From: Microcoleus sp.
Lineage (GTDB): Bacteria; Cyanobacteriota; Cyanobacteriia; Cyanobacteriales; Microcoleaceae
Assembly: GCA_042408215.1 (NCBI GenBank)
Contig: JAYFMW010000030.1
Location: 32,001 to 96,000, forward strand
Direction: 5' to 3'
DNA: 64,000 nt
Shown: piece after piece, positions 1 through 64,000 of the stretch
How the letters are laid out: the number at the start of each line of letters is the position of its first letter
Numbering within the stretch: the stretch's first letter is position 1
Program-made: the position numbers and the translations under genes
Notes under the pieces: model-generated
Seen by the model: the letters and a program-made list of their open reading frames with translations, nothing else
The model's database searches: none
Told to the model about the DNA's origin: nothing

Positions 1-3000
1 GCGGTGATTTTGACCGATATCGACCAGTTAAGCAGCGTTTTCGGCGGTTTTGACCCCCGCTACACTCTAGAGCCTTTAATGGAAAACGTGCCGGTCTATC
101 TGGATATTAACAACAACGGCATACTAGACCCCAACGAACCGAAGCAGTTGACCAAAAAGGACGATTCTGAGTCGAATCTGGGCAAAACCAACTATCAGTT
201 TACTTTTGACAACTTAGTGCCCGGTACTTACAAAGTGCGAACTGTAGCGCCCAGCGGCTACACGCAGACAGCACCTAGTACCTCGGTTTTCACGGATACC
301 GTGACAACTGCGGGGCAAACTTTTACTCACTTGTTCGGCGTGCACAAAGGTTCCCAAGAGTTGCCCAACTCCGACCCCACTTTTTTGACTGCTGCGCCAA
401 CAACGAAGTTGAAAGCTGGGGAATCCCTAGTTTACAGGGCTTTGGCTTCTGACCCGGATGCGGACGAGGTAACTTACGGTTTGGTTCTCAACCCGGATGG
501 AATGAGCGTAGACCCGAAGAACGGTACTGTAGTTTGGACTCCGACGGCTACTCAGGTTGAGGAATATTATAAAGAGCTACGGGCGACGCGCGATCGTTTG
601 ATTGCTTTCGGTAGAGGAGATTCCGCACCACAGGCTGTGAAGTTCAATGTCGTGCTGCGGGCATCTGACGGCAAGGGCGGTCAGGCTTTGCAGTACGTCG
701 AGGTGGAACTGATACCGCCCAACAATCCTCCCGTCTTTACATCTGCTGCGCCATCCAAAGAGCAACCTCAAGCGGGTAAGCGCTTCGAGTATCGCGCGGT
801 AGCGGAGGATGCTGACGGCGATAATATTGTTTATACGATTTTACCCGGTGCACCGATTGGTGCCGCAATTAACGCGACTACCGGACTGGTAACTTGGACG
901 CCGACAGCGGGACAGTTGGGAACGAATTCATTCACCGTCAAAGCCACTGACAGTAAGGGCTCAGAAGCCAAGTTAGAAGTGCCGCTGCGGGTAATTGAAG
1001 CGATTCCCAACCGCCCTCCTGACATTACATCCAGCCCCCGCACAGTAGCCCGCATCGGCAACGGGTATTTCTACAAACTCGCTGCAACCGACCCCGACGG
1101 CAACCCGATCACCTTTACTTTAGTTTCCAAGCCGGCTGGGATGACCGTTGATGCGGAGGGTTTAGTGTCTTGGATTCCCACAGCTTCGCAAACCGGCCCC
1201 ATCGCAGTATCGGTGTTGGCTAGCGACGGCTTTGGGGGAAGCGATACTCAATCCTGGACTGTTAATGTCTCTAATTCGGCCGTTAACCGACCTCCAAGTA
1301 TTACTTCGACACCGGATACGGTTACTAATTTGGAACGAGTTTACCGTTACCAGCTAACAGGAACCGACCCCGAAGGAGACTATTTGCTGTGGAGTTTGGA
1401 TAATGCTCCCAAGGGTATGGTAATCGATGCTAAAACAGGCAGTCTTAGCTGGCAGCCAACTCCCGAACAAATTGGGGAACAGACTATTGCAGTGCGAGTG
1501 ACTGATGCTAAGGGTTCTTATGTGGGTCAGGAATTCAGTTTAAAGGTAACAGGAATTAACACGCCACCTGCAATTGTTTCGGTTCCAGTCACAGTCGCCG
1601 GAATCAATCAAACCTACAAATATCAAGTAATCGGAACCGACCCGGAAAACGATGCCCTGCGTTATAGTTTGGGAACCAAACCTTCGGGCATGAAGATTGA
1701 TGCCCGGACTGGTTTAATTGAATGGACTCCCGGTACTAATGCTGTAGGTTCCCATGAAGTAGAAGTTTTGGCAACAGATACTCAAGGGGCTGTGGGAAAT
1801 CAGAAGTTTGCAGTATCTGTGGGGACGGCCGCCATCAATGGGCCTCCAACTGTAGTTTCAACTCCCGTATTTGCAGCATCTTTGGGAAGTCAGTACAGTT
1901 ATACAGTGCAGGCGACTGACCCCGATGGTGGCAGTTTAACTTATCAGTTATTGAAAGCACCAATGGGGATGGCAATTAATCCTGCAACTGGATTGTTGAC
2001 TTGGGACAATCCTACTGCTGGAAACCATCAAATAGTAGTCGGCGCTGTGGATGCTGGCGGTTTGGGTGCAGCCCAAGGTTTTACTTTAACTGCGAGGGCA
2101 AATTCTACTCCTGTAATTCCCAATATTCCCCCGCAGCAAGTCGCTAGCGGTCAACCCTATCGTTACGATTTGAAGGCGAATGATGCTGAGGGGGATTTGC
2201 TTGCTTATTCTCTGTTGCAATCTCCTTCGGGCATGACTGTTGATGAATTAGGTCGCATTAGTTGGGTTCCTAAATCGAATGATGTCGGTACGACTCAACC
2301 CGTTCAAATAGCTGTCACCGATACGTTTGGCAAGACTGTTACTGTCTCCTACAATTTAAGCGTTGTCGCGGATACTTCCGCCCCTAAAGTCAATATTGTT
2401 GCCAGCAAAAATACAGTTAATCTCGGAGATTCTGTCACGTTTACCGTCAATGCTGTCGATAACGTGAAAGTTGAATCTTTGGGTTTGACTATCAACGGCA
2501 CTCCTGTAGTTTTGGATGCACAAGGTCAAGCATCTGTCAAGGTAAATAATTTAGGCAGTATTACGGCAGTTGCAACGGCTAAAGATGCGGCTGGAAATGC
2601 CGGAACTGCGACTCAAGTTGTGGCTGCAATTGATACTAGCGATGTCAATGCGCCAACTATCAACATCAGTTTGGAAGATGATGCAGAAATTACCGCACCT
2701 GTCAATATAGTTGGCACAATTAGTGACAGCAATTTAGCTTACTATACATTGGAAGTTGCCCCGGTTGGTGGCGGGCAAATTCCGGGCGATGGCGGAGGAT
2801 TTAAGGAGGTTTATCGGGGAACAGCTGCCGTCACTAACGGAACGATTGCGACATTTGACCCGACTGTTTTGGCTAACGGCGCTTACGTTCTCAAGTTCAC
2901 TGCATTCGACGCTAACGGTAACGGTTCGACTACTGAAAGGACGGTGAATGTTGCTGGTGATTTGAAGTTGGGCAATTTCCGGTTGTCGTTTACTGATTTA

Positions 3001-6000
3001 TCTGTTCCAGTGGCGGGAATTCCGATTAACGTGACTCGGACTTACGATTCTTTGAATGCCAACAATAGCGATGATTTCGGTTACGGCTGGCGGATGGAAT
3101 TCCGGGATACTGATTTGAAGACTTCGCTAAAAGCTGACCCGATTTACGAAGAATTGGGCATCAATACCGTAGCATTTGACAGCAAGACTAAGGTATTCAT
3201 CACCCTACCCGGAGGTAAGCGGGAAACCTTTACTTTTAAGCCGACTCCGAGTCATTTGAATCAGTATTTAGGGGCGGCTGGGCCGGGGGCTGCGATGTAC
3301 AAGCCGGCGTTTGAGTCTCAAAAGGGTTCGACGGTGACTCTGACTGTTAAGGATGCGAATTTGATACGGAATGAGTACGGCGAGTATTACGGGGTGAACG
3401 GGCAGCCCTTCAATCCTGAGAATCCGGCGTTTGGTAGTGTTTATGTGTTGACGACTCTTGAGGGATTGGTTTACGAGATTGATGCGAAGTCTGGGGATTT
3501 GCTGACTGCTACTGATGCGAATGGGAATAAGCTGACTTTTAGCGATGCGGGGATTGCTAGCAGTACGGGTAAGTCGGTGACTTTTGAGAGGGATGCTGCT
3601 GGGAGGATTGTCGGTGTTGTTGACCCGGATGGGAAGAAGGTTAAGTACGAATACGATGCGAAAGGGGATTTGGTTGCTGTTAAGGATAGGGAGAATAATA
3701 CTACTCGGTTTGAGTATGGAGATGAGGACAGACCTCACTTTTTGACTGAGGTTATTGATTCGTTGGGACGCAGTGGAGTTAAGACTGAATACGACGATTC
3801 CGGTCGGTTGAAGCAGATGATTGATGCGAATGGTTCTGCGGTTGAGTTGGTTTACGACCCGAATAATTCGATTCAGAAGGTTAAGGATGTTTTTGGTAAG
3901 GAAACGACTTATGTTTATGACAGTCGCGGGAATGTTTTAACTGAGATTGACCCGTTGGGTAAGCGGATTGACAGGACTTACGATGCCGACAATAACGTTT
4001 TGACTGAAAGTGTAATTACCACTGAGTTAAATGCTGCTGGGAATCCGGTTGAGGTACGGCAAAAGACTGAGTGGACTTACGATGCCAAAGGGAATAAGTT
4101 AACTGAAAAAGACCCGTTGGGCAATGTTTCGCGGTGGACTTACAACAGTCGCGGGCAGGTTTTGACTGAAACTGACGCCTTGGGGAATACTGCGACTTAT
4201 ACCTATTCTCCTAGCGGGAATTTGCTGTCAACTAAGGATGCAAAGGGTAATGTTACTAAGTTCAGCTACGACATGAGGGGAAATCTTATCACCTTTACCG
4301 ATGCAGCCAATAAAGTTACTAACTTTACTTATGATGGTTCGGGAAATGTACTTTCGGTTGAGGATGCTAGCGGCAATAAAACAACTTTCACCTATGATAA
4401 CAGTGGGAATCGTTTAACTGAAACTCGCACGGTAACTACTCCTTCGGGCATTCAACAACTGGTTACTCAATCAACTTACGACAGTAACGGTAAAGTTAAG
4501 TCAACGACTGATGCCTTAGATCGAGTCACAAAATACGAGTATGATGGTAACGGGAATCAAATTGCTGTAATTGATGCCCGCAACAACCAAACCGAATACC
4601 GCTACGATAGTAAAGGTCAGCTTGTTGAAACGATTTATCCCGACAATACTCCCAGCAATTCCGCTGACAATTCGAGAACAATTAATATTTACGATAAGGG
4701 CGGTCGTTTGCGGGCAACTATTGACTCAGACAAGCAAGTAACGCATTACAATTACGACGATGCTGGACGTTTGGTGGAAACGATTTATGCTGATGGAGTG
4801 GATAGTTTGGGTCAGTTGGCAAGCGAGCTCGCGCCCGGTAAAACTCCTGCTACTATAGACTGGACGCAAGTTATCTATCCCGACATTGCGCCTGCTTTCT
4901 TGTCGGACAATCCTAGAAGCAAAACCGAGTATTACAAAAATGGTGATGTCAAAGCTGAGATTGATGAGTTAGGAAATCGCACCGAATACCGCTACGATAA
5001 TAACGGTCGGTTGGTGGAGGTAATTTATCCCGATAATACTCCTACTCTGGCTGACAATCCCCGAACTAAGACAGAATACGATGATTTGGGGCGGACAGTT
5101 GCGAATGTTGATGGTTTGGGACGGGTGACTCGCTACGAGTACGATAATTTGGGACGGTTGGTGAAAACTGTTTATCCCGATGCTACTCCCAACAATTTGT
5201 TAGATAATCCGACTTCTAAGACGGAATACGATAGTTTGGGACGGCGCATTTCTACTACTGACTCGGCTGGTAAAACTGTCAAGTACGAGTACGATGCTTT
5301 AGGTAGGTTGACTGCGGTAGTGCAGACTTTGAATCAGTCGGGAACTAATCCGATTAATTTAAGAACCGAGTACGGTTACGATGAAGCTGGACGGTTGATT
5401 TGGCAGGAGGATGCTGAAGAAAATCGGACTGAGTTTGAGTACGATAAAAACGGGCGTCGGGTTGCTGTAGAATTGCCGCTAACTCAAAGGTCGATTACTA
5501 CTTACGATGAGGTAGGAAACGTTAAGACTGTAACTGATTTTAACGGCAATACTGTTACCTACGGTTACGATGAAGAGAATCGTTTGACGAACAAACAGTT
5601 TTCTGTTATTGGTGAAGTTCCAGTTACGATGACTTACACTCCTAGCGGGCAGATTAAGACTGTTGTTAAGGGGCAGGAAACGACTACTTTTAATTATGAT
5701 GAATTGGGAAGGTTGGTATCGAGAATTGACCCATCAGGGCCGTATTTGGCAAGCGGGGCGACGATTGAGTACGGGTATGATGTCGCTGGCAATCGCACTT
5801 CTGTAAGGACTCCTGCGGGTGTGACTCAGTACGAATATGACGAGCAGAATCGCCTGAAGAAAGTTACCGATCCTGATTTGGCGGTGACGAGTTATTTCTA
5901 CGATGCTGTGGGGAATTTATCGAGGACGCAATTGCCGAATGGGGTTGTGGAAACTCGGGCTTACGATGAGTTGAATCGGTTGAAGTTGTTGGCTTATCAA

Positions 6001-7605
6001 AAGGATGGGGCGACGCTTCAAAGCTTTGATTACAGCTTAGATCCTGTCGGTCATCGGCGAGTTGTTACCGAACAAAACGGGCGCAAGGTTGAGTATGAAT
6101 ATGACGATTTGTATCGATTGATAAAGGAGACAATTACTGATTCGGTTCGGGGAAACCGCATGATTAGTTACGGTTATGATGCTGTGGGTAATCGGTTAAC
6201 TAAGACTGATTCTGTTGCTGGGGTGACGAGTTATGTTTATGACGGTAATGACAGGTTGTTGAGGGAGGAGTTGCGGCAGAATGGTGTTTTAGTAAAAACA
6301 ACTGAGTATCGTTACGATGCGAATGGGAATACTACTCGCAAGATTGAAAACGGTACTCAAGAGACGGTTTATACTTGGAATCAAGAGAAGCGTTTGGTTG
6401 GCGTTCAAACTCCTGCTGGCGAGAATATTAGTTATGCTTACGATGCGGATGGGGTGAGGGTAAGCAAGACTGTTAATGGGGTGACGACTGAGTATTTGGT
6501 TGACAGCAATCGGGATTATTCTCAAGTTTTGGAGGAACGGGTTAATGATGCTTTGATTGCTAGTTACGTCTATGGACTGGATTTGATTAGTCAGGAAAGG
6601 GGGAATGCTGATTCGTATTATTTGGTTGATGGGTTGGGCAGTACGAGGGGGTTGACGAATGCGTCGGGGGTGGTGACTGATACTTATAGTTACGATGCGT
6701 TTGGGAATTTAATTGTTTCTGCTAGTGCTACTGCTAATAATTATCTGTTTGCTGGGGAGCAGTTCGATCCTAATTTAGGCGATTATTATCTCAGACAGCG
6801 GTATTATGACCCTGAAACTGGAAGATTTACTCGGCGGGATGCTTATGAGGGAAACTTTGAAGATCCGATAACGTTACACAAGTACCTTTATGGCAATGCT
6901 AACCCAGTAAGCTTCATTGATCCAACAGGTTTTTTCTCCTCTTCGGCAGAGTTTTCGGTTGCAAATAATATTCGCGATACTCTGACAAAAATTTATGGAG
7001 AGGTAGCAAATCAAACCCTAAGCATTATTACAAGTGGCGGTCAATTTGGTCTAGAAGGCCTTGCTAGCCAATTAGCATGGAACCTCGCACCAGCCGTGTT
7101 TGATACTGGTAAGGATTTTATCAAAGCATTTGGGCGTAGTCCAAAAACTTCTTTTGAGCGAGCTAAAATATTTAGACAGACTCTAAACCTTGGAGAATTT
7201 AACCCGAAAGGCAGCCCAAACTTGGCATTTGCTGATATAAGACTTGGTAATAAAGGGCAAGAGTTTTCTGGCACGCTGCTTTCGCTCTCCGGTTCAACTA
7301 GAGTAAGAACTGCACCAGGCAGTGTTATAGAACCCATGCCAGGTTTAGTTGGCAACGTCTCTGGTAGTATAAACAGAAAGCTTACTCCAAGGATGGACAA
7401 TGGGTATTTGAGATCTAAGGATAGTGAAATCAAACTTTTGGAAGTCATAGCTGACAGGTACTCTGACAATCCCTCTATCAAAGGAAAAATTTACCTGTTT
7501 AGCGAACGCTCACCTTGTCAATCATGCAAAGAAGTGATTAGAGACTTTAAAAAGATGTTTCCGAATATTGAGGTTCGAGTAGAATGGAATCACACATTAC
7601 AGTAA
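1..7605 (+). CDS. RHS1: giant RHS/YD-repeat polymorphic toxin (5' end lies upstream of the window); end of vWA, SdrD-B-like, multiple putative Ig repeats, DUF6531-like, YD barrel, C-terminal deaminase-like toxin
   Basis: 2533-aa open frame. Repeated NxPPxITS..Y.Y.v.AtDpDGD.lty.L..aP.GM.Id..TGl..WTP Ig units, LGNFRLSFTDL..VTRTYDS..FGYGW, many YD repeats, and a core end NPVSFIDPTG (6919-6930). The tip has RSKDSEIKLLE...LFSERSPCQSC, resembling BURPS668_1122-family toxin deaminases. Confidence 0.92.
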   Translation, partial: AVILTDIDQLSSVFGGFDPRYTLEPLMENVPVYLDINNNGILDPNEPKQLTKKDDSESNLGKTNYQFTFDNLVPGTYKVRTVAPSGYTQTAPSTSVFTDTVTTAGQTFTHLFGVHKGSQELPNSDPTFLTAAPTTKLKAGESLVYRALASDPDADEVTYGLVLNPDGMSVDPKNGTVVWTPTATQVEEYYKELRATRDRLIAFGRGDSAPQAVKFNVVLRASDGKGGQALQYVEVELIPPNNPPVFTSAAPSKEQPQAGKRFEYRAVAEDADGDNIVYTILPGAPIGAAINATTGLVTWTPTAGQLGTNSFTVKATDSKGSEAKLEVPLRVIEAIPNRPPDITSSPRTVARIGNGYFYKLAATDPDGNPITFTLVSKPAGMTVDAEGLVSWIPTASQTGPIAVSVLASDGFGGSDTQSWTVNVSNSAVNRPPSITSTPDTVTNLERVYRYQLTGTDPEGDYLLWSLDNAPKGMVIDAKTGSLSWQPTPEQIGEQTIAVRVTDAKGSYVGQEFSLKVTGINTPPAIVSVPVTVAGINQTYKYQVIGTDPENDALRYSLGTKPSGMKIDARTGLIEWTPGTNAVGSHEVEVLATDTQGAVGNQKFAVSVGTAAINGPPTVVSTPVFAASLGSQYSYTVQATDPDGGSLTYQLLKAPMGMAINPATGLLTWDNPTAGNHQIVVGAVDAGGLGAAQGFTLTARANSTPVIPNIPPQQVASGQPYRYDLKANDAEGDLLAYSLLQSPSGMTVDELGRISWVPKSNDVGTTQPVQIAVTDTFGKTVTVSYNLSVVADTSAPKVNIVASKNTVNLGDSVTFTVNAVDNVKVESLGLTINGTPVVLDAQGQASVKVNNLGSITAVATAKDAAGNAGTATQVVAAIDTSDVNAPTINISLEDDAEITAPVNIVGTISDSNLAYYTLEVAPVGGGQIPGDGGGFKEVYRGTAAVTNGTIATFDPTVLANGAYVLKFTAFDANGNGSTTERTVNVAGDLKLGNFRLSFTDLSVPVAGIPINVTRTYDSLNANNSDDFGYGWRMEFRDTDLKTSLKADPIYEELGINTVAFDSKTKVFITLPGGKRETFTFKPTPSHLNQYLGAAGPGAAMYKPAFESQKGSTVTLTVKDANLIRNEYGEYYGVNGQPFNPENPAFGSVYVLTTLEGLVYEIDAKSGDLLTATDANGNKLTFSDAGIASSTGKSVTFERDAAGRIVGVVDPDGKKVKYEYDAKGDLVAVKDRENNTTRFEYGDEDRPHFLTEVIDSLGRSGVKTEYDDSGRLKQMIDANGSAVELVYDPNNSIQKVKDVFGKETTYVYDSRGNVLTEIDPLGKRIDRTYDADNNVLTESVITTELNAAGNPVEVRQKTEWTYDAKGNKLTEKDPLGNVSRWTYNSRGQVLTETDALGNTATYTYSPSGNLLSTKDAKGNVTKFSYDMRGNLITFTDAANKVTNFTYDGSGNVLSVEDASGNKTTFTYDNSGNRLTETRTVTTPSGIQQLVTQSTYDSNGKVKSTTDALDRVTKYEYDGNGNQIAVIDARNNQTEYRYDSKGQLVETIYPDNTPSNSADNSRTINIYDKGGRLRATIDSDKQVTHYNYDDAGRLVETIYADGVDSLGQLASELAPGKTPATIDWTQVIYPDIAPAFLSDNPRSKTEYYKNGDVKAEIDELGNRTEYRYDNNGRLVEVIYPDNTPTLADNPRTKTEYDDLGRTVANVDGLGRVTRYEYDNLGRLVKTVYPDATPNNLLDNPTSKTEYDSLGRRISTTDSAGKTVKYEYDALGRLTAVVQTLNQSGTNPINLRTEYGYDEAGRLIWQEDAEENRTEFEYDKNGRRVAVELPLTQRSITTYDEVGNVKTVTDFNGNTVTYGYDEENRLTNKQFSVIGEVPVTMTYTPSGQIKTVVKGQETTTFNYDELGRLVSRIDPSGPYLASGATIEYGYDVAGNRTSVRTPAGVTQYEYDEQNRLKKVTDPDLAVTSYFYDAVGNLSRTQLPNGVVETRAYDELNRLKLLAYQKDGATLQSFDYSLDPVGHRRVVTEQNGRKVEYEYDDLYRLIKETITDSVRGNRMISYGYDAVGNRLTKTDSVAGVTSYVYDGNDRLLREELRQNGVLVKTTEYRYDANGNTTRKIENGTQETVYTWNQEKRLVGVQTPAGENISYAYDADGVRVSKTVNGVTTEYLVDSNRDYSQVLEERVNDALIASYVYGLDLISQERGNADSYYLVDGLGSTRGLTNASGVVTDTYSYDAFGNLIVSASATANNYLFAGEQFDPNLGDYYLRQRYYDPETGRFTRRDAYEGNFEDPITLHKYLYGNANPVSFIDPTGFFSSSAEFSVANNIRDTLTKIYGEVANQTLSIITSGGQFGLEGLASQLAWNLAPAVFDTGKDFIKAFGRSPKTSFERAKIFRQTLNLGEFNPKGSPNLAFADIRLGNKGQEFSGTLLSLSGSTRVRTAPGSVIEPMPGLVGNVSGSINRKLTPRMDNGYLRSKDSEIKLLEVIADRYSDNPSIKGKIYLFSERSPCQSCKEVIRDFKKMFPNIEVRVEWNHTLQ

Positions 7606-7741
7606 CAATGAAAATTGCATATTTTTCAGCACCGACTAAAGCTTTGTTATACAAGTATAATGCTTTTGCATAAATGATTTAAGCTTGCTATAATAAAGCT
7701 GGCTAGGATGGTGGAGAATTTACCAAAAGTTGATAAAATTT

Positions 7742-8221
7742 ATGTATCTTGAGAAATTCAAAGCACGGTTCGCAGAGTTACAGCATTTATTTCCATACAA
7801 ATTGTTGTCTTGTACGGAGGAACAAATCCACTCCCTTGAACGACAATATGGGCTAACTCTTCCTATGGCTTATAAACAGTTTCTACTGTGGGGAGGGGTT
7901 TGCGCCGGAGGACTTTTTGAAGGTTCTAACTATTCTTATGACGATCTTTCAGAACTGCGAGAAGGAGCTGAAGGACTTTTGGAGAGGGATGAGTTTCCAG
8001 AGCCACTTCCAAAAGACGCATTCGTACTTATGATGCATCAAGGTTATATATTTTGGTTGTTCAAAACTTCTGAGGGTGACGATCCACCCGTTTATGGTTA
8101 TGAAGAGCGTGACGTAGGAGTTCCACCAGTTCCTTTCAAAAAAATCTCTTCTAGCTTCAGTAAATTTTTAGAAGAAGCATTAGAAGAAGCATCTAATAGA
8201 CTCAAAAGGTTGCAAGAATAA
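7742..8221 (+). CDS. SMI1/KNR4 (SUKH) family immunity protein
   Basis: CTEEQIHSLERQYGLTLPMAYKQFL...HQGY.FWLF....DDPPVY...SFSKFL is the SUKH pattern, and the gene lies directly downstream of the RHS1 tip. ATG 7742 is preferred over TTG 7730. Confidence 0.88.
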   Translation: MYLEKFKARFAELQHLFPYKLLSCTEEQIHSLERQYGLTLPMAYKQFLLWGGVCAGGLFEGSNYSYDDLSELREGAEGLLERDEFPEPLPKDAFVLMMHQGYIFWLFKTSEGDDPPVYGYEERDVGVPPVPFKKISSSFSKFLEEALEEASNRLKRLQE

Positions 8222-8317
8222 ATTAGTGGAATCGCAATTCTTTTAGATTAGTTTCTCAAAGTTCCTCCGCTGAATTGGTACTGGCACCCCTCGGCATGGC
8301 ATTCGACACCAGCCGGC

Positions 8318-11300
8318 ATGACATTCTCCGAAGGACTGATTAGTTGGACACCCGGAGTCTCCCAGCAAGGAACCTATCCCATCACCGTCAGAGTTAGCGA
8401 CGGTTTGGGAGGTTTAGCTACTCAAACATTCAACCTAACAGCCGATAATATTGCCAACAATCGCCCACCGAGTATTGATTCTACTCCCGCAGAACAAATT
8501 ACCAATCTCGCCAAGCTTTATCAATACAATTTGACTGGTAGCGATGCGGATGGAGACAGGTTGCTGTGGAGTTTAGACAAAGCACCATCCGGGATGATTG
8601 TTGACCCCCTATCTGGTTCTTTACGCTGGCAGCCGACGGCGGAACAAGTGGGAGAACATACTGTTTCTGTAAGAACAATTGACGGCAACGGTGGTTATGC
8701 AGTTCAAGAATTCAGTCTGACTGTCAGGGGAATAAATACGCCACCTACTATTGTTTCTAATCCTCCAACTTCATCTGCAACAGGACAAGTTTATACCTAT
8801 GCAGTTGCGGCTAAAGATTTGGAAAATGACCCGCTGACTTTCAGTTTAGTCAGCCATCCTGTCGGCATGGCAATTGACAGCAACGGCAGGATTCAATGGA
8901 CTCCGAATCCTACTCAAATCGGGCAGCATTCTGTGGAAGTTGCGGTGACTGATAAGCAGGGGGCAATTGCTACTCAAACTTTTACTGTCACTGCCGGAAC
9001 TACTGCTATCAACCTTCCCCCAACAATCACTTCCACACCTACATTCACAGCCTCACCAGGACGCCCTTACAGCTACCAAGTAACTGCCGCCGATGCTGAC
9101 GGTACTATCTCGCAATACCAGTTATTGCAATCTCCTACTGGGATGACAATTAATTCAGCTACTGGTGTTGTTACTTGGAACAATCCGACTGCTGGAAACC
9201 ATCAAGTGGTAGTCGGGGCTGTTGACAATTCGGGTACGGGTGCAGCCCAAGGTTTTGAGTTAATTGCCAGGGCTAATTCAGCAGCGGTTGTGCCAACTAT
9301 TCCGATTCAATCTGTTTCGCCCGGTGCCAGTTATCGCTACGATTTGAAGGCGACTGATGCGAAGGTCGATTTGTTGACTTTTGCTTTAATTCAATCTCCC
9401 AGCGGCATGACAGTTGATGAATTCGGGCGGATTAGTTGGAAGCCGAATGCGGATAATATCGGCAATCATCCGGTTTCTGTTAAGGTGACTGATACTTTTG
9501 GAGAAAGCGTTACTGTTTCTTACAATTTAAGCGTTGTCGCCGATACTGTCGCCCCTAAAGTCAACCTAATTGCTAGCAATAATACCGCTAATCTTGGTGA
9601 TTCCGTCACCTTCACCGTTAATGCTGTCGATAACGTGAAAGTCGAGTCTTTAGGCTTAACTATCAACGGCACTCCTGTTGCTATAGATGCACAAGGAAGA
9701 GCAACTGTCAAGTTAAATAACTTAACTCCCATCACGGCAATTGCCACTGCTAAAGATGCGGCCGGAAATGTGGGGAATGCGACTCAAGTTGTCAGGGCGA
9801 TTGACACTACTGATGTCAATGCGCCAATTATCAACATCAATTTAGCGGATGATGTTGATGTTTCTGCACCTCTGGTAATTCGAGGTACGATAACTGACAG
9901 CAATTTGGATTACTATACTTTGTCAGTAGCCCCGGTTGGTAGCAGTCAATTTAAGGAAGTTTATCGGGGAACTACTGCTGTCAATAATGGAGTAATTGCG
10001 ACATTTGACCCGACTGTTTTGGCTAACGGCGCTTACACTCTCAAATTCACTGCCTTTGATACTAACGGCAACGGTTCTACTACTGAAAGAACGGTCAATG
10101 TTGCGGGTGATTTGAAGTTGGGGAATTTCCGCTTATCCTTTACCGATTTGACGGTTCCGGTGGCGGGAATTCCGATTAACGTGACTCGGACTTACGATTC
10201 TTTGAATGCCAACAATAGCGATGATTTCGGTTACGGCTGGCGGATGGAGTTCCGGGATACTGATTTGAAGACTTCGCTAAAAGCTGACCCGATTTACGAA
10301 GAATTGGGCATCAATACCGTAGCATTTGACAGCAAGACTAAGGTATTCATCACCTCATCACTTCATCACCCTACCCGGAGGTAAGCGGGAAACCTTTACT
10401 TTTAAGCCGACTCCGAGTCATTTGAATCAGTATTTAGGGGTGGCTGGGCCGGGGGCTGCGATGTACAAGCCGGCTTTTGAGTCTCAAAAGGGTTCGACGG
10501 TGACTCTGACGGTTAAGGATGCGAATTTGATACGGAATGAGTACGGCGAGTATTACGGAGTTAACGGGCAGCCCTTCAATCCCGAAAATCCTGCCTTTGG
10601 TAGTGTTTATGTGTTGACTACCCAAGAGGGATTGGTTTACGAGATTGATGCTAAAACTGGAGACTTGCTGACTGCTACTGATGCGAATGGGAATAAGCTG
10701 ACTTTTAGCGATGCGGGGATTGCAAGTTCGACTGGTAAGTCGGTGACTTTTGAGAGGGATGTTGCGGGGAGGATTGTCAGTGTTGTTGACCCGGATGGGA
10801 AGAAGGTTAAGTACGAATACGATGCGAAGGGGGATTTGGTTGCCGCCACCGACCAAGAGCAAAACAAAACAGAATTCGTTTACAACACCGCTCGACCTCA
10901 CTATTTAGAAAAAGTCATCGACCCGCTAGGAAACACGGGAGTCAGAACTGAATACGATGACAAAGGTCGCTTGAAGAAAATAATTGACGCAGACGGCGAC
11001 CCCGTAGAGTTGATTTACGACCCAGACAACTCAATTCAAACCGTCAAAGATGCTTTCGGCAATCCCACTACCTATGTCTACGATTTGCGCGGCAATGTTG
11101 TCAAACAAGTCAATGCGTTAGGTCAAGAAACTAACTTCAAGTACGACGATAACAACAATTTAATCGAAACAAAAGATGCCGCCGGATTGGTAGCAAAATA
11201 CACCTATGACGCTAGCGGCAATCTCTTATCCCGTACCGAACCCTACTGCGGCTGTCCGGGTACGGTGCCTGGAATCACTAACTACACCTACAATAAATAC

Positions 11301-14300
11301 GGTCAGCCTACCTCCATTGTCATGCCAACAGGGGCATCCATAAAAATGGAGTACGATCGCGCTGGCAATATGCTAAAAATGCACGATGGACTCGGTAATG
11401 TCATCCAATCCTACGTCTACGATTCCCAAGGTCGAGTCGTTCAAGAAACCGATACCTTCGGCACTACTTATTACGGCAATTTCGATGCTTTTGGCAACCC
11501 CCGCTGGACGAAAGATGCGTCGGGTAACGAAACAACAATGACTTACAACGCTAAAGGTTTGTTGGAAACCATGACTGAAAATGGCGTTACTTCTACCTTC
11601 CAATATGACGGGCTTGGACGGCAAACCAGAGCTGACTACGGTGACGGTCTGTGGGTAGAATACGATTATGAAGGAGCAAGAGCAGATTGGACGACTGTAG
11701 AAGCCCCAACTATCGGCCGCATCGAACGCAAGTTTACGGATGACGGGAAGTTGGGAGGTTGGGTGACGAACGGCGGCGGCGAAATTAAATTTACCTACAA
11801 TGAAGCAGGTCAGTTGGAAACGGAAACTGACCCTAACGGTAGCGTTACCCGGTACGGCTACGACCAAATTGGCAGGGTTAAAAGCGTCAAAGATGAATCG
11901 ACGGGGGTGGAAACTATCTACCACTACGACGCGCTGGTAGGCGTTGACCCCGACCCAGGCGTAGCAGATAATTTGATAAGTAAGTTAGCAGGAACAACTG
12001 TGGTTTTGGATGCCAACACCCGCTACACGACCAGCTATACTTACAACTCTAACGGTCAGATGAAAACTATGACTGACCCGCGCGGTCAGGTCTGGAAGTA
12101 CCGCTACAATTCCAATGGAACGACAGTTATCGACCCGTTGGGAAGAGAGACAACTTCAGTACAGTCTCCTAATTACTTGCCCGTTGAAACGATTTATCCC
12201 GACGGAACCAAGTCGAAAGTTGAGTATCTTTTCAGCAACAACTTGCAGGAAGCGAAAGATTATCCGACTCGAATTGTAGACCGGGGCGGCAATGACCGCA
12301 AGTTTACTTACGATGATTTGGGACGGTTGAAGACGGTTACGGATTTGGGCGATGCTGTCTATACTTATCACTACGGTGAAAGCGGGTTGGAACGAGTGAC
12401 CGGGCCGAATCAAGCAACTTTGCTGTCCTATCAGTACGAGGATGGAAATCTCAAGAAAATTATCTATCCCGATGGCGGTGAAAAGGAATTTATTTACAAT
12501 TCACTTACCAACCGCCTCGAACAAATGAAGTTGCCCCAGCGGAGTAACTGTAAGTTACGAGTATGATGCGGCGGGACAGGAAAAGCGCAGGGTTTCCACA
12601 TTGGATGGAGAAGTTGTTTCTAACTGGGATGCAGAAACCGGTCAGCTTTTAAGCGTGACGGATGCTGCGGGAACGACTGCGTATCACTACGACCCCGATA
12701 CGGGTGCGCTGGCAGGTTTGGATTATCCTAATGGCGGCAGCATTCGCTACGAACGAGATGGTTTGGGTCGAGTTGAGAAGGTTGCGGTTAAAGCTGATAA
12801 GACTGCGCCTGATTCTACTGCTTACATAACTGAATACAGGTACGATGCGAATGGCAATGCGGATCGAGTGAAGGCAACTTCTCCCGGCGGTCAAGTGTTA
12901 GAAACTGCGATGGTTTATGATGAAGTAAACCGCCTCAAAGAAAGGACTTTGCCGAATGGGGTGAAGACGGTTTACCAGTACCAGGATAAGACTGATTTGG
13001 TTGAGAAGATTACTCATTTTGCTCCTGATGGGGTGACGGTGTTGGCATCTGTTGCTTACGAACGTAAGGGAATTGGAGAACCGACTAAGATTACTAGGGA
13101 AGATGGTTCTTATGTCAGGTTGGAGTACGATGCTTCGCTGCGGGTGGATAAGGAAAGTTATTACAGTGCGGCTGGGGTTTTGTTGCAGGAGATTGATTAC
13201 GGTTACGATGCTGCTGGCAACCGTCAAGTTGTATCAAACGGTTTGGCTGCGGGGACTTACAGTTACGAGAATGTCAATCAGCTTGCTTCGGTGACGAATG
13301 GGTCGAATGTGGAGACTTATACTTATGATGCTGGGGGACGGGTGGATGTTGTTAATAGAAATGGGGTGATTCGGGATTTTGATTACAATAGTGATAATTT
13401 GATTTCGCAGGTGAAGGATGCTGCGGGAAATGTGTTAGTTGAGTACGATTATGATAGTTCTGGTCGCAGGGTTGAGGTGAAGAGTGCGGCGGGTGAAAGG
13501 GATTATCTGGTTGCGCCTTCAATGGGTGATGGTTTGGAGTCGCCGCAGTTGGTGATGGATGGGAATGGTAATGCTAGTGGGTGCTTATGTGTATGCAGGA
13601 AATCAGCCGTTGATGCGGTTTGATGGCAGCGGGAATCCGGTTTATTATTTGACTGATGCGATGGGTTCGGTGATTGGGTTGGCGGGTGCTAGCGGTCAAG
13701 GTGTTGCTAAGTTTAATTATGATAGTTTTGGCAACCTAAAAAGTTCGTCTGGGACAGCAGCTTCTTTACCTGGGAATGCAGGTGGGGATTTCCGGTTCCA
13801 GGGTCAGTGGTTGGATGAGGAGACTGGTTTGTATAATTTCCGGGCTCGGTATTACGATCCTGAAACGGGGCGGTTTATGAGTTACGATCCGATAGATTTG
13901 ATTGAGATGGAGCCGGAGAGCAGCAATCCCTATCAGTTTGTTTACAACAACCCTCACGTTTATAGCGATCCGACTGGGATGTTTTCGATTATGGAACTTA
14001 ATGCAACAATAAGCGTACAAGATGCACTTAGCGCTTTAAAAACTTATGCCAGCAACGAAATCAAAGGCTACTTTAAAAATAAAATAGGCGAAGCTATGGC
14101 GGATTCATTCACTGGAATTGTCAAGCGTCTTCTGCCCTTCGCTGGTTTTGAGTTGGACCAACTTCCTGGGCAATTCAAAGATGGCACTAAGTTTGAGAAT
14201 TTCCTTAAAGGACAAATTTGCGGAATCTTTAATAGTGTAGGCGGACCTTTTCTAAATCGCTTGTGGTTAGAGCCAGGCGTCCTACAAGATGGGACACCAA

Positions 14301-14713
14301 CCCACGTAGGATTAAATTGCCAGGAATTATTCATTGAGGCAGACAGAAAAGCTTTTGGTACGTTAAAAAATATTGGGGGTTCGCGACCCGACTTCATCTT
14401 CAAAGAAGGCTCTCCTATGGATACAAATAATAAAGCTTATCTAATTGGAGATGTCAAATTAACTTTGCATGCGGCGCTGAAAGATATAACTGGTATAGGA
14501 AAGAAAAATTCTCCCTCTAAGCAGTGGACAGCCATTCGAGCATATGCTGAGAAAAACGTATTGCCAAAAACGGCTCTTTATATTACATTCAAACATGAAA
14601 GTAGCGGAGGAGGTAAACTTTCCGCTCAAGAAGAACAACAAGCAATTGCAAAAGCGGCAAAGAGTGCCTTCGACAAAGGAGTGTTACTGATCCTTGCTAA
14701 TCTTGTTGATTAA
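8318..14713 (+). pseudogene. RHS2: 5'-truncated Ig-repeat/RHS gene with a distinct barrel and a PD-(D/E)xK-like nuclease tip; three frameshifts
   Basis: ORFs 8318-10384, 10326-12566, 12601-13623 and 13559-14713 join into one RHS protein after removing a 16-nt insertion (10355-10370), an extra C (12534-12537) and an extra base near 13573. It starts in mid Ig repeat. DPTG is at 13967-13978, and the tip has FENFL...SRPDFIF...LIGDVKL...KQW. Confidence 0.85.
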
Positions 14714-14739
14714 CTAATTTTTTAGGGATATTAAAAACC

Positions 14740-15648
14740 ATGCAAAATTCGTCCCCCCTGAAACATAAGGATTTACTAGAATCGGCAGTCTGTGATTTTT
14801 TTAGGGGGAATACCAAAAATTTAGAAGAGCTAATCCAAAGCGGATTTGACATTAATATCAGACTTGATGATAATAAAACTGCGCTTATGGAAGCAGTTCG
14901 AGCCGCAGATCTTTATGTTGTTAGATTGCTGGTCGAAGCAGGGGCTGATGTCAACGCTGAGACGGGTGGATACACAGCTTTATGGGATGCAGCCTACTGG
15001 GGATTACAGGAAATTTTTGACTATCTTGCACCCTTAACTTCTTCAGAGTTAAGACAAGAAGCAGAAGAGATACTTTCGGAAGGTTTACTGCGTCGTCAGA
15101 GACTAGATGATACTTTGACAGAAGACTTCATATCCGCTGCTGCAATGGGCAATGTTGAGGCAGTTATTGCTGCTATTCAAAGTGGAGTTAATGTTAATGC
15201 AATTGGTTCCGACGAAAATCCAGCTCTTACTATAGCTGCATACTGGGGTTGGGTAGCTGTGGTAAAGCTTTTGTTAGAGCATAAAGCTGATGCAAATTGT
15301 TTTACAGAAGATCAGCATGAAACTCCATTAACAATGGCTGCTCAAGGTGCGGGACTCGCACGATTCTCACACATAACTTCAGTGACAACAGATGACAACC
15401 AAGTCGCAATTATCGAACTTCTTTTGGCAGCAGGAGCAGATGTGAATGTAAGAACAAAAAAAGGTTGGACGGCTTTAGAAAACGCAGCTGTTTCTGGAAG
15501 TATTAGGGCAGTTAAGCTTTTGCTGGAAGCTGGTGCTGATATTAATGCCAAAGATATTGGGGGTTATACTGCGCTCAGCCGTGCGAAACAAGAAAAAAAT
15601 CAAGAGATTATTCAACTTCTTTTAGAGTGTGGAGCAAAAGAAGATTGA
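14740..15648 (+). CDS. Ankyrin-repeat protein, putative immunity to the RHS2 tip
   Basis: Repeated TALxxA...LLEAGADVN ankyrin units; immediately follows the toxin. Confidence 0.88.
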   Translation: MQNSSPLKHKDLLESAVCDFFRGNTKNLEELIQSGFDINIRLDDNKTALMEAVRAADLYVVRLLVEAGADVNAETGGYTALWDAAYWGLQEIFDYLAPLTSSELRQEAEEILSEGLLRRQRLDDTLTEDFISAAAMGNVEAVIAAIQSGVNVNAIGSDENPALTIAAYWGWVAVVKLLLEHKADANCFTEDQHETPLTMAAQGAGLARFSHITSVTTDDNQVAIIELLLAAGADVNVRTKKGWTALENAAVSGSIRAVKLLLEAGADINAKDIGGYTALSRAKQEKNQEIIQLLLECGAKED

Positions 15649-15667
15649 AGCAAAAGGTTTTTGAGAT

Positions 15668-16645
15668 ATGGCTCGGTTTAATTATGATAGTTTTGGTAAT
15701 TTGCGGAATGCTTCGGGGACGGGGGCTTCTTTACCTGGAAATGCGGGTGGGGATTTCCGGTTCCAGGGACAGTGGTTGGATGAGGCGACTGGGCTGTACA
15801 ATTTCCGGGCTCGGTATTATGACCCTGAGACGGGGCGGTTTATGAGTTACGATCCGATCGAGCTGATTGAGATGGAACCCGAGAGTAGCAATCCTTATCA
15901 GTTTGTTTACAACAACCCTCATGTTTATAGCGATCCTACGGGGATGTTTTCGATGGCTGAACTTAACACCGCTGATGCTATGAACAACATCCTAAGCTCT
16001 ATGCAGACTTATGGCAGGCAGCAAACTCTTGAGTATTTTAAACAAAAAACAGGTGAAGCTGTGGGTCAAATATTGTTCAACGCCCTTGACAGCTTTATCC
16101 CCACTAGCAACCCATATCGAAGAGGAATACAAGCAGCCCTCGATGCAAGAGAAAGAGATACGGCAGGGAATATGTTTGAGTTTTTCTTGACAGATACGAT
16201 ATGTGAACTCCTGGAACCTATACAGTCATCTATCAACGATATCTGGCTTCAGCCACAGGTAAATAGAGCTGGTTTTGCTGGGGATAATGGCTATCATTGT
16301 CCTGCGAAAGTAGGATTTGATGACATTAGAAAAAACTGGTTTAGACCAGACTACATCGTCAGACGAGGGGAACCAACGAACCATAAACTAAAAAGCTGGT
16401 TAGTCGGTGATATTAAACTCTCTGTAAAAACTGTTAATGACTCCTATGTTGGAGCAAATGGTGGTTCTCCCAGGCAACCAGACCAGTGGTCTGCTATTAC
16501 TAACCACGCCAAAAAACAGGGTTACTTCATAACTGGATTTATAACACTGTTTGATGGAGGTAAACAGAGACAATTATATCTTCAAAACTTGCAGAAAAAA
16601 GCGGTGGAATCGGGAGTTATTGCTTTGATTGTTTCTATAGTATAG
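15668..16645 (+). CDS. Orphan RHS tip module: about 280 bp of core homology plus a second PD-(D/E)xK-like nuclease tip
   Basis: 15669-15950 closely matches 13708-13985 up to DPTGMFS, then diverges. The tip has FEFFL...RPDYIV...LVGDIKL...DQW, paralogous to the RHS2 tip. Confidence 0.87.
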   Translation: MARFNYDSFGNLRNASGTGASLPGNAGGDFRFQGQWLDEATGLYNFRARYYDPETGRFMSYDPIELIEMEPESSNPYQFVYNNPHVYSDPTGMFSMAELNTADAMNNILSSMQTYGRQQTLEYFKQKTGEAVGQILFNALDSFIPTSNPYRRGIQAALDARERDTAGNMFEFFLTDTICELLEPIQSSINDIWLQPQVNRAGFAGDNGYHCPAKVGFDDIRKNWFRPDYIVRRGEPTNHKLKSWLVGDIKLSVKTVNDSYVGANGGSPRQPDQWSAITNHAKKQGYFITGFITLFDGGKQRQLYLQNLQKKAVESGVIALIVSIV

Positions 16646-16684
16646 TAGAATACATTCATTGCAGAACATTGGTCAAAAATAATA

Positions 16685-17338
16685 ATGTCGCTGATTTATT
16701 TAAGGATTAATGGGGATGACGAATCAAAGCAAGGAGACACAAGACTCCATGACGCAATTGCCACGGGCGATTTGTCACGAATACAAAAATTTATTGAACA
16801 GGGGATTGATGTCAATCAATTAAACTATAAAGAGGGTTTTACCCCCCTAACACAAGCAGTTTTTTTGGGTCATTTAGAAATTTTAAAAGTTCTTATTGAA
16901 GCAGGGGCAAATTTAAGGCAATTCGACAATACACCTTCCACACCATTATGCTTAGCTGCTGAACTAGGTAATATAGAAGCGGTACGACTATTACTGGGGG
17001 CAGGAGCTAATGTCGATCTTGGAGGTTTAGAAAGTCCATTAGGGTGTGCTGTAAATTACGGTCATATAGATATTGCCAATATATTAATTAGCGCAGGTGC
17101 TAAGCTGAATTCAACAGATGAAAGTGGCATAACTCCTTTAATGCTTGCAGCGATATCAGGGCGTCTTGATTTGGCGCAACTTTTGGTTGAAGCTGGTGCA
17201 GATGTAAATGCAGTTGATGAGTATAAAAATACAGCTTTAAGGAAAGCTTCCGAAACCGGACACCAGGATGTGTTCAACTACTTATATCCCTTAACAGATG
17301 ACAAATTTCCCTATATTGATGAAGAAATTCCCTTTTAA
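16685..17338 (+). CDS. Ankyrin-repeat protein, putative immunity to the orphan tip
   Basis: GFTPL, TPLCLAA and GITPLMLAA...GADVN ankyrin repeats; follows the toxin. Confidence 0.88.
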   Translation: MSLIYLRINGDDESKQGDTRLHDAIATGDLSRIQKFIEQGIDVNQLNYKEGFTPLTQAVFLGHLEILKVLIEAGANLRQFDNTPSTPLCLAAELGNIEAVRLLLGAGANVDLGGLESPLGCAVNYGHIDIANILISAGAKLNSTDESGITPLMLAAISGRLDLAQLLVEAGADVNAVDEYKNTALRKASETGHQDVFNYLYPLTDDKFPYIDEEIPF

Positions 17339-17462
17339 CCTAATTAGTAATTTCTCTCTTTTAGAGGCTGTTAGAAGTAACAATGTGCAAAAAGTACGCG
17401 CGGAGATTGCTAATACGAATCAAATCGGAGCATTATTTTTAATGCTTTAGACTCGGACTCGG

Positions 17463-20400
17463 ACTGTCGAGGACGCGAATTTAGTCAGGAACAAGAACGG
17501 ATACTACGGAGTTAACGGACAGCCCTTCAATCCCGAAAATCCTGCTTTTGGTAGCATTTATATTCTGACTACCAAAGAGGGATTGGTTTACGAGATTGAT
17601 GCCGCGTCTGGAGACTTGTTGACAGCTACCGACAGCAATGGAAACAAGCTGACTTTTAGCGATGCGGGGATTGTTAGCAGTTCAGGTAAGTCGGTGACTT
17701 TTGAGAGGGATGTTGCTGGGAGGATTGTCAGTGTTGTTGACCCGGATGGGAAGAAGGTTAAGTACGAATACGATGCGAAAGGGGATTTGGTTGCTGTTAA
17801 GGACAGGGAGAACAATGCAACTCGGTTTGAGTATGAAGATGAGGACAGACCGCACTTTTTGACTGAGGTTATTGATTCGTTGGGACGGAGTGGAGTTAAG
17901 ACCGAGTACGATGATTCCGGTCGTTTGAAGCAGATGGTTGATGCGAATGGGTCGGCGGTTGAATTGGTTTACGACCCGAATAATTCGATTCAGAAGGTTA
18001 AGGATGTTTTTGGGAAGGAAACGACTTATGTTTACGACAGTCGCGGGAATGTTTTAACTGAGATTGACCCGTTAGGTAAGAGGGTTGACAGGACTTACGA
18101 TGCGGATAACAACGTTCTGACTGAAACCGATGGCGATGGAGTTACAACTAAATTTACCTACGACAATCGCGGAAACCTCCTGACAATTGAAGATGAAGGC
18201 GGCAACATCACCCGCATGACCTACGACAACCGAGGTCGCGCCACTTCAATCGTCTCGCCGACAGGTCTGAAAACCTCAGCTAAATACGACAGCCGCGGTA
18301 ACTTAATTGAAAGCGTTGACACCGACAATCTAAAAACAACTTACACCTACAACGCGCGCGGTCAACTGCTAACTCAAACCGCACCCGACGGTCAAGTTAA
18401 TAAGTTTGAATACGACGATGCAGGTAACATCAAACGCACGATTGACTGTCGCGGGAATCAGGTTGATTTTGATTACAATTCCAACAGCAGAATTGAAGTT
18501 GCTACAACTACATTTACCCTCAACGGTCAAACCCATACTTTGAAGATGGAATACGACTACGATAGCGAGGGTCGAATCGTTGCTAGCAGAACCAGTCAGG
18601 GTAACAACCAATCGATAATTTACGATGCTTTGGGACGGGTAAAATCAACAACTGACGTATTCGGCAACGTCACGACTTACCGCTACGATTTGTCGCTATC
18701 CCCTGGAGAAAACACCACTTTAATTGCAGGCGCAGGGCGGGCAGTTACTCGCATCGACGAAGTTACTTTGCCCGACAACACGCCAACCAACAGCACCGAC
18801 AATCCGAAAGTTATTAACAAGTACGATGCCGCCAACAATCTCATCGCTCAAATCTCTCCCACCGGGCTAGAAACCCGCTACGTTTACGATGCTTTGAACC
18901 GACGGACAGAGACAATTCTGCCGGATTTGACTCCCCTCGATTGGACTGACAATCCCAGGACAAAGACTGAATACTCGGACGGCAATCGGATTAAGTCGCA
19001 AACCGATATCTTGGGCAACAAAACCCAATACTTTTACAACGATATCGGTCAAATCGTGCGAGTTTTAGATGCTTTCAACAAGCCGACAACTTACACCTAC
19101 AACGCGGGCGGTCAGGTGGAAACAGTTACCGATTACCGCAACCGCAAAACTCAATACGTTTACGATGACAAAGCCCGAGTTAAGGAAGTTATTTACTTCG
19201 ACAATTCTCGCTTCAAACTCACCTACGATGATTTGGGCCGGGTCAAGACTGAAACTAACGAACTGAATCAAACCACCACCTACGAATACGATGCCAAAAG
19301 TCGGGTTAAAGCAGTTATTAACGCCAAAAACGAACGCACTGAATTTGAATACGACCACCGCAACAACTTAGTTCGAGTTACCGATTCGCTGCTGCAATCG
19401 ACCGCTTTCAAATACGACGAATACGGACAGCAAGTAGAAGCAACTTTTCACAACGGCGACAAAGTTGCGATGGGTTACGACCGATTCGGTCGCCTTATGG
19501 CCTACACCGATGAAAACCTCAACCCGACTAAATACAGCTACGACAATCTCAGCCAACTCACTCAAATAGAACAACCCAAGCAGGTAGTTAACGGTCAGTT
19601 GAAAGATACTTTCACCAAGTACACCTACGACAACCTATCTCGCTTGGAAAAGATTGAGGATGCCAATAATAAAGTTACCGAATTCGAGTACGACGATTTC
19701 AACCGCAACACCGCAACAATTCTGCCGTTGGGTCAAAGAAACCGCACCGATTACGACAAGTTCGGGCAAGTTACTGCGACCACTGATTTCAACGGCGACA
19801 AGATCGATTACAGTTACGATTCCTTCGGACGCTTGGATGGCAAAACTTTTACAGACCCCGATATCGCAGATGTTTCCTATACCTACGACCCGGTAACTTT
19901 GGGACTGGCAACCGTTACCGACAGACGGGGTGTAACTCAATATACCTACGATAATTACGACAGGTTGGCATCGATTTCGACGCCGGATTTGAAAACTGTC
20001 GGTTACGGCTACGATTTGTTGAGCAATATTACTTCTGTTGTCACTCCTGCGGCAACTACTACCTACGGTTACGATGCCTTAAACCGCTTGGATACTGTTA
20101 GCAAAGGTAATGATATTCTGGCGGATTACGATTACAATGCTGCGGGCAATCTCTCGAAGATTGCGCTAGGTGATGGTTCTGTTGAAGAACGCCAGTACGA
20201 TACCCGCAACCGCTTGAAACAAATTACAACCGAAAATTCAACGGGTACGGTTTTCAGCGATTTCAAATACACTCTCGATGGAGTTGGCAACCGCAAGAAA
20301 GTTGAAGAATTCGGCGGCCGCACTGTCGATTACACTTACGACAACCTCAACCGCCTGACTCAAGAAAAGATGGCGGGCGGCGTTACGTCCAATCGAACTG

Positions 20401-22494
20401 TAGATTACACTTACGATTCGGTTGGCAACCGCTTGACTAAGAATGATTCGGTGGCGGGGTTGGCTAATTATTCTTACGATGGCAATAACCGCCTGCAACA
20501 GCTAACTCAGGGTTCTCAAACTACTGCTTTCAATTACGATGATAACGGTTCGATAATACGGCGTTCTGACGGCACGCAAACTGTTACTTACGACTGGTTT
20601 AATGACGGCGAAAACCGCTTGGCGGGAGTTACTAATTCTGGTTCTGGAGGAATTTCTCAAACTGATTTTGTTTACGATGCTTTCGGCAATCGGGTAGCCA
20701 GCATTGATAACGGCGTCAGAACGAATTATTTGACTGCTTCAACTGGCGGTTTGCCGTCCGTTTTGATGGAGTACGATGCGGCGGGTCAAGTTACTGCCGA
20801 TTACACTCACGGACTCGGTTTGGTTTCTGCCACTCGCAACGGCCGGGAGGGATTCTACCACACCGACGGCATCGGTTCGACGCGGGCGATTACTGATAAT
20901 GTTGGTTTAGTAACTGACCGCTACACTTACGATGCGTTCGGCGGGTTGTTGAACCAAACGGGGACTTTCGGTAATTCATTCCAATTTGCCGGGGAACAGC
21001 GGGACGGTTCTACCGGATTGGATTATTTGCGGGCGCGGTATTACGACCCGAGTTTGGGGCGGTTCATCTCGAAAGATGCGTTTGCTGGCTCTTTAAGCGA
21101 CCCGATGAGCCAGCACGATTACCAGTACGCGCACGCGAATCCGGTGCGGTTTACAGACCCGACAGGCTACTTCTCGATGGGCGATCTGATGGCGACGCTG
21201 AGTGGGGTGTCGGCGCTGGCCGCGATCGGTGGGGTTAGTTTCGGTACGGGTTATATCGGTGGTGCTGTTGCTGGTGGGGCTAGCGGTGAGGAAGTTTTAG
21301 GAATGTTTGGAGAATGGGGTGCTGGTTTTGCCAACGGTGTATCGAGTGGTTATTTAACTGATGTTTATGAATACTCTACTGGGAATAAGATTGAACCGAA
21401 TCATGCGATGCTGTACAGTGCTGGGAATGTGGCTGGGATTGGGGTGTCTTTTCTGACTGGGATGAAGGCTGCTACTTGGGCTACTACTGCGATGGGGCCT
21501 TTGAAGTGGGTAGGTGTTGGGCTGGGTGCGGTAGATACGGGATTCGATGGTTATGGGGCGGCGACTGCTACTAATAATCTTAATCAGAGTTACCAGAATA
21601 ATGGTAAGTTTGAGGTTGAGGATGCTTGGAATCTGAGTGCTTATGTGCCTTTTGGTGTGGCGGCGATTAAGGGTGTTAAGGGTTTATTGGGTGTTGATAA
21701 TGCCCTTAAGAACAGTGCTGACAGTGCGGTAACAAAGGCTGGGAGTTGTTTTGTTGCTGGTACGGAGATTCTCACTGTTGACGGTATCAAGAATATTGAG
21801 GATATTCAAGTTGGAGATTGGGTAATTGCTGACGATCCTACTACTCCGGGGGGGATTGAGGCGAAGGAGGTTTTGGATACGTTTGATAATGAGGTAACTG
21901 AGCTGTTACGATCTTTATGTGGATGGGGAGGTGATTTCTACTACTGGTGAGCATCCTTTCTGGGTGCCGAATTTGGGATGGGTAAAAGCGAAGGATTTGG
22001 TTGTTGGATCGTTGTTACAGACGGATAAGGAGACGTTTGTTGATGTCGATAAGATAGAGCGGCGCGAGGGGAATTTCAAGGTTTACAATTTTGAGGTTGA
22101 GGGGTTCCCGACTTACTTTGTCTCGGAGTTGGGGATTCTGGTTCATAATTCATGCTATGACCCGGACAATCCAAACAGAATAGACTCAAGCACATTAAAT
22201 ATTAATGACTTGATTCAAGCATCTGGGGAACCTATTGGTAAAGGTGGTTTAACAAAAGCAGGCCGTGCATTAGATAAACACGCAGCAGGTCAGAGAGGAA
22301 GTTCTCCTTTTCCACCTTTAACAGGTAATAACGCGAACAAAAACTTAATAGCTGAACAACAAGTAAATGAGATACTCAATCATCCTGATGCTGTTTTTAT
22401 TAGACTTGGAAGAGGGGGAATTGAAGCTAGAGTTCCTGATGGACGTGGAATAAGGTTTGAAGCAGATGGTAGTTTTAGTACATTTGTAGATTAA
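17463..22494 (+). pseudogene. RHS3: 5'-truncated RHS barrel, Gly/Ala-rich linker, pretoxin Hint domain and GRALDKH-type toxin; one frameshift
   Basis: Homology to the other RHS genes begins near 17463 (TVEDANLVRNKNGYYG). DPTG is at 21156-21167 and the Hint domain runs from CFVAGT (21747) to LVHN (22149). An extra T at 21906-21907 splits ORFs 17583-21950 and 21919-22494. Confidence 0.86.
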
Positions 22495-22504
22495 GAGGGT
22501 CAAA

Positions 22505-22756
22505 ATGGCTATAAATCTAGATTCCGGTTTTGAAATCCTTTATCTTAGTGACATAAAATATGATGAAATGACTGTTGAAATACAATATAAGGGACAACAG
22601 GTCGCACAAATAAATAAAGATAAAGGTGTCGATCGAATGGAAATAGATATATACTCTGAATATGTTACTCCAGATTTTGTGTCAGAACTGAAATTCCCAC
22701 TGAGTGACTTTTTAGAAGCAATAAATGTAGCTAGTAAAGCTTTAAAAGATGCTTAA
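22505..22756 (+). CDS. Small acidic putative immunity protein
   Basis: Starts 10 nt after the toxin stop with a GAGGG RBS; paralog of 23357-23599. Confidence 0.8.
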   Translation: MAINLDSGFEILYLSDIKYDEMTVEIQYKGQQVAQINKDKGVDRMEIDIYSEYVTPDFVSELKFPLSDFLEAINVASKALKDA

Positions 22757-22785
22757 ATTAATTCTCCGTTAGTACAATCTCCCTG

Positions 22786-23347
22786 ATTCTACCGGGGGAA
22801 CATCCTTTCACCGACGCCCGATCGCGGTAGGGTTGAAGCGAAGGATTTAACTGTCGGGTCGTTGTTGCAAACTGATGAGGAGACGTTTGTTGATGTCGAT
22901 AAAATAGAGCGGCGCGAGGGGAATTTCAAGGTTTACAACTTTGAGGTTGAAGGGTTCCCGACTTACTTTGTCTCTGAGTTGGGGGTGCTGGTTCATAACT
23001 CATGCTACGACCCATCTCATCCAAACAGAATAGATCCAACCACACTAGATTTAAAGGAGCTGGTTAATGCCGCAAATGAACCTTTGGGTAAAGGTGGCTT
23101 AACTAAGGGTGGTCGAGCATTAGATAAGCACGCAACAGGTCAGAGAGGAGTTTCTCCTTTCCCACCTTTAACCGGGAATAACGGTAATAAAAATCTAATT
23201 GCTCAACAACAAGTTGATGAGATTCTATATCATCCTGACGTTGTTTTTGTTGGGATTGGAAACAAGGGTGCTGTTGAAGCTAGAATTCCTGATGGACGTG
23301 GAATAAGATTTAACGGTGATGGTAGTTTGGCGGGATTTGTAGATTAG
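22786..23347 (+). pseudogene. Orphan Hint-tip module: degenerate C-terminal half of Hint plus a paralogous GRALDKH toxin
   Basis: Decayed TGEHPF..VEAKDL at about 22786-22860, then ORF 22862-23347 with LVHN/SCYD and a tip similar to 22150-22494. Confidence 0.82.
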
Positions 23348-23356
23348 GAGATAAAA

Positions 23357-23599
23357 ATGGCGATTAAGTTAGATTCCGGGTTTGAAATTCTCCGTTTCAG
23401 CGATTTAAATTACGAGGAAATAACCGTAGAAATTCATTATAAAGGCGAAGCAATTGCACAAATAAATAAAGATAAAGGTCTTGAGATGCTAGAAATAGAA
23501 ATATATACAGGGTACGCACAACCCGACTTTGTACCAAAATTTGGACTTAGTGATTTATTAGAAGCATTAAATGAAGCAAAAAAGTTACTTCAAGATTAA
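23357..23599 (+). CDS. Small putative immunity protein (paralog of 22505-22756)
   Basis: MAIKLDSGFEIL..SD..YEE.TVEI.YKG..IAQINKDKG is shared with the previous immunity gene; AGGAG RBS. Confidence 0.8.
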   Translation: MAIKLDSGFEILRFSDLNYEEITVEIHYKGEAIAQINKDKGLEMLEIEIYTGYAQPDFVPKFGLSDLLEALNEAKKLLQD

Positions 23600-23661
23600 T
23601 CCATTGCCTACTCTGTTCAACAATGGTCTCCGTTCGCACTCTTTGAATAACACGTGTTCCC

Positions 23662-23691
23662 TGTACAAAAACCAACTACCACGCATAAAAT
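23662..23691 (+). promoter_or_regulatory. Putative promoter GTACAA-N17-TAAAAT (copy 1)
   Basis: Same motif and spacing upstream of all three copies of the 235-aa gene (also 35667-35696 and 44969-44998), while the spacer bases vary. Confidence 0.55.
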
Positions 23692-23718
23692 ACAAACAAT
23701 ACCACCTTACAAACAACC

Positions 23719-24426
23719 ATGGCACCAAAAATAACCATCCAAGAATTAGCTTTAGCCCTAACTGCCAAAAACCACTCTCCCACCCTCCTTAACTCGGATT
23801 TCCTCAAATACAGCGGCATCGTCCCTGCCGACTGGGAACTCGCCCGCCCTCCCGTTTTCAGTCCCCAAATCTCTCAAGCCGCCTTCACCAACGGCATCAA
23901 CATCGTCGCCCAATCGAACGCCATCACTTTCATCGAATCCCTGAGCACAAAATCACAAGAAGACGTAAAAATTCCCGACATTATTCGGAAGTACGTTGAA
24001 GCTTTGCCCCGCACCGACTATCAAACATTGAGCATCAATCCTAGAAGTTTTATCACCTTTGAAGCAGGCGATGAAAATGCAGCCCGCGAGTTTATCACGT
24101 CCACTTTACTCGCAAAAGGCACTTGGTCTGATGTGGGGAAAGCTCCTGTCAAAGCTGCTGTCAATTTAGTTTACTCTTTAGAACAAGGAGAACTTAACTT
24201 GAGCGTTGCCGAAGCATTGCTGCAACTGCAAGACGCCGAGCCAACTCCCGCAGTATTGTTTTCCGGCAGCTTTCAGTACGAAATTGCAGGGGAATTAGAA
24301 GGCGAGAAACTGCAACACTTGTACAAGCTTTTGGAAAATTGGCAGCCCGATTTAGAAGCTTACAGGGAAATCGTCAACGTGCGGTTTTTGGGGAAAGAAG
24401 TTGAAAAGTTGCCGTCTGCCGCGTAA
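23719..24426 (+). CDS. Conserved 235-aa hypothetical protein, RHS-block-terminal (copy 1)
   Basis: Clean ORF with near-identical copies at 35724 and 45026. Confidence 0.88.
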   Translation: MAPKITIQELALALTAKNHSPTLLNSDFLKYSGIVPADWELARPPVFSPQISQAAFTNGINIVAQSNAITFIESLSTKSQEDVKIPDIIRKYVEALPRTDYQTLSINPRSFITFEAGDENAAREFITSTLLAKGTWSDVGKAPVKAAVNLVYSLEQGELNLSVAEALLQLQDAEPTPAVLFSGSFQYEIAGELEGEKLQHLYKLLENWQPDLEAYREIVNVRFLGKEVEKLPSAA

Positions 24427-24491
24427 AGGATAAGAAGGTAGGGGCGATTGGGACGGGAGAAACGGGCAGCAATACGGGCGGCTCGACTGGT

Positions 24492-27400
24492 TTGTATCCC
24501 GTGAAGCTGGAAGCATCAGACGGGCGCGGTGGCAAGGATATCCAAGAATACAGCATTCGGGTGTGGCCCGACCCGACCAACAGCAACCCGGTTATCGTCA
24601 GCGACCCCATAGTCCGCTTCGGACTGGACGATAAAATTTACCGCTATCAGTTGAAAGCGGTTGACCCCGACGGCGACCGACTCAAATACCGCTTGGTTGA
24701 CGGTCCCCTGGGGGCATTGATTGACGGCGATAGCGGAGAATTGCTGTGGTTCCCAGAAAATGTTTTACCCGGAAGTAAGGCTGACTTTACTGTGGAGGTG
24801 GCAGACCCGCGCGGTGGTAAGGGCTTGCAAACTTTCCGCGTCGATGCTTACGGTGCTTTGGGTAAAATTCAGGGAGCCGTATTTGACGATTTAAACGGCA
24901 ACGGTTTCCGCGATTCTAAATTAGTTAAAGGTAACAATCCGGCGATCGTGATGGCGATCGATGTTTCTGGCAGCACGGCTGCTCCGTTTGATGGCCCGGC
25001 TGGAGTAGATAACGTTCTCAAGGCTCAAGTCGCCGCCACCCTAACTCTCATCGATACATTAATAGCTCAAGGTTTGGGAGATAGAGTCAATATCGGCTTG
25101 ATTCCCCATCAATACACCGCCCAAATTCAAGATATGGACCCCGCAACGCCGGGAGTTCAGTTCTACACGACGCCCAACGCAGATAAAAACAACAACGGCA
25201 TCCCCGATATTCGGGAAATTCTGGCAAGCAGCACTTACACTGTGCCCAACGGTCACAATGACTTTACCAAAGCCGTACAGGCGATCGACCTTCTTGTTCC
25301 TTTGATGCCGGGAGATAAGAATGTTATCTTCATGTCCGACGGCTACGGTGCTCTAGATGCCACTGTTGCAGCTCTCGTGGGGGCCGACCTCAAAACTAAA
25401 GGCATCGGCTTGACAGCCTTCGGAATCGGCAAATATTCGACCCTGGATACCATCAAAAAACTCGACCCCGATGCGGTGATTTTGAGCGATATCGACCAGT
25501 TAAGCAGCGTTTTCGGCGGTTTTGACCCCCGCTACACTCTAGAGCCTTTAATGGAAAACGTGCCGGTCTATCTGGATATTAACAACAACGGCATACTAGA
25601 CCCCAACGAACCGAAGCAGTTGACCAAAAAGGACGATTCTGAGTCGAATCTGGGCAAAACCAACTATCAGTTTACTTTTGACAACTTAGTGCCCGGTACT
25701 TACAAAGTGCGAACTGTAGCGCCCAGCGGCTACACGCAGACAGCACCTAGTACCTCGGTTTTCACGGATACCGTGACAACTGCGGGGCAAACTTTTACTC
25801 ACTTGTTCGGCGTGCATAAAGGTTCGCAAGAGCGGCCTAACTCCGACCCCACTTTTTTGACGGCTGCGCCAACAACGAAGTTGAAAGCTGGGGAATCCCT
25901 AGTTTACAGGGCTTTGGCTTCTGACCCGGATGCCGACGAGGTAACATACGGTTTGGTTCTGAACCCGACTGGAATGAGCGTAGACCCGAAGAACGGTACT
26001 GTAGTTTGGACTCCGACGGCTACTCAGGTTGAGGAATATTATAAAGAGCTACGGGCGACGCGCGATCGTTTGATTGCTTTCGGTCGAAGGGAGGCGGCAC
26101 CCTCTACGGTGAAGTTCAATGTCGTCCTGCGGGCATCTGACGGGAAAGGCGGTCAAGCTTTGCAGTACGTCGAGGTGGAACTGATACCGCCCAACAATCC
26201 TCCCGTCTTTACATCTGCTGCGCCATCCAAAGAGCAACCTCAAGCGGGTAAGCGCTTCGAGTATCGCGCGGTAGCGGAGGATGCTGACGGCGATAATATT
26301 GTTTATACGATTTTACCCGGTGCACCGATTGGTGCCGCAATTAACGCGACTACCGGACTGGTAACTTGGACGCCGACAGCGGGACAGTTGGGAACGAATT
26401 CATTCACCGTCAAAGCCACTGACAGTAAGGGCTCAGAAGCCAAGTTAGAAGTGCCGCTGCGGGTAATTGAAGCGATTCCCAACCGCCCTCCTGACATTAC
26501 ATCCAGCCCCCGCACAGTAGCCCGCACCGGCAACGGGTACTTCTACAAACTCGCTGCCACCGACCCCGACGGCAATCCCATCACCTTTACTTTAGTTTCT
26601 AAGCCAATTGGAATGACTGTTGATGCGGAGGGTTTAGTGTCTTGGATTCCAACAGCTTCGCAAACCGGCCCCATCGCAGTGTCGGTGTTGGCTAACGACG
26701 GCTTTGGGGGAAGCGACACTCAATCCTGGACTGTTAATGTCTCTAATTCGGCCGTTAACCGACCTCCAAGTATTACTTCGACACCGGATACGGTTACTAA
26801 TTTGGAACGAGTTTATCGCTACCAGTTAACAGCTACCGACCCCGAAGGAGACTATTTGCTGTGGAGTTTGGATAATGCTCCCAAGGGTATGGTAATCGAT
26901 GCTAAAACAGGCAGTCTTAGCTGGCAGCCAACTCCCGAACAAATTGGGGAACAGACTATTGCAGTGCGAGTGACTGATGCTAAGGGTTCTTATGTGGGTC
27001 AGGAATTCAGTTTAAAGGTAACAGGAATTAACACGCCACCTGCAATTGTTTCGGTTCCAGTCACAGTCGCCGGAATCAATCAAACCTACAAATATCAAGT
27101 AATCGGAACCGACCCGGAAAACGATGCCCTGCGTTATAGTTTGGGAACCAAACCAGAAGGCATGAAGATTGACCAAAAGACTGGTTTGATTGAATGGACT
27201 CCGGCTACTAATGCTGTAGGTTCTCTTGAAGTAGAGGTTTTAGCAACAGATACCCAGGGGGCGGTGGGGAATCAGAGATTTGCAGTATCTGTGGGCACTA
27301 CTGCTATCAATCAGCCTCCAACTGTAGTTTCCAGCCCCGTATTTGCAGCATCTTTAGGGAGTGCGTACACCTATACAGTACAAGCGACTGACCCGGATGG

Positions 27401-30400
27401 TAACGCTTTAACTTATCAATTATTGAAAGCACCAATGGGGATGGCAATTAATCCGACAACTGGATTGCTAACTTGGGCTAATCCGACTGCTGGAAATCAT
27501 CAAATAGTAGTCGGTGCTATAGATACTGGCGGTTTGGGGGCAGCCCAAGGTTTCACATTAACTGCGAGGGCAAATTCTGCGCCAGTTATTCCTACCGTAC
27601 CTGCTCAGCAATCTGTTGCGATGGGTGCTACTTATCGTTACGATTTAAAGGCAACTGATGTTGAGGGAGATTTGCTTTCTTATTCTCTGTTGCAATCTCC
27701 AAATGGCATGACTGTTGATGAATTTGGGCGGATTAGTTGGGTTCCTAAATCGAATGATGTCGGTACGACTAAACCGGTACAAATTGCGATTACCGATACG
27801 TTTGGCAAGACTGTTACTGTTTCCTACAATTTAAGCGTTGTTGCCGATACTGTCGCACCGAAAGTCAATCTAATTGCAAGCTCGAATGCGGCTAATGTTG
27901 GGGAGTCGGTTACGTTTACAGTCAATGCTGTCGATAACGTGAAAGTGGAATCTTTGGGTTTGACGATTAACGGCACTCCGGTTGTCATAGATGCACAAGG
28001 CAAGGCAACTGTCAAGTTAAATAACTTAACTCCCATCACGGCAATTGCCACAGCTAAAGATGCGGCTGGAAATGTGGGGAATGCGACTCAAGTTGTCAGG
28101 GCAATTGATACTAGCGATGTCAACGCGCCAATTATCAACATCAGTTTAGAAGATGATGTTGATGTTTCTGCACCTCTGGTAATTCGAGGTACGATAACTG
28201 ACAGCAATTTGGATTACTATACTTTGTCAGTAGCCCCGGTTGGTAGCAGTCAATTTAAGGAAGTTTATCGGGGAACGAATGCTGTCAATAATGAAGTAAT
28301 TGCGACATTTGACCCGACTGTTTTGGCTAACGGGGCTTACGTTCTCAAATTCACTGCTTTCGATACCAACGGTAACGGTTCGACTACTGAAAGAACGGTG
28401 AATGTTGCGGGCGATTTGAAGTTGGGGAATTTCCGGTTGTCGTTTACTGATTTGACGGTTCCGGTGGCGGGTATTCCGATTAACGTGACTCGGACTTACG
28501 ATTCTTTGAATGCGAATTCCAGCGATGATTTCGGTTACGGCTGGCGGATGGAATTCCGGGATACTGATTTGAAGACTTCGTTAAAAGCTGACCCGACTTA
28601 CGAGGAGTTGGGGATAAATACTGTACCGTTTGACAGCAAGACTAAGGTGTTTATTACGTTACCTGGTGGTAAGCGGGAAACCTTTACTTTTAAGCCGACT
28701 CCGCATCATCTGAATCAGTATTTAGGAGGGGCTGGGCCGGGGGCTCAGATGTTCAAACCTGCTTTTGAGTCTCAGAAAGGTTCGACGGTGACTCTGACGG
28801 TTAAGGATGCGAATTTGATACGGAATGAGAACGGGTATTATGGGGTGAACGGGCAGCCTTTCAATCCCGAAAATCCGGCGTTTGGTAGTGTTTATGTGTT
28901 GACGACTCTTGAGGGATTGGTTTACGAGATTGATGCGAAGTCTGGGGATTTGCTGACTGCGACAGATGCGAATGGGAATAAGCTATCTTTTAGCGATGCG
29001 GGGATTAAGAGTAGTACGGGTAAGTCGGTGACTTTTGAGAGGGATTTTGCTGGGAGGATTGTCGGTGTTGTTGACCCGGATGGGAAGAAGGTTAAGTACG
29101 AATACGATGCGAAAGGGGATTTGGTTGCTGTTAAGGATAGGGAGAATAATACTACGACTTTTAAGTATGAAGATGAAGACAGACCGCACTTTTTAACTGA
29201 GGTTATCGATTCGTTGGGACGCAGTGGAGTTAAGACTGAATACGACGATTCCGGCCGCCTCAAGCAGATGGTGGATGCGAATGGTTCGGCGGTGGAGTTG
29301 GTTTACGACCCGAATAATTCGATTCAGAAGGTTAAGGATGTTTTCGGTAAGGAAACTACTTACGTTTACGACAGTCGCGGGAATATTTTAACTGAAATCG
29401 ACCCGTTAGGGAAGCGGATTGACAGGACTTACGATGCGGATAACAACGTTCTGACTGAAACCGATGGCGATGGAGTTACAACTAAATTTACCTACGACAA
29501 TCGCAGAAACCTCCTGACAATTGAAGATGAAGGCGACAACATCACTCGCATGACCTACGACAACCAAGGTCGCGCCACTTCAATCGTCTCGCCGACAGGT
29601 CTGAAAACCTCAGCTAAATACGACAGCCGCGGTAACTTAATTGAAAGCGTTGACACCGACAATCTAAAAACAACTTACACCTACAACGCGCGCGGTCAAC
29701 TGCTAACTCAAACCGCACCCGACGGTCAAGTTAATAAGTTTGAATACGACGATGCAGGTAACATCAAACGCACGATTGACAGTCGCGGGAATCAGGTTGA
29801 TTTTGATTACAATTCCAACAGCAGAATTGAAGTTGCTACAACTACATTTACCCTCAACGGTCAAACCCATACTTTGAAGATGGAATACGACTACGATAGC
29901 GAGGGTCGAATCGTTGCTAGCAGAACCAGTCAGGGTAACAACCAATCGGTAATTTACGATGCCTTGGGACGGGTAAAATCGGCAACTGACGTATTCGGCA
30001 ACGTCACGACTTACCGCTACGATTTGCCGCTATCCCCTGGAGAAAACACCACTTTAATTGCAGGCGCAGGGCGGGCAGTTACTCGCATCGACGAAGTTAC
30101 TTTGCCCGACAACACGCCAACCAACAGCACCGACAATCCGAAAGTAATTAACAAGTACGATGCCGCCAACAATCTCATCGCCCAAATCTCTCCCACCGGA
30201 CTAGAAACCCGCTACGTTTACGATGCTTTGAACCGACGGACAGAGACAATCATACCCGATAAAACTCCCCTCGATTGGACTGACAATCTCAGGACGAAAA
30301 CCGAATACTCCGACGGCAATCGAATTAAGTCGCAAACCGATATCTGGGGCAACAAAACCCAATATTTTTACAACGATATCGGTCAAATCGTGCGAGTTTT

Positions 30401-33400
30401 AGATGTTTTCAACAAGCCGACAACCTACACCTATAACGCAGGCGGTCAAGTCGAAACAATTATCGATTACCGCAACCGTAAAACTCAATACGTTTACGAT
30501 GACAAAGCGCGAGTTAAGGAAGTTATTTCCTTTGATAATTCCCGATTTAAATTAACCTACGATGAATTGGGTCGGCTCAAAACTGAAACCAACGAACTGA
30601 ATCAAACCACCACCTACGAATACGATGCCAAAAGTCAAGTCAAAGCGGTTATTAACGCCCTAAACGAACGCACTGAATTTGAATACGACAAGCGTCGCAA
30701 TTTAGTTCGAGTTACCGATGCACTCTTACAATCGACTAGCTTCAAATACGACGAATACGGGCAGCAAGTAGAAACGATTTTCCAAAACGGCGACAAAGTT
30801 GCGATGGGTTACGACCGATTCGGCCGCCTCACCAGTGCCAGAGATGAAAATCTCAACCAGACCAAATACACCTACGACAATCTCAGCCAACTCACTAAAA
30901 TAGAACAGCCCAAGCAGTTAGTTAACGGTCAGTTGGAAGATACTTTCACTGAGTATACTTACGACAATCTATCTCGCTTGAAACAGGTCGAGGATGCTAA
31001 CAAAAACGTCACCGCTTTTGAGTACGATGAATTCTCCCGCCCGAAAGCAACTGTTTTGCCACTGGGTCAAAGAAACCTCACCGCTTACAACAAGTTCGGG
31101 CAAGTTAAATCTGCTACTGATTTCAACGGTGATACGATTAATTACAGTTACGATCCGTTTGGGCGTTTGGATGGCAAAACTTTTACCGATCCGAACATTC
31201 CTGCTGTTTCTTATGCCTACGACCCGGTAACAACTAATCTGGCAACTGTTACGGACGGGCGCGGGGTGACTGGCTACGGTTACGACAATTACGACAGGTT
31301 GCAAACCATTACGACGCCAGACCAAAAAGTCGTTCAATACGGCTACGATTTGTTGGACAACATTACTTCTTTGGTAACGCCAACGGGAACGACAACTTAC
31401 GGTTACGATTCGTTGAATCGCTTGGATACTGTTTCTAAAGGCACTCGGGTTCTGGCGGATTACGATTACAACAAAGTTGGCAATCTCTCTGAAATTAAGT
31501 TGGCTGACAGTTCTGTAGAGTCACGCAAATACGATTCTCGCAACCGCTTGGAACAAATCACTACCAAAAATTCTACGGGGACGGTGTTCAGCGATTTCAA
31601 ATACACTCTGGATGGGGTTGGGAACCGCAAGAAAGTTGAAGAGTACGGCGGCCGCACTGTCGATTACATTTACGACCCCCTCAACCGATTGACTCAAGAA
31701 AAGATGGCGGGCGGTGTTACTGGAAATCGCACGGTTGATTACACTTACGATTTGGCGGGAAATCGCTTGACTCGCAACGATTCGGCGGCGGGATTGGCGT
31801 CTTATTCCTACGATAAAAACAACCGCTTGCAACAGTTAACTCAAAAAAGTCAAACAACTTTGTTTGGTTACGACAGTAACGGTTCGCTGAAACAGCAATC
31901 TGACGGTACTCAAACTGTTAACTACGATTGGATTAATGATGGGGAAAATCGTTTGAAGCGAGTGACTGATTCGGGAGCAGGAGGGACTTCTCAAACTGAT
32001 TTTGTTTACGATGCTTTTGGCAATCGGGTTGCTAGTATTGCTGGCGGTGTCAGGACTAATTATTTGACTGCTTCGACTGGCGGTTTGCCGAATGTTTTGA
32101 TGGAGTACGGGGCGAACGGTCAAGTTACTGCGGATTACACTTACGGACTTGGTTTGGTTTCTGCGACTCGTAACGGTCGGGAGGGATTCTACCATACTGA
32201 TGCTATCGGTTCGACGCGATCTATTACTGATGGTGTTGGTTTGGTTACTGACCGCTATACTTACGATGCTTTTGGCGGGTTGTTGAATCAAACTGGAACT
32301 TTTGGCAATTCTTTCCAGTTTGCGGGGGAACAGCGGGATGGTTCTACTGGTTTGGATTATATGCGGGCGAGGTATTACGACTCTGATTTGGGGCGGTTTA
32401 TCTCGAAGGACGCTTTCAGTGGCTTTTTAAGCGACCCTTACAGCCAACACGATTACCAGTACGCCCACGCAAATCCGGTGCGGTTTACTGACCCGACTGG
32501 TTACTTCACAATGGGTGATGTGATGGGGACGCTGAGTGCAGTGGGGGCGCTAGCTGCGATTGGCGGGGTTGGTTTTGGTGGTGCTTATATCGCTGGGGCT
32601 GCTGCTGGTGGGGCTAGCGGTGAGGAAATTCTGGGGATGTTCGGGGATTGGGGTGCGGGGTTTGCTGGCGGGGTGTCGGGCGGTTTTCTGACTGATGTTT
32701 ACGAGGGTTACAGCGGTAACAAGTTTGAACCGACTAACGGGATGCTGTGGGGTGCGGGGAACGTGACTGGAATTGGGGTGTCGTTCCTGTTGGGGATGAA
32801 GTTGCCGATGGTGGCGGCTACTAAGGTGGGTCCGCTGAAGTGGGCTGCTGCTGCGGGGATGGCGGCTCAAACTGGGCTTGATGTTTACGGTGCGGCGCAG
32901 GCGACTGGGAATCTTTACAACAGCTACCAGGATAACGGTGCGTGGGAGGTGCAGGATGCTTGGAATTTGCTGGCTTACGTGCCGTTTGTGGGGATGACGC
33001 TTGGGGTGACTAAGGGGCTTAGCGCTGCGAGGAAGGTCAAGGGCGGCACGCCTGGGGCTGATGATTTGTTGAAGAATGGTCCTGGAACGACTGAAACTTC
33101 GGTGATTGGCGCGTGCTTCGTTGCTGGTACGGAGATTTTGACGACAGATGGGATTAAGAGTATTGAGGATATTCAAGTTGGGGATTGGGTGATTGCTGAT
33201 GACCCTACTACTCCGGGGGGGATTGAGGCGAAAGAGGTTTTGGAGACGTTTGTCAGGGAAACTGATGCGCTGGTTGATTTGTATGTGGATGGGGAGGTAA
33301 TTTCTACTACTGGGGAGCATCCTTTCTGGGTAGCGGATAAGGGATGGGTTGAGGCGAAGGATTTAGTTGTTGGGAGTTTGTTGCAGACTGGGGATGGTAG

Positions 33401-33881
33401 GATTGTTGATGTCGATAAAGTTGAGAAGCGGGAAGGTAAGTTTCCGGTTTATAATTTTAAGGTTGAGGGGATTCCGACTTACTTTGTTTCGGAGTTGGGG
33501 ATTCTGGTTCATAATGCAAATTGCATTTCTTTCGATGACCTGATTCCAGAACTGTCGAATCGTCCGCTTTCTTATGAACTAAAACATCTAAAGAAACATT
33601 TGCCTGGTACGCCTCAATCTGACAAATTAATACGTAAAGACGGATCTGCTCATTTATTCAACGATTTGGAAACTTTGAGTAGAGTCGAAGCTGAAATTCT
33701 GAAACGCGGTCAATATACGGGGACTGTACGTGACGCAGAGCGCTATGGCTTAAGATTTGATGAGCCAATTGGATATAGAATTGGAAAAGATGGAAATACT
33801 ACTCCATTAAACTATGGAGAATTAAAAGTCGATCCTGATGGTCAATATCATGTGATTCCAAGAACAGGTCCCTCAAAATGA
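24492..33881 (+). CDS. RHS4: 3129-aa Ig/SdrD-B/vWA/DUF6531-like/RHS protein with pretoxin Hint and an Ntox50-like tip; probably 5'-truncated
   Basis: Uninterrupted ORF with a TTG start in mid Ig repeat. vWA MIDAS motif DVSGS (24960) and FMSDG. Hint from CFVAG (33114) to VHN (33515). Tip HLKKHLPG...IGY...YHVIP. Confidence 0.9.
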   Translation: MYPVKLEASDGRGGKDIQEYSIRVWPDPTNSNPVIVSDPIVRFGLDDKIYRYQLKAVDPDGDRLKYRLVDGPLGALIDGDSGELLWFPENVLPGSKADFTVEVADPRGGKGLQTFRVDAYGALGKIQGAVFDDLNGNGFRDSKLVKGNNPAIVMAIDVSGSTAAPFDGPAGVDNVLKAQVAATLTLIDTLIAQGLGDRVNIGLIPHQYTAQIQDMDPATPGVQFYTTPNADKNNNGIPDIREILASSTYTVPNGHNDFTKAVQAIDLLVPLMPGDKNVIFMSDGYGALDATVAALVGADLKTKGIGLTAFGIGKYSTLDTIKKLDPDAVILSDIDQLSSVFGGFDPRYTLEPLMENVPVYLDINNNGILDPNEPKQLTKKDDSESNLGKTNYQFTFDNLVPGTYKVRTVAPSGYTQTAPSTSVFTDTVTTAGQTFTHLFGVHKGSQERPNSDPTFLTAAPTTKLKAGESLVYRALASDPDADEVTYGLVLNPTGMSVDPKNGTVVWTPTATQVEEYYKELRATRDRLIAFGRREAAPSTVKFNVVLRASDGKGGQALQYVEVELIPPNNPPVFTSAAPSKEQPQAGKRFEYRAVAEDADGDNIVYTILPGAPIGAAINATTGLVTWTPTAGQLGTNSFTVKATDSKGSEAKLEVPLRVIEAIPNRPPDITSSPRTVARTGNGYFYKLAATDPDGNPITFTLVSKPIGMTVDAEGLVSWIPTASQTGPIAVSVLANDGFGGSDTQSWTVNVSNSAVNRPPSITSTPDTVTNLERVYRYQLTATDPEGDYLLWSLDNAPKGMVIDAKTGSLSWQPTPEQIGEQTIAVRVTDAKGSYVGQEFSLKVTGINTPPAIVSVPVTVAGINQTYKYQVIGTDPENDALRYSLGTKPEGMKIDQKTGLIEWTPATNAVGSLEVEVLATDTQGAVGNQRFAVSVGTTAINQPPTVVSSPVFAASLGSAYTYTVQATDPDGNALTYQLLKAPMGMAINPTTGLLTWANPTAGNHQIVVGAIDTGGLGAAQGFTLTARANSAPVIPTVPAQQSVAMGATYRYDLKATDVEGDLLSYSLLQSPNGMTVDEFGRISWVPKSNDVGTTKPVQIAITDTFGKTVTVSYNLSVVADTVAPKVNLIASSNAANVGESVTFTVNAVDNVKVESLGLTINGTPVVIDAQGKATVKLNNLTPITAIATAKDAAGNVGNATQVVRAIDTSDVNAPIINISLEDDVDVSAPLVIRGTITDSNLDYYTLSVAPVGSSQFKEVYRGTNAVNNEVIATFDPTVLANGAYVLKFTAFDTNGNGSTTERTVNVAGDLKLGNFRLSFTDLTVPVAGIPINVTRTYDSLNANSSDDFGYGWRMEFRDTDLKTSLKADPTYEELGINTVPFDSKTKVFITLPGGKRETFTFKPTPHHLNQYLGGAGPGAQMFKPAFESQKGSTVTLTVKDANLIRNENGYYGVNGQPFNPENPAFGSVYVLTTLEGLVYEIDAKSGDLLTATDANGNKLSFSDAGIKSSTGKSVTFERDFAGRIVGVVDPDGKKVKYEYDAKGDLVAVKDRENNTTTFKYEDEDRPHFLTEVIDSLGRSGVKTEYDDSGRLKQMVDANGSAVELVYDPNNSIQKVKDVFGKETTYVYDSRGNILTEIDPLGKRIDRTYDADNNVLTETDGDGVTTKFTYDNRRNLLTIEDEGDNITRMTYDNQGRATSIVSPTGLKTSAKYDSRGNLIESVDTDNLKTTYTYNARGQLLTQTAPDGQVNKFEYDDAGNIKRTIDSRGNQVDFDYNSNSRIEVATTTFTLNGQTHTLKMEYDYDSEGRIVASRTSQGNNQSVIYDALGRVKSATDVFGNVTTYRYDLPLSPGENTTLIAGAGRAVTRIDEVTLPDNTPTNSTDNPKVINKYDAANNLIAQISPTGLETRYVYDALNRRTETIIPDKTPLDWTDNLRTKTEYSDGNRIKSQTDIWGNKTQYFYNDIGQIVRVLDVFNKPTTYTYNAGGQVETIIDYRNRKTQYVYDDKARVKEVISFDNSRFKLTYDELGRLKTETNELNQTTTYEYDAKSQVKAVINALNERTEFEYDKRRNLVRVTDALLQSTSFKYDEYGQQVETIFQNGDKVAMGYDRFGRLTSARDENLNQTKYTYDNLSQLTKIEQPKQLVNGQLEDTFTEYTYDNLSRLKQVEDANKNVTAFEYDEFSRPKATVLPLGQRNLTAYNKFGQVKSATDFNGDTINYSYDPFGRLDGKTFTDPNIPAVSYAYDPVTTNLATVTDGRGVTGYGYDNYDRLQTITTPDQKVVQYGYDLLDNITSLVTPTGTTTYGYDSLNRLDTVSKGTRVLADYDYNKVGNLSEIKLADSSVESRKYDSRNRLEQITTKNSTGTVFSDFKYTLDGVGNRKKVEEYGGRTVDYIYDPLNRLTQEKMAGGVTGNRTVDYTYDLAGNRLTRNDSAAGLASYSYDKNNRLQQLTQKSQTTLFGYDSNGSLKQQSDGTQTVNYDWINDGENRLKRVTDSGAGGTSQTDFVYDAFGNRVASIAGGVRTNYLTASTGGLPNVLMEYGANGQVTADYTYGLGLVSATRNGREGFYHTDAIGSTRSITDGVGLVTDRYTYDAFGGLLNQTGTFGNSFQFAGEQRDGSTGLDYMRARYYDSDLGRFISKDAFSGFLSDPYSQHDYQYAHANPVRFTDPTGYFTMGDVMGTLSAVGALAAIGGVGFGGAYIAGAAAGGASGEEILGMFGDWGAGFAGGVSGGFLTDVYEGYSGNKFEPTNGMLWGAGNVTGIGVSFLLGMKLPMVAATKVGPLKWAAAAGMAAQTGLDVYGAAQATGNLYNSYQDNGAWEVQDAWNLLAYVPFVGMTLGVTKGLSAARKVKGGTPGADDLLKNGPGTTETSVIGACFVAGTEILTTDGIKSIEDIQVGDWVIADDPTTPGGIEAKEVLETFVRETDALVDLYVDGEVISTTGEHPFWVADKGWVEAKDLVVGSLLQTGDGRIVDVDKVEKREGKFPVYNFKVEGIPTYFVSELGILVHNANCISFDDLIPELSNRPLSYELKHLKKHLPGTPQSDKLIRKDGSAHLFNDLETLSRVEAEILKRGQYTGTVRDAERYGLRFDEPIGYRIGKDGNTTPLNYGELKVDPDGQYHVIPRTGPSK

Positions 33882-34096
33882 TTCAAGAATGGTATGAAGT
33901 ATGGGTTGATGAATCAACCAAAGTTCCTTATGTTTTGTTTCTTTGCCCCGATCAAAACAATTCAGGAGGAATATTAATTATTGACCCAAAACAAAACAAT
34001 CAAATAATCCAGAAGCTACCTGACTATAATACAGCAGTTTTGTGGTTAACTGAGGATGAGTATACTCGTGTTGAGGGCAGAATGGAGATTGAATAA
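33878..34096 (+). CDS. 72-aa putative immunity protein
   Basis: ATGA overlap with the RHS4 stop suggests translational coupling; small and acidic. Confidence 0.8.
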   Translation: MIQEWYEVWVDESTKVPYVLFLCPDQNNSGGILIIDPKQNNQIIQKLPDYNTAVLWLTEDEYTRVEGRMEIE

Positions 34097-34181
34097 AATT
34101 AACGCCTAATGATAGTAAAATCTCCGTCTGATGTTGCTCAACAAAGTCTACGATTTGACTTTAACCCTAATAATATAGTAG

Positions 34182-35002
34182 GGAGATTCTGACTGTTGAT
34201 GGGATTAAGAATATTGAGGATATTCGAGTTGGGGATTGGGTGATTGCTGATGACCCGACTACTCCTGGGGGGATTGAAGCGAAGCAGGTTTTGGAGACGT
34301 TTATCAGGGAAACTGATGCGTTGTACGATCTGTATGTAGATGGGGAGGTGATTTCGGCTACTGGGGAACATCCTTTCTGGACGCCGGATTTAGGTTGGGT
34401 TGAAGCGAAGGATTTAACTGTTGGGTCATTGTTGCAAACCGCTGATGGTCGGGTTGTTGATGTCGATCGAGTTGAGAGGAGGGAAGGGAAATTTGAGGTT
34501 TATAATTTTAATGTTGAGGGATTCCATACCTACTATGTCTCGGATTTAGGGATTCTAGTTCATAATGCAGAATATCCTAGGGATGCTATAGAAATACAAA
34601 GAAACCTTCCGAGGGATATAGGTGACAAGGCTGTTGCTACAGATGGAGATATCACAACTCTCAGTGGATATGCCCCCCCATTTGAAACCACCTGGATTCG
34701 ATCATGTTCCTGCTACTGATGTTATGCAACGAGCCGAAGAGATTGGACATATTTTTCCAAATCAGGGTGGCTTCGATCGCGGAACTCCAGGTTTATCAAA
34801 AGCAAGTCATGCAGAAGTTCAACTAATAGTTGGTAAGCCAAATGCAAATAATATTCAAATTGCCCCCAAAGCTATGTGTAAGAGCTGTCATGATTTCTTT
34901 CAGAAAGAAGCAAGACATCAGGGCAGACCTATAACAGTTATAGATGCCACCGGTCGAGTAACGTTTAACGGAGATGGAACTGTCACTCCCCCCAGATATT
35001 GA
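34182..35002 (+). pseudogene. Orphan Hint-tip module encoding an SsdA-like zinc-dependent cytidine deaminase; frameshifted at a C7 tract
   Basis: Hint from EILTVDG (about 34182) to VHN (34566). ORFs 34240-34719 and 34622-35002 join if C7 (34673-34679) is C6. Motifs TLSG..KPPG..EEIGH..SHAEVQ..MCKSC..F..DG.V. Confidence 0.8.
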
Positions 35003-35014
35003 GGAATATTAACT

Positions 35015-35620
35015 ATGAATGCATTACCTGAAGCTATTCAACAGATTCTAGAAGATTGTCGCTCTAGCATTACTGAAAGAGGTGAATTGCCAGCTAAAAA
35101 TCGTGAAAATTTATACAAAAAACTTGATAAGTTTCTTCCAAATAACCCCAAATATGTTGCTCATTATTGGAGAGCTAAGCTAGAGCTAAATTGTGCGCTA
35201 AAAGTCCTACATAAATGGGAATCATGTGAATTAGCTGATAGCTCTGCTCGCCAGTTATTATCTGACGCAGAGCGATATTTAGTGGGAGAATTAGAAAGCG
35301 AGGTCTTAAGAAGTAGAAAAAGTCTTTTGTACAGTCAAACAGAAAATTTAATGGATAATGGTCTAGAATATTTTGTAGCTGCTTATGCTGGATTTGCTTG
35401 TGTTTCAGCAGTTAATGCAGCGTTATACGATCTTAAGTTTAAGACTCTGGGACTCCCAGAAATAGAAACTGAGCCTGATTTTTGGACAGCTTGCTTTCTT
35501 GCTTCTCTAGCATACTGTGGAGGCGCAACATGGGAAGAGGGAGTCGGAGATGATTTGAAGAGAAGAGAATTTTGGGAGTGGTTTCTCAATGAGGCAGTAC
35601 CTGCTTTATGGAAAATTTAA
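35015..35620 (+). CDS. Imm5-like immunity protein
   Basis: C-terminal KRREFWEWFLNEAVP motif typical of the Imm5 family; follows the deaminase tip. Confidence 0.75.
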   Translation: MNALPEAIQQILEDCRSSITERGELPAKNRENLYKKLDKFLPNNPKYVAHYWRAKLELNCALKVLHKWESCELADSSARQLLSDAERYLVGELESEVLRSRKSLLYSQTENLMDNGLEYFVAAYAGFACVSAVNAALYDLKFKTLGLPEIETEPDFWTACFLASLAYCGGATWEEGVGDDLKRREFWEWFLNEAVPALWKI

Positions 35621-35723
35621 GACTTACTCTTCCTTAGCTAATCTTTTAACTCACAAAAACTTTACCCGTACAAGAGCCAATTCACAAGCATAAAATACAA
35701 ATAACACCCCCACACAAACAACC

Positions 35724-36350
35724 ATGACACCTAAAGTAACCATCCAAGAACTGGCGATCGCCCTAACTGCCAAAAACCACTCCCCCACGCTCCTCAACGC
35801 AGACTTCCTCAAATACAGCGGCATCGTTCCACCTGACTGGGAACTCGCCCGCCCCCCCATTTTCAGTCCCCAGATATCTCAAATCGCCTTCACCAACGGC
35901 ATCAACATCGTCGCCCAATCGAACGCCATCACCTTCATCGAATCCCTGAGTGCAAAGTCACAAGAAGACGTAAAAATTCCCGACATTATCCGCAAGTACG
36001 TTGAAGCGCTACCCCGCACCGACTATCAAGCTTTAAGCATCAATCCCAGAAGCTTCATCACCTTTGAAGCAGGAGACGATAATGCTGCCCGCGAGTTCAT
36101 CACCTCCACTTTACTCTCGAAAGGCACTTGGTCTGATGTGGGGAAAGCTCCCGTAAAAGCTGCTGTCAATTTAGTGTACTCTCTCGAACAAGGAGAACTT
36201 AACTTGAGCGTAGCCGAAGCTTTGTTGCAACTGCAAGATGCCGAGCCAACTCCCGCAGTATTGTTTTCTGGTAGTTTCCAGTACGAATTAGCCGGGGAAT
36301 TAGAAGGCGAGAAACTGCAACACTTGTACAAGCTGTATTTGACGATTTAA
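35724..36350 (+). pseudogene. 235-aa conserved gene, copy 2, 3'-truncated and fused to RHS5 DNA
   Basis: Matches copy 1 up to ...QHLYKL (36334), then switches to GTATTTGACGATTTAAACGGC, the sequence found at 24879 in RHS4. Confidence 0.88.
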
Positions 36351-36406
36351 ACGGCAACGGTTTCCGCGATTCTAAATTAGTTAAAGGTAATAATCCGGCG
36401 ATCGTC

Positions 36407-39400
36407 TTGGCAATTGACGTTTCTGGGAGCACGGCTGCTCCGTTTGATGGCCCGGCTGGAGTAGATAACGTTCTCAAGGCTCAAGTCGCCGCCACCCTAA
36501 CTCTTATCGATACATTAATAGCTCAAGGTTTGGGCGATCGCATCAATATCGGCTTGATTCCCCATCAATACACCGCCCAAATTCAAGATATGGACCCCGC
36601 GACGCCGGGAGTTCAGACATACACCACTCCCAACGCAGATAAAAACAACAACGGCATTTCCGACATCCGGGAAATTCTAGCAACCAACACTTACACCATC
36701 CCCAACGGTCACAATGACTTTACCAAAGCCGTACAGGCGATCGACCTTCTTGTCCCTTTGATGCCGGGAGATAAGAATGTTATCTTCATGTCCGACGGCT
36801 ACGGTGCTCTAGATGCCACTGTTGCAGCTCTCGTGGGGGCCGACCTCAAAACTAAGGGCATCGGCTTGACAGCTTTTGGTATCGGCAAATATTCGACCCT
36901 GGATACCATCAAAAAACTTGACCCCGATGCGGTGATTTTGACCGATATCGACCAGTTAAGCAGCGTTTTCGGCGGTTTTGACCCCCGCTACACTCTAGAG
37001 CCTTTAATGGAAAACGTGCCGGTCTATCTGGATATTAACAACAACGGCATACTAGACCCCAACGAACCGAAGCAGTTGACCAAAAAGGACGATTCTGAGT
37101 CGAATCTGGGCAAAACCAACTATCAGTTTACTTTTGACAACTTAGTGCCCGGTACTTACAAAGTGCGAACTGTAGCGCCCAGCGGCTACACGCAGACAGC
37201 ACCTAGTACCTCGGTTTTCACGGATACCGTGACAACTGCGGGGCAAACTTTTACTCACTTGTTCGGCGTGCACAAAGGTTCCCAAGAGTTGCCCAACTCC
37301 GACCCCACTTTTTTGACTGCTGCGCCAACAACGAAGTTGAAAGCTGGGGAATCCCTAGTTTACAGGGCTTTGGCTTCTGACCCGGATGCGGACGAGGTAA
37401 CTTACGGTTTGGTTCTCAACCCGGATGGAATGAGCGTAGACCCGAAGAACGGTACTGTAGTTTGGACTCCGACGGCTACTCAGGTTGAGGAATATTATAA
37501 AGAGCTACGGGCGACGCGCGATCGTTTGATTGCTTTCGGTAGAGGAGATTCCGCACCACAGGCTGTGAAGTTCAATGTCGTGCTGCGGGCATCTGACGGC
37601 AAGGGCGGTCAGGCTTTGCAGTACGTCGAGGTGGAACTGATACCGCCCAACAATCCTCCGGTCTTTACATCTGCTGCGCCATCCAAAGAGCAACCTCAAG
37701 CGGGTAAGCGCTTCGAGTATCGCGCGGTAGCGGAGGATGCTGACGGCGATAATATTGTTTATACGATTTTACCCGGTGCACCGATTGGTGCCGCAATTAA
37801 CGCGACTACCGGACTGGTAACTTGGACGCCGACAGCGGGACAGTTGGGAACGAATTCATTCACCGTCAAAGCCACTGACAGTAAGGGCTCAGAAGCCAAG
37901 TTAGAAGTGCCGCTGCGGGTAATTGAAGCGATTCCCAACCGCCCTCCTGACATTACATCCAGCCCCCGCACAGTAGCCCGCATCGGCAACGGGTATTTCT
38001 ACAAACTCGCTGCAACCGACCCCGACGGCAACCCGATCACCTTTACTTTAGTTTCCAAGCCGGCTGGGATGACCGTTGATGCGGAGGGTTTAGTGTCTTG
38101 GATTCCCACAGCTTCGCAAACCGGCCCCATCGCAGTATCGGTGTTGGCTAGCGACGGCTTTGGGGGAAGCGATACTCAATCCTGGACTGTTAATGTCTCT
38201 AATTCGGCCGTTAACCGACCTCCAAGTATTACTTCGACACCGGATACGGTTACTAATTTGGAACGAGTTTACCGTTACCAGCTAACAGGAACCGACCCCG
38301 AAGGAGACTATTTGCTGTGGAGTTTGGATAATGCTCCCAAGGGTATGGTAATCGATGCTAAAACAGGCAGTCTTAGCTGGCAGCCAACTCCCGAACAAAT
38401 TGGGGAACAGACTATTGCAGTGCGAGTGACTGATGCTAAGGGTTCTTATGTGGGTCAGGAATTCAGTTTAAAGGTAACAGGAATTAACACGCCACCTGCA
38501 ATTGTTTCGGTTCCAGTCACAGTCGCCGGAATCAATCAAACCTACAAATATCAAGTAATCGGAACCGACCCGGAAAACGATGCCCTGCGTTATAGTTTGG
38601 GAACCAAACCTTCGGGCATGAAGATTGACCAAAAGACTGGTTTGATTGAATGGACTCCGGCTACTAATGCTGTAGGTTCTCTTGAAGTAGAGGTTTTAGC
38701 AACAGATACCCAGGGGGCGGTGGGGAATCAGAGATTTGCAGTATCTGTGGGCACTACTGCTATCAATCAGCCTCCAACTGTAGTTTCCAGCCCCGTATTT
38801 GCAGCATCTTTAGGGAGTGCGTACACCTATACAGTACAAGCGACTGACCCGGATGGTAACGCTTTAACTTATCAATTATTGAAAGCACCAATGGGGATGG
38901 CAATTAATCCGACAACTGGATTGCTAACTTGGGCTAATCCGATTGCTGGAAACCATCAAATAGTAGTCGGCGCTGTAGATGCTGGCGGCTTGGGGGCAGC
39001 CCAAGGTTTTACATTAACTGCGAGGGCAAATTCTACTCCTGTAATTCCCAATATTCCCCCGCAACAAGTCGCTAGCGGTCAACCCTATCGTTACGATTTG
39101 AAGGCGAATGATGCTGAGGGAGATTTGCTTTCTTATTCTCTGTTGCAATCTCCAACTGGCATGACTGTTGATGAATTTGGGCGGATTAGTTGGGTTCCTA
39201 AATCGAATGATGTCGGCACGACTAAGCCAGTTCAAATTGCTGTCATCGATACCTTTGGCAAGACTGTTACTGTTTCTTACAATTTAAGCGTTGTCGCTGA
39301 TACTGTCGCCCCGAAAGTAAATTTAATTGCAAGCAAGAATGCAGCTAATGTTGGGGAATCGGTAACGTTTACAGTCAATGCTGTAGATAATGTCAAAGTC

Positions 39401-42400
39401 GAGTCTTTGGGATTGACAATTAACGGCACTCCGGTTGTCATAGATGCACAAGGCAAGGCAACTGTCAAGTTAAATAATTCAACTCCAATCACAGCAGTTG
39501 CAACAGCTAAAGATGCGGCTGGGAATGTAGGGAATGCGACTCAAACTGTAGCAGCAATTGACCCCACCGATGTCAATGCGCCTGTTATAAATATCGCCCT
39601 GGAAGATGATGCAGAAATCACCGCGCCCTTCAATATTACTGGCACAATTAGCGACAGCAATTTAGCATACTATACATTGGAAGTTGCTCCGGTTGGTGGC
39701 GGGCAAATTCCGGGCGATGGCGGAGGATTTAAGGAGGTTTATCGCGGAACTGCTGCTGTCAGCAACGGAACGGTTGCGACATTCGACCCGACTATTTTGG
39801 CTAACGGCGCTTACGTTCTCAAATTCACTGCATTTGACGCTAACGGTAACGGTTCGACTACTGAAAGGACGGTGAATGTTGCTGGTGATTTGAAGTTGGG
39901 GAATTTCCGGTTATCCTTTACTGATTTATCGGTTCCAGTGGCTGGTATTCCGATTAATGTAACTCGAACTTACGATTCTTTGAATGCCAATTCTAGCGAT
40001 GATTTTGGGTACGGCTGGCGGATGGAGTTCCGAGATACTGATTTGAAGACTTCGCTAAAAGCTGACCCGACTTTTGAGGAGTTGGGGATAAATACTGTAC
40101 CGTTTGATAGCAAGACTAAGGTGTTTATTACGTTACCGGGTGGTAAGCGGGAAACGTTTACTTTTAAGCCGACTCCGCATCATCTGAATCAGTATTTAGG
40201 AGGGGCTGGGCCGGGTGCTCAGATGTTTAAACCGGCTTTTGAGTCTCAGAAAGGTTCGACGATGACTCTGACGGTGAAGGACGCGAATTTGGTACGGAAT
40301 GAGAACGGGTATTACGGGGTGAACGCACAGCCCTTCAATCCCGAAAATCCTGCTTTTGGTGGGGTGTATGTGTTGACTACTAAGGAGGGATTGGTTTACG
40401 AGATTGATGCGAAGTCTGGGGATTTGCTGACTGCTACTGATGCGAATGGGAATAAGCTGACTTTTAGCGATGCGGGGATTGCAAGTTCGACTGGTAAGTC
40501 GGTGACTTTTGAGAGGGATGTTGCTGGGAGGATTGTCGGTGTTGTTGACCCGGATGGGAAGAAGGTTAAGTACGAATACGATGCGAAAGGGGATTTGGTT
40601 GCTGTTAAGGATAGGGAGAATAATACTACGACTTTTAAGTATGAAGATGAAGACAGACCGCACTTTTTAACTGAGGTTATCGATTCGTTGGGACGCAGTG
40701 GAGTTAAGACTGAATACGACGATTCCGGCCGCCTCAAGCAGATGGTGGATGCGAATGGTTCGGCGGTGGAGTTGGTTTACGACCCGAATAATTCGATTCA
40801 GAAGGTTAAGGATGTTTTCGGTAAGGAAACTACTTACGTTTACGACAGTCGCGGGAACGTTTTAACTGAGATTGACCCGTTAGGTAAGAGGGTTGATAGG
40901 ACTTTTGATGGGGATAATAACGTTCTGACTGAGACTGTAATTACCACTGAGTTAAATGCGGCGGGGACTTCGGTTGAGGTGAGGTCGAAGACTGAGTGGA
41001 CTTACGACGCGAAAGGGAATAAGTTAAGTGAGAAAGACCCGTTAGGGAATATTACGCGGTGGACTTATAACAGTCGGGGGCAGGTTTTGACTGAGACTGA
41101 TGCGTTGGGGAATAGTGCGAGTTATACTTATTCTCCTAGCGGGAATTTGCTGTCTACTAAAGATGCGAAGGGTAATGTTACCAGATACAGCTACGACACC
41201 AGAGGCAACATTTTAACCATCACCGACGCCACCAACAACACCACCAACTTCCAATACAATGCAGCAGGCGACGTAACCAATTTACAAGACTCATCCGGCA
41301 ACAAAGCTACCTACATCTACGACAGCAACGGCAATATGCTGCGGGAGACAATGACAGTATTAACTCCCACTGGCCCGCAAGAATTCGTAACAGAATGGAC
41401 TTACAACAATGAAGGACAAATCAAGTCAGTTACTCAAGGAGGCAGCACCGTAACATACGAATACGAAGCGGGGCGCCAAAGTGCCCGCATCGAAAACAAC
41501 CTCCGTACCGAATACCGTTACAACTCCCAAGGTAAGTTAGTTGAAACTATTTATCCCGACGATACTCCTAGCAACTCTGACAATTCCCGAACCATTACTG
41601 TTTACGATAAAGGAGGTCGTCAAAGGGCTACTATTGACCGTGACGGACGAGTTACTCACTACAAATACGACGACGCGGGACGGCTGACTGAAACTATTTA
41701 TCCCAACGAAACAGCCAATCAAGTACAGCAATTGCTGAACGCTATTTCTCCGGGTCAAACTCCTCAATCTGTTGACTGGACAAATATCGTTTATCCCGAC
41801 AGTACGCCTGCTTATTTAACCAGCAATTCTCGAACCAAAACTGAATACTACAAAACTGGAGAAGTCAAAGCAGAAATCGATGTTTCGGGGAACCGTACCG
41901 AGTACGAATACGATGCAGCAGGTCGCGTCAGTCTCACTCGTTTTGATGCTACCAATTACATCACCTATACCTACGATGCAGTTGGCAATAAAATTAGCGA
42001 AACTGTTTTTGCTGGAGGAATTTCGACAACTACTACTTATGATAGTAAAGGTCAGGTAACAGCAACGACAGACCCGAATGGCAAAACTACTCAATTTGAA
42101 TACGACGCTGAAGGACAACTTAAAACTGTTGTCGATGCTTTGCTTCATCGTACTGAATACGCTTACGATAGTGCGGGCAATTTGACAAGTGTTAAGGATG
42201 CTTTGGGTCAGGTAACGGCTTATGAATACGATGACAAAGGTCGCCGCAAGGCTGTAATTCGATCGGACAATAAGCGTTCTACTTTTGTTTACGATGATGT
42301 GGCTAACACTGTCACGATTACGGATTTTAATAACAAGACGGTTAAGTACACTTACAACGACCAAAATCAAGTTGTTGCTAAGCAGTATCAGAATGTTAGC

Positions 42401-44350
42401 GGTGCAACTGTTAGCGTTACTTACGCTACAAATGGATTGGAAGAAACTATTACTGACAGTCGGGGTGCGACTGTTTACAAGTACGACGATTTGGGGCAGG
42501 TAATTTCTCGAAAAGACCCGGTTGGTCCTTATCTTGCTAGCGGGAATTCGATCGAATATAAGTATGAATCGGGGCAAGTTAGCGAGGTTAAGACTCCGAC
42601 TCGCACGACTGGCTACACCTATGATTCTGAGGGGCGTTTGAAGACGGTTAGTACGCCGGATATGGGTACGGTGACGTATGATTACGACTCTCTGGGAAAT
42701 CTCTGGAAAACTTCGTATCCGAACAATTTAGTTGAGACTCGTATCTACGATAGTTTGGGTCGTTTGGATTTGGTGAAGAATGTTAAGGTTGACCCGGTTA
42801 CGAAGCTGGAGTTGCAGGTTGTTTCTAGTTACGATTATGCGGTTGATAATGTTGGTAATCGCAGGGAGGTATTAGAAAATAACGGTCGTAAGGTTGAGTA
42901 CAAGTACGATGATTTGAATCGGTTGTTGGAGGAGAAGATTACTAATGACCCTAGTGGGAATAATCGGGTTGTTAGTTATACTTACGATGCTGTGGGGAAT
43001 CGGTTGACTAAGACTGATTCGGTGAGTGGGGTAACTACTTATACTTACAATAGTTTGAATCAACTCTCTACGTCTGTAACTAATGGTTTAACTACTACTT
43101 ATATCTACGATAGTAATGGGAATTTGATTTCGGAGGTGACTGGAAGCAATTCTACTGTTTATCGGTGGGAGAATGATGGTGAGAATCGGTTGATGGGGGT
43201 GACGGTTAATGAGGGTGGAGTTACTCGGAATGTTGGGTATCAATATAATGCTCAAGGAATTCGAGTTGGTAAGGTTGTTGATGGGGTGGAGACTCGGTAT
43301 TTGATTGATGAGTTGCAGCCTTATTCTCAGGTTGTTGAGGAGTACGATGCTGCGGGCAATCCGAAGGGTTCTTATGTCTACGGGTACGATTTGGTTGGGA
43401 AGTTGCAGGGAAGTCAGCCGTCGTTCTATCACGCTGATGGGTTGGGTTCGACTCGGTTGCTGACGAATGGTTTGGGTGGGGTTACTGATAGTTATGCTTA
43501 TGATGCTTATGGCAATTTAATTGCTTCGGCTGGTGCTTCTAATAATGCTTATTTGTTTGCTGGGGAACAGCGGGATGGGGAGACTGGTTTGGATTATTTG
43601 CGGGCGCGGTATTATGACCCGTTGGTGGGGAGGTTTGTTTCTGCTGATGCTTATGAGGGTACGCTGAATGACCCGATGAGTTTGCACGATTATCAGTACG
43701 CTCATGCTAATCCGGTTGTTAATACTGACCCTAGTGGGTATTTTACACTGTCAGAATTTGCAACAATAGGAGCAATTATAGGAGCACTTTCTGGAACATC
43801 TATCGGTGGTTATGCGGGATACGTTAATAATGGAAATAAAATTGGCTGGCCAGTATTTGCATACGCTCTTGCTGGTGGTTTAACAGGACTTGTTTTAGGA
43901 GCTCAAGTAGGAACTCTTATAGGAACACTTTCAGGAGCTACAACAGGACTAGGAAGTGGTGGTGCATTAGGAACTACTATAAAAATGACAGCCAAGTTAG
44001 TTCAACAAATGCGTAGAATAATTTCTAGTAAGTCATTAATTTATAGTGCATCTGGCAAACTAAAAAGTTACTCTGCAATAGCATTTTCTTCAGGAGTAAT
44101 TTCAGGCGGAGTTGCCGGAACATTTACTCCTGATAAGTACAATGATGAAGTTTCAGTAGCTTCCTTATCTACATATAGTGGTGGTAATGCTTTAATTATT
44201 GGTTATAGGTGGCTTCAACAATCCATACTAGGTGTTACCCCCTCTGTCCCCGGAGGAATTGAGTTAGCATCGGTATACATTACAGGCTTTAATCTAGGTT
44301 ATTTTGCTGCTGTTGGAGTACGTAATTTAGTAGAAGGTTCAAAGAATTAG
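36407..44350 (+). CDS. RHS5: 5'-truncated vWA/Ig/DUF6531-like/RHS protein with a hydrophobic Gly-rich C-terminal tip (no Hint)
   Basis: 2647-aa ORF with a TTG start; homology extends back to 36335. DPSG is at 43727-43738, and the tip has several GxxxG-rich hydrophobic segments. Confidence 0.9.
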   Translation: MAIDVSGSTAAPFDGPAGVDNVLKAQVAATLTLIDTLIAQGLGDRINIGLIPHQYTAQIQDMDPATPGVQTYTTPNADKNNNGISDIREILATNTYTIPNGHNDFTKAVQAIDLLVPLMPGDKNVIFMSDGYGALDATVAALVGADLKTKGIGLTAFGIGKYSTLDTIKKLDPDAVILTDIDQLSSVFGGFDPRYTLEPLMENVPVYLDINNNGILDPNEPKQLTKKDDSESNLGKTNYQFTFDNLVPGTYKVRTVAPSGYTQTAPSTSVFTDTVTTAGQTFTHLFGVHKGSQELPNSDPTFLTAAPTTKLKAGESLVYRALASDPDADEVTYGLVLNPDGMSVDPKNGTVVWTPTATQVEEYYKELRATRDRLIAFGRGDSAPQAVKFNVVLRASDGKGGQALQYVEVELIPPNNPPVFTSAAPSKEQPQAGKRFEYRAVAEDADGDNIVYTILPGAPIGAAINATTGLVTWTPTAGQLGTNSFTVKATDSKGSEAKLEVPLRVIEAIPNRPPDITSSPRTVARIGNGYFYKLAATDPDGNPITFTLVSKPAGMTVDAEGLVSWIPTASQTGPIAVSVLASDGFGGSDTQSWTVNVSNSAVNRPPSITSTPDTVTNLERVYRYQLTGTDPEGDYLLWSLDNAPKGMVIDAKTGSLSWQPTPEQIGEQTIAVRVTDAKGSYVGQEFSLKVTGINTPPAIVSVPVTVAGINQTYKYQVIGTDPENDALRYSLGTKPSGMKIDQKTGLIEWTPATNAVGSLEVEVLATDTQGAVGNQRFAVSVGTTAINQPPTVVSSPVFAASLGSAYTYTVQATDPDGNALTYQLLKAPMGMAINPTTGLLTWANPIAGNHQIVVGAVDAGGLGAAQGFTLTARANSTPVIPNIPPQQVASGQPYRYDLKANDAEGDLLSYSLLQSPTGMTVDEFGRISWVPKSNDVGTTKPVQIAVIDTFGKTVTVSYNLSVVADTVAPKVNLIASKNAANVGESVTFTVNAVDNVKVESLGLTINGTPVVIDAQGKATVKLNNSTPITAVATAKDAAGNVGNATQTVAAIDPTDVNAPVINIALEDDAEITAPFNITGTISDSNLAYYTLEVAPVGGGQIPGDGGGFKEVYRGTAAVSNGTVATFDPTILANGAYVLKFTAFDANGNGSTTERTVNVAGDLKLGNFRLSFTDLSVPVAGIPINVTRTYDSLNANSSDDFGYGWRMEFRDTDLKTSLKADPTFEELGINTVPFDSKTKVFITLPGGKRETFTFKPTPHHLNQYLGGAGPGAQMFKPAFESQKGSTMTLTVKDANLVRNENGYYGVNAQPFNPENPAFGGVYVLTTKEGLVYEIDAKSGDLLTATDANGNKLTFSDAGIASSTGKSVTFERDVAGRIVGVVDPDGKKVKYEYDAKGDLVAVKDRENNTTTFKYEDEDRPHFLTEVIDSLGRSGVKTEYDDSGRLKQMVDANGSAVELVYDPNNSIQKVKDVFGKETTYVYDSRGNVLTEIDPLGKRVDRTFDGDNNVLTETVITTELNAAGTSVEVRSKTEWTYDAKGNKLSEKDPLGNITRWTYNSRGQVLTETDALGNSASYTYSPSGNLLSTKDAKGNVTRYSYDTRGNILTITDATNNTTNFQYNAAGDVTNLQDSSGNKATYIYDSNGNMLRETMTVLTPTGPQEFVTEWTYNNEGQIKSVTQGGSTVTYEYEAGRQSARIENNLRTEYRYNSQGKLVETIYPDDTPSNSDNSRTITVYDKGGRQRATIDRDGRVTHYKYDDAGRLTETIYPNETANQVQQLLNAISPGQTPQSVDWTNIVYPDSTPAYLTSNSRTKTEYYKTGEVKAEIDVSGNRTEYEYDAAGRVSLTRFDATNYITYTYDAVGNKISETVFAGGISTTTTYDSKGQVTATTDPNGKTTQFEYDAEGQLKTVVDALLHRTEYAYDSAGNLTSVKDALGQVTAYEYDDKGRRKAVIRSDNKRSTFVYDDVANTVTITDFNNKTVKYTYNDQNQVVAKQYQNVSGATVSVTYATNGLEETITDSRGATVYKYDDLGQVISRKDPVGPYLASGNSIEYKYESGQVSEVKTPTRTTGYTYDSEGRLKTVSTPDMGTVTYDYDSLGNLWKTSYPNNLVETRIYDSLGRLDLVKNVKVDPVTKLELQVVSSYDYAVDNVGNRREVLENNGRKVEYKYDDLNRLLEEKITNDPSGNNRVVSYTYDAVGNRLTKTDSVSGVTTYTYNSLNQLSTSVTNGLTTTYIYDSNGNLISEVTGSNSTVYRWENDGENRLMGVTVNEGGVTRNVGYQYNAQGIRVGKVVDGVETRYLIDELQPYSQVVEEYDAAGNPKGSYVYGYDLVGKLQGSQPSFYHADGLGSTRLLTNGLGGVTDSYAYDAYGNLIASAGASNNAYLFAGEQRDGETGLDYLRARYYDPLVGRFVSADAYEGTLNDPMSLHDYQYAHANPVVNTDPSGYFTLSEFATIGAIIGALSGTSIGGYAGYVNNGNKIGWPVFAYALAGGLTGLVLGAQVGTLIGTLSGATTGLGSGGALGTTIKMTAKLVQQMRRIISSKSLIYSASGKLKSYSAIAFSSGVISGGVAGTFTPDKYNDEVSVASLSTYSGGNALIIGYRWLQQSILGVTPSVPGGIELASVYITGFNLGYFAAVGVRNLVEGSKN

Positions 44351-44351
44351 A

Positions 44352-44819
44352 ATGTTATTTCAATTTATCAAAAATCAACATCAAAGTGTCAAGCAACTTT
44401 TAGGGTTTATGACCAATCAGCATTTTGAGGAAGATCGCAGAGTTTTCTTAGAGAGCAATCCTTCTCAGTCAGAATCAGATTTTATTATAATTTGCTTTCA
44501 GGAACCTTGCAGTAAACAACAAGAGGTAGCACTTGCTATTCGTCGTGCAATTGCCCTACTTGGAAATATTGAAAGTGAATTTATTCGAGCCGAAGTTTCT
44601 TTTGAGGATCTAGATTTACTTTCATTTTGGAATTTGTGTGGGGAGGCTGGATTTAATACGACAAAATTTATTGAAACCATTCAATCAGAACTTCATGTTC
44701 AACTTCTAGAAGAACAACTTGAACAAGCATTTGTTCGAGACCCCGACCTAAACACACACATGAAAATTTATGAATTCATAAATGAGTTTTATTCCTGGTA
44801 TAAAATGATCAGTATTTAG
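44352..44819 (+). CDS. Hypothetical protein, putative immunity to the RHS5 tip
   Basis: Starts 1 nt after the RHS5 stop; AT-rich like the tip. Confidence 0.7.
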   Translation: MLFQFIKNQHQSVKQLLGFMTNQHFEEDRRVFLESNPSQSESDFIIICFQEPCSKQQEVALAIRRAIALLGNIESEFIRAEVSFEDLDLLSFWNLCGEAGFNTTKFIETIQSELHVQLLEEQLEQAFVRDPDLNTHMKIYEFINEFYSWYKMISI

Positions 44820-45025
44820 TGTCAACAAATACCTACAATTACTTTAATCATAGTATTATCTAAGATGAGAAAATTTAGAATAAAAGATGCTACAATTTTT
44901 ATTACTATGCTTCCTCCAAGTAAATAATCAGCTAGCATGGGATGCTGCTTGTTACTACTCTTTTCTCCTGTACAAAAGCCCCCCAGTTAGTATAAAATGT
45001 AAATAACTACCCCCCATAAACAACC

Positions 45026-45733
45026 ATGACACCTACAGTAACCATCCAAGAACTAGCCTTAGCCCTAACAGCCAAAAACCACTCTCCCACGCTCCTCAAC
45101 TCGGACTTCCTCAAATACAGCGACATCGTCCCCCCCGACTGGGAACTCGCCCGCCCCCCCATTTTCAGCCCCCAAATCTCTCAAATAGCCTTCACCAACG
45201 GCATCAATATCGTCGCCCAATCGAACGCCATCACTTTCATCGAATCCCTGAGTACAAAGTCACAAGAAGATGTAAAAATTCCCGACATTATCCGCAAATA
45301 CGTTGAAGCGCTACCCCGCACCGACTATCAAAATTTGAGCATCAATCCGAGAAGTTTTGTCACCTTTGAAGGGGGAGATGAAAATGCGGCCCGCGAGTTC
45401 ATCACCTCCACTTTACTCTCGAAAGGCACTTGGTCTGATGTGGGGAAAGCTCCCGTCAAAGCTGCGGTTAATTTAGTTTACTCTCTGGAACAAGGAGAAC
45501 TTAACTTGAGCTTTGCCGAAGCATTGCTGCAACTTCAAGATGCAGAACCGACTCCGGCTGTCTTGTTTTCGGGAAGCTTCCAGTACGAAATTGCAGGAGA
45601 ATTAGAAGGAGAAAAACTGCAACATTTGTACAAGCTTTTGGAAAATTGGCAGCCGGATTTAGAAGCTTACCGGGAAATTGTCAACGTGCGGTTTTTGGGG
45701 AAAGAAGTTGAACAGTTACCGTCTGCCGCGTAA
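45026..45733 (+). CDS. Conserved 235-aa hypothetical protein (copy 3)
   Basis: Near-identical to 23719-24426; last gene of the array. Confidence 0.88.
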   Translation: MTPTVTIQELALALTAKNHSPTLLNSDFLKYSDIVPPDWELARPPIFSPQISQIAFTNGINIVAQSNAITFIESLSTKSQEDVKIPDIIRKYVEALPRTDYQNLSINPRSFVTFEGGDENAAREFITSTLLSKGTWSDVGKAPVKAAVNLVYSLEQGELNLSFAEALLQLQDAEPTPAVLFSGSFQYEIAGELEGEKLQHLYKLLENWQPDLEAYREIVNVRFLGKEVEQLPSAA

Positions 45734-45748
45734 AGGATAAGATTGTGG

Positions 45749-45792
45749 GGGCGATCGCACGACGCAAACAAATTCTAGTTGTGCGATCGCCC
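45749..45792. terminator. HIP1-containing inverted repeat, possible terminator closing the array
   Basis: GGGCGATCGCAC (45749-45760) and GTGCGATCGCCC (45781-45792) are perfect 12-bp arms, 15 nt after the stop. Confidence 0.55.
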
Positions 45793-45908
45793 GAACGAGG
45801 GGTGACTGAATAATTCGTAATTAAAGGTACAAGCTAATGGCCCAATAATTCGGAATTAAAGAAACCGATCGCTAATTACGAATTTAGTGCCAGTAAACAA
45901 GAGCCTCA

Positions 45909-46260
45909 TTATAAAGCCTGCTCGATCGCCCGCCGCGCCAATTCCACCTGTTCCACAGCATCCAGATAAGCTAGCGCTGCTGCATCCCAAACCACTTTTC
46001 TCTGCATCCTGTTCAAGACGATTTTCCCAAACTCGTACACCGTGTCGAAGCTTTGCAGCCTGAGAATTCGCTCAGCTATTGAGCAAAAACTCGGCGTTGG
46101 GTTCAATATCGCCACCACATCCGAGTGAAGGAGCGACACCACCTCTGAACCCATATCGACTTTCAAAGTCGCTCCAACCTCCACAATCCGGCCCCAAAAT
46201 CCATTCCACTTCCTTTCCGCTATTTTTTCTTTAGGAATAAAAGGGATTTTGACAATAACC
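45909..46260 (-). pseudogene. Fragment of a hypothetical gene
   Basis: ORF 45909-46184 continues upstream in frame (KWNGFWGRIVEVG) without a clear start; looks like a C-terminal remnant. Confidence 0.4.
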
Positions 46261-46907
46261 CCAGAAAGAGCGCTTTACGTCAAGTAGGCTAGCTGGCTTC
46301 TATTCTTTGATGGCAAACAAAATCTGGCTTAATCGCTTTCTGGACAATCGGAGGCGCTTGTTGCAACTCACTCCCCGCTTATTGCTATTTAGCTGACTCG
46401 AATTCTCGGGAAAGTTGATAATCGGCAAGGTGGCGATCGCGTCCATGAGGTCTCTGAAGGTAACAGGTTCAAGGGCTGTCATAACACCGCGCCACCAAGA
46501 AAATTATTAGTAACTCATCTAATTATACTATTGTTTGATTCTACCTGCAACCTTTTTTACTGGCTGGTTATATTCTGAAGAACAAGTCATCAATATTCTC
46601 CAATAGTTCTTCTACTTCCCGGTGTGGTTCGATTTGGAGACGTTTGTCGATCCTCGCACCTGGCTGACGAAAGCAACTACACCTTTACTATACAAGTCTG
46701 CTGCAACCGGACTTGATATCAACGCGATTGGGCGGTATCTCAAAAAACTGATAGCCTAGCCAGAGTTGGGCTTTGAGAATAGTTCGTCAAATATAGATTC
46801 CAATTGATTGATTTAAGGAAATATCGCGCTGCAATTTCTTTATCAAGAAATTGGCATAAAAACCTATCAAAACAAATCTGTTACAGTCGATGCACAGTTG
46901 AGAACTC

Positions 46908-47246
46908 ATGTCAATCTCAAAAGGAAAGCGAGATTTGATTTCGGGCCTGCCACTAAAACAGTTGAAGGATATACCACCTTCAACTGAGTTGCCTGCAAAT
47001 TTTGCCCAAATTCATCCCCCGCGCTTTGAGTGTGGCGAGATGGTGCGCTGGACTGATGTTGGTGAAGAAGGTGACTGGGGAATAGTTATCGGCAAATTTT
47101 ACAACTACGAACAGCGCCGTTGCTGTTGGATGTGGTGCTACATAATTTGGCTGGCTCCTGATTCCAAGAGTACAGCTTGGTGTCACTTTGACACGGCGTG
47201 GGAGGAAGATTTAGAGAGGTATGAGGTTGACATTCAAGCGGGCTGA
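46908..47246 (+). CDS. Trp-rich hypothetical protein; C-terminus replaced by the IS right end
   Basis: PRFECGEMVRW..DWG.VIG..WMWCYIIWL..DTAWEEDLE. The last residues are read from IS sequence starting at 47227. Confidence 0.75.
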   Translation: MSISKGKRDLISGLPLKQLKDIPPSTELPANFAQIHPPRFECGEMVRWTDVGEEGDWGIVIGKFYNYEQRRCCWMWCYIIWLAPDSKSTAWCHFDTAWEEDLERYEVDIQAG

Positions 47247-47286
47247 AGCCACTGAGATTCTGCTGACAGAATAGCTTTAGTTATTA

Positions 47287-48543
47287 CTAAAGTCTGATTC
47301 TCGCTACGGTGGCCAAACACCGTCTACCCAGTCGGTTAAGTTTTACACCTAGCTTACTGGCTACTTTTCTAAGAATATTAGCCGACCCATTTAGGTCTGC
47401 ATTGATTACAATCCCATTAGCAGAACGATATAATCCACGCTTGATTCGTTTTCCAGATGCTTTCCACTCAGGCGGTTTTTCACCGTATCTGGGTAGGGAG
47501 TCTCCATCAAGAAAACTACTCTTTGATGTATAGGCTTCTTCTGTTTCGGTAAACTTAATGCCGTGTAGATTGCAAAGCTGCTTTAAGCGTTCTTTCAACT
47601 TTCCTAGAGGCATTTGAACAAACTTTTGATTATTCAGTTTGCCCATGTCAACATTGGATTTAAAACCTTGATTCCATCCAATTACTAGATTGCCGATACC
47701 ATGCTTTAAACAGTGGTCAACGATTAACTTTGCAGCTTTGTTGACACCATCACGCATTTGGTGATTGCGTTGACGGGTTACACGGTCTAACCAACTATCC
47801 CAATAACCTGCGGGTTTTCCTTCCTTTCTAGTTGCTACTTTCTTGTTCCATAACTGATTCATCGCCTTCATAGCGCGAGCATCAATCAAGAAAGAATTTC
47901 CTAGCGTATCAACGCAAGCTCCTAAATTGTCAGCAGTTCCCAAATCGATTGATAAAGCTTGGCTGCGATCTAAATCGTGCTGCTGCAATTCTACTTCGTA
48001 AGACATTTCCAAGTAGAAAGCACCATTCTTAGGAAGGATTGTAAATTCTTTAACCTTTGAATAGTCAATATTTGACGGCATGGGCAGAAAGAATTCAGAA
48101 ATCCCAAACCAGCGCCTAACTGTCAAACCCAAAGAAAATCTTAACTGGTTGCCGACAAGTGCTGGCTTTAATCCTCCAGAATTTGGGTAAGCAACTTTGA
48201 ACAAGTTAGAGCCTTTTAAATACCCCGGAGGTTTAGGTCTAAAATGCAATTGACCTTCATTGTATAAAGCTTTTAGCTCTTTGAAGCTCTTAAACGCTTC
48301 CGTGACCGACATCAAAGTTTGCTGCATGGGTGTTGAAGGCAACGACTTCGCAACCATCGACTTTGCGATTGACGGTTCAAAGGATAAATCGAACTTCCCT
48401 GTGAGCAACTTTCCAGTTTTGAAAAATGTTTGTCGAGCAAAATAGACAGCGCTATTGTAGAGCTTTCCCGATTGCCGACAAAGATAGTGCAATACTGCCT
48501 CAACTTCTTTGGTGGGAGACAGTAATACTTGCTGCACTCCCAT
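47287..48543 (-). CDS. tnpB: TnpB RNA-guided nuclease-like protein, lacking a zinc finger
   Basis: KLYNSAVY, PKPPGY, SIDLG (RuvC-I), VIGWN, EEAYTS and NADLNGSANI (RuvC-III). The start may be slightly upstream. Confidence 0.9.
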   Translation of the reverse strand: MGVQQVLLSPTKEVEAVLHYLCRQSGKLYNSAVYFARQTFFKTGKLLTGKFDLSFEPSIAKSMVAKSLPSTPMQQTLMSVTEAFKSFKELKALYNEGQLHFRPKPPGYLKGSNLFKVAYPNSGGLKPALVGNQLRFSLGLTVRRWFGISEFFLPMPSNIDYSKVKEFTILPKNGAFYLEMSYEVELQQHDLDRSQALSIDLGTADNLGACVDTLGNSFLIDARAMKAMNQLWNKKVATRKEGKPAGYWDSWLDRVTRQRNHQMRDGVNKAAKLIVDHCLKHGIGNLVIGWNQGFKSNVDMGKLNNQKFVQMPLGKLKERLKQLCNLHGIKFTETEEAYTSKSSFLDGDSLPRYGEKPPEWKASGKRIKRGLYRSANGIVINADLNGSANILRKVASKLGVKLNRLGRRCLATVARIRL

Positions 48544-48679
48544 TGTTTTTTTTAATTTAGCCACCTCTTTTTCCTGAAAATTAGTGGATTTGTTTAGTTT
48601 AGGTGAGTATAGTGGACGAGTCAAGCCACAACAACAAAACTTTATGTTACCTCTTCCAGAATATCAAACCCATAACCAC

Positions 48680-48827
48680 GTCAAACTTTCCAGAATTAAA
48701 AAAGTTGCCGTCTTTGTGGACGAGCGGCTATTTTGTTAGTACCGCAGGCAATATTAGTAGTGAAGCTGTTAAGAGATACACAGAAGATTCACATCGCTCT
48801 GTAAATCAAGAAAGACACGGGGATTGA
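48680..48827 (+). pseudogene. tnpA: C-terminal fragment of IS200-type Y1 transposase
   Basis: FPELKKLPSLWTSGYFVSTAGNISSEAVKRY is the TnpA C-terminal motif; the HUH-bearing N-terminus is absent. Confidence 0.82.
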
Positions 48828-48894
48828 AATCCTCGCGTCGCTTTCCACGAGCGGGCTAAAGCCGCGCTCGTTTCCCGCTTCCCGTATTGTTTTT

Positions 48895-49209
48895 ATGAAA
48901 AAGCCGCATACTTTGACAGATAGAGAACGCAATTTGATTGCAATTTACAGCCAATGCCAATTGGGAATGACGCCGAAACAGTTTTATGTCAAGTGGGGGG
49001 TAAGTTACGAGCAAATTGCCTCCATTTGTTCCCGCTCTGATTCGACGGTACAGGGTTGGTTTAAACGCGGAAAAAATCGAAGATTTCCTACTGCTGTTGA
49101 TTTGCGCCATTTGGCAGTAATGGATTTTCTGCTGGAACACTTTGAGGAGATTCCCGACGTACTGGCGAACTTGCTGTGTCCGCATTCCGAAGATAAGAAG
49201 GTGCGTTAG
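48895..49209 (+). CDS. Small helix-turn-helix protein
   Basis: VSYEQIASICSRSDSTVQGWF looks like an HTH. Confidence 0.75.
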   Translation: MKKPHTLTDRERNLIAIYSQCQLGMTPKQFYVKWGVSYEQIASICSRSDSTVQGWFKRGKNRRFPTAVDLRHLAVMDFLLEHFEEIPDVLANLLCPHSEDKKVR

Positions 49210-49352
49210 AAAAGAATTTGAGCGGTTGAAATCACAAACCTAATTAATTGTCAAGGTCAGCGTGACCTGTCTTGAAGAATATTCTCTCAACTAGCGTAAT
49301 GGCAAGCAAGGAAAAAAGAACGCAACCTATTACTGTCGCTGGTGAGGTTAAA

Positions 49353-51683
49353 ATGACTTATTTTGAGAGATTGCATCCGTGGTGCATCATTAAGCTGCTT
49401 CCTAATTGTCAGCGTATTGTTGTGGCGCGATTTCGCAGGAGGAGGGATGGTGCGATTCGTTGAAACGTGAATCACGGTGAAAGCCCGTACATAGCGTTTC
49501 CAGCCACAAGGCTGAACTCTCGGTCGGATAAGGGTGCAAGTCCTTTCTGCCAGACTCAGGTATGACTCCCTATCTGCCCACACCGACCAAGCTCGATTCT
49601 TGGAGAGTGAAGCTGGGAACAGGGCGCAATCAGACATCCAATGTGGGGTGACTCTGGCGCTAATGGGGAGTTCCGATGGTGAAACAGTGCCTAGAAAAGT
49701 AACTTACCTCCGAGCGGGACACAGACCATTAATCCCGACTCCACTGGAGCTTATTCCCGCCGAATTATTATCCTAATATCGGCAAGAGTCTAGGGGATTC
49801 AGTAGTTAAAGTGGCTCCACCTAAAGGAACTAACAATCTAACCGAGGGAACGAAGAAAAACGAACTGAGGGTCAAGGGGAAGTCGACCCCTTTCGTAGGC
49901 TAGACGAGCAGCGGAACCCCCTCGGTTCGGGTAGGACAGACCGTAACTGGTCTGAGGTGTTCAGAAAACATAAGTTAGAGCAGCGCATGATTAGACACAG
50001 CAGCAATGTTAGTGAATCCTGGAAGACGTTACCTTGGAAGAAATTCCGAAGGGACTTATTTCGCCTACAAAAACGAGTGTTTAAAGCGATTCAGGTTGGA
50101 GACAAGCCAAAAGCGAAGTCCCTTCAAAAGCTAATTCTGAAATCTTGGGCTGCAAGAATGTTAGCGATACGTCAAGTAACTCAACTAAACGCTGGCAAAA
50201 AGACTGCGGGAATCGATGGGAAAGCCTCACTGACATTTGAGGAAAGGCTTGCTCTGAGTGAAGAACTCAGAGTCAAAAGTAACAACTGGAAACACCAGAA
50301 ATTACGTTCAATACCAATCCCCAAAAAGGATGGGAGTACCCGCCTCCTCAAGATACCGACTATCGCCGATAGAGCGTGGCAATGCCTCGCAAAATACGCG
50401 CTAGAGCCAGCACATGAAGCAACTTTCCACGCCCGGAGTTATGGGTTTAGAACAGGAAGGTCGGCCCATGACGCGCAGAAAGTTCTATTCAACAATCTAC
50501 GCTCTATGAGTAATGGAATAGAGAAACGGGTTATCGAACTCGATATCGAAAAATGCTTCGATAGGATAAGCCACACCAGCATAATGGAACGACTCATCGC
50601 CCCAAGAGGCATCAAGACCGGAATATTCCGCTGTCTAAAATCAGGAGTGAATCCAGGATTTCCCGAACAAGGAACCCCGCAAGGGGGCGTGGTAAGTCCC
50701 TTACTCGCCAATATTGCTCTCAATGGAATTGAGGAAATACATCAATCAGTCCGATACGCGGATGACATGGTAATAATTCTGAAGCCTAAAGATGACGCAG
50801 TGACAATACTTGATAAAGTCAGCGAATTTCTAGCAGAACGAGGGATGAAGGTTAGTGAAAAGAAAACCAAGCTAACAGCTACGACAGATGGGTTTGACTT
50901 CCTAGGTTGGCATTTCAAAGTGCTTTCGCAACGGGAAATTTAGATGCGTTCCATCAGCGGACAATTTTAAGGCGTTCCGTCAGAAGGTAAAACACATCGT
51001 CAACAACTCGAATTATGGTGCCACGCTCAAGGCTGAGAAATTAGCCTCTGTGGTTAGAGGTTGGAGAAATTACCACCGCTACTGTAAATTGGATGGGTCG
51101 CGGTTTTCACTGTGGTTCATCCGAAATAGAGCCTTTAAGGTATTCAACAAGGAAGCAAAACAGAATCGCTATACTGTCGAGAAATTGACAGAAAAAGCGT
51201 TTCCGGCGGTTCCTTTCTCCGAAAACAAATTTGTCAACGTCAAAGGAGAGAAATCTCCCTACGACGGAGATTTAGCTTACTGGAGTGAGCGTAACAGCAA
51301 ACTCTATGATGGCAAAACCTCTAAAGCTTTAAAACGGCAAAATCATAAATGTGTGAAATGTGGCTTAAAAATGCTAGGCGACGAAAAGGTACATCTGCAT
51401 CACGTAGATGGAAACCATACTAACTCGAAAACTAATAACCTCTTAGCGGTTCACGAAAGCTGCCACGATTATCTACACATGAGCAAAGGCGCAAGCCAAG
51501 AACATCGGGAGCCGGATGCGGGGAAACCAGCACGTCCGGATCTAACTGAGAGGGGCGGGGAATAATATCCCCCCTCGACTCAACCCAGACGATCATTTTC
51601 GGGTTTTGCAACGGTTTGTCAAAGAATTCACATTTGTGATTGTTTTTGACATTCCACCAAAGCCTACTTTGCCTAAAGAATAA
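49353..51683 (+). CDS. 64-aa hypothetical host gene split by the group II intron (exons 49353-49449 and 51586-51683)
   Basis: Joining the exons gives the open frame MTYFERLHPWCIIKLLPNCQRIVVARFRRRRDADDHFRVLQRFVKEFTFVIVFDIPPKPTLPKE; GAGG RBS upstream. Confidence 0.72.
49450..51585 (+). mobile_element. Group II intron
   Basis: 5' GTGCG at 49450. Domain V GAGCCGGATGCGGGGAAACCAGCACGTCCGGATCT from 51509. Domain VI GAGGGGCGGGG..CCCCCCTCGACTCAAC(C). Encodes an RT. Confidence 0.92.
49987..51565 (+). pseudogene. ltrA: Intron-encoded reverse transcriptase/maturase with HNH endonuclease; one frameshift
   Basis: GKKTAGIDG, IPTIADRA, SYGFR, LDIEKCFD, GTPQGG, YADD and GFDFLG, then VRGWRNY and CVKC..HLHHVDGNH..HESCH. 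An extra T at 50924-50926 splits the ORF. Confidence 0.9.
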
Positions 51684-51753
51684 CGACGCAGCTCTATGTG
51701 AAATCGAATTAATCGATATAGCTGCGGTAGATTAATATATCCGCTTTCGGGCG

Positions 51754-51798
51754 AATTACCCCAGCTACAGCTCCTACTGATAGCTGGGGTAATTTTTT
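51754..51798 (+). terminator. Intrinsic terminator-like hairpin
   Basis: AATTACCCCAGCTA and TAGCTGGGGTAATT form 14-bp arms followed by a T run. Confidence 0.7.
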
Positions 51799-52140
51799 AT
51801 CTACTGGGGGCTGTTAACTGGAGTGATAGATGCTCAAAACCGGGTTTGTTAAACTCTACTAACTAGAGCTTGTTATTAAAGTTTTAATTGACGCTCCAGA
51901 GCCATCGCATTTTGTATCGATTTCTCTAATTATATGAGTAATAATCCTAAAGTTGATAGCTGTGCGCTCCTAGGGCTGACTGATACCAGTATAGTTGGCG
52001 ATTGCAACTGAGTCTCCCCTCTAACAACAGCTAAGTCATTTCCGGCAATGCAAGAAGCAAGAACCATTGCTTGAGAAACACTCTAAGTTAAAAGCTACCC
52101 CCTAGCGGGAGAAGTTAAGAGCTCACCACTTCTTACCGTT

Positions 52141-53382
52141 ATGAATGCTAACAACTTTAATATCAACCCCCACAAAATCTTTCCTGAATCAGCAAGCCAG
52201 CACTCCCCTCAAATTAAAGAAGTGATTGCAGTAATTTTTCCTTTTCTCGCGGATGCACCTGCTGAAGAACATCCCTTCAAATTAAACGATATCGTAAAAA
52301 CAGGCAACCAATACGGTATTGTTACTTCTCTCAACAAAACTGAAAAACCTGTGACAATTACTTGGGACGCAAGTCCCGGCGAAGATTCATTTTCTTGGAC
52401 TTATAACCTCGACGAAATCCGCGCCCTCACAATCTCCATCGTGCCTCAGTTTATCCCTAAAAAGACTGCTGGAGAACTTCCAACTTGCACAACCATCGTA
52501 CTCGCTAATTCCGAACAGGTACAATTTAGTAACGCAACTCGTTTCAAAGTAGAATCACTCACTGAACAGCACATTCTCATCTCTGCTCTCGACCAATTGT
52601 ATCACTTTCCCATCAACTTGTTTCCCGGCTACCCGACAATTTGTACCATAGATATCCCGACACCCCAGCAATTAAAAGCCGCCAGCTATTTATCTGTTAC
52701 CGATATCATAATCAGAGCTAAAACGCATTTAGCTATCGAAGTACCCGACAACTTTTTAGAATTCGCTATGCCAATCTACAAACAGCAGTTAAAAGAAAAA
52801 ATAGCTCAACAATTGAGCGAAGAAAATTACCAACTTCTCGACTTTCACATAGCTTGGGAAGAAGCCTGGAAGCAGCAGTTAGAAAACCTAACAAAGAAAC
52901 AAAGCTTCTACGGATTTAGAGAGGGAGATTGCATTTTACAGCACCGAGAAGGATTTCAACGAATGGGGAGAGTCCAACACTTGAACGTTGAAGAGCCACG
53001 TCCATTTCACATCCATTGGGACAGCGGAGAACTCCTAAGTTACAGCTTGACAGAACTCAAAGGTTTGGGTATTTACCGCATCAAACCTATTGTTAAATTA
53101 TCGCCCAATGTGGCTTATCAAATTAGCGAAGACGGCTCCTACTTTACAGCTTGGATTGGGTTTCGTACTAAAGCACTAGCTAAAGCGTGGCTAATACCTG
53201 TCAAAAAGCTAGTCGGCCACCTTAGCAATTTAATTGATTGCCAAATTTCGGAACTTCAACATACAGGTTATAAATACGAGTATGCTGTAGAATGTCCCCG
53301 ACATAAAACATTAAACAAGCGTTTAGAAGCTCTCGCCAAAGTTGCTGAACTTGATTTAGAAAGGACGCCATTTAGGAGATGA
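52141..53382 (+). CDS. Hypothetical protein (413 aa), possibly two SH3/KOW-like segments
   Basis: Long clean ORF with two similar segments, FKLNDIV..G.V...ITWD and FREGDCI..G.V...IHWD. Confidence 0.75.
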   Translation: MNANNFNINPHKIFPESASQHSPQIKEVIAVIFPFLADAPAEEHPFKLNDIVKTGNQYGIVTSLNKTEKPVTITWDASPGEDSFSWTYNLDEIRALTISIVPQFIPKKTAGELPTCTTIVLANSEQVQFSNATRFKVESLTEQHILISALDQLYHFPINLFPGYPTICTIDIPTPQQLKAASYLSVTDIIIRAKTHLAIEVPDNFLEFAMPIYKQQLKEKIAQQLSEENYQLLDFHIAWEEAWKQQLENLTKKQSFYGFREGDCILQHREGFQRMGRVQHLNVEEPRPFHIHWDSGELLSYSLTELKGLGIYRIKPIVKLSPNVAYQISEDGSYFTAWIGFRTKALAKAWLIPVKKLVGHLSNLIDCQISELQHTGYKYEYAVECPRHKTLNKRLEALAKVAELDLERTPFRR

Positions 53383-53591
53383 GTGGGAAGTAGCAAGCAT
53401 TTCGTAGGGTGTGGACGGTTCTTTTTTGCTGGGACAAAACACAGAAAAATTTCCTATTTGTCTTAAAAGTTTTATTAACAAGACTTAGGAATCTTCCTTG
53501 CCCGGAATCTAAAAAACCTACTCTTGAAAGACTCCCCCGTCAAGCTAACGCTTAATCAGAGGTTGAGAAAATTAGTAATGGACGCTAACTA

Positions 53592-55016
53592 ATGATTCAA
53601 ACCTTACTCGAACAACCCCAAAAACTTACACAATTTCCCTTCACGCTCAAACCGCAACAGCAGCAAGCCATCGACAAATTAAGAACCTTTCTAACCACTA
53701 CCGAGTCATTCTTATTGCTGTGCGGCTATGCAGGAACTGGAAAATCCACAATCGTCTTTCAAATTATCCAAGAACTCTTGAGTCAAAGCAAGCGCATTGC
53801 CCTCACAGCACCTACTAACAAAGCAGTCGGCATCCTCAGAAAAATGGCAGCGTCTCAAGGCATTTTCGGAGTAGATTTTATGACAATACACCAACTTTTA
53901 GGATTAGGCATGGTCAGAAAAGAACAAGAAAAAGCCTTGTCACAGACAAGTTCCAGCAGCCTTCACCTCTACGATATCATCTTCCTCGACGAATGTTCGA
54001 TGGTTGGAAGCGAATTGTGGAAATGGATAGAACGCAATTTTGAACGCACATTCTTCAATCACCGCAAGCTAATTTTAATGGGCGACCCCGCTCAGCTAAA
54101 TCCTGTAGGAGAAAAAAAGTCGCCTGCTTTCAGCATTACCAATAAAGCTGTACTGACCCAAGTTGTCAGGCAAGCAGGGGAAAGCCCTGTGCTCGATTTC
54201 CTAACAGAATGCCGTTCTTTTGTCAATAGCAAAGCAGACATATTTTTGCCACACTCTAAATACAAAAAAGGAGACAAGTCAAACGGTGCATTCAGAGTCA
54301 AATCAGAAACGCTGCTACAATATGCTGTCAAAACGATCGATCTGGAATTTAGTCAAAATCCCGATCGCTTCAGAATTCTGTGCTGGACTAACAAACGAGT
54401 CAGATACTACAATCAGCTTATCAGAGAGCAAGTCTACGGTCAAGCTGCACCCAGATTTGTACCGGGAGAAAGGCTAATTACCAAAAAACCAGTCATGGCA
54501 CCTGACGGCAAAACCGTAATTTTGCCGACTTCAACGGAATTTACCGTCAAGGAAGTTGAGATTAACCAGCACTGCGGCTATCGAGTTTGGCTGCTAAAGA
54601 TTGTGACTGATGACGGTCTTTTTCGGCAAATATTTGTCCTGCACGAGTCCGAAAATAAGCGTTACCAGGCTGAACTTAAAGAAAAGCTCAAGAGTGCTAA
54701 ACGCAATGGATTTGTTTGGAGGAAATATTACTGGTTCAAAGATGACTTGTTTGCTGAAATTGACAATTGCTTTGCTTTGACAATTCACAATTCGCAAGGC
54801 AGCACTTTTGATGAAGTTGGCATTGACGGAAACGACCTTTTTAGCAGATTGTTAATTGGCAAAGATTTGAGCAGTCAACAGAAACTTAAAGAGTACCATC
54901 GACTTTATTATGTCGGTGCAAGTCGCTGCCGATATCGGATATTATTTGTTGCCCCCAATGACTCGCACTCAAACAATAAAATTCTCAAGTACAACAGACA
55001 TCTCCTACAAAGATAG
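53592..55016 (+). CDS. SF1B RecD/Dda-like DNA helicase
   Basis: GYAGTGKS, APTNKA, TIHQLL, LDECSM, GDPAQLNPV, VVRQ, TIHNSQGSTFD and YVGASR. Confidence 0.9.
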   Translation: MIQTLLEQPQKLTQFPFTLKPQQQQAIDKLRTFLTTTESFLLLCGYAGTGKSTIVFQIIQELLSQSKRIALTAPTNKAVGILRKMAASQGIFGVDFMTIHQLLGLGMVRKEQEKALSQTSSSSLHLYDIIFLDECSMVGSELWKWIERNFERTFFNHRKLILMGDPAQLNPVGEKKSPAFSITNKAVLTQVVRQAGESPVLDFLTECRSFVNSKADIFLPHSKYKKGDKSNGAFRVKSETLLQYAVKTIDLEFSQNPDRFRILCWTNKRVRYYNQLIREQVYGQAAPRFVPGERLITKKPVMAPDGKTVILPTSTEFTVKEVEINQHCGYRVWLLKIVTDDGLFRQIFVLHESENKRYQAELKEKLKSAKRNGFVWRKYYWFKDDLFAEIDNCFALTIHNSQGSTFDEVGIDGNDLFSRLLIGKDLSSQQKLKEYHRLYYVGASRCRYRILFVAPNDSHSNNKILKYNRHLLQR

Positions 55017-55066
55017 TCAAGAACAGGCAAGATGCATGTTCCACAGCAATTATGGAGATGTCTAAT

Positions 55067-55200
55067 GTAAACTTCTCAACATCGAGGTAAAGTTTTCAAC
55101 ATCGAGGTAAAGTTTTCAACATCGAGGTAAAGTCCTCAACATCGAGGTAAAGTCCTCAACCTCGAGGTAAAGTCCTCAACCTCGAGGTAAAGTCGTCAAC
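55067..55200. repeat. 20-bp head-to-tail tandem repeat, six full units plus one partial
   Basis: Unit (A/C)TCGAGGTAAAGT(TT/CC/CG)TCAAC at 55081-55200, partial copy at 55067-55080, no spacers. Confidence 0.95.
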
Positions 55201-55265
55201 TAGCAAACACATACCTGTGTAGAAAACAGTCAGTAACGATCGACTTTCAGAAAGCTTCTCCATCG

Positions 55266-55359
55266 GGACTTACGCTGCATTCCTTCTATTTTTACACTAT
55301 CTGTAGTAGTTATAACGCGCGCGATCGATACCCTACAAGTAGAGTCTGTGCGTAAGTCC
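55266..55359. repeat. Small element bounded by GGACTTACGC/GCGTAAGTCC inverted repeats (MITE/REP-like)
   Basis: Perfect 10-bp inverted repeat. A related end, GGGCTTACGC, occurs near 63933. Confidence 0.55.
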
Positions 55360-55603
55360 TATTTATAGAATAAGGGGAAAGGGAAACAGACTGCATTCAC
55401 TTATCTTAACCTAGTTGGATTTTTTCGCGCCGACTACTTATGCAGCGATTTAGATATAAAATGTCCGTGCTTCAAGCCTATGCTTTAAACCGTGGGTTTC
55501 TCCTTCCCCTTCTCGTTTTTTTCCTTCTCACTTTCCTTTCTGGGCCACCATAATAAGTGCTGCTACCGCAGCGGGCAATCGCACCCTTGACACCAGGCTA
55601 ATT

Positions 55604-57106
55604 ATGGCAAAATCTCGACTAACAGGAACACCGCCTAAAGAGGAAAATTTGGAGAGAACAGTTAAGAAAAAACGCTCGACTGCCACAGCACATAATTCTG
55701 CCAAAACTGTGAAGAAATCAGTCAAACCAACAACTGAAACTGACTCGGTTTGCGAACCATCAACAATCTCTCCACAAGAAGTAGAAGCCTTGCAAACTTG
55801 CACGAGTTTTGCAGAACTTCCAGCCGTCGATGTTCCTTCTCTAGAAAGCTTGTCAAATGAGGCAATATTGCCTTCCCCTTCTACTCTCCCATCAGCTATT
55901 GAAGTTGCCTGCAATTCAAGAGAATTAAACGATTATGTACAGGCCCTGAAAGGCATCATTCCCAGCAATAGCAGCCATCCCATTTTGTGCAATATTTTGA
56001 TTGAAGCTGATGTTGAAACTCAACATTTGCATCTGACTGCTTACAACTTAGAATTTGGAATGCAAGTGAGTTTTGATGCCAATGTCAATCAATCTGGAAA
56101 GCTTACCCTCCCCGCACCGATACTTGCTGACATTCTGGGAAAATTTCCTAACGGTAGCCTCACCTTAAAGAGTTCTTCTGAAATTATTAAAGGAAGCGAC
56201 GTTCCATCAGTCAGTGCCACTCTGAGTGCGTCAAGGAGCAAGCACGCCATTCGCGGGCTAGCTGCGGACGAATTTCCGGCTATCCCCAGCGTTCAACAAA
56301 AACTTGTAACGCTTCCTGCTAGCGTGTTAATTGCTGTACTCAAAGCTAGCTTATTTGCTGTCAGTGCGGAGGAAAATAAACGCATTTTAACTGGAGGTAA
56401 TTTTCAACTCAGTCGCGACGCAGACAGAGGACTCGATCAACTGAGAGTTTGGACGACAGACGGGCATCGGGTAGCAATGGTTTTAGGATTGAACGAAAGC
56501 AACAATTCCTATCTTTTGAGCAGTCAAATAGTTAATTTTACTGTCCCTGCTAAGGTACTCCGGTTATTGGAGCGTTCTTTGAATTCCACTGACAAAGTTA
56601 CGATTTACTATGAAGGTTTGCCAGACCAACCTAGTAATTTTGTCGCATTCGAGTGGAAAAATTGGCGGTTGACAGCGAAGTTGCTCGAAGGGCAATATCC
56701 AGTCTGCGACCAAATTATCGCTCCCTACCGACCTGAATTTAGCCATCAAGTGGTGGTTGAGAGGCTGAGCTTTTTAAAAGCCTTAGAGAGGTTAGCTTCT
56801 CACAGCGACAAGTCTCACGTAACAGCTATTTTAGAATTCGATTTAGATGCCCAACAAGTGCGAGCATCACTCAACAATACTCTCAGTTCAGGAACTGAGA
56901 CAGTTGATGCCAAACTATGGGGCTGTGAGTTTCGTCTCAAGTGCGACATCCGCTATTTGATTGATACAGCCAAAGCGATTTCCAGTTCTGATTTGCGGGT
57001 GTTAATGGCAACTCCTACCACTCCCTTACTGATTTCACCGTTTGGAACGCCTGCATCAGGTACAGAGGCTTTAGAGTGCGAATACATTGTCGCTCCGCAA
57101 GAATAA
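55604..57106 (+). CDS. dnaN: DNA polymerase III beta clamp, divergent accessory copy with an N-terminal extension
   Basis: HPILCNILIEA..LTAYNLE, DEFPAIP, RILTG, TDGHR and LLEGQYP; about 95-aa low-complexity N-terminus. Confidence 0.88.
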   Translation: MAKSRLTGTPPKEENLERTVKKKRSTATAHNSAKTVKKSVKPTTETDSVCEPSTISPQEVEALQTCTSFAELPAVDVPSLESLSNEAILPSPSTLPSAIEVACNSRELNDYVQALKGIIPSNSSHPILCNILIEADVETQHLHLTAYNLEFGMQVSFDANVNQSGKLTLPAPILADILGKFPNGSLTLKSSSEIIKGSDVPSVSATLSASRSKHAIRGLAADEFPAIPSVQQKLVTLPASVLIAVLKASLFAVSAEENKRILTGGNFQLSRDADRGLDQLRVWTTDGHRVAMVLGLNESNNSYLLSSQIVNFTVPAKVLRLLERSLNSTDKVTIYYEGLPDQPSNFVAFEWKNWRLTAKLLEGQYPVCDQIIAPYRPEFSHQVVVERLSFLKALERLASHSDKSHVTAILEFDLDAQQVRASLNNTLSSGTETVDAKLWGCEFRLKCDIRYLIDTAKAISSSDLRVLMATPTTPLLISPFGTPASGTEALECEYIVAPQE

Positions 57107-58670
57107 TCGAAAGGTGGGAGTGGCATCTAAATTTGATGCCCTTTCCTGCCAAAATTTGGAGCCTATTACTGTATAAAACAGGATACTTTGAGTGGTTTTA
57201 TCCGGCACTAAATTGTCTAAAAAATCCTACGGCTCCCCTATCGGGGAATAGTTACCAGAAGTATTCTAACGACTCAAAATGTACCAACCACTGCACCTCA
57301 AATACCGCCCCAAAAACCTACAATAATTAGTGGGTCAAGACACCATCAAAACAACCTTGACCAATGCCATCACCTCCGACAAAATTGCTCAAGCTTACCT
57401 ATTTACTGGCCCCAGAGGAACAGGCAAAACCTCAACCGCTCGCATCCTTGCTAAATCACTCAATTGTTTGAATAGCAAAAAGCCAACCGCCACTCCTTGC
57501 GGAGAATGTTCAAGCTGCAAAACCATTGACTCCTGTTCCAGCTTAGACGTAACTGAAATCGATGCTGCCTCTCACAATGGCGTGGATGATGCCACAGAAT
57601 TAATACAACACAGCAACTTTGCGCCAGCGATGAGCCCTTACCGCATCTGGATTTTAGACGAGTGTCACCAACTCAGTACCAGCGATCAAAATGCTCTCCT
57701 CAAATGCCTTGAAGAACCTCCTGCTCATGTGGTATTTATTCTCTGTACGACTGAAGCACATAAAGTCCTGCCGACAATTATCTCCCGCTGCCAAACTTTT
57801 AACTTCCGAGCCTTGTCAGTTGATGCTATTGTCGGACAATTGCACAAAATTAGCTCCGCTGAATCTATTGCGATCGCAAGTGAGGCCATGCGGGCGATCG
57901 CTCGCACCTGCGACGGGGGGTTAAGAGATGCCCTACAATTACTATCTCAGCTTTCACTGCTAAACTCAGAGATTACCCTAACTCAAGTTGCAGAAGTATC
58001 TGGCAGCATCAGCGAGCAAGAGTCGATCGCCCTTCTCAAAGCCATTCATTCTGGCGATACCTTAAGCGTACTGCAATCTTCGAGAACGCTCATTGACAGC
58101 GGCAAAACCCCCAAACTGATTCTCAGCAGCTTGCTAGCAGCAATGAGAGATTTGCTCATTGTCAAATCAACGCGCCACTGCCAGAATTTAATTGCAGGGC
58201 CAGTAGGCTACTCACAACTGCGATCGATCGCTAGCACTCTAGATTTTGAAACAATTGATGCGGCTTGTACGCAATTGCAAAAATCAGAATCTCAATTGAG
58301 AACTAGCACTAATGCGGCTACCTGGTTAGAAGTCTGCCTGCTGAACTTAATGCTGTTAAGCAAACCTGCGGTCAAGGAAATGCGATCGCCGGCAACTTCC
58401 CAATCTGATCGGCCTGACAAATTTGATAAAATCCCTCAAGAAGTAGAGGCTGATTTTCCTGACTTCGAGACAACTTGGGCGCAAGTAGTAGCAGCAGCCA
58501 AACCAGGCAATCGTAGCCTTTTAAACCGCGCTAAAATTGCCGAACTTTCTGCTGATTCATGTGTGTTAGCAGTAGAAAGAAAATACGCGAACAAGTTTCA
58601 GAGTCACCTTGAATCCGTGCAGCGTATTGTTACTAAAGCTTTAGGCCGCTCTGTTACTGTTACTTTAGCA

Positions 58671-59490
<820 letters not shown>

Positions 59491-59533
59491 TTTCTCTAGT
59501 AACTATTTACACAAAACAGGAGAAATTGATAGC

Positions 59534-60490
59534 ATGATTAGCATCCTAATTGGGAATGATACCTACGCAATTGAACGAGAAGTTGAAAATTTTAAGACTC
59601 AAACTCATCCTCTCTGGCGAGATTTCAACATCCACCGCTTCGATACTTCTTCCCTGGATGCAGCCCTCTCTGCTGCTGCTTCAGTTCCTTTCGGCGGAGG
59701 AAACAAACTTATTGTCGTTGAAAATTGCGATTTCAAGCAATTTGGAGAAATGGGGCTAGAATTGCTGCAAATTTTGCCCCAATTACCTGTTACAACGCAC
59801 TTAGTCTTCACTGCTGCTGTTATCGACAAACGGCTCAAGGTAGTCAAGCATTTATTGCTGTTTGGTAAACTTAAGGAGTTTACTCTCATTCCCCCTTGGC
59901 GTACTGATTTAATTGAAAGTGCGATCGCTGCTACTGCTAAACAAAAGAATCTCTCAATTGCCAGAGATGCTGTCAGTTATCTAGCGGTAGCGATTGGTAA
60001 CGATTCTGCTAGAAGAGTTAGTGAACTGGAGAAATTAGCCATTTATGCTGCGGGATCTCGCATTACCAAAGAAGCTGCTAAAATCCTCGTTCCAGCTACC
60101 ACAGCCAACTGTTTTCAACTGGCAGAAGCTCTTTTAAAAGGTCAAGCAGTGGCGGCAATTAAGGTGCTTGATGAATTGCTATCTCGGGCAGAGTTTTCTT
60201 TAGCAATTATTGCTACTCTTCAAACTCAGTTTAAAACTTGGCTGTGGGTAAAAGCTACTCTGGATTCCGGCGGCAAACTTTCTGATAGTGAAATTGCTAG
60301 TATGTGCGGAATTAGTAACCCCAAACGGCTGTATTTCCTTAAGCAGGAGGTTAAGGAAGTATCTGCGAACTTCTTAAGTCGATCGCTCTCCATTTTGTTT
60401 GATTTAGAAATTGCTCTCAAAACAGGAGATAAGCCTGACTCGATGTTGCCTGCTTTGCTCAGCATCACTCAACTCACTCACCTTAACTAA
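59534..60490 (+). CDS. holA: DNA polymerase III delta subunit
   Basis: ILIGND, PFGGGNKLIVV, DKRLKV, IPPW, IGNDS..SELEKL and LEIALKTG; lies downstream of dnaX. Confidence 0.85.
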   Translation: MISILIGNDTYAIEREVENFKTQTHPLWRDFNIHRFDTSSLDAALSAAASVPFGGGNKLIVVENCDFKQFGEMGLELLQILPQLPVTTHLVFTAAVIDKRLKVVKHLLLFGKLKEFTLIPPWRTDLIESAIAATAKQKNLSIARDAVSYLAVAIGNDSARRVSELEKLAIYAAGSRITKEAAKILVPATTANCFQLAEALLKGQAVAAIKVLDELLSRAEFSLAIIATLQTQFKTWLWVKATLDSGGKLSDSEIASMCGISNPKRLYFLKQEVKEVSANFLSRSLSILFDLEIALKTGDKPDSMLPALLSITQLTHLN

Positions 60491-60493
60491 CAG

Positions 60494-60527
60494 GAAAGCG
60501 CTGCCGAATTAACTTCGGCAGCCTTTC
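60494..60527. terminator. Hairpin between convergent genes
   Basis: GCTGCCGAA (60500-60508) and TTCGGCAGC (60514-60522), flanked by GAAAG and CTTTC. Confidence 0.6.
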
Positions 60528-60559
60528 ATTAACCGCTTGGATCGGTATTTTAGCGAGAA

Positions 60560-60793
60560 TTAATCACGGGCTAACCACCAAATGAATGCTCCAACAGCGA
60601 CTACAGGTACTGCAACTGCAATAACGGGTGCGATCGCGACTGATGTTACTGTTCCTGCCGCTGTGGTCACAGTAGCAATACCAACGCCACCAGTAGTAGA
60701 AGCAATTCCAGTAGCAGTTACACCAGTAGCGGTGGCTAATTTGGCGGCAATTAAAGCACCGCCGGCAGTAGTGGCTAAACCATTATTGTTCAT
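60560..60793 (-). CDS. 77-aa Ala/Thr/Gly-rich hydrophobic peptide
   Basis: ATG at 60793 with AAGGAG RBS; NGLA...IWW pattern shared with 61239-61496. Confidence 0.7.
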   Translation of the reverse strand: MNNNGLATTAGGALIAAKLATATGVTATGIASTTGGVGIATVTTAAGTVTSVAIAPVIAVAVPVVAVGAFIWWLARD

Positions 60794-60872
60794 AATTGAA
60801 GGACTCCTTTGAAGTTGAAGGTAATAAGGCGATCGAAAAAGAAAATTATCCCTTGATAATTCTGCCTTTCTG

Positions 60873-61106
60873 CTAATTGACTTTGCTAACTTTTGCGATA
60901 TCCGACTTTTTCCCATTTCTCGGATTATCTATTGTGCGCCAGGAATCGTCATTGAAATCGATTAGGACTTCTTGACCTACATCTACCCCAAGACTGTCGG
61001 GATACCAGACAATATAGCGATCGCCACTCTTGGCTTGAGCAAGTATTTTATAATTGGGATACTCAAGTCCGAAAGACTGTAAAACTTTAAACGATTCTGT
61101 TCTCAT
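60873..61106 (-). CDS. 77-aa hypothetical soluble protein
   Basis: AGGAG RBS and a clean ORF. Confidence 0.65.
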   Translation of the reverse strand: MRTESFKVLQSFGLEYPNYKILAQAKSGDRYIVWYPDSLGVDVGQEVLIDFNDDSWRTIDNPRNGKKSDIAKVSKVN

Positions 61107-61238
61107 TCTATGCTCCTGTTGTCAGATATATCTTTGTTAATTAGTAAGTAGTTGCCGAAGTCGAAGCAAATAATTTGAAAATATTCGGCAGCTACTTGAG
61201 TTTTAGCACCCATAAAATTAGCCGACACACCCTATATG

Positions 61239-61496
61239 TCAATCTTCTTGAGAAGCAGCCCACCAAATTAGTCCGCCGATCGCCACCAGTGGAATAGCCA
61301 CTACTGCAATAGTTGCGAGGGTAGAACCCATCGTGGCAATGGGAGCAAATTTGGAAGCCAAGAGTGTACCACTAGCCAGCCCGTTGCCTAAGTTAGAAAA
61401 ATCATGCTTATGTGGCGCGTGGTAGTGGTAGTGAGGAACGTGGTGATGGGGAAGGTGATGTGATAGTTTTAGGCTTTCTGATTTTTCGTGTGTCAT
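61239..61496 (-). CDS. His-rich N-terminus plus hydrophobic C-terminus peptide
   Basis: HHLPHHHVPHYHYHAPHKH then NGLA...GGLIWW; AGGAGG RBS. Confidence 0.72.
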   Translation of the reverse strand: MTHEKSESLKLSHHLPHHHVPHYHYHAPHKHDFSNLGNGLASGTLLASKFAPIATMGSTLATIAVVAIPLVAIGGLIWWAASQED

Positions 61497-61535
61497 ATTT
61501 CCTCCTGATTTAGTTCAGTTAGTTGTTCCCCTTCA

Positions 61536-61601
61536 AGAAACCGGGTTTCTGTTGTTAGACAAGCGGATATTTAGTTGCTCCCTTTAAGAAACCCGGTTTC
61601 T
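61536..61601. repeat. Pair of AGAAACC(G/C)GGTTTC REP-like palindromes
   Basis: AGAAACCGGGTTTCT and AGAAACCCGGTTTCT; further copies near 63954-63982. Confidence 0.65.
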
Positions 61602-61654
61602 GAAATCAATGGCAAAGTATGGCGAAATTAGCCATCTCTAATGAGGGAAATATA

Positions 61655-61882
61655 CTATGATTTCCCATTAGTTAATGAGCTTATTACTGCCGTTGAAATC
61701 GCACCCATTGGATCCACACCAGTCACAGCTAAAATCAGTCCTACAGTTAAGATGCTGAGATTAATAATCCCGTTGGCATTTTTAACAGGGGAGTGCGGTA
61801 AACCGTGAGGATGAGGAATATGTAAGTGATGATGACCCGAACAGTGGTTTCCATGCACAGCGCAATAGTGGTTGTTTAACAT
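61655..61882 (-). CDS. His/Cys-rich N-terminus plus hydrophobic peptide
   Basis: HYCAVHGNHCSGHHHLHIPHPH then a TM-like segment; GAGG RBS. Confidence 0.68.
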   Translation of the reverse strand: MLNNHYCAVHGNHCSGHHHLHIPHPHGLPHSPVKNANGIINLSILTVGLILAVTGVDPMGAISTAVISSLTNGKS

Positions 61883-62234
61883 GAGTTTCCTCTTGATGTT
61901 GTTGAGTATTTTTGAGCTGTTTGAGGGTTGATAATGGCTATCAACAGGTGTTGATAGCCAATCAACTATTGGCTAAGAAAACCAGTTTAAAAAGAAAACT
62001 GCTCCTTCAACCAGCCAGTCGATCAAAAACGTATCCTGGTCCCCTATCGAATTCATATCTGTGTGATGAATTTGATGGGCGTGAGGCTCGTGAAAGTGAA
62101 AATTGTGTTCGCGGTCGAATTGTCCGTGCATTTATTTATCTCCGTTTTGGATTAACTGAACTTTGATAGCTCAAGCCTAGAGCATTAACAATTTTTCTGT
62201 CAACCGTTGAAGATCAATTAATATCCAATTTCTT

Positions 62235-62420
62235 GAAAGTCTTAATTGATAAGACTTTCCAGGTTTTGCCTGATATTCAAATTGAATTCAGTTGTATTCA
62301 ACTTGAATGCAACTGAATTCAATTTGTATTCAATTGAATCTTCTAAATTAGTTCAAACTTTTGATCCACGAATTGATAATAGTTCTAAGCTTTTTTCCAA
62401 AATTCAACTTGAATTCAATT
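62235..62420. promoter_or_regulatory. Palindromic putative operator region between divergent peptide genes
   Basis: 10-bp inverted repeat at 62235-62259, a 49-bp palindrome at 62278-62326 with one mismatch, and a further TTGAATTCAA at 62409-62418. Confidence 0.55.
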
Positions 62421-62526
62421 AATATCGTTCTGCAAATTTACTAAATTAGAAGGAGAGTGCAAGAAGCTCACTCATCTTTGAGTTTCCCTCTTATTTCTAA
62501 TCGGCTTAAATAGCTAGGAGAAAAAT

Positions 62527-62709
62527 ATGTCTCATACAGATCCACACACCCAAGTTTACCAACAAGCTTTTTCTGTACCCACGAATATGGGTGCTATGAT
62601 TGGAACCGCTATAGGTGGCCCTATTGGTGGTACGGTTGGGGGCTTACTGGGAGCCGTAGTAGGCTTGTCTATTGCTTGGCATATCGGCTCTCACAATTCA
62701 CATCATTAA
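62527..62709 (+). CDS. 60-aa glycine-zipper peptide with His-rich ends
   Basis: GAMIGTAIGGPIGGTVGGLLGAVVG; AGGAG RBS. Confidence 0.72.
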   Translation: MSHTDPHTQVYQQAFSVPTNMGAMIGTAIGGPIGGTVGGLLGAVVGLSIAWHIGSHNSHH

Positions 62710-62854
62710 TCTGATGAGTTGAGATTGTCGGACTTGATTGCTCGTAAGGGTGTGTTATCCTCATCTTAGATGATAGAAGGTAGCGCACTCTTATATAATC
62801 AAGTAAAGTGTTTTACCTGTCGCAAACACAAAAACTGAAAGGAATTTTATTGCT

Positions 62855-63838
62855 ATGTCTACTCCGACTGAAGGTAAGTGGTCTGAATTCGCTAAAGCTT
62901 TCAAAGATTTTTACAGTCGTAAAAAATTCAATTCAGCTTTTGAACTGGCTAAATCTAGTGGTCTTGAAAACTCTTATCTTAGTAAAATGAAGAACAATCC
63001 CATCTTGAACCCAACTGAAGCAACTATAGAAAAATTAGCTGAAGCTTTCGTTAAAAAAAATCAGTCTAATATAGAAAATGAAAAAAGAGAGATTAGAGAG
63101 TTTTTTCAAAAATGGAGAGAAAAACAATTATATAGGGAAAACCCTTCTTCTGAAATTAAATCCTGGGACTTAACGTTTATTGAAGTTGACACAAATAATT
63201 TATCAGATTTTCAAGAAAATCTCTTACCTGAGATCATGGCTAAACTTGAAAACGTGGGCAAAGGTATGATTATTGTTAAATACGTTAAAAAGGGTAGTAT
63301 TATTTTAGGCTTGGAAAGTTCTGATGAATCCTATCAATACATTTTAAACTGTTATCAACGAGGAGAATTAAGTGAGTTGTTGGGTTTTACAGTTTCAGAT
63401 TTACAACCTCAAGTAAGTCTCAATCAATGGTTTGACAATGCTTTTACCGCAGGTTGGCAAACTGCAACAGAATTATTAAATCCCCAACAGTTGCAAGCTA
63501 CCGCACGGACGCAAAAACTTGAACGGGGAAAATTAATTGATTTGCGCGCAGATTTGTTGAGTCATTCTGTCGTCTTACTGGTTAATTTAACCCGCGATAA
63601 TGATGATTCCTCTACTGTAGAAATAACTTTGCGGGTTTATCCAACTGGCGATGATGTCTATTTACCTCCTAGTTTAAAGCTGCTGGTTTTAAGTGAAGAC
63701 AATGAAGTGTTTGAAGAAGTGACAGCTAGAAGTGCTGATGTTTTCATGCGATGTCAATTTGAAGGGGAAGTAGGAGAAGAATTTTCAGTACAATTAGTTT
63801 TAGGGGATGTGGTAGTAACAGAAGATTTTGTCATTTAA
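62855..63838 (+). CDS. XRE-like HTH plus DUF1822-family protein
   Basis: N-terminal ELAKSSGLENSYLSKM..NPTEATIEKLA. C-terminal VSLNQWF..GWQ..RGKLIDL..YLPPSLKL..GEEFSVQL..VTEDFVI. Confidence 0.8.
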   Translation: MSTPTEGKWSEFAKAFKDFYSRKKFNSAFELAKSSGLENSYLSKMKNNPILNPTEATIEKLAEAFVKKNQSNIENEKREIREFFQKWREKQLYRENPSSEIKSWDLTFIEVDTNNLSDFQENLLPEIMAKLENVGKGMIIVKYVKKGSIILGLESSDESYQYILNCYQRGELSELLGFTVSDLQPQVSLNQWFDNAFTAGWQTATELLNPQQLQATARTQKLERGKLIDLRADLLSHSVVLLVNLTRDNDDSSTVEITLRVYPTGDDVYLPPSLKLLVLSEDNEVFEEVTARSADVFMRCQFEGEVGEEFSVQLVLGDVVVTEDFVI

Positions 63839-64000
63839 TCCAGATAGCTGTTGGGCATTTTTTACAATTTGTAAAGCTAGATACCCCTTGTATTATGAAT
63901 GTGGTATAATTTTCCTTGAAAAATATGATACAGGGCTTACGCACACCGAAGGCAGAAACCGAGGGCAGAAACCGGGTTTCTTCGTAGATATCTAGTTGGG

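Follow-up and report, generated by a model that had tools for sequence, protein, structure and literature searches.

Among described systems, the closest to the locus reported here are the enterobacterial rhs loci. As described by Jackson et al. 2009 (PMC2935791), these consist of an intact gene followed by headless core-plus-tip fragments of variable length with their downstream genes; the core ends at a PxxxxDPxG boundary, the loci often lie on mobile elements, homologous recombination has been proposed for them, and the core fragments found together at a locus, whether still attached or dissociated, come from a single rhs clade. The Microcoleus array analyzed here resembles them in all but the last of these respects: it holds five barrel lineages (30–64% amino acid identity to each other) at one locus and on one stalk, recombination crosses over at the barrel's front, and the one-clade rule holds only within each lineage. 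It further differs in having no link to VgrG or PAAR and in the size of its complete protein, which reaches 7,061 aa where theirs have about 1,400. For Salmonella rhs, Koskiniemi et al. 2014 (PMC3967940) demonstrated by experiment the switching of a tip from orphan to main gene; there too, tips found as orphans in one lineage serve as the main tip in another, and duplication plus recombination can put an orphan onto the head, whereas our evidence is comparative and concerns whole barrels and stalks. The Vibrio T6SS effector-immunity arrays (Kirchberger et al. 2017, PMC5361080) are described as built through rare homology-facilitated illegitimate joints that ordinary recombination then spread, much as proposed here, but they keep mostly orphan immunity genes, whereas here complete barrel, tip and immunity cassettes and whole blocks are stacked.

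The general plan is that of the polymorphic toxins described by Zhang et al. 2012 (PMC3482391), with an N-terminal trafficking part, a central adhesion or RHS region, Hint processing, nuclease or deaminase tips, SUKH, ankyrin or HEAT immunity proteins, and cassettes. In that account a 3′ toxin cassette is exchanged on a constant 5′ body, and cyanobacteria carry such systems relatively rarely; in our case the "constant" body is modular as well, and among 300 further genomes of the order, 39 had its ~1-kb joint. Bacterial teneurin-like proteins (PMC13018210) are also large and of surface type, with an RHS/YD shell that holds a polymorphic toxin and an immunity gene next to it; their delivery route is given as unknown, and the main text of that report makes no mention of orphans, recombination, cyanobacteria or planctomycetes. 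Pfam found none of the teneurin superfold domains here, including NHL, except for a below-cutoff YD-shell match.

Organization of the array

The window, a stretch of 64,000 nucleotides, carries same-strand RHS DNA from position 1 to 45733, with ORFs on the + strand covering 98%. As the preliminary description had it, eight tip/immunity pairs lie here, on five RHS genes, one core orphan and two Hint orphans; yet they are not all different, the RHS3 tip and immunity gene being 78% identical over 755 bp to those of the first Hint orphan. RHS1 is itself 5′-truncated, its frame opening at window position −1034, and the N-terminus is missing from all five of the window's large RHS genes. The upstream DNA, to which that description pointed for the true N-terminus, contains the only full-length gene (the 7,061-aa head, G000:C30:1467-22652). 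The whole array measures ~76 kb, with ten pairs, two of them upstream of the window, and five barrel types: one complete giant gene, then nine headless cassettes with immunity genes. The head runs from a leader through an adhesin-like stalk, the joint and the RHS barrel to a toxin-type tip. It has barrel A and a NucA/NucB tip (PF14040, E 1.1e-5), and is followed by its SMI1+HEAT immunity gene, a barrel-D orphan with a TPR immunity gene, and gene X1.

All genes of the array in the window are on the + strand. The frame of RHS1 (1..7605) starts right behind gene X1 and comprises the end of a vWA domain, an Ig stalk, the joint from 2962, barrel B, a DPTG ending at 6930 and a BURPS668_1122-type deaminase tip (PF14424, E 4.6e-20), followed by an SMI1/KNR4 (SUKH) immunity gene (7730..8221, E 1.5e-13). 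RHS2 (8302..14713) has a second type of stalk, 88–89% identical to paralogous loci on C18/C19, the joint from 10112, barrel C and a DPTG ending at 13978; its tip has no Pfam match and a PD-(D/E)xK-like motif recognized by eye, its frame is broken at 10356–10371 (a 16-bp duplication), 12534 and about 13579, and an ankyrin-repeat putative immunity gene lies at 14740..15648. The core-arm orphan (15665..16645, TIGR03696, E 4.3e-22) joins 268 bp of barrel C core, with a DPTG ending at 15943, to a new tip, and is also followed by an ankyrin-repeat putative immunity gene (16685..17338). RHS3 (17451..22494, with one frame break at 21905/6) begins with a 0.67-kb joint arm (17456–18127), followed by barrel E, a DPTG ending at 21167, a Hint domain and a tip. 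Next come an 83-aa putative immunity gene (22505..22756), the first Hint-arm orphan (22787..23347; PT-HINT) with a tip related to that of RHS3, and an 80-aa putative immunity gene (23357..23599), a paralogue of the 83-aa one.

Behind gene X copy 2 (23719..24426), RHS4 (24450..33881) has a vWA and Ig stalk arm, the joint from 28416, barrel E, a DPTG ending at 32501, a Hint domain and a DUF6972 tip (PF22319, E 1.3e-40), with a 72-aa putative immunity gene at 33878..34096. The second Hint-arm orphan (34174..35002, in two frames; PT-HINT, E 1.1e-24) ends in an SsdA-type deaminase (SsdA_C, E 2.5e-9) and is paired with an Imm5 gene (35015..35620, E 4.3e-27). Behind gene X copy 3 (35724..36334), RHS5 (36331..44350) has a vWA and Ig stalk arm, the joint from 39890, barrel D, a DPSG ending at 43738 and a hydrophobic, glycine-rich tip, with a 155-aa putative immunity gene at 44352..44819. 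Gene X copy 4 (45026..45733), preceded by a promoter-like site (44969–44998) that is conserved before the X copies, ends the array. The four small putative immunity partners (83, 80, 72 and 155 aa) are assigned by position only, the 83-, 72- and 155-aa ones belonging to no family.

The cores belong to the YD-repeat families PF05593, TIGR01643 and TIGR03696 and end in PxxxxDPxG, with six DPxG motifs in the window; the sequences match solved Rhs shells (E 1e-47 to 1e-27), and PDB 9ifo and 9pt5 match the barrel, a point in common with the teneurin-like proteins. Five of the eight window tips lack a significant Pfam match; the toxin types recognized are deaminase, SsdA, NucA/NucB and DUF6972, and the immunity-type neighbors are SMI1/KNR4, Imm5, ankyrin, TPR and HEAT proteins. 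Tip GC is 0.36–0.40, against 0.45–0.49.

Homology arms of three depths, as originally proposed, were recovered by self-BLAST: kilobase stalk/joint arms (for example, 24875–29461 versus 36331–40935, 93%; in a shorter form, 17456–18127 versus 40264–40935, 88%), a core arm of 268 bp (15676–15943, 87% to RHS2) and Hint arms starting at 22787 and 34178. The four barrel types of the window, one common to RHS3 and RHS4, are also as first described. The nesting stands too: of 40 units, the 5 with a Hint domain all have barrels of the E/F lineage, and each short core orphan seen lies behind a barrel of its own type; what had been missed are two further modular levels, alternative stalks and the stacking of blocks at gene X.

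Exchange of whole barrels on shared stalks

We find 13 head genes in the genus, which carry five barrel lineages on shared stalks: barrel A (G000 C30 and C19), B (the first head of G025 C2, and G095), C (G080), D (G025 C3, G013, G067, G098 and G078 C284) and E/F (G019, the second head of G025 C2, and G078 C350). Each of the window's four barrel types is thus found on full-length heads of relatives. The two heads on the single replicon G025 C2 have no mismatch in their first 16,619 bp; homology stops at 17,585, inside the joint, and barrels B and E/F follow. The RHS5 barrel, tip and immunity gene match the G098 head at 92% over 4.05 kb, the last 100 aa being identical, and the RHS2 block matches the G080 head at 95% over 5.97 kb, such that the same barrel and tip are an orphan in one genome and a head in another, with the direction of transfer not readable. 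In phylogenetic trees the joint groups by host and the barrel by lineage, across cyanobacterial families. For same-genome pairs of different lineage (n = 28), joint identity is 93% (84–98) in amino acids versus 43% (27–62) for the barrel, the genome comparisons being between species representatives or paralogues and kin not being independent. In six of seven loci analyzed from other families, different barrels (26–53% aa) occur among the units. Three types of stalk lie between a shared leader and the joint.

These comparisons show that the whole barrel, and not the tip alone, has been exchanged on a shared stalk. We consider it likely that this is a polymorphic-toxin locus whose barrels have been exchanged by homologous recombination in the joint. 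Barrels of different lineages would be too diverged to recombine with each other; hence, the joint would be the only route to tips of another lineage, while the core and Hint arms would swap tips within one lineage. Each orphan might arise a single time through a rare illegitimate joint; from then on, incoming DNA from the mobile element or paralogous loci could displace, replace or stack cassettes by ordinary recombination, with the stalk as left and gene X as right border. What keeps the orphans may be their immunity genes and a role as a slow reservoir.

Soundness of the assembly and apparent stability of the array

It is extremely improbable that the array arose from strain variants or paralogous loci that were wrongly assembled. 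The head's 5′ end does contain collapsed repeats (contigs C13, C15 and C19 overlap the C30 start at 99.5–99.9%), RHS1 and RHS5 share a near-identical tract of 1.9 kb, and long perfect tracts could come partly from assembly repeat collapse. Against this, the array copies differ by 7–25% along most arms, mixed arrays are also seen in G025, a genome of 6 contigs, and in other families, and contigs from freshwater metagenomes of three studies match the array and bridge the immunity-to-arm junctions without differences (7738–8470, 15990–17548, 16827–17712 and 22120–22907), which, together with the missing N-termini and the heads of relatives, bears out the whole barrel as an exchangeable cassette on a common stalk. 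No metagenome contig spans a whole block, so the order of the blocks is without independent proof. Of the frame breaks, those at 12534 and 21905/6 are missing in all four metagenome runs and the one at about 13579 in one of the four; they are therefore probably assembly errors.

The window cassettes are present in all four runs, and runs X1 and X2 show the head barrel, tip and first orphan with 0–5 differences per listed contig. Hence, the array order looks stable, and the array is better read as an accreted stock than as a fast switch. This bears on the possible but doubtful alternative of an active switching library, in which orphan barrels or tips recombine onto the head within a clone at rates that selection could act on, likely via tandem duplication. 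The arms, 0.7–5 kb long and 84–91% identical to the head, have the orientation that this needs, the orphan barrels keep long open frames with several breaks that look like assembly errors, Salmonella offers a described precedent (PMC3967940), and a contig joint in run X5 (13861 to 15925) corresponds to a form of RHS2 taking the core-orphan tip, with 22 letters on its short side. However, the cassettes and junctions are near-identical in samples of three studies, the contig joints seen are short-sided or connect homologous places of paralogues, and no identical run between the head and the long orphan stalks (RHS1/4/5) exceeds 125 bp. The term "library" of the preliminary description accordingly holds for an evolutionary stock but not for a demonstrated switch: barrel exchange is seen between species and paralogous loci, and inside a clone no rearrangement was seen.

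Gene X and the stacked blocks

Gene X (235 aa; putatively of the TIGR04255 family by Atlas cluster name), missing from the preliminary description, is present in four copies that split the array into head-to-tail blocks, and it lies behind the array in seven of seven genus genomes, these genomes having been found by the joint alone. Fold comparison gave no clear match for its protein (best Z 8.2, rmsd 4.0). The X-to-stalk junction, located at 24448/24450, 22 bp behind the stop of copy 2, is identical between the stacked blocks; the internal junctions break after GCGAT, in the first arm of a 12-bp inverted repeat. Behind copy 4 this repeat (45749..45792), read from the sequence, holds GCGATCGC (HIP1) in its arms. 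Copy 3 is shortened by a 549-bp deletion of the junction, matched in runs X1 and X2 by a contig joint from 24329 to 24879.

The sharing of this one accidental junction, seen in no other genome examined, fits a further alternative, which we hold to be rather unlikely, namely that the orphans are mere relics of displacement and tandem duplication on a mobile element, kept for immunity or not kept at all, and that their barrels never regain a head. The fragmented paralogous loci on C19 and C7 and the displacement model in PMC2935791 agree with it. However, the barrels in orphan position have themselves been replaced: a fixed junction of a barrel-C core fragment with a stalk is followed by barrel D in G025 C4 and G003 and by barrel B in G080. 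Moreover, the RHS1/4/5 stalks share identical runs of 330–968 bp with each other (shuffled maximum 154 against the 968-bp run), pointing to recent exchange among orphan stalks. Thus, the orphans take part in recombination, and they can serve as donors in other cells.

It is also conceivable, but very unlikely, that the headless genes behind X are expressed from the X promoter and act intracellularly as toxin–antitoxin-like addiction modules of the mobile element. Consistent with this, the promoter-like site before X is conserved, the junction deletes the hairpin that follows X, and in RHS1 an AGGA lies 7 nt ahead of a GTG start; but RHS4 has GTA at the same place, RHS5 is joined out of frame to the cut X copy 3, a promoter scan found sites no more commonly than in shuffles (2 versus 2.3), and the junction is unique to this genome.

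Biological significance

Rhs cores are usually regarded as a constant container for variable tips, exchange being confined to a single core clade. In this array the container is itself a polymorphic, ancient and exchangeable allele, lifting that limit; whole-barrel swapping is a level of exchange reportedly absent from classical Rhs arrays. Candidate reasons for keeping several barrel types include cargo compatibility (Hint occurs only with E/F), target entry and kin recognition, and alleles found in nature that share a stalk but differ in barrel offer ready-made comparisons. Microcoleus-type mats and crusts consist of tightly packed filaments, in which contact weapons could decide strain composition.

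Mobile element and delivery

The array lies inside an integrative element: its C15 flank has a relaxase, ParA and an extra DnaB; its C30 flank has extra DnaN/DnaX/HolA, a coupling protein and an integrase, with the order of these flanking genes being that of G025 C3 and G003 C36; and the genes upstream on C13/C15 are transposases and secA or dnaB/parA. An integron-like cassette array was rejected, as there is no recombinase in the array and the junction sequences differ from each other; the closest integrase lies at the edge of the element, 56 kb downstream.

The absence of PAAR noted for the window extends to the head and to the genome (0 matches; 99.98% complete), which rules against a T6SS-delivered Rhs; single sheath and base-plate V matches lie ~470 kb away. 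Likewise, the head has no Pfam family of the TPS-domain or FHA-repeat kind that would place it with CDI (CdiAB), and the upstream genes on C13/C15 named above offer no adjacent CdiB. From knowledge of the family, we predict that the head is exported to the surface, that its Ig/PPC/vWA stalk binds neighbors, and that the tip is cleaved at DPxG, and at Hint where present, so that related cells receive a toxin of nuclease, deaminase or membrane type. The locus has no exporter gene; an unlinked HlyB/HlyD-type trio is present in the genome (C28), among 14 distant loci only 3 have gene X ahead of a type I operon, and at least two RTX-like motifs occur in 3 of 120 relatives. On gene-neighborhood grounds, the route that we tentatively favor is a cyanobacterial type I system (PPIase-HlyB-HlyD), in which X would act as a helper.

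More speculatively, and improbably as a whole, all this might amount to a contact-toxin system that is new to description, with an N-terminal export route and a helper (X) of its own, four independently exchangeable parts, family-spanning ancient barrels that set target entry, and in-clone barrel switching under competition. Its parts would be leader, stalk, barrel and tip, and its hosts cyanobacteria and perhaps planctomycetes. A large family of Ig-stalk RHS proteins of 4,000–7,800 aa, with 382 matches, is found in cyanobacteria and planctomycetes.

Organization of the array

The array belongs to the Rhs polymorphic toxins and works like the Rhs orphan arrays (PMC2935791, PMC3967940, PMC5361080, PMC3482391). 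The source genome measures 7.36 Mb in 30 contigs. Within the window, open reading frames on a single strand cover 98% of positions 1-45733; the closest named homologues of the window's proteins are from Microcoleus, Tychonema and Oscillatoria. The eight tip/immunity pairs claimed in the preliminary description are indeed present, as six units ended by the DPxG motif and two Hint-arm orphans, with a small or repeat-rich gene behind each tip. Pfam names a BURPS668_1122-type deaminase, an SsdA_C deaminase and a DUF6972 domain among the tips, along with Hint domains and SMI1/KNR4, Imm5 and ankyrin partner genes; five of the window's eight tips gave no significant Pfam family. Self-comparison likewise recovered, where they had been placed, the three depths of homology arm (stalk or early barrel, core and Hint). 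The barrels are of four types: B in RHS1, C in RHS2, E shared by RHS3 and RHS4, and D in RHS5.

The upstream DNA, proposed as the place to seek the true N-terminus, does hold a complete gene, whereas RHS1, which starts 1 kb ahead of the window, lacks a native N-terminus. This head gene (C30:1467-22652; 7,061 aa), the sole complete one, encodes a leader rich in Ser/Thr, two DUF4114 domains and PPC-like repeats, together with a vWA-like domain (assigned from its motif by eye), putative Ig repeats and DUF6531; its barrel is of type A and its tip is NucA/NucB. It is followed, still upstream of the window, by a barrel-D orphan with a TPR partner. Thus, the whole array spans about 76 kb, with ten pairs, five barrel types and one head.

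Nearly all tips open, behind DPxG, with a hydrophobic helical segment, [FY]-[FST]-x-x-[ED], and the same segment can precede different toxin ends, as in four D-type tips; going by these sequences, it is possibly a further level of exchange.

Exchange of whole barrels at a conserved joint

The proposal that the entire barrel is exchanged on a common stalk held up among the relatives: the 13 head genes in the fetched loci, a count that includes some broken or contig-end-cut heads, share stalk and joint (the conserved ~1-kb region between stalk and barrel) and bear barrels of five lineages, namely A (2), B (2), C (1), D (5) and E/F (3), which are 78-94% identical within lineages and 30-64% between them. 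Of 78 further genomes in the genus, 12 yielded the stalk-joint region. The clearest case is contig C2 of genome G025, where two heads 50 kb apart have zero mismatches over 16,619 bp and lose homology at 17,585, inside the joint, with barrels B and E/F following. Cassettes also recur between orphan and head positions: RHS5 matches the head cassette of G098 (92% over 4.05 kb, with no difference in the final 100 aa), and the RHS2 block matches the head block of G080 (95% over 5.97 kb). Moreover, behind one fixed junction from a barrel-C core to the stalk, two genomes have barrel D and a third has B, showing that orphan slots also change barrels.

Trees of the 32 units having joint and DPxG in one open frame agree with this picture, in that the first 250 aa of the joint cluster by host (FastTree) and the barrels by lineage, across families (a quick IQ-TREE run with long-branch warnings); the frameshifted or contig-cut RHS2, RHS3, upstream orphan, C19 units and G078 C350 were left out of both. 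In the 28 pairs of units from one genome but different lineages, the joints are 93% alike and the barrels 43%. Across the order, 39 of 300 further genomes contain the joint. Seven loci outside the family were chosen for two or more joint matches on a single contig; six combine different barrels within one locus, four of these with DNA arms 90-96% identical, and the other, in G297, has one barrel behind the joint and a mid-barrel orphan. The named related proteins, 3,700-7,800 aa long, come from Nostoc, Microcystis, Acaryochloris, Leptolyngbya and planctomycetes.

Nesting of the exchange levels

The same-clade feature of classical arrays, as described by Jackson et al. (PMC2935791), is not found across this array as a whole. 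Of 40 DPxG units, the 5 with a Hint domain all belong to lineage E/F; Hint orphans lie only behind E/F barrels, and the short core orphans observed lie behind barrels of their own lineage. Hence, each lineage by itself obeys the rule of Jackson et al., and it is at the joint that the rule gives way between lineages. One study ties most toxins to one core domain (PMC8125069), and another defines orphans by 3′ homology only (bioRxiv 10.1101/2025.05.08.652813). A full-text literature search, confined to main texts and largely to openly available papers, found no account of this cyanobacterial family or of the exchange of entire barrels; the loci may be listed in Additional File 1 of Zhang 2012.

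Variation extends in front of the joint, with three stalk types between it and the common leader: the heads on contigs C30 and C19 of the source genome are 99.8-100% identical on both sides of differing stalks. The leader also starts giant non-RHS proteins. Together with the DUF4114 region, it heads those at C7:121419-131033 and C8:166427-175274 of the source genome, L040:12819-20000 and L021:4306-13722, whose C-termini differ and which are followed by small genes, some of them resembling pentapeptide repeats by eye; read from sequence, these may form a second toxin family on the same front end. An Atlas search with the 140-aa leader returned nothing.

Gene X and the stacking of blocks

Blocks end in a 235-aa gene, X, whose four copies are 89-91% identical in DNA. 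Copies 1 and 2 have an identical junction to mid-stalk 22 bp behind the stop codon, breaking within a GCGATCGC palindrome; copy 3 has the same junction, 549 bp shorter, and copy 4 marks the array's end. This junction was absent from all 14 searched stretches of relatives' DNA. The simplest reading is a single illegitimate joining event followed by multiplication through ordinary recombination. A reading of the array as an integron was rejected. The palindrome occurs only 4 times in the 76 kb of C30:1467-77755 (up to window position 45755), where the genome density of 0.69 per kb predicts about 50, and the block junction sits within one of these few sites.

X matched no Pfam or NCBIfam family. 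Its structure is predicted confidently (pLDDT 86), and neither Foldseek (best TM about 0.3, TBP-like sheets) nor VIA-align (best Z 8.2, rmsd 4.0, 156 aligned, McsB kinase domain) gave a clear fold; the matches being weak, we claim no function from structure. A full-text literature search for TIGR04255 returned nothing. X stands behind the array in all seven genus genomes found through the joint and in only one of seven outside-family stretches; it may simply be the right-hand homology arm. Elsewhere, three X homologues lie behind the RHS array of G185, and one precedes a Hint-toxin orphan in L066.

Genomic setting

The upstream side is ambiguous, since contigs C15 and C13 each terminate in the sequence of C30's first 5.4-5.7 kb; synteny with G025 C3 and G080 favours C15. 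With C15 upstream, the array is flanked on one side by a relaxase, ParA and an extra DnaB, and on the other by extra DnaN, DnaX and HolA, a coupling protein and an integrase. By this gene content, it lies in an integrated plasmid-like element. Further arrays, on C18, C19 and C7, can be donors.

Directly behind the array (window 47287-51565) lie an IS605/TnpB-like gene and, in two frames, a reverse transcriptase of the group II intron type. The stretch 53592-60490, syntenic in G003 C36 and G025 C3, encodes a RecD2-like helicase and second DnaN, DnaX and HolA copies (33-58% to the chromosomal ones), so that the mobile element brings along a clamp and a clamp loader. Between the replication genes lie a 60-bp tandem repeat and some short inverted repeats (55067-55200 and 58670-59502). 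The ends of C13, C15 and C19 and the start of C30 bear two heads, one seemingly chromosomal (it adjoins secA) and one on the mobile element, with a nearly identical 6.8-kb 5′ region that takes in 1.5 kb of upstream DNA, reflecting either duplication or conversion in the recent past or a repeat that collapsed in assembly.

Support from metagenomes and the scale of exchange

An alternative reading, that the array is a misassembly of strain variants, was weighed against metagenomes. Seven of 20 listed runs (freshwater or unlabelled) hold at least half of the sequence words of window 6500-16400; one could be the assembly's source, and they span three studies. Four of these seven cover 29-30 of 30 bins of window 5001-25000. 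Single contigs bridge immunity-to-arm junctions with zero differences (7738-8470, 15990-17548, 16827-17712, 22120-22907), and two of the four runs have the 549-bp-shortened junction. In the 19 kb upstream, barrel A and its tip are essentially unchanged in runs X1, X2 and X3 (labels of sequencing runs, distinct from gene X), and one X1 contig bridges the upstream orphan tip, TPR gene and copy 1 of gene X. None of the aligned contigs covers an entire block. The one-base breaks of frame at 12534 and 21905/6, which all four runs lack, and the one near 13579, which one of the four lacks, are probably sequencing errors. The window also has a 16-bp duplication at 10356-10371.

Orphan stalks have identical runs of 330-968 bp in common (shuffle maximum 152-175), and head and orphan stalks at most 125 bp. 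Because the latter runs are short and the same cassettes are present in independent samples, the comparisons show exchange on an evolutionary scale. Apparent metagenome joints (4549-10619 and 3084-9848 in the fetched stretch L002; window 6660-9749 and 9190-9647) link homologous places and were not counted as rearrangements, since paralogous loci give the same signal. Nor were the uncovered upstream orphan tip and TPR gene in run X3, or window 23010-23676 in X1, as neither had a joining contig. RNA run X17 holds related barrel pieces as contigs, which cannot show transcription; one from this soil library (L002:6182-7854), about 95% to barrel A, departs from the reference exactly behind DPxG and thus has barrel A with a different tip.

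Delivery route

The array differs from T6SS-type and CDI-type systems. T6SS/PAAR delivery was rejected, as PAAR is found nowhere in the genome, and so was a two-partner (CDI) reading; a contractile-system locus lies 470 kb from the array. The leader has no hydrophobic signal by inspection, and D[PS]L[IT]G occurs in the first 600 residues of 24 of 120 relatives. The source genome has a PPIase-HlyB-HlyD operon, on C28, and distant X homologues lie directly upstream of such an operon in 3 of 14 loci (L057, L062, L063). Our best guess, offered tentatively, is export by a type I route with X as a helper. In L057 and L062, the gene preceding X ends in a DUF4114-like motif.

Among the protein relatives P0083-P0202, the N-termini of planctomycete-type members combine a basic stretch with an LE.LE.R.LL motif, which we take to be LEPR-XLL, and cyanobacterial ones often show D[PS]L[IT]G at around residue 80-125; a single protein family may bear phylum-specific export leaders.

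Follow-up and report, generated by a model that had tools for sequence, protein, structure and literature searches.

We found that a 64,000-nt stretch of DNA from Microcoleus sp. (GCA_042408215.1, contig JAYFMW010000030.1, 32,001-96,000; hereafter the window, whose own coordinates are used throughout) carries an SsdA-like DNA cytidine deaminase domain together with an Imm5 immunity gene. The reading that we favor, and consider probable as a whole, is that these form an orphan HINT-deaminase-Imm5 cassette of an Rhs array, that the extra C splitting the deaminase is an assembly error, and that the cassette is a silent spare tip that would be armed by recombination. The domain order and family matches are observed directly, and the reading frame is continuous in contigs from sequencing runs and in two relatives. 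Both the toxin family and the orphan arrangement are already known; what is added here is a cyanobacterial branch of the family and its setting.

Architecture of the locus

Rhs trunks, toxin tips and small downstream genes form an array that fills the first 45 kb of the window. Pfam matches and the list of open reading frames (ORFs) place its main polymorphic toxin gene at 24492..33881 (plus strand, as are the parts between 33127 and 35620 described below), encoding a 3129-aa protein with Ig-like repeats, Rhs repeats, a PT-HINT domain and a DUF6972 tip. The tip (1.4e-41) lies within 32982-34096, and its position suggests from sequence that DUF6972 is a polymorphic toxin domain. A 72-aa ORF (33878..34096) overlaps the main toxin stop codon; from its position alone it may be the immunity gene for the DUF6972 tip, and a family search with it gave no credible match.

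Behind this gene lies a second PT-HINT (34174..34566) that is 5'-truncated, follows in-frame stops at 34168-34173 and ends in His-Asn; the Cys motif at the N-terminus of the main HINT is missing from it. The overlapping ORF, 34240-34719, matches PT-HINT in Pfam (4.8e-17). The deaminase domain (34567..35002) comes next, split in the assembly at 34673-34679, followed by an intact Imm5/SsdAI-like immunity gene (35015..35620) with a GAGGA ribosome-binding-like motif upstream.

The initial annotation had joined two ORFs at a C7 run into an SsdA-like toxin with an Imm5-like gene downstream, and these assignments hold under database search. ORF 34622-35002 matches the Pfam family SsdA_C (PF24120, 2.5e-9, 38 bits against a cut-off of 27), and the frame after the tract matches the SsdA chains 7JTU_A (E 5.9e-10) and 9C63_A in the PDB. 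When the two frames are read through with an X at the break, the SsdA alignment extends to the upstream TLSG motif (E 4.4e-12; 49 versus 42.7 bits), although the 50-residue piece upstream of the break, searched alone, gave no SsdA match. The downstream gene, ORF 35015-35620, matches Imm5 (PF14423, 4.3e-27) and the SsdAI chain 7JTU_B (E 4.3e-7). NCBIfam offered no name for the toxin piece or for Imm5. A profile search of the source genome returned this locus as its sole SsdA_C match. The locus had also been described as hidden from automated annotation by the split; the product is indeed split, yet the 92-aa piece on record already carries a precomputed PF24120 match.

Fold, family motifs and substrate-contacting residues

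All of the motifs previously listed occur in the order in which they occur in SsdA. Alignment to SsdA places a Ser-Gly-Tyr motif of the SGW type (34663..34671) in the HINT frame just 5' of the C7 run (34673..34679), a His-Ala-Glu that supplies a zinc ligand and the catalytic Glu (34808..34816; SsdA H346 and E348), and the Cys-x-x-Cys zinc ligands (34877..34888; SsdA C367 and C370). In SsdA numbering, the window protein keeps K289, S300, G301, R336, H346, E348, C367 and C370. The four zinc-site residues (H, E, C, C) are conserved in 143-147 of about 149 homologues; the third position of the Ser-Gly motif is aromatic in 116 of 139 homologues and Tyr in 13 of them.

SsdA of Pseudomonas syringae and its immunity protein SsdAI (PDB 7JTU, 9C63, 9C64; PMC7901873, PMC12494967) are the closest characterized system. 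BaDTF2, the family to which SsdA belongs, is described as defined by an SGW motif, the absence of DYW features and a link to antagonism systems (PMC7901873). The window pair agrees with SsdA-SsdAI in the order of its motifs, in the zinc ligands and catalytic Glu, in having an SG-aromatic motif, and in the PF24120 and PF14423 families; it likewise has no C-terminal DYW, and the ORF ends soon after the terminal hairpin. The adjacent Imm5 gene and the HINT/Rhs context supply the immunity gene and the link to interbacterial toxins. An AlphaFold model of the intact orthologue from the same genus, rather than of the window's split protein, has a pLDDT of 96.6 and superimposes on SsdA (9C63/7JTU) with a TM score of 0.88 and an rmsd of 1.3 A, compared with TM scores of 0.36-0.52 against DYW and BaDTF3 chains. 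The window domain is thus modeled, through its orthologue, as having the SsdA fold. Its Imm5 is of the SsdAI family and keeps an acidic residue, Pro, an acidic residue and an aromatic at SsdAI D150, P151, E152 and F154, which are reported as DNA-mimic positions (PMC12494967).

The two systems also differ. SsdA is a PAAR-bearing T6SS effector, whereas the window tip is an orphan on an Rhs-HINT platform; HINT processing is described as not found together with T6SS delivery (PMC3482391). About a third of residues are identical, the SGW of SsdA is SGY in the window, and the turn that holds isoAsp294 in SsdA is longer by one residue in the window. Among the SsdA substrate contacts named in PMC12494967, the positions of T290, H332, Y342 and F343 are Ala, Gly, Ser and Lys in the window protein, and that of Y334 is Phe. 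According to the same paper, SsdA tolerates Phe in place of Y334 but loses all or nearly all activity when H332, Y342 or F343 is changed to alanine.

Several SsdA DNA-contact residues are therefore missing from this branch, and its substrate preference may differ as a result. In the strong form of this idea, which we regard as unlikely, the domain is intact but is not an SsdA-like single-stranded DNA (ssDNA) deaminase: it would be weak, or shifted to double-stranded DNA (dsDNA), RNA or a narrower sequence context, through loss of the aromatic platform that bends DNA. All four substitutions also occur in the closest relative, P0003, and so do not reflect recent decay of the window copy, and the same-genus orthologue similarly lacks an aromatic at both 334 and 342. 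SsdA-like enzymes are, moreover, reported to vary, some deaminating dsDNA almost fully (10.1101/2023.06.29.547047). Among homologues, 110 of 148 have an aromatic at 342 and 89 of 133 have Thr at 290. However, the family is variable at H332, Y334 and F343 (2 of 138 homologues have His at 332 and 24 of 143 an aromatic at 334), so the loss of these residues says little. Retention of every catalytic residue and of the SG-aromatic motif, and purifying selection on both genes, also argue against a shifted substrate. This alternative is compatible with the assembly-error and orphan parts of our preferred explanation.

Relatives of the deaminase-Imm5 pair

Among 1.84 billion cluster representatives, 183 matched at E <= 0.001, and the best 150 of these were used. 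The closest among these is P0003, an 825-aa protein 80% identical to the window over the matched part. P0003 is an Rhs-HINT-SsdA_C protein in one frame, uninterrupted across the tract site, and its trunk shares 79.5% identity with the main Rhs of the window; the protein is encoded on a 2.7-kb contig and lacks the last hairpin, so it may be cut short. Elsewhere, then, the tip sits on the same kind of Rhs-HINT trunk. Other searches returned less: the split ORF found just the window's own 92-aa product among two candidates, the HINT-containing read-through returned mostly HINT domains, and a search for related loci gave weak short matches, at two loci in metagenomes and four in genomes, which were left aside.

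Of 78 further genomes in the genus, one (G042) encodes an unbroken orphan HINT-deaminase with Imm5, the first of several HINT-tip and small-gene cassettes behind one giant Rhs gene. Its deaminase is 65% identical to the window's domain, and the protein has exactly the sequence of WP_051041627.1 from Oscillatoria nigro-viridis PCC 7112 (we treat the two as a single occurrence), which bears out the earlier placement of such a toxin in cyanobacteria. WP_051041627.1 is encoded on plasmid pOSC7112.01 (NC_019763.1) and is annotated as a HINT-domain protein with no deaminase label. Together with WP_015211700.1 it represents the same HINT-deaminase-Imm5 cassette in the same kind of locus, with 75.6% DNA identity over 90% of the stretch; unlike in the window, the frame is unbroken and the start of the HINT is complete. 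Among 400 other genomes drawn from the phylum, one further, weak SsdA_C-plus-Imm5 pair was found. This pair (L025 668-1923, genome G361) consists of a divergent, stand-alone SsdA_C-like gene (weak, 1.7e-4) and a strong Imm5; it comes from a different taxonomic family within the same order, and no HINT or Rhs was seen within the locus.

The window protein, P0003 and the G042 orthologue form one clade in our tree (support 0.97). Both toxin and immunity gene are under purifying selection: between the window and G042, dN/dS is 0.35 for the toxin and 0.27 for Imm5. Within the toxin it is 0.24 for the 102 codons after the tract and 0.94 for the 35 before it, the latter being a small sample.

The reading frame across the C tract

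The run of seven C's at 34673-34679 was confirmed in the assembly, where it arises from adjoining Ala, Pro and His codons. The initial annotation had left open whether the tract was a phase switch or an error. Parts of the window are present, in every case as contigs, in 19 sequencing runs, and we compared four of the 19, from three studies, over the tract. None of the 19 is recorded as RNA, which says nothing about expression. In all four, a single contig, at the full depth shown there, crosses 34673 without one base, giving six C's and one tract length throughout, with the proviso that contigs drop rare variants. Run X1, a possible source of the assembly, has no other difference over 34497-35700, and run X2, from a different study, has none over 34100-34769. 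The X4 contig has a depth of 3.5 over the tract, and X9 is a more distant strain with 55 differences; with X1 set aside, X2, X4 and X9 still span three studies. Once the tract is corrected the frame is continuous, as had been proposed, and it is unbroken in the run contigs, the G042 orphan and P0003. We conclude that the extra C is very probably an assembly error, on which reading the frameshift has no biological meaning.

As a control, we compared runs X1, X2, X3 and X5 over 10000-22600, where Rhs ORFs break four times. The single-base breaks at 12534, 13576 and 21905 are each bridged by contigs with one base left out, in three, two and two of the four runs, respectively, the contigs at 21905 possibly deriving from paralogous HINT copies. 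The Rhs ORFs of 10326-14713 and 17583-22494 are thus likely to be continuous frames in nature. The remaining break, at about 10350-10371, is a 16-bp near-duplication that puts ORFs 8318-10384 and 10326-12566 out of frame with each other; the run comparison yielded no entry for it. The split deaminase is a caution that breaks of one base in this assembly should be verified in reads. Compared with G042 (120 kb, at least 80% identity), 3 of 89 genes of the source genome have a net insertion that breaks the frame, whereas no gene has a net deletion of this kind, and at a stricter 88% identity 2 of 42 genes compared carry a +1; at either threshold, such counts cannot tell errors from true mutations.

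It is very improbable, by comparison, that the extra C is a real mutation of this strain by which the orphan tip decayed to a pseudogene, at no cost while Imm5 was kept. With the SG motif encoded on one side of the tract and the zinc site on the other, a true seven-C allele would presumably be inactive. Degeneration has precedents nearby: the orphan HINT already lacks the N-terminal Cys motif that the G042 orphan retains, and a second degenerate HINT piece lies at 22787-22998. The runs are also not proven to be the same strain as the assembly, X1 contigs showing 10-31 differences from the window in four Rhs stretches. Nevertheless, a real mutation would require four separate +1 events in one array, all missing from the sampled populations, even from contigs otherwise identical across the tract, and the breaks found genome-wide were likewise all insertions.

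An orphan cassette and its probable role as a spare tip

The setting of the deaminase, which the initial annotation did not describe, is that of an orphan HINT-toxin cassette, truncated at its 5' end and without its own delivery trunk. As it stands, the window copy is therefore unlikely to be deployed as a toxin. For rhs-CT/rhsI and cdiA-CT/cdiI, such orphan modules have been described, as has the way in which recombination arms them (PMC3150448, PMC3967940). The window shares with these, and with the cassettes of PMC3482391, a 5'-truncated, trunkless toxin fragment located downstream of a full-length gene and followed by a linked immunity gene; further common features are shared DNA upstream of the tip and, as in P0003, occurrence of the tip on a full trunk in another organism. 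The shared DNA lies in the HINT-coding stretch of the main gene at 33127..33518, the predicted recombination target, which aligns with the orphan HINT DNA over 393 nt at 84% identity and contains perfect matches of up to 30 nt. Differences from the known systems are that the shared stretch is HINT-coding rather than Rhs core, and that the host is a cyanobacterium in which recombination is predicted. Imm5 has been listed as paired with DYW-type deaminases, in a table row that does not include cyanobacteria (PMC3482391). An X2 contig links the upstream HINT region to the orphan, indicating that the arrangement is real rather than an assembly artefact. No junction placing the deaminase tip on the main trunk was found among the contigs of the four runs compared, a form of data that drops rare forms.

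Together these features suggest a model in which the cassette is a silent spare tip and expression, recombination in this lineage, export and deaminase activity are inferred steps. If the two HINT-coding stretches crossed over, the main toxin gene, the likely recipient trunk, would exchange its DUF6972 tip for the deaminase. After export, self-cleavage of the HINT at His-Asn would free a deaminase of about 145 aa, which in a rival cell would likely convert cytosine to uracil in ssDNA, killing or mutating that cell. Since the cassette has no delivery trunk, Imm5 is likely the part working now, by analogy protecting the cell against neighbors that deploy this tip.

A different use of the orphan, which we consider very improbable, is that it is translated alone from an internal start and forms an intracellular type II toxin-antitoxin pair with Imm5. 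Possible starts are present, such as a GTG at 34240 with a G-rich stretch upstream, and such a role has been reported for a Salmonella orphan rhs (PMC7043789). Against this, promoter-like sites occur at chance level (5 found, 5.3 expected), and the truncated HINT would be unable to self-cleave through a first Cys.

We rejected a phase-variable on/off switch acting through slipped-strand mispairing as scarcely credible: two tract lengths are on record, seven C's in the assembly and six in the run contigs, one of them in frame, but no contig of the four runs compared has seven C's (all lack the base), short C runs are common (831 C7/G7 and 2,515 C6/G6 runs in the source genome), the G042 orphan has at most three consecutive C's at the site, with a one-base gap in the DNA alignment, rather than the long, conserved tract expected of a switch, and switching would presumably bring little gain to an orphan lacking a trunk.

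Other toxin tips and flanking genes

The array contains further tips. The Rhs gene at 4-7605 ends in a second, unrelated deaminase, of the BURPS668_1122 family (PF14424, 4.6e-20), with weak matches to AID-like PDB entries (E 0.03). This tip is intact and on a trunk, and is followed by a SUKH immunity gene (7730-8221); its zinc segment has Asp-Ser-Glu where His-x-Glu is usual, together with Pro-Cys-x-x-Cys. The stretch 13559-17338 holds two Rhs-core tips that are related to each other but belong to no known family. An ankyrin-repeat gene follows each of them, and these are probably toxin-immunity pairs.

A gene of about 235 aa occurs in triplicate (23719-24426, 35724-36350 and 45026-45733; about 89% DNA identity). 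Each copy closes a block of toxin cassettes, the middle one being cut short where the next Rhs repeat begins, and a copy also closes the G042 array (C2 152622-153350). The gene has no Pfam or NCBIfam match.

Beyond the array, 47287-60490 encodes an IS605/TnpB element, a group II intron-type reverse transcriptase, a RecD-like helicase and extra-looking dnaN, dnaX and holA genes. On plasmid NC_019763.1, too, the array is flanked by a dnaN-dnaX-holA set, suggesting that the region is plasmid-derived or an integrated element.

Discussion

SsdA belongs to a well-studied family with solved structures that has been engineered into base editors, and SsdA-like homologues have been screened in bulk (175 enzymes; 10.1101/2023.06.29.547047). 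A literature search, chiefly of freely available papers and of the main text of that screen, found no paper on the cyanobacterial branch or on WP_051041627; a member of the branch may already have been assayed. To the deaminase family being mined for base editors, our analysis adds a rare cyanobacterial branch, present in 1 of 78 other genomes from the genus and, as a weak match, in 1 of 400 drawn from the phylum, and an intact, unlabelled natural orthologue, WP_051041627.1, is available for direct assay.

We speculate, while considering it unlikely, that the cyanobacterial BaDTF2 branch, lacking the Tyr342 platform that bends ssDNA, may edit another substrate (dsDNA or RNA) or sequence context. 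If so, base editing or footprinting would gain a compact deaminase that nature has already retuned and that mat-forming cyanobacteria swap on HINT cassettes. More broadly, our findings suggest that cyanobacterial Rhs-HINT arrays trade DNA-mutating tips.
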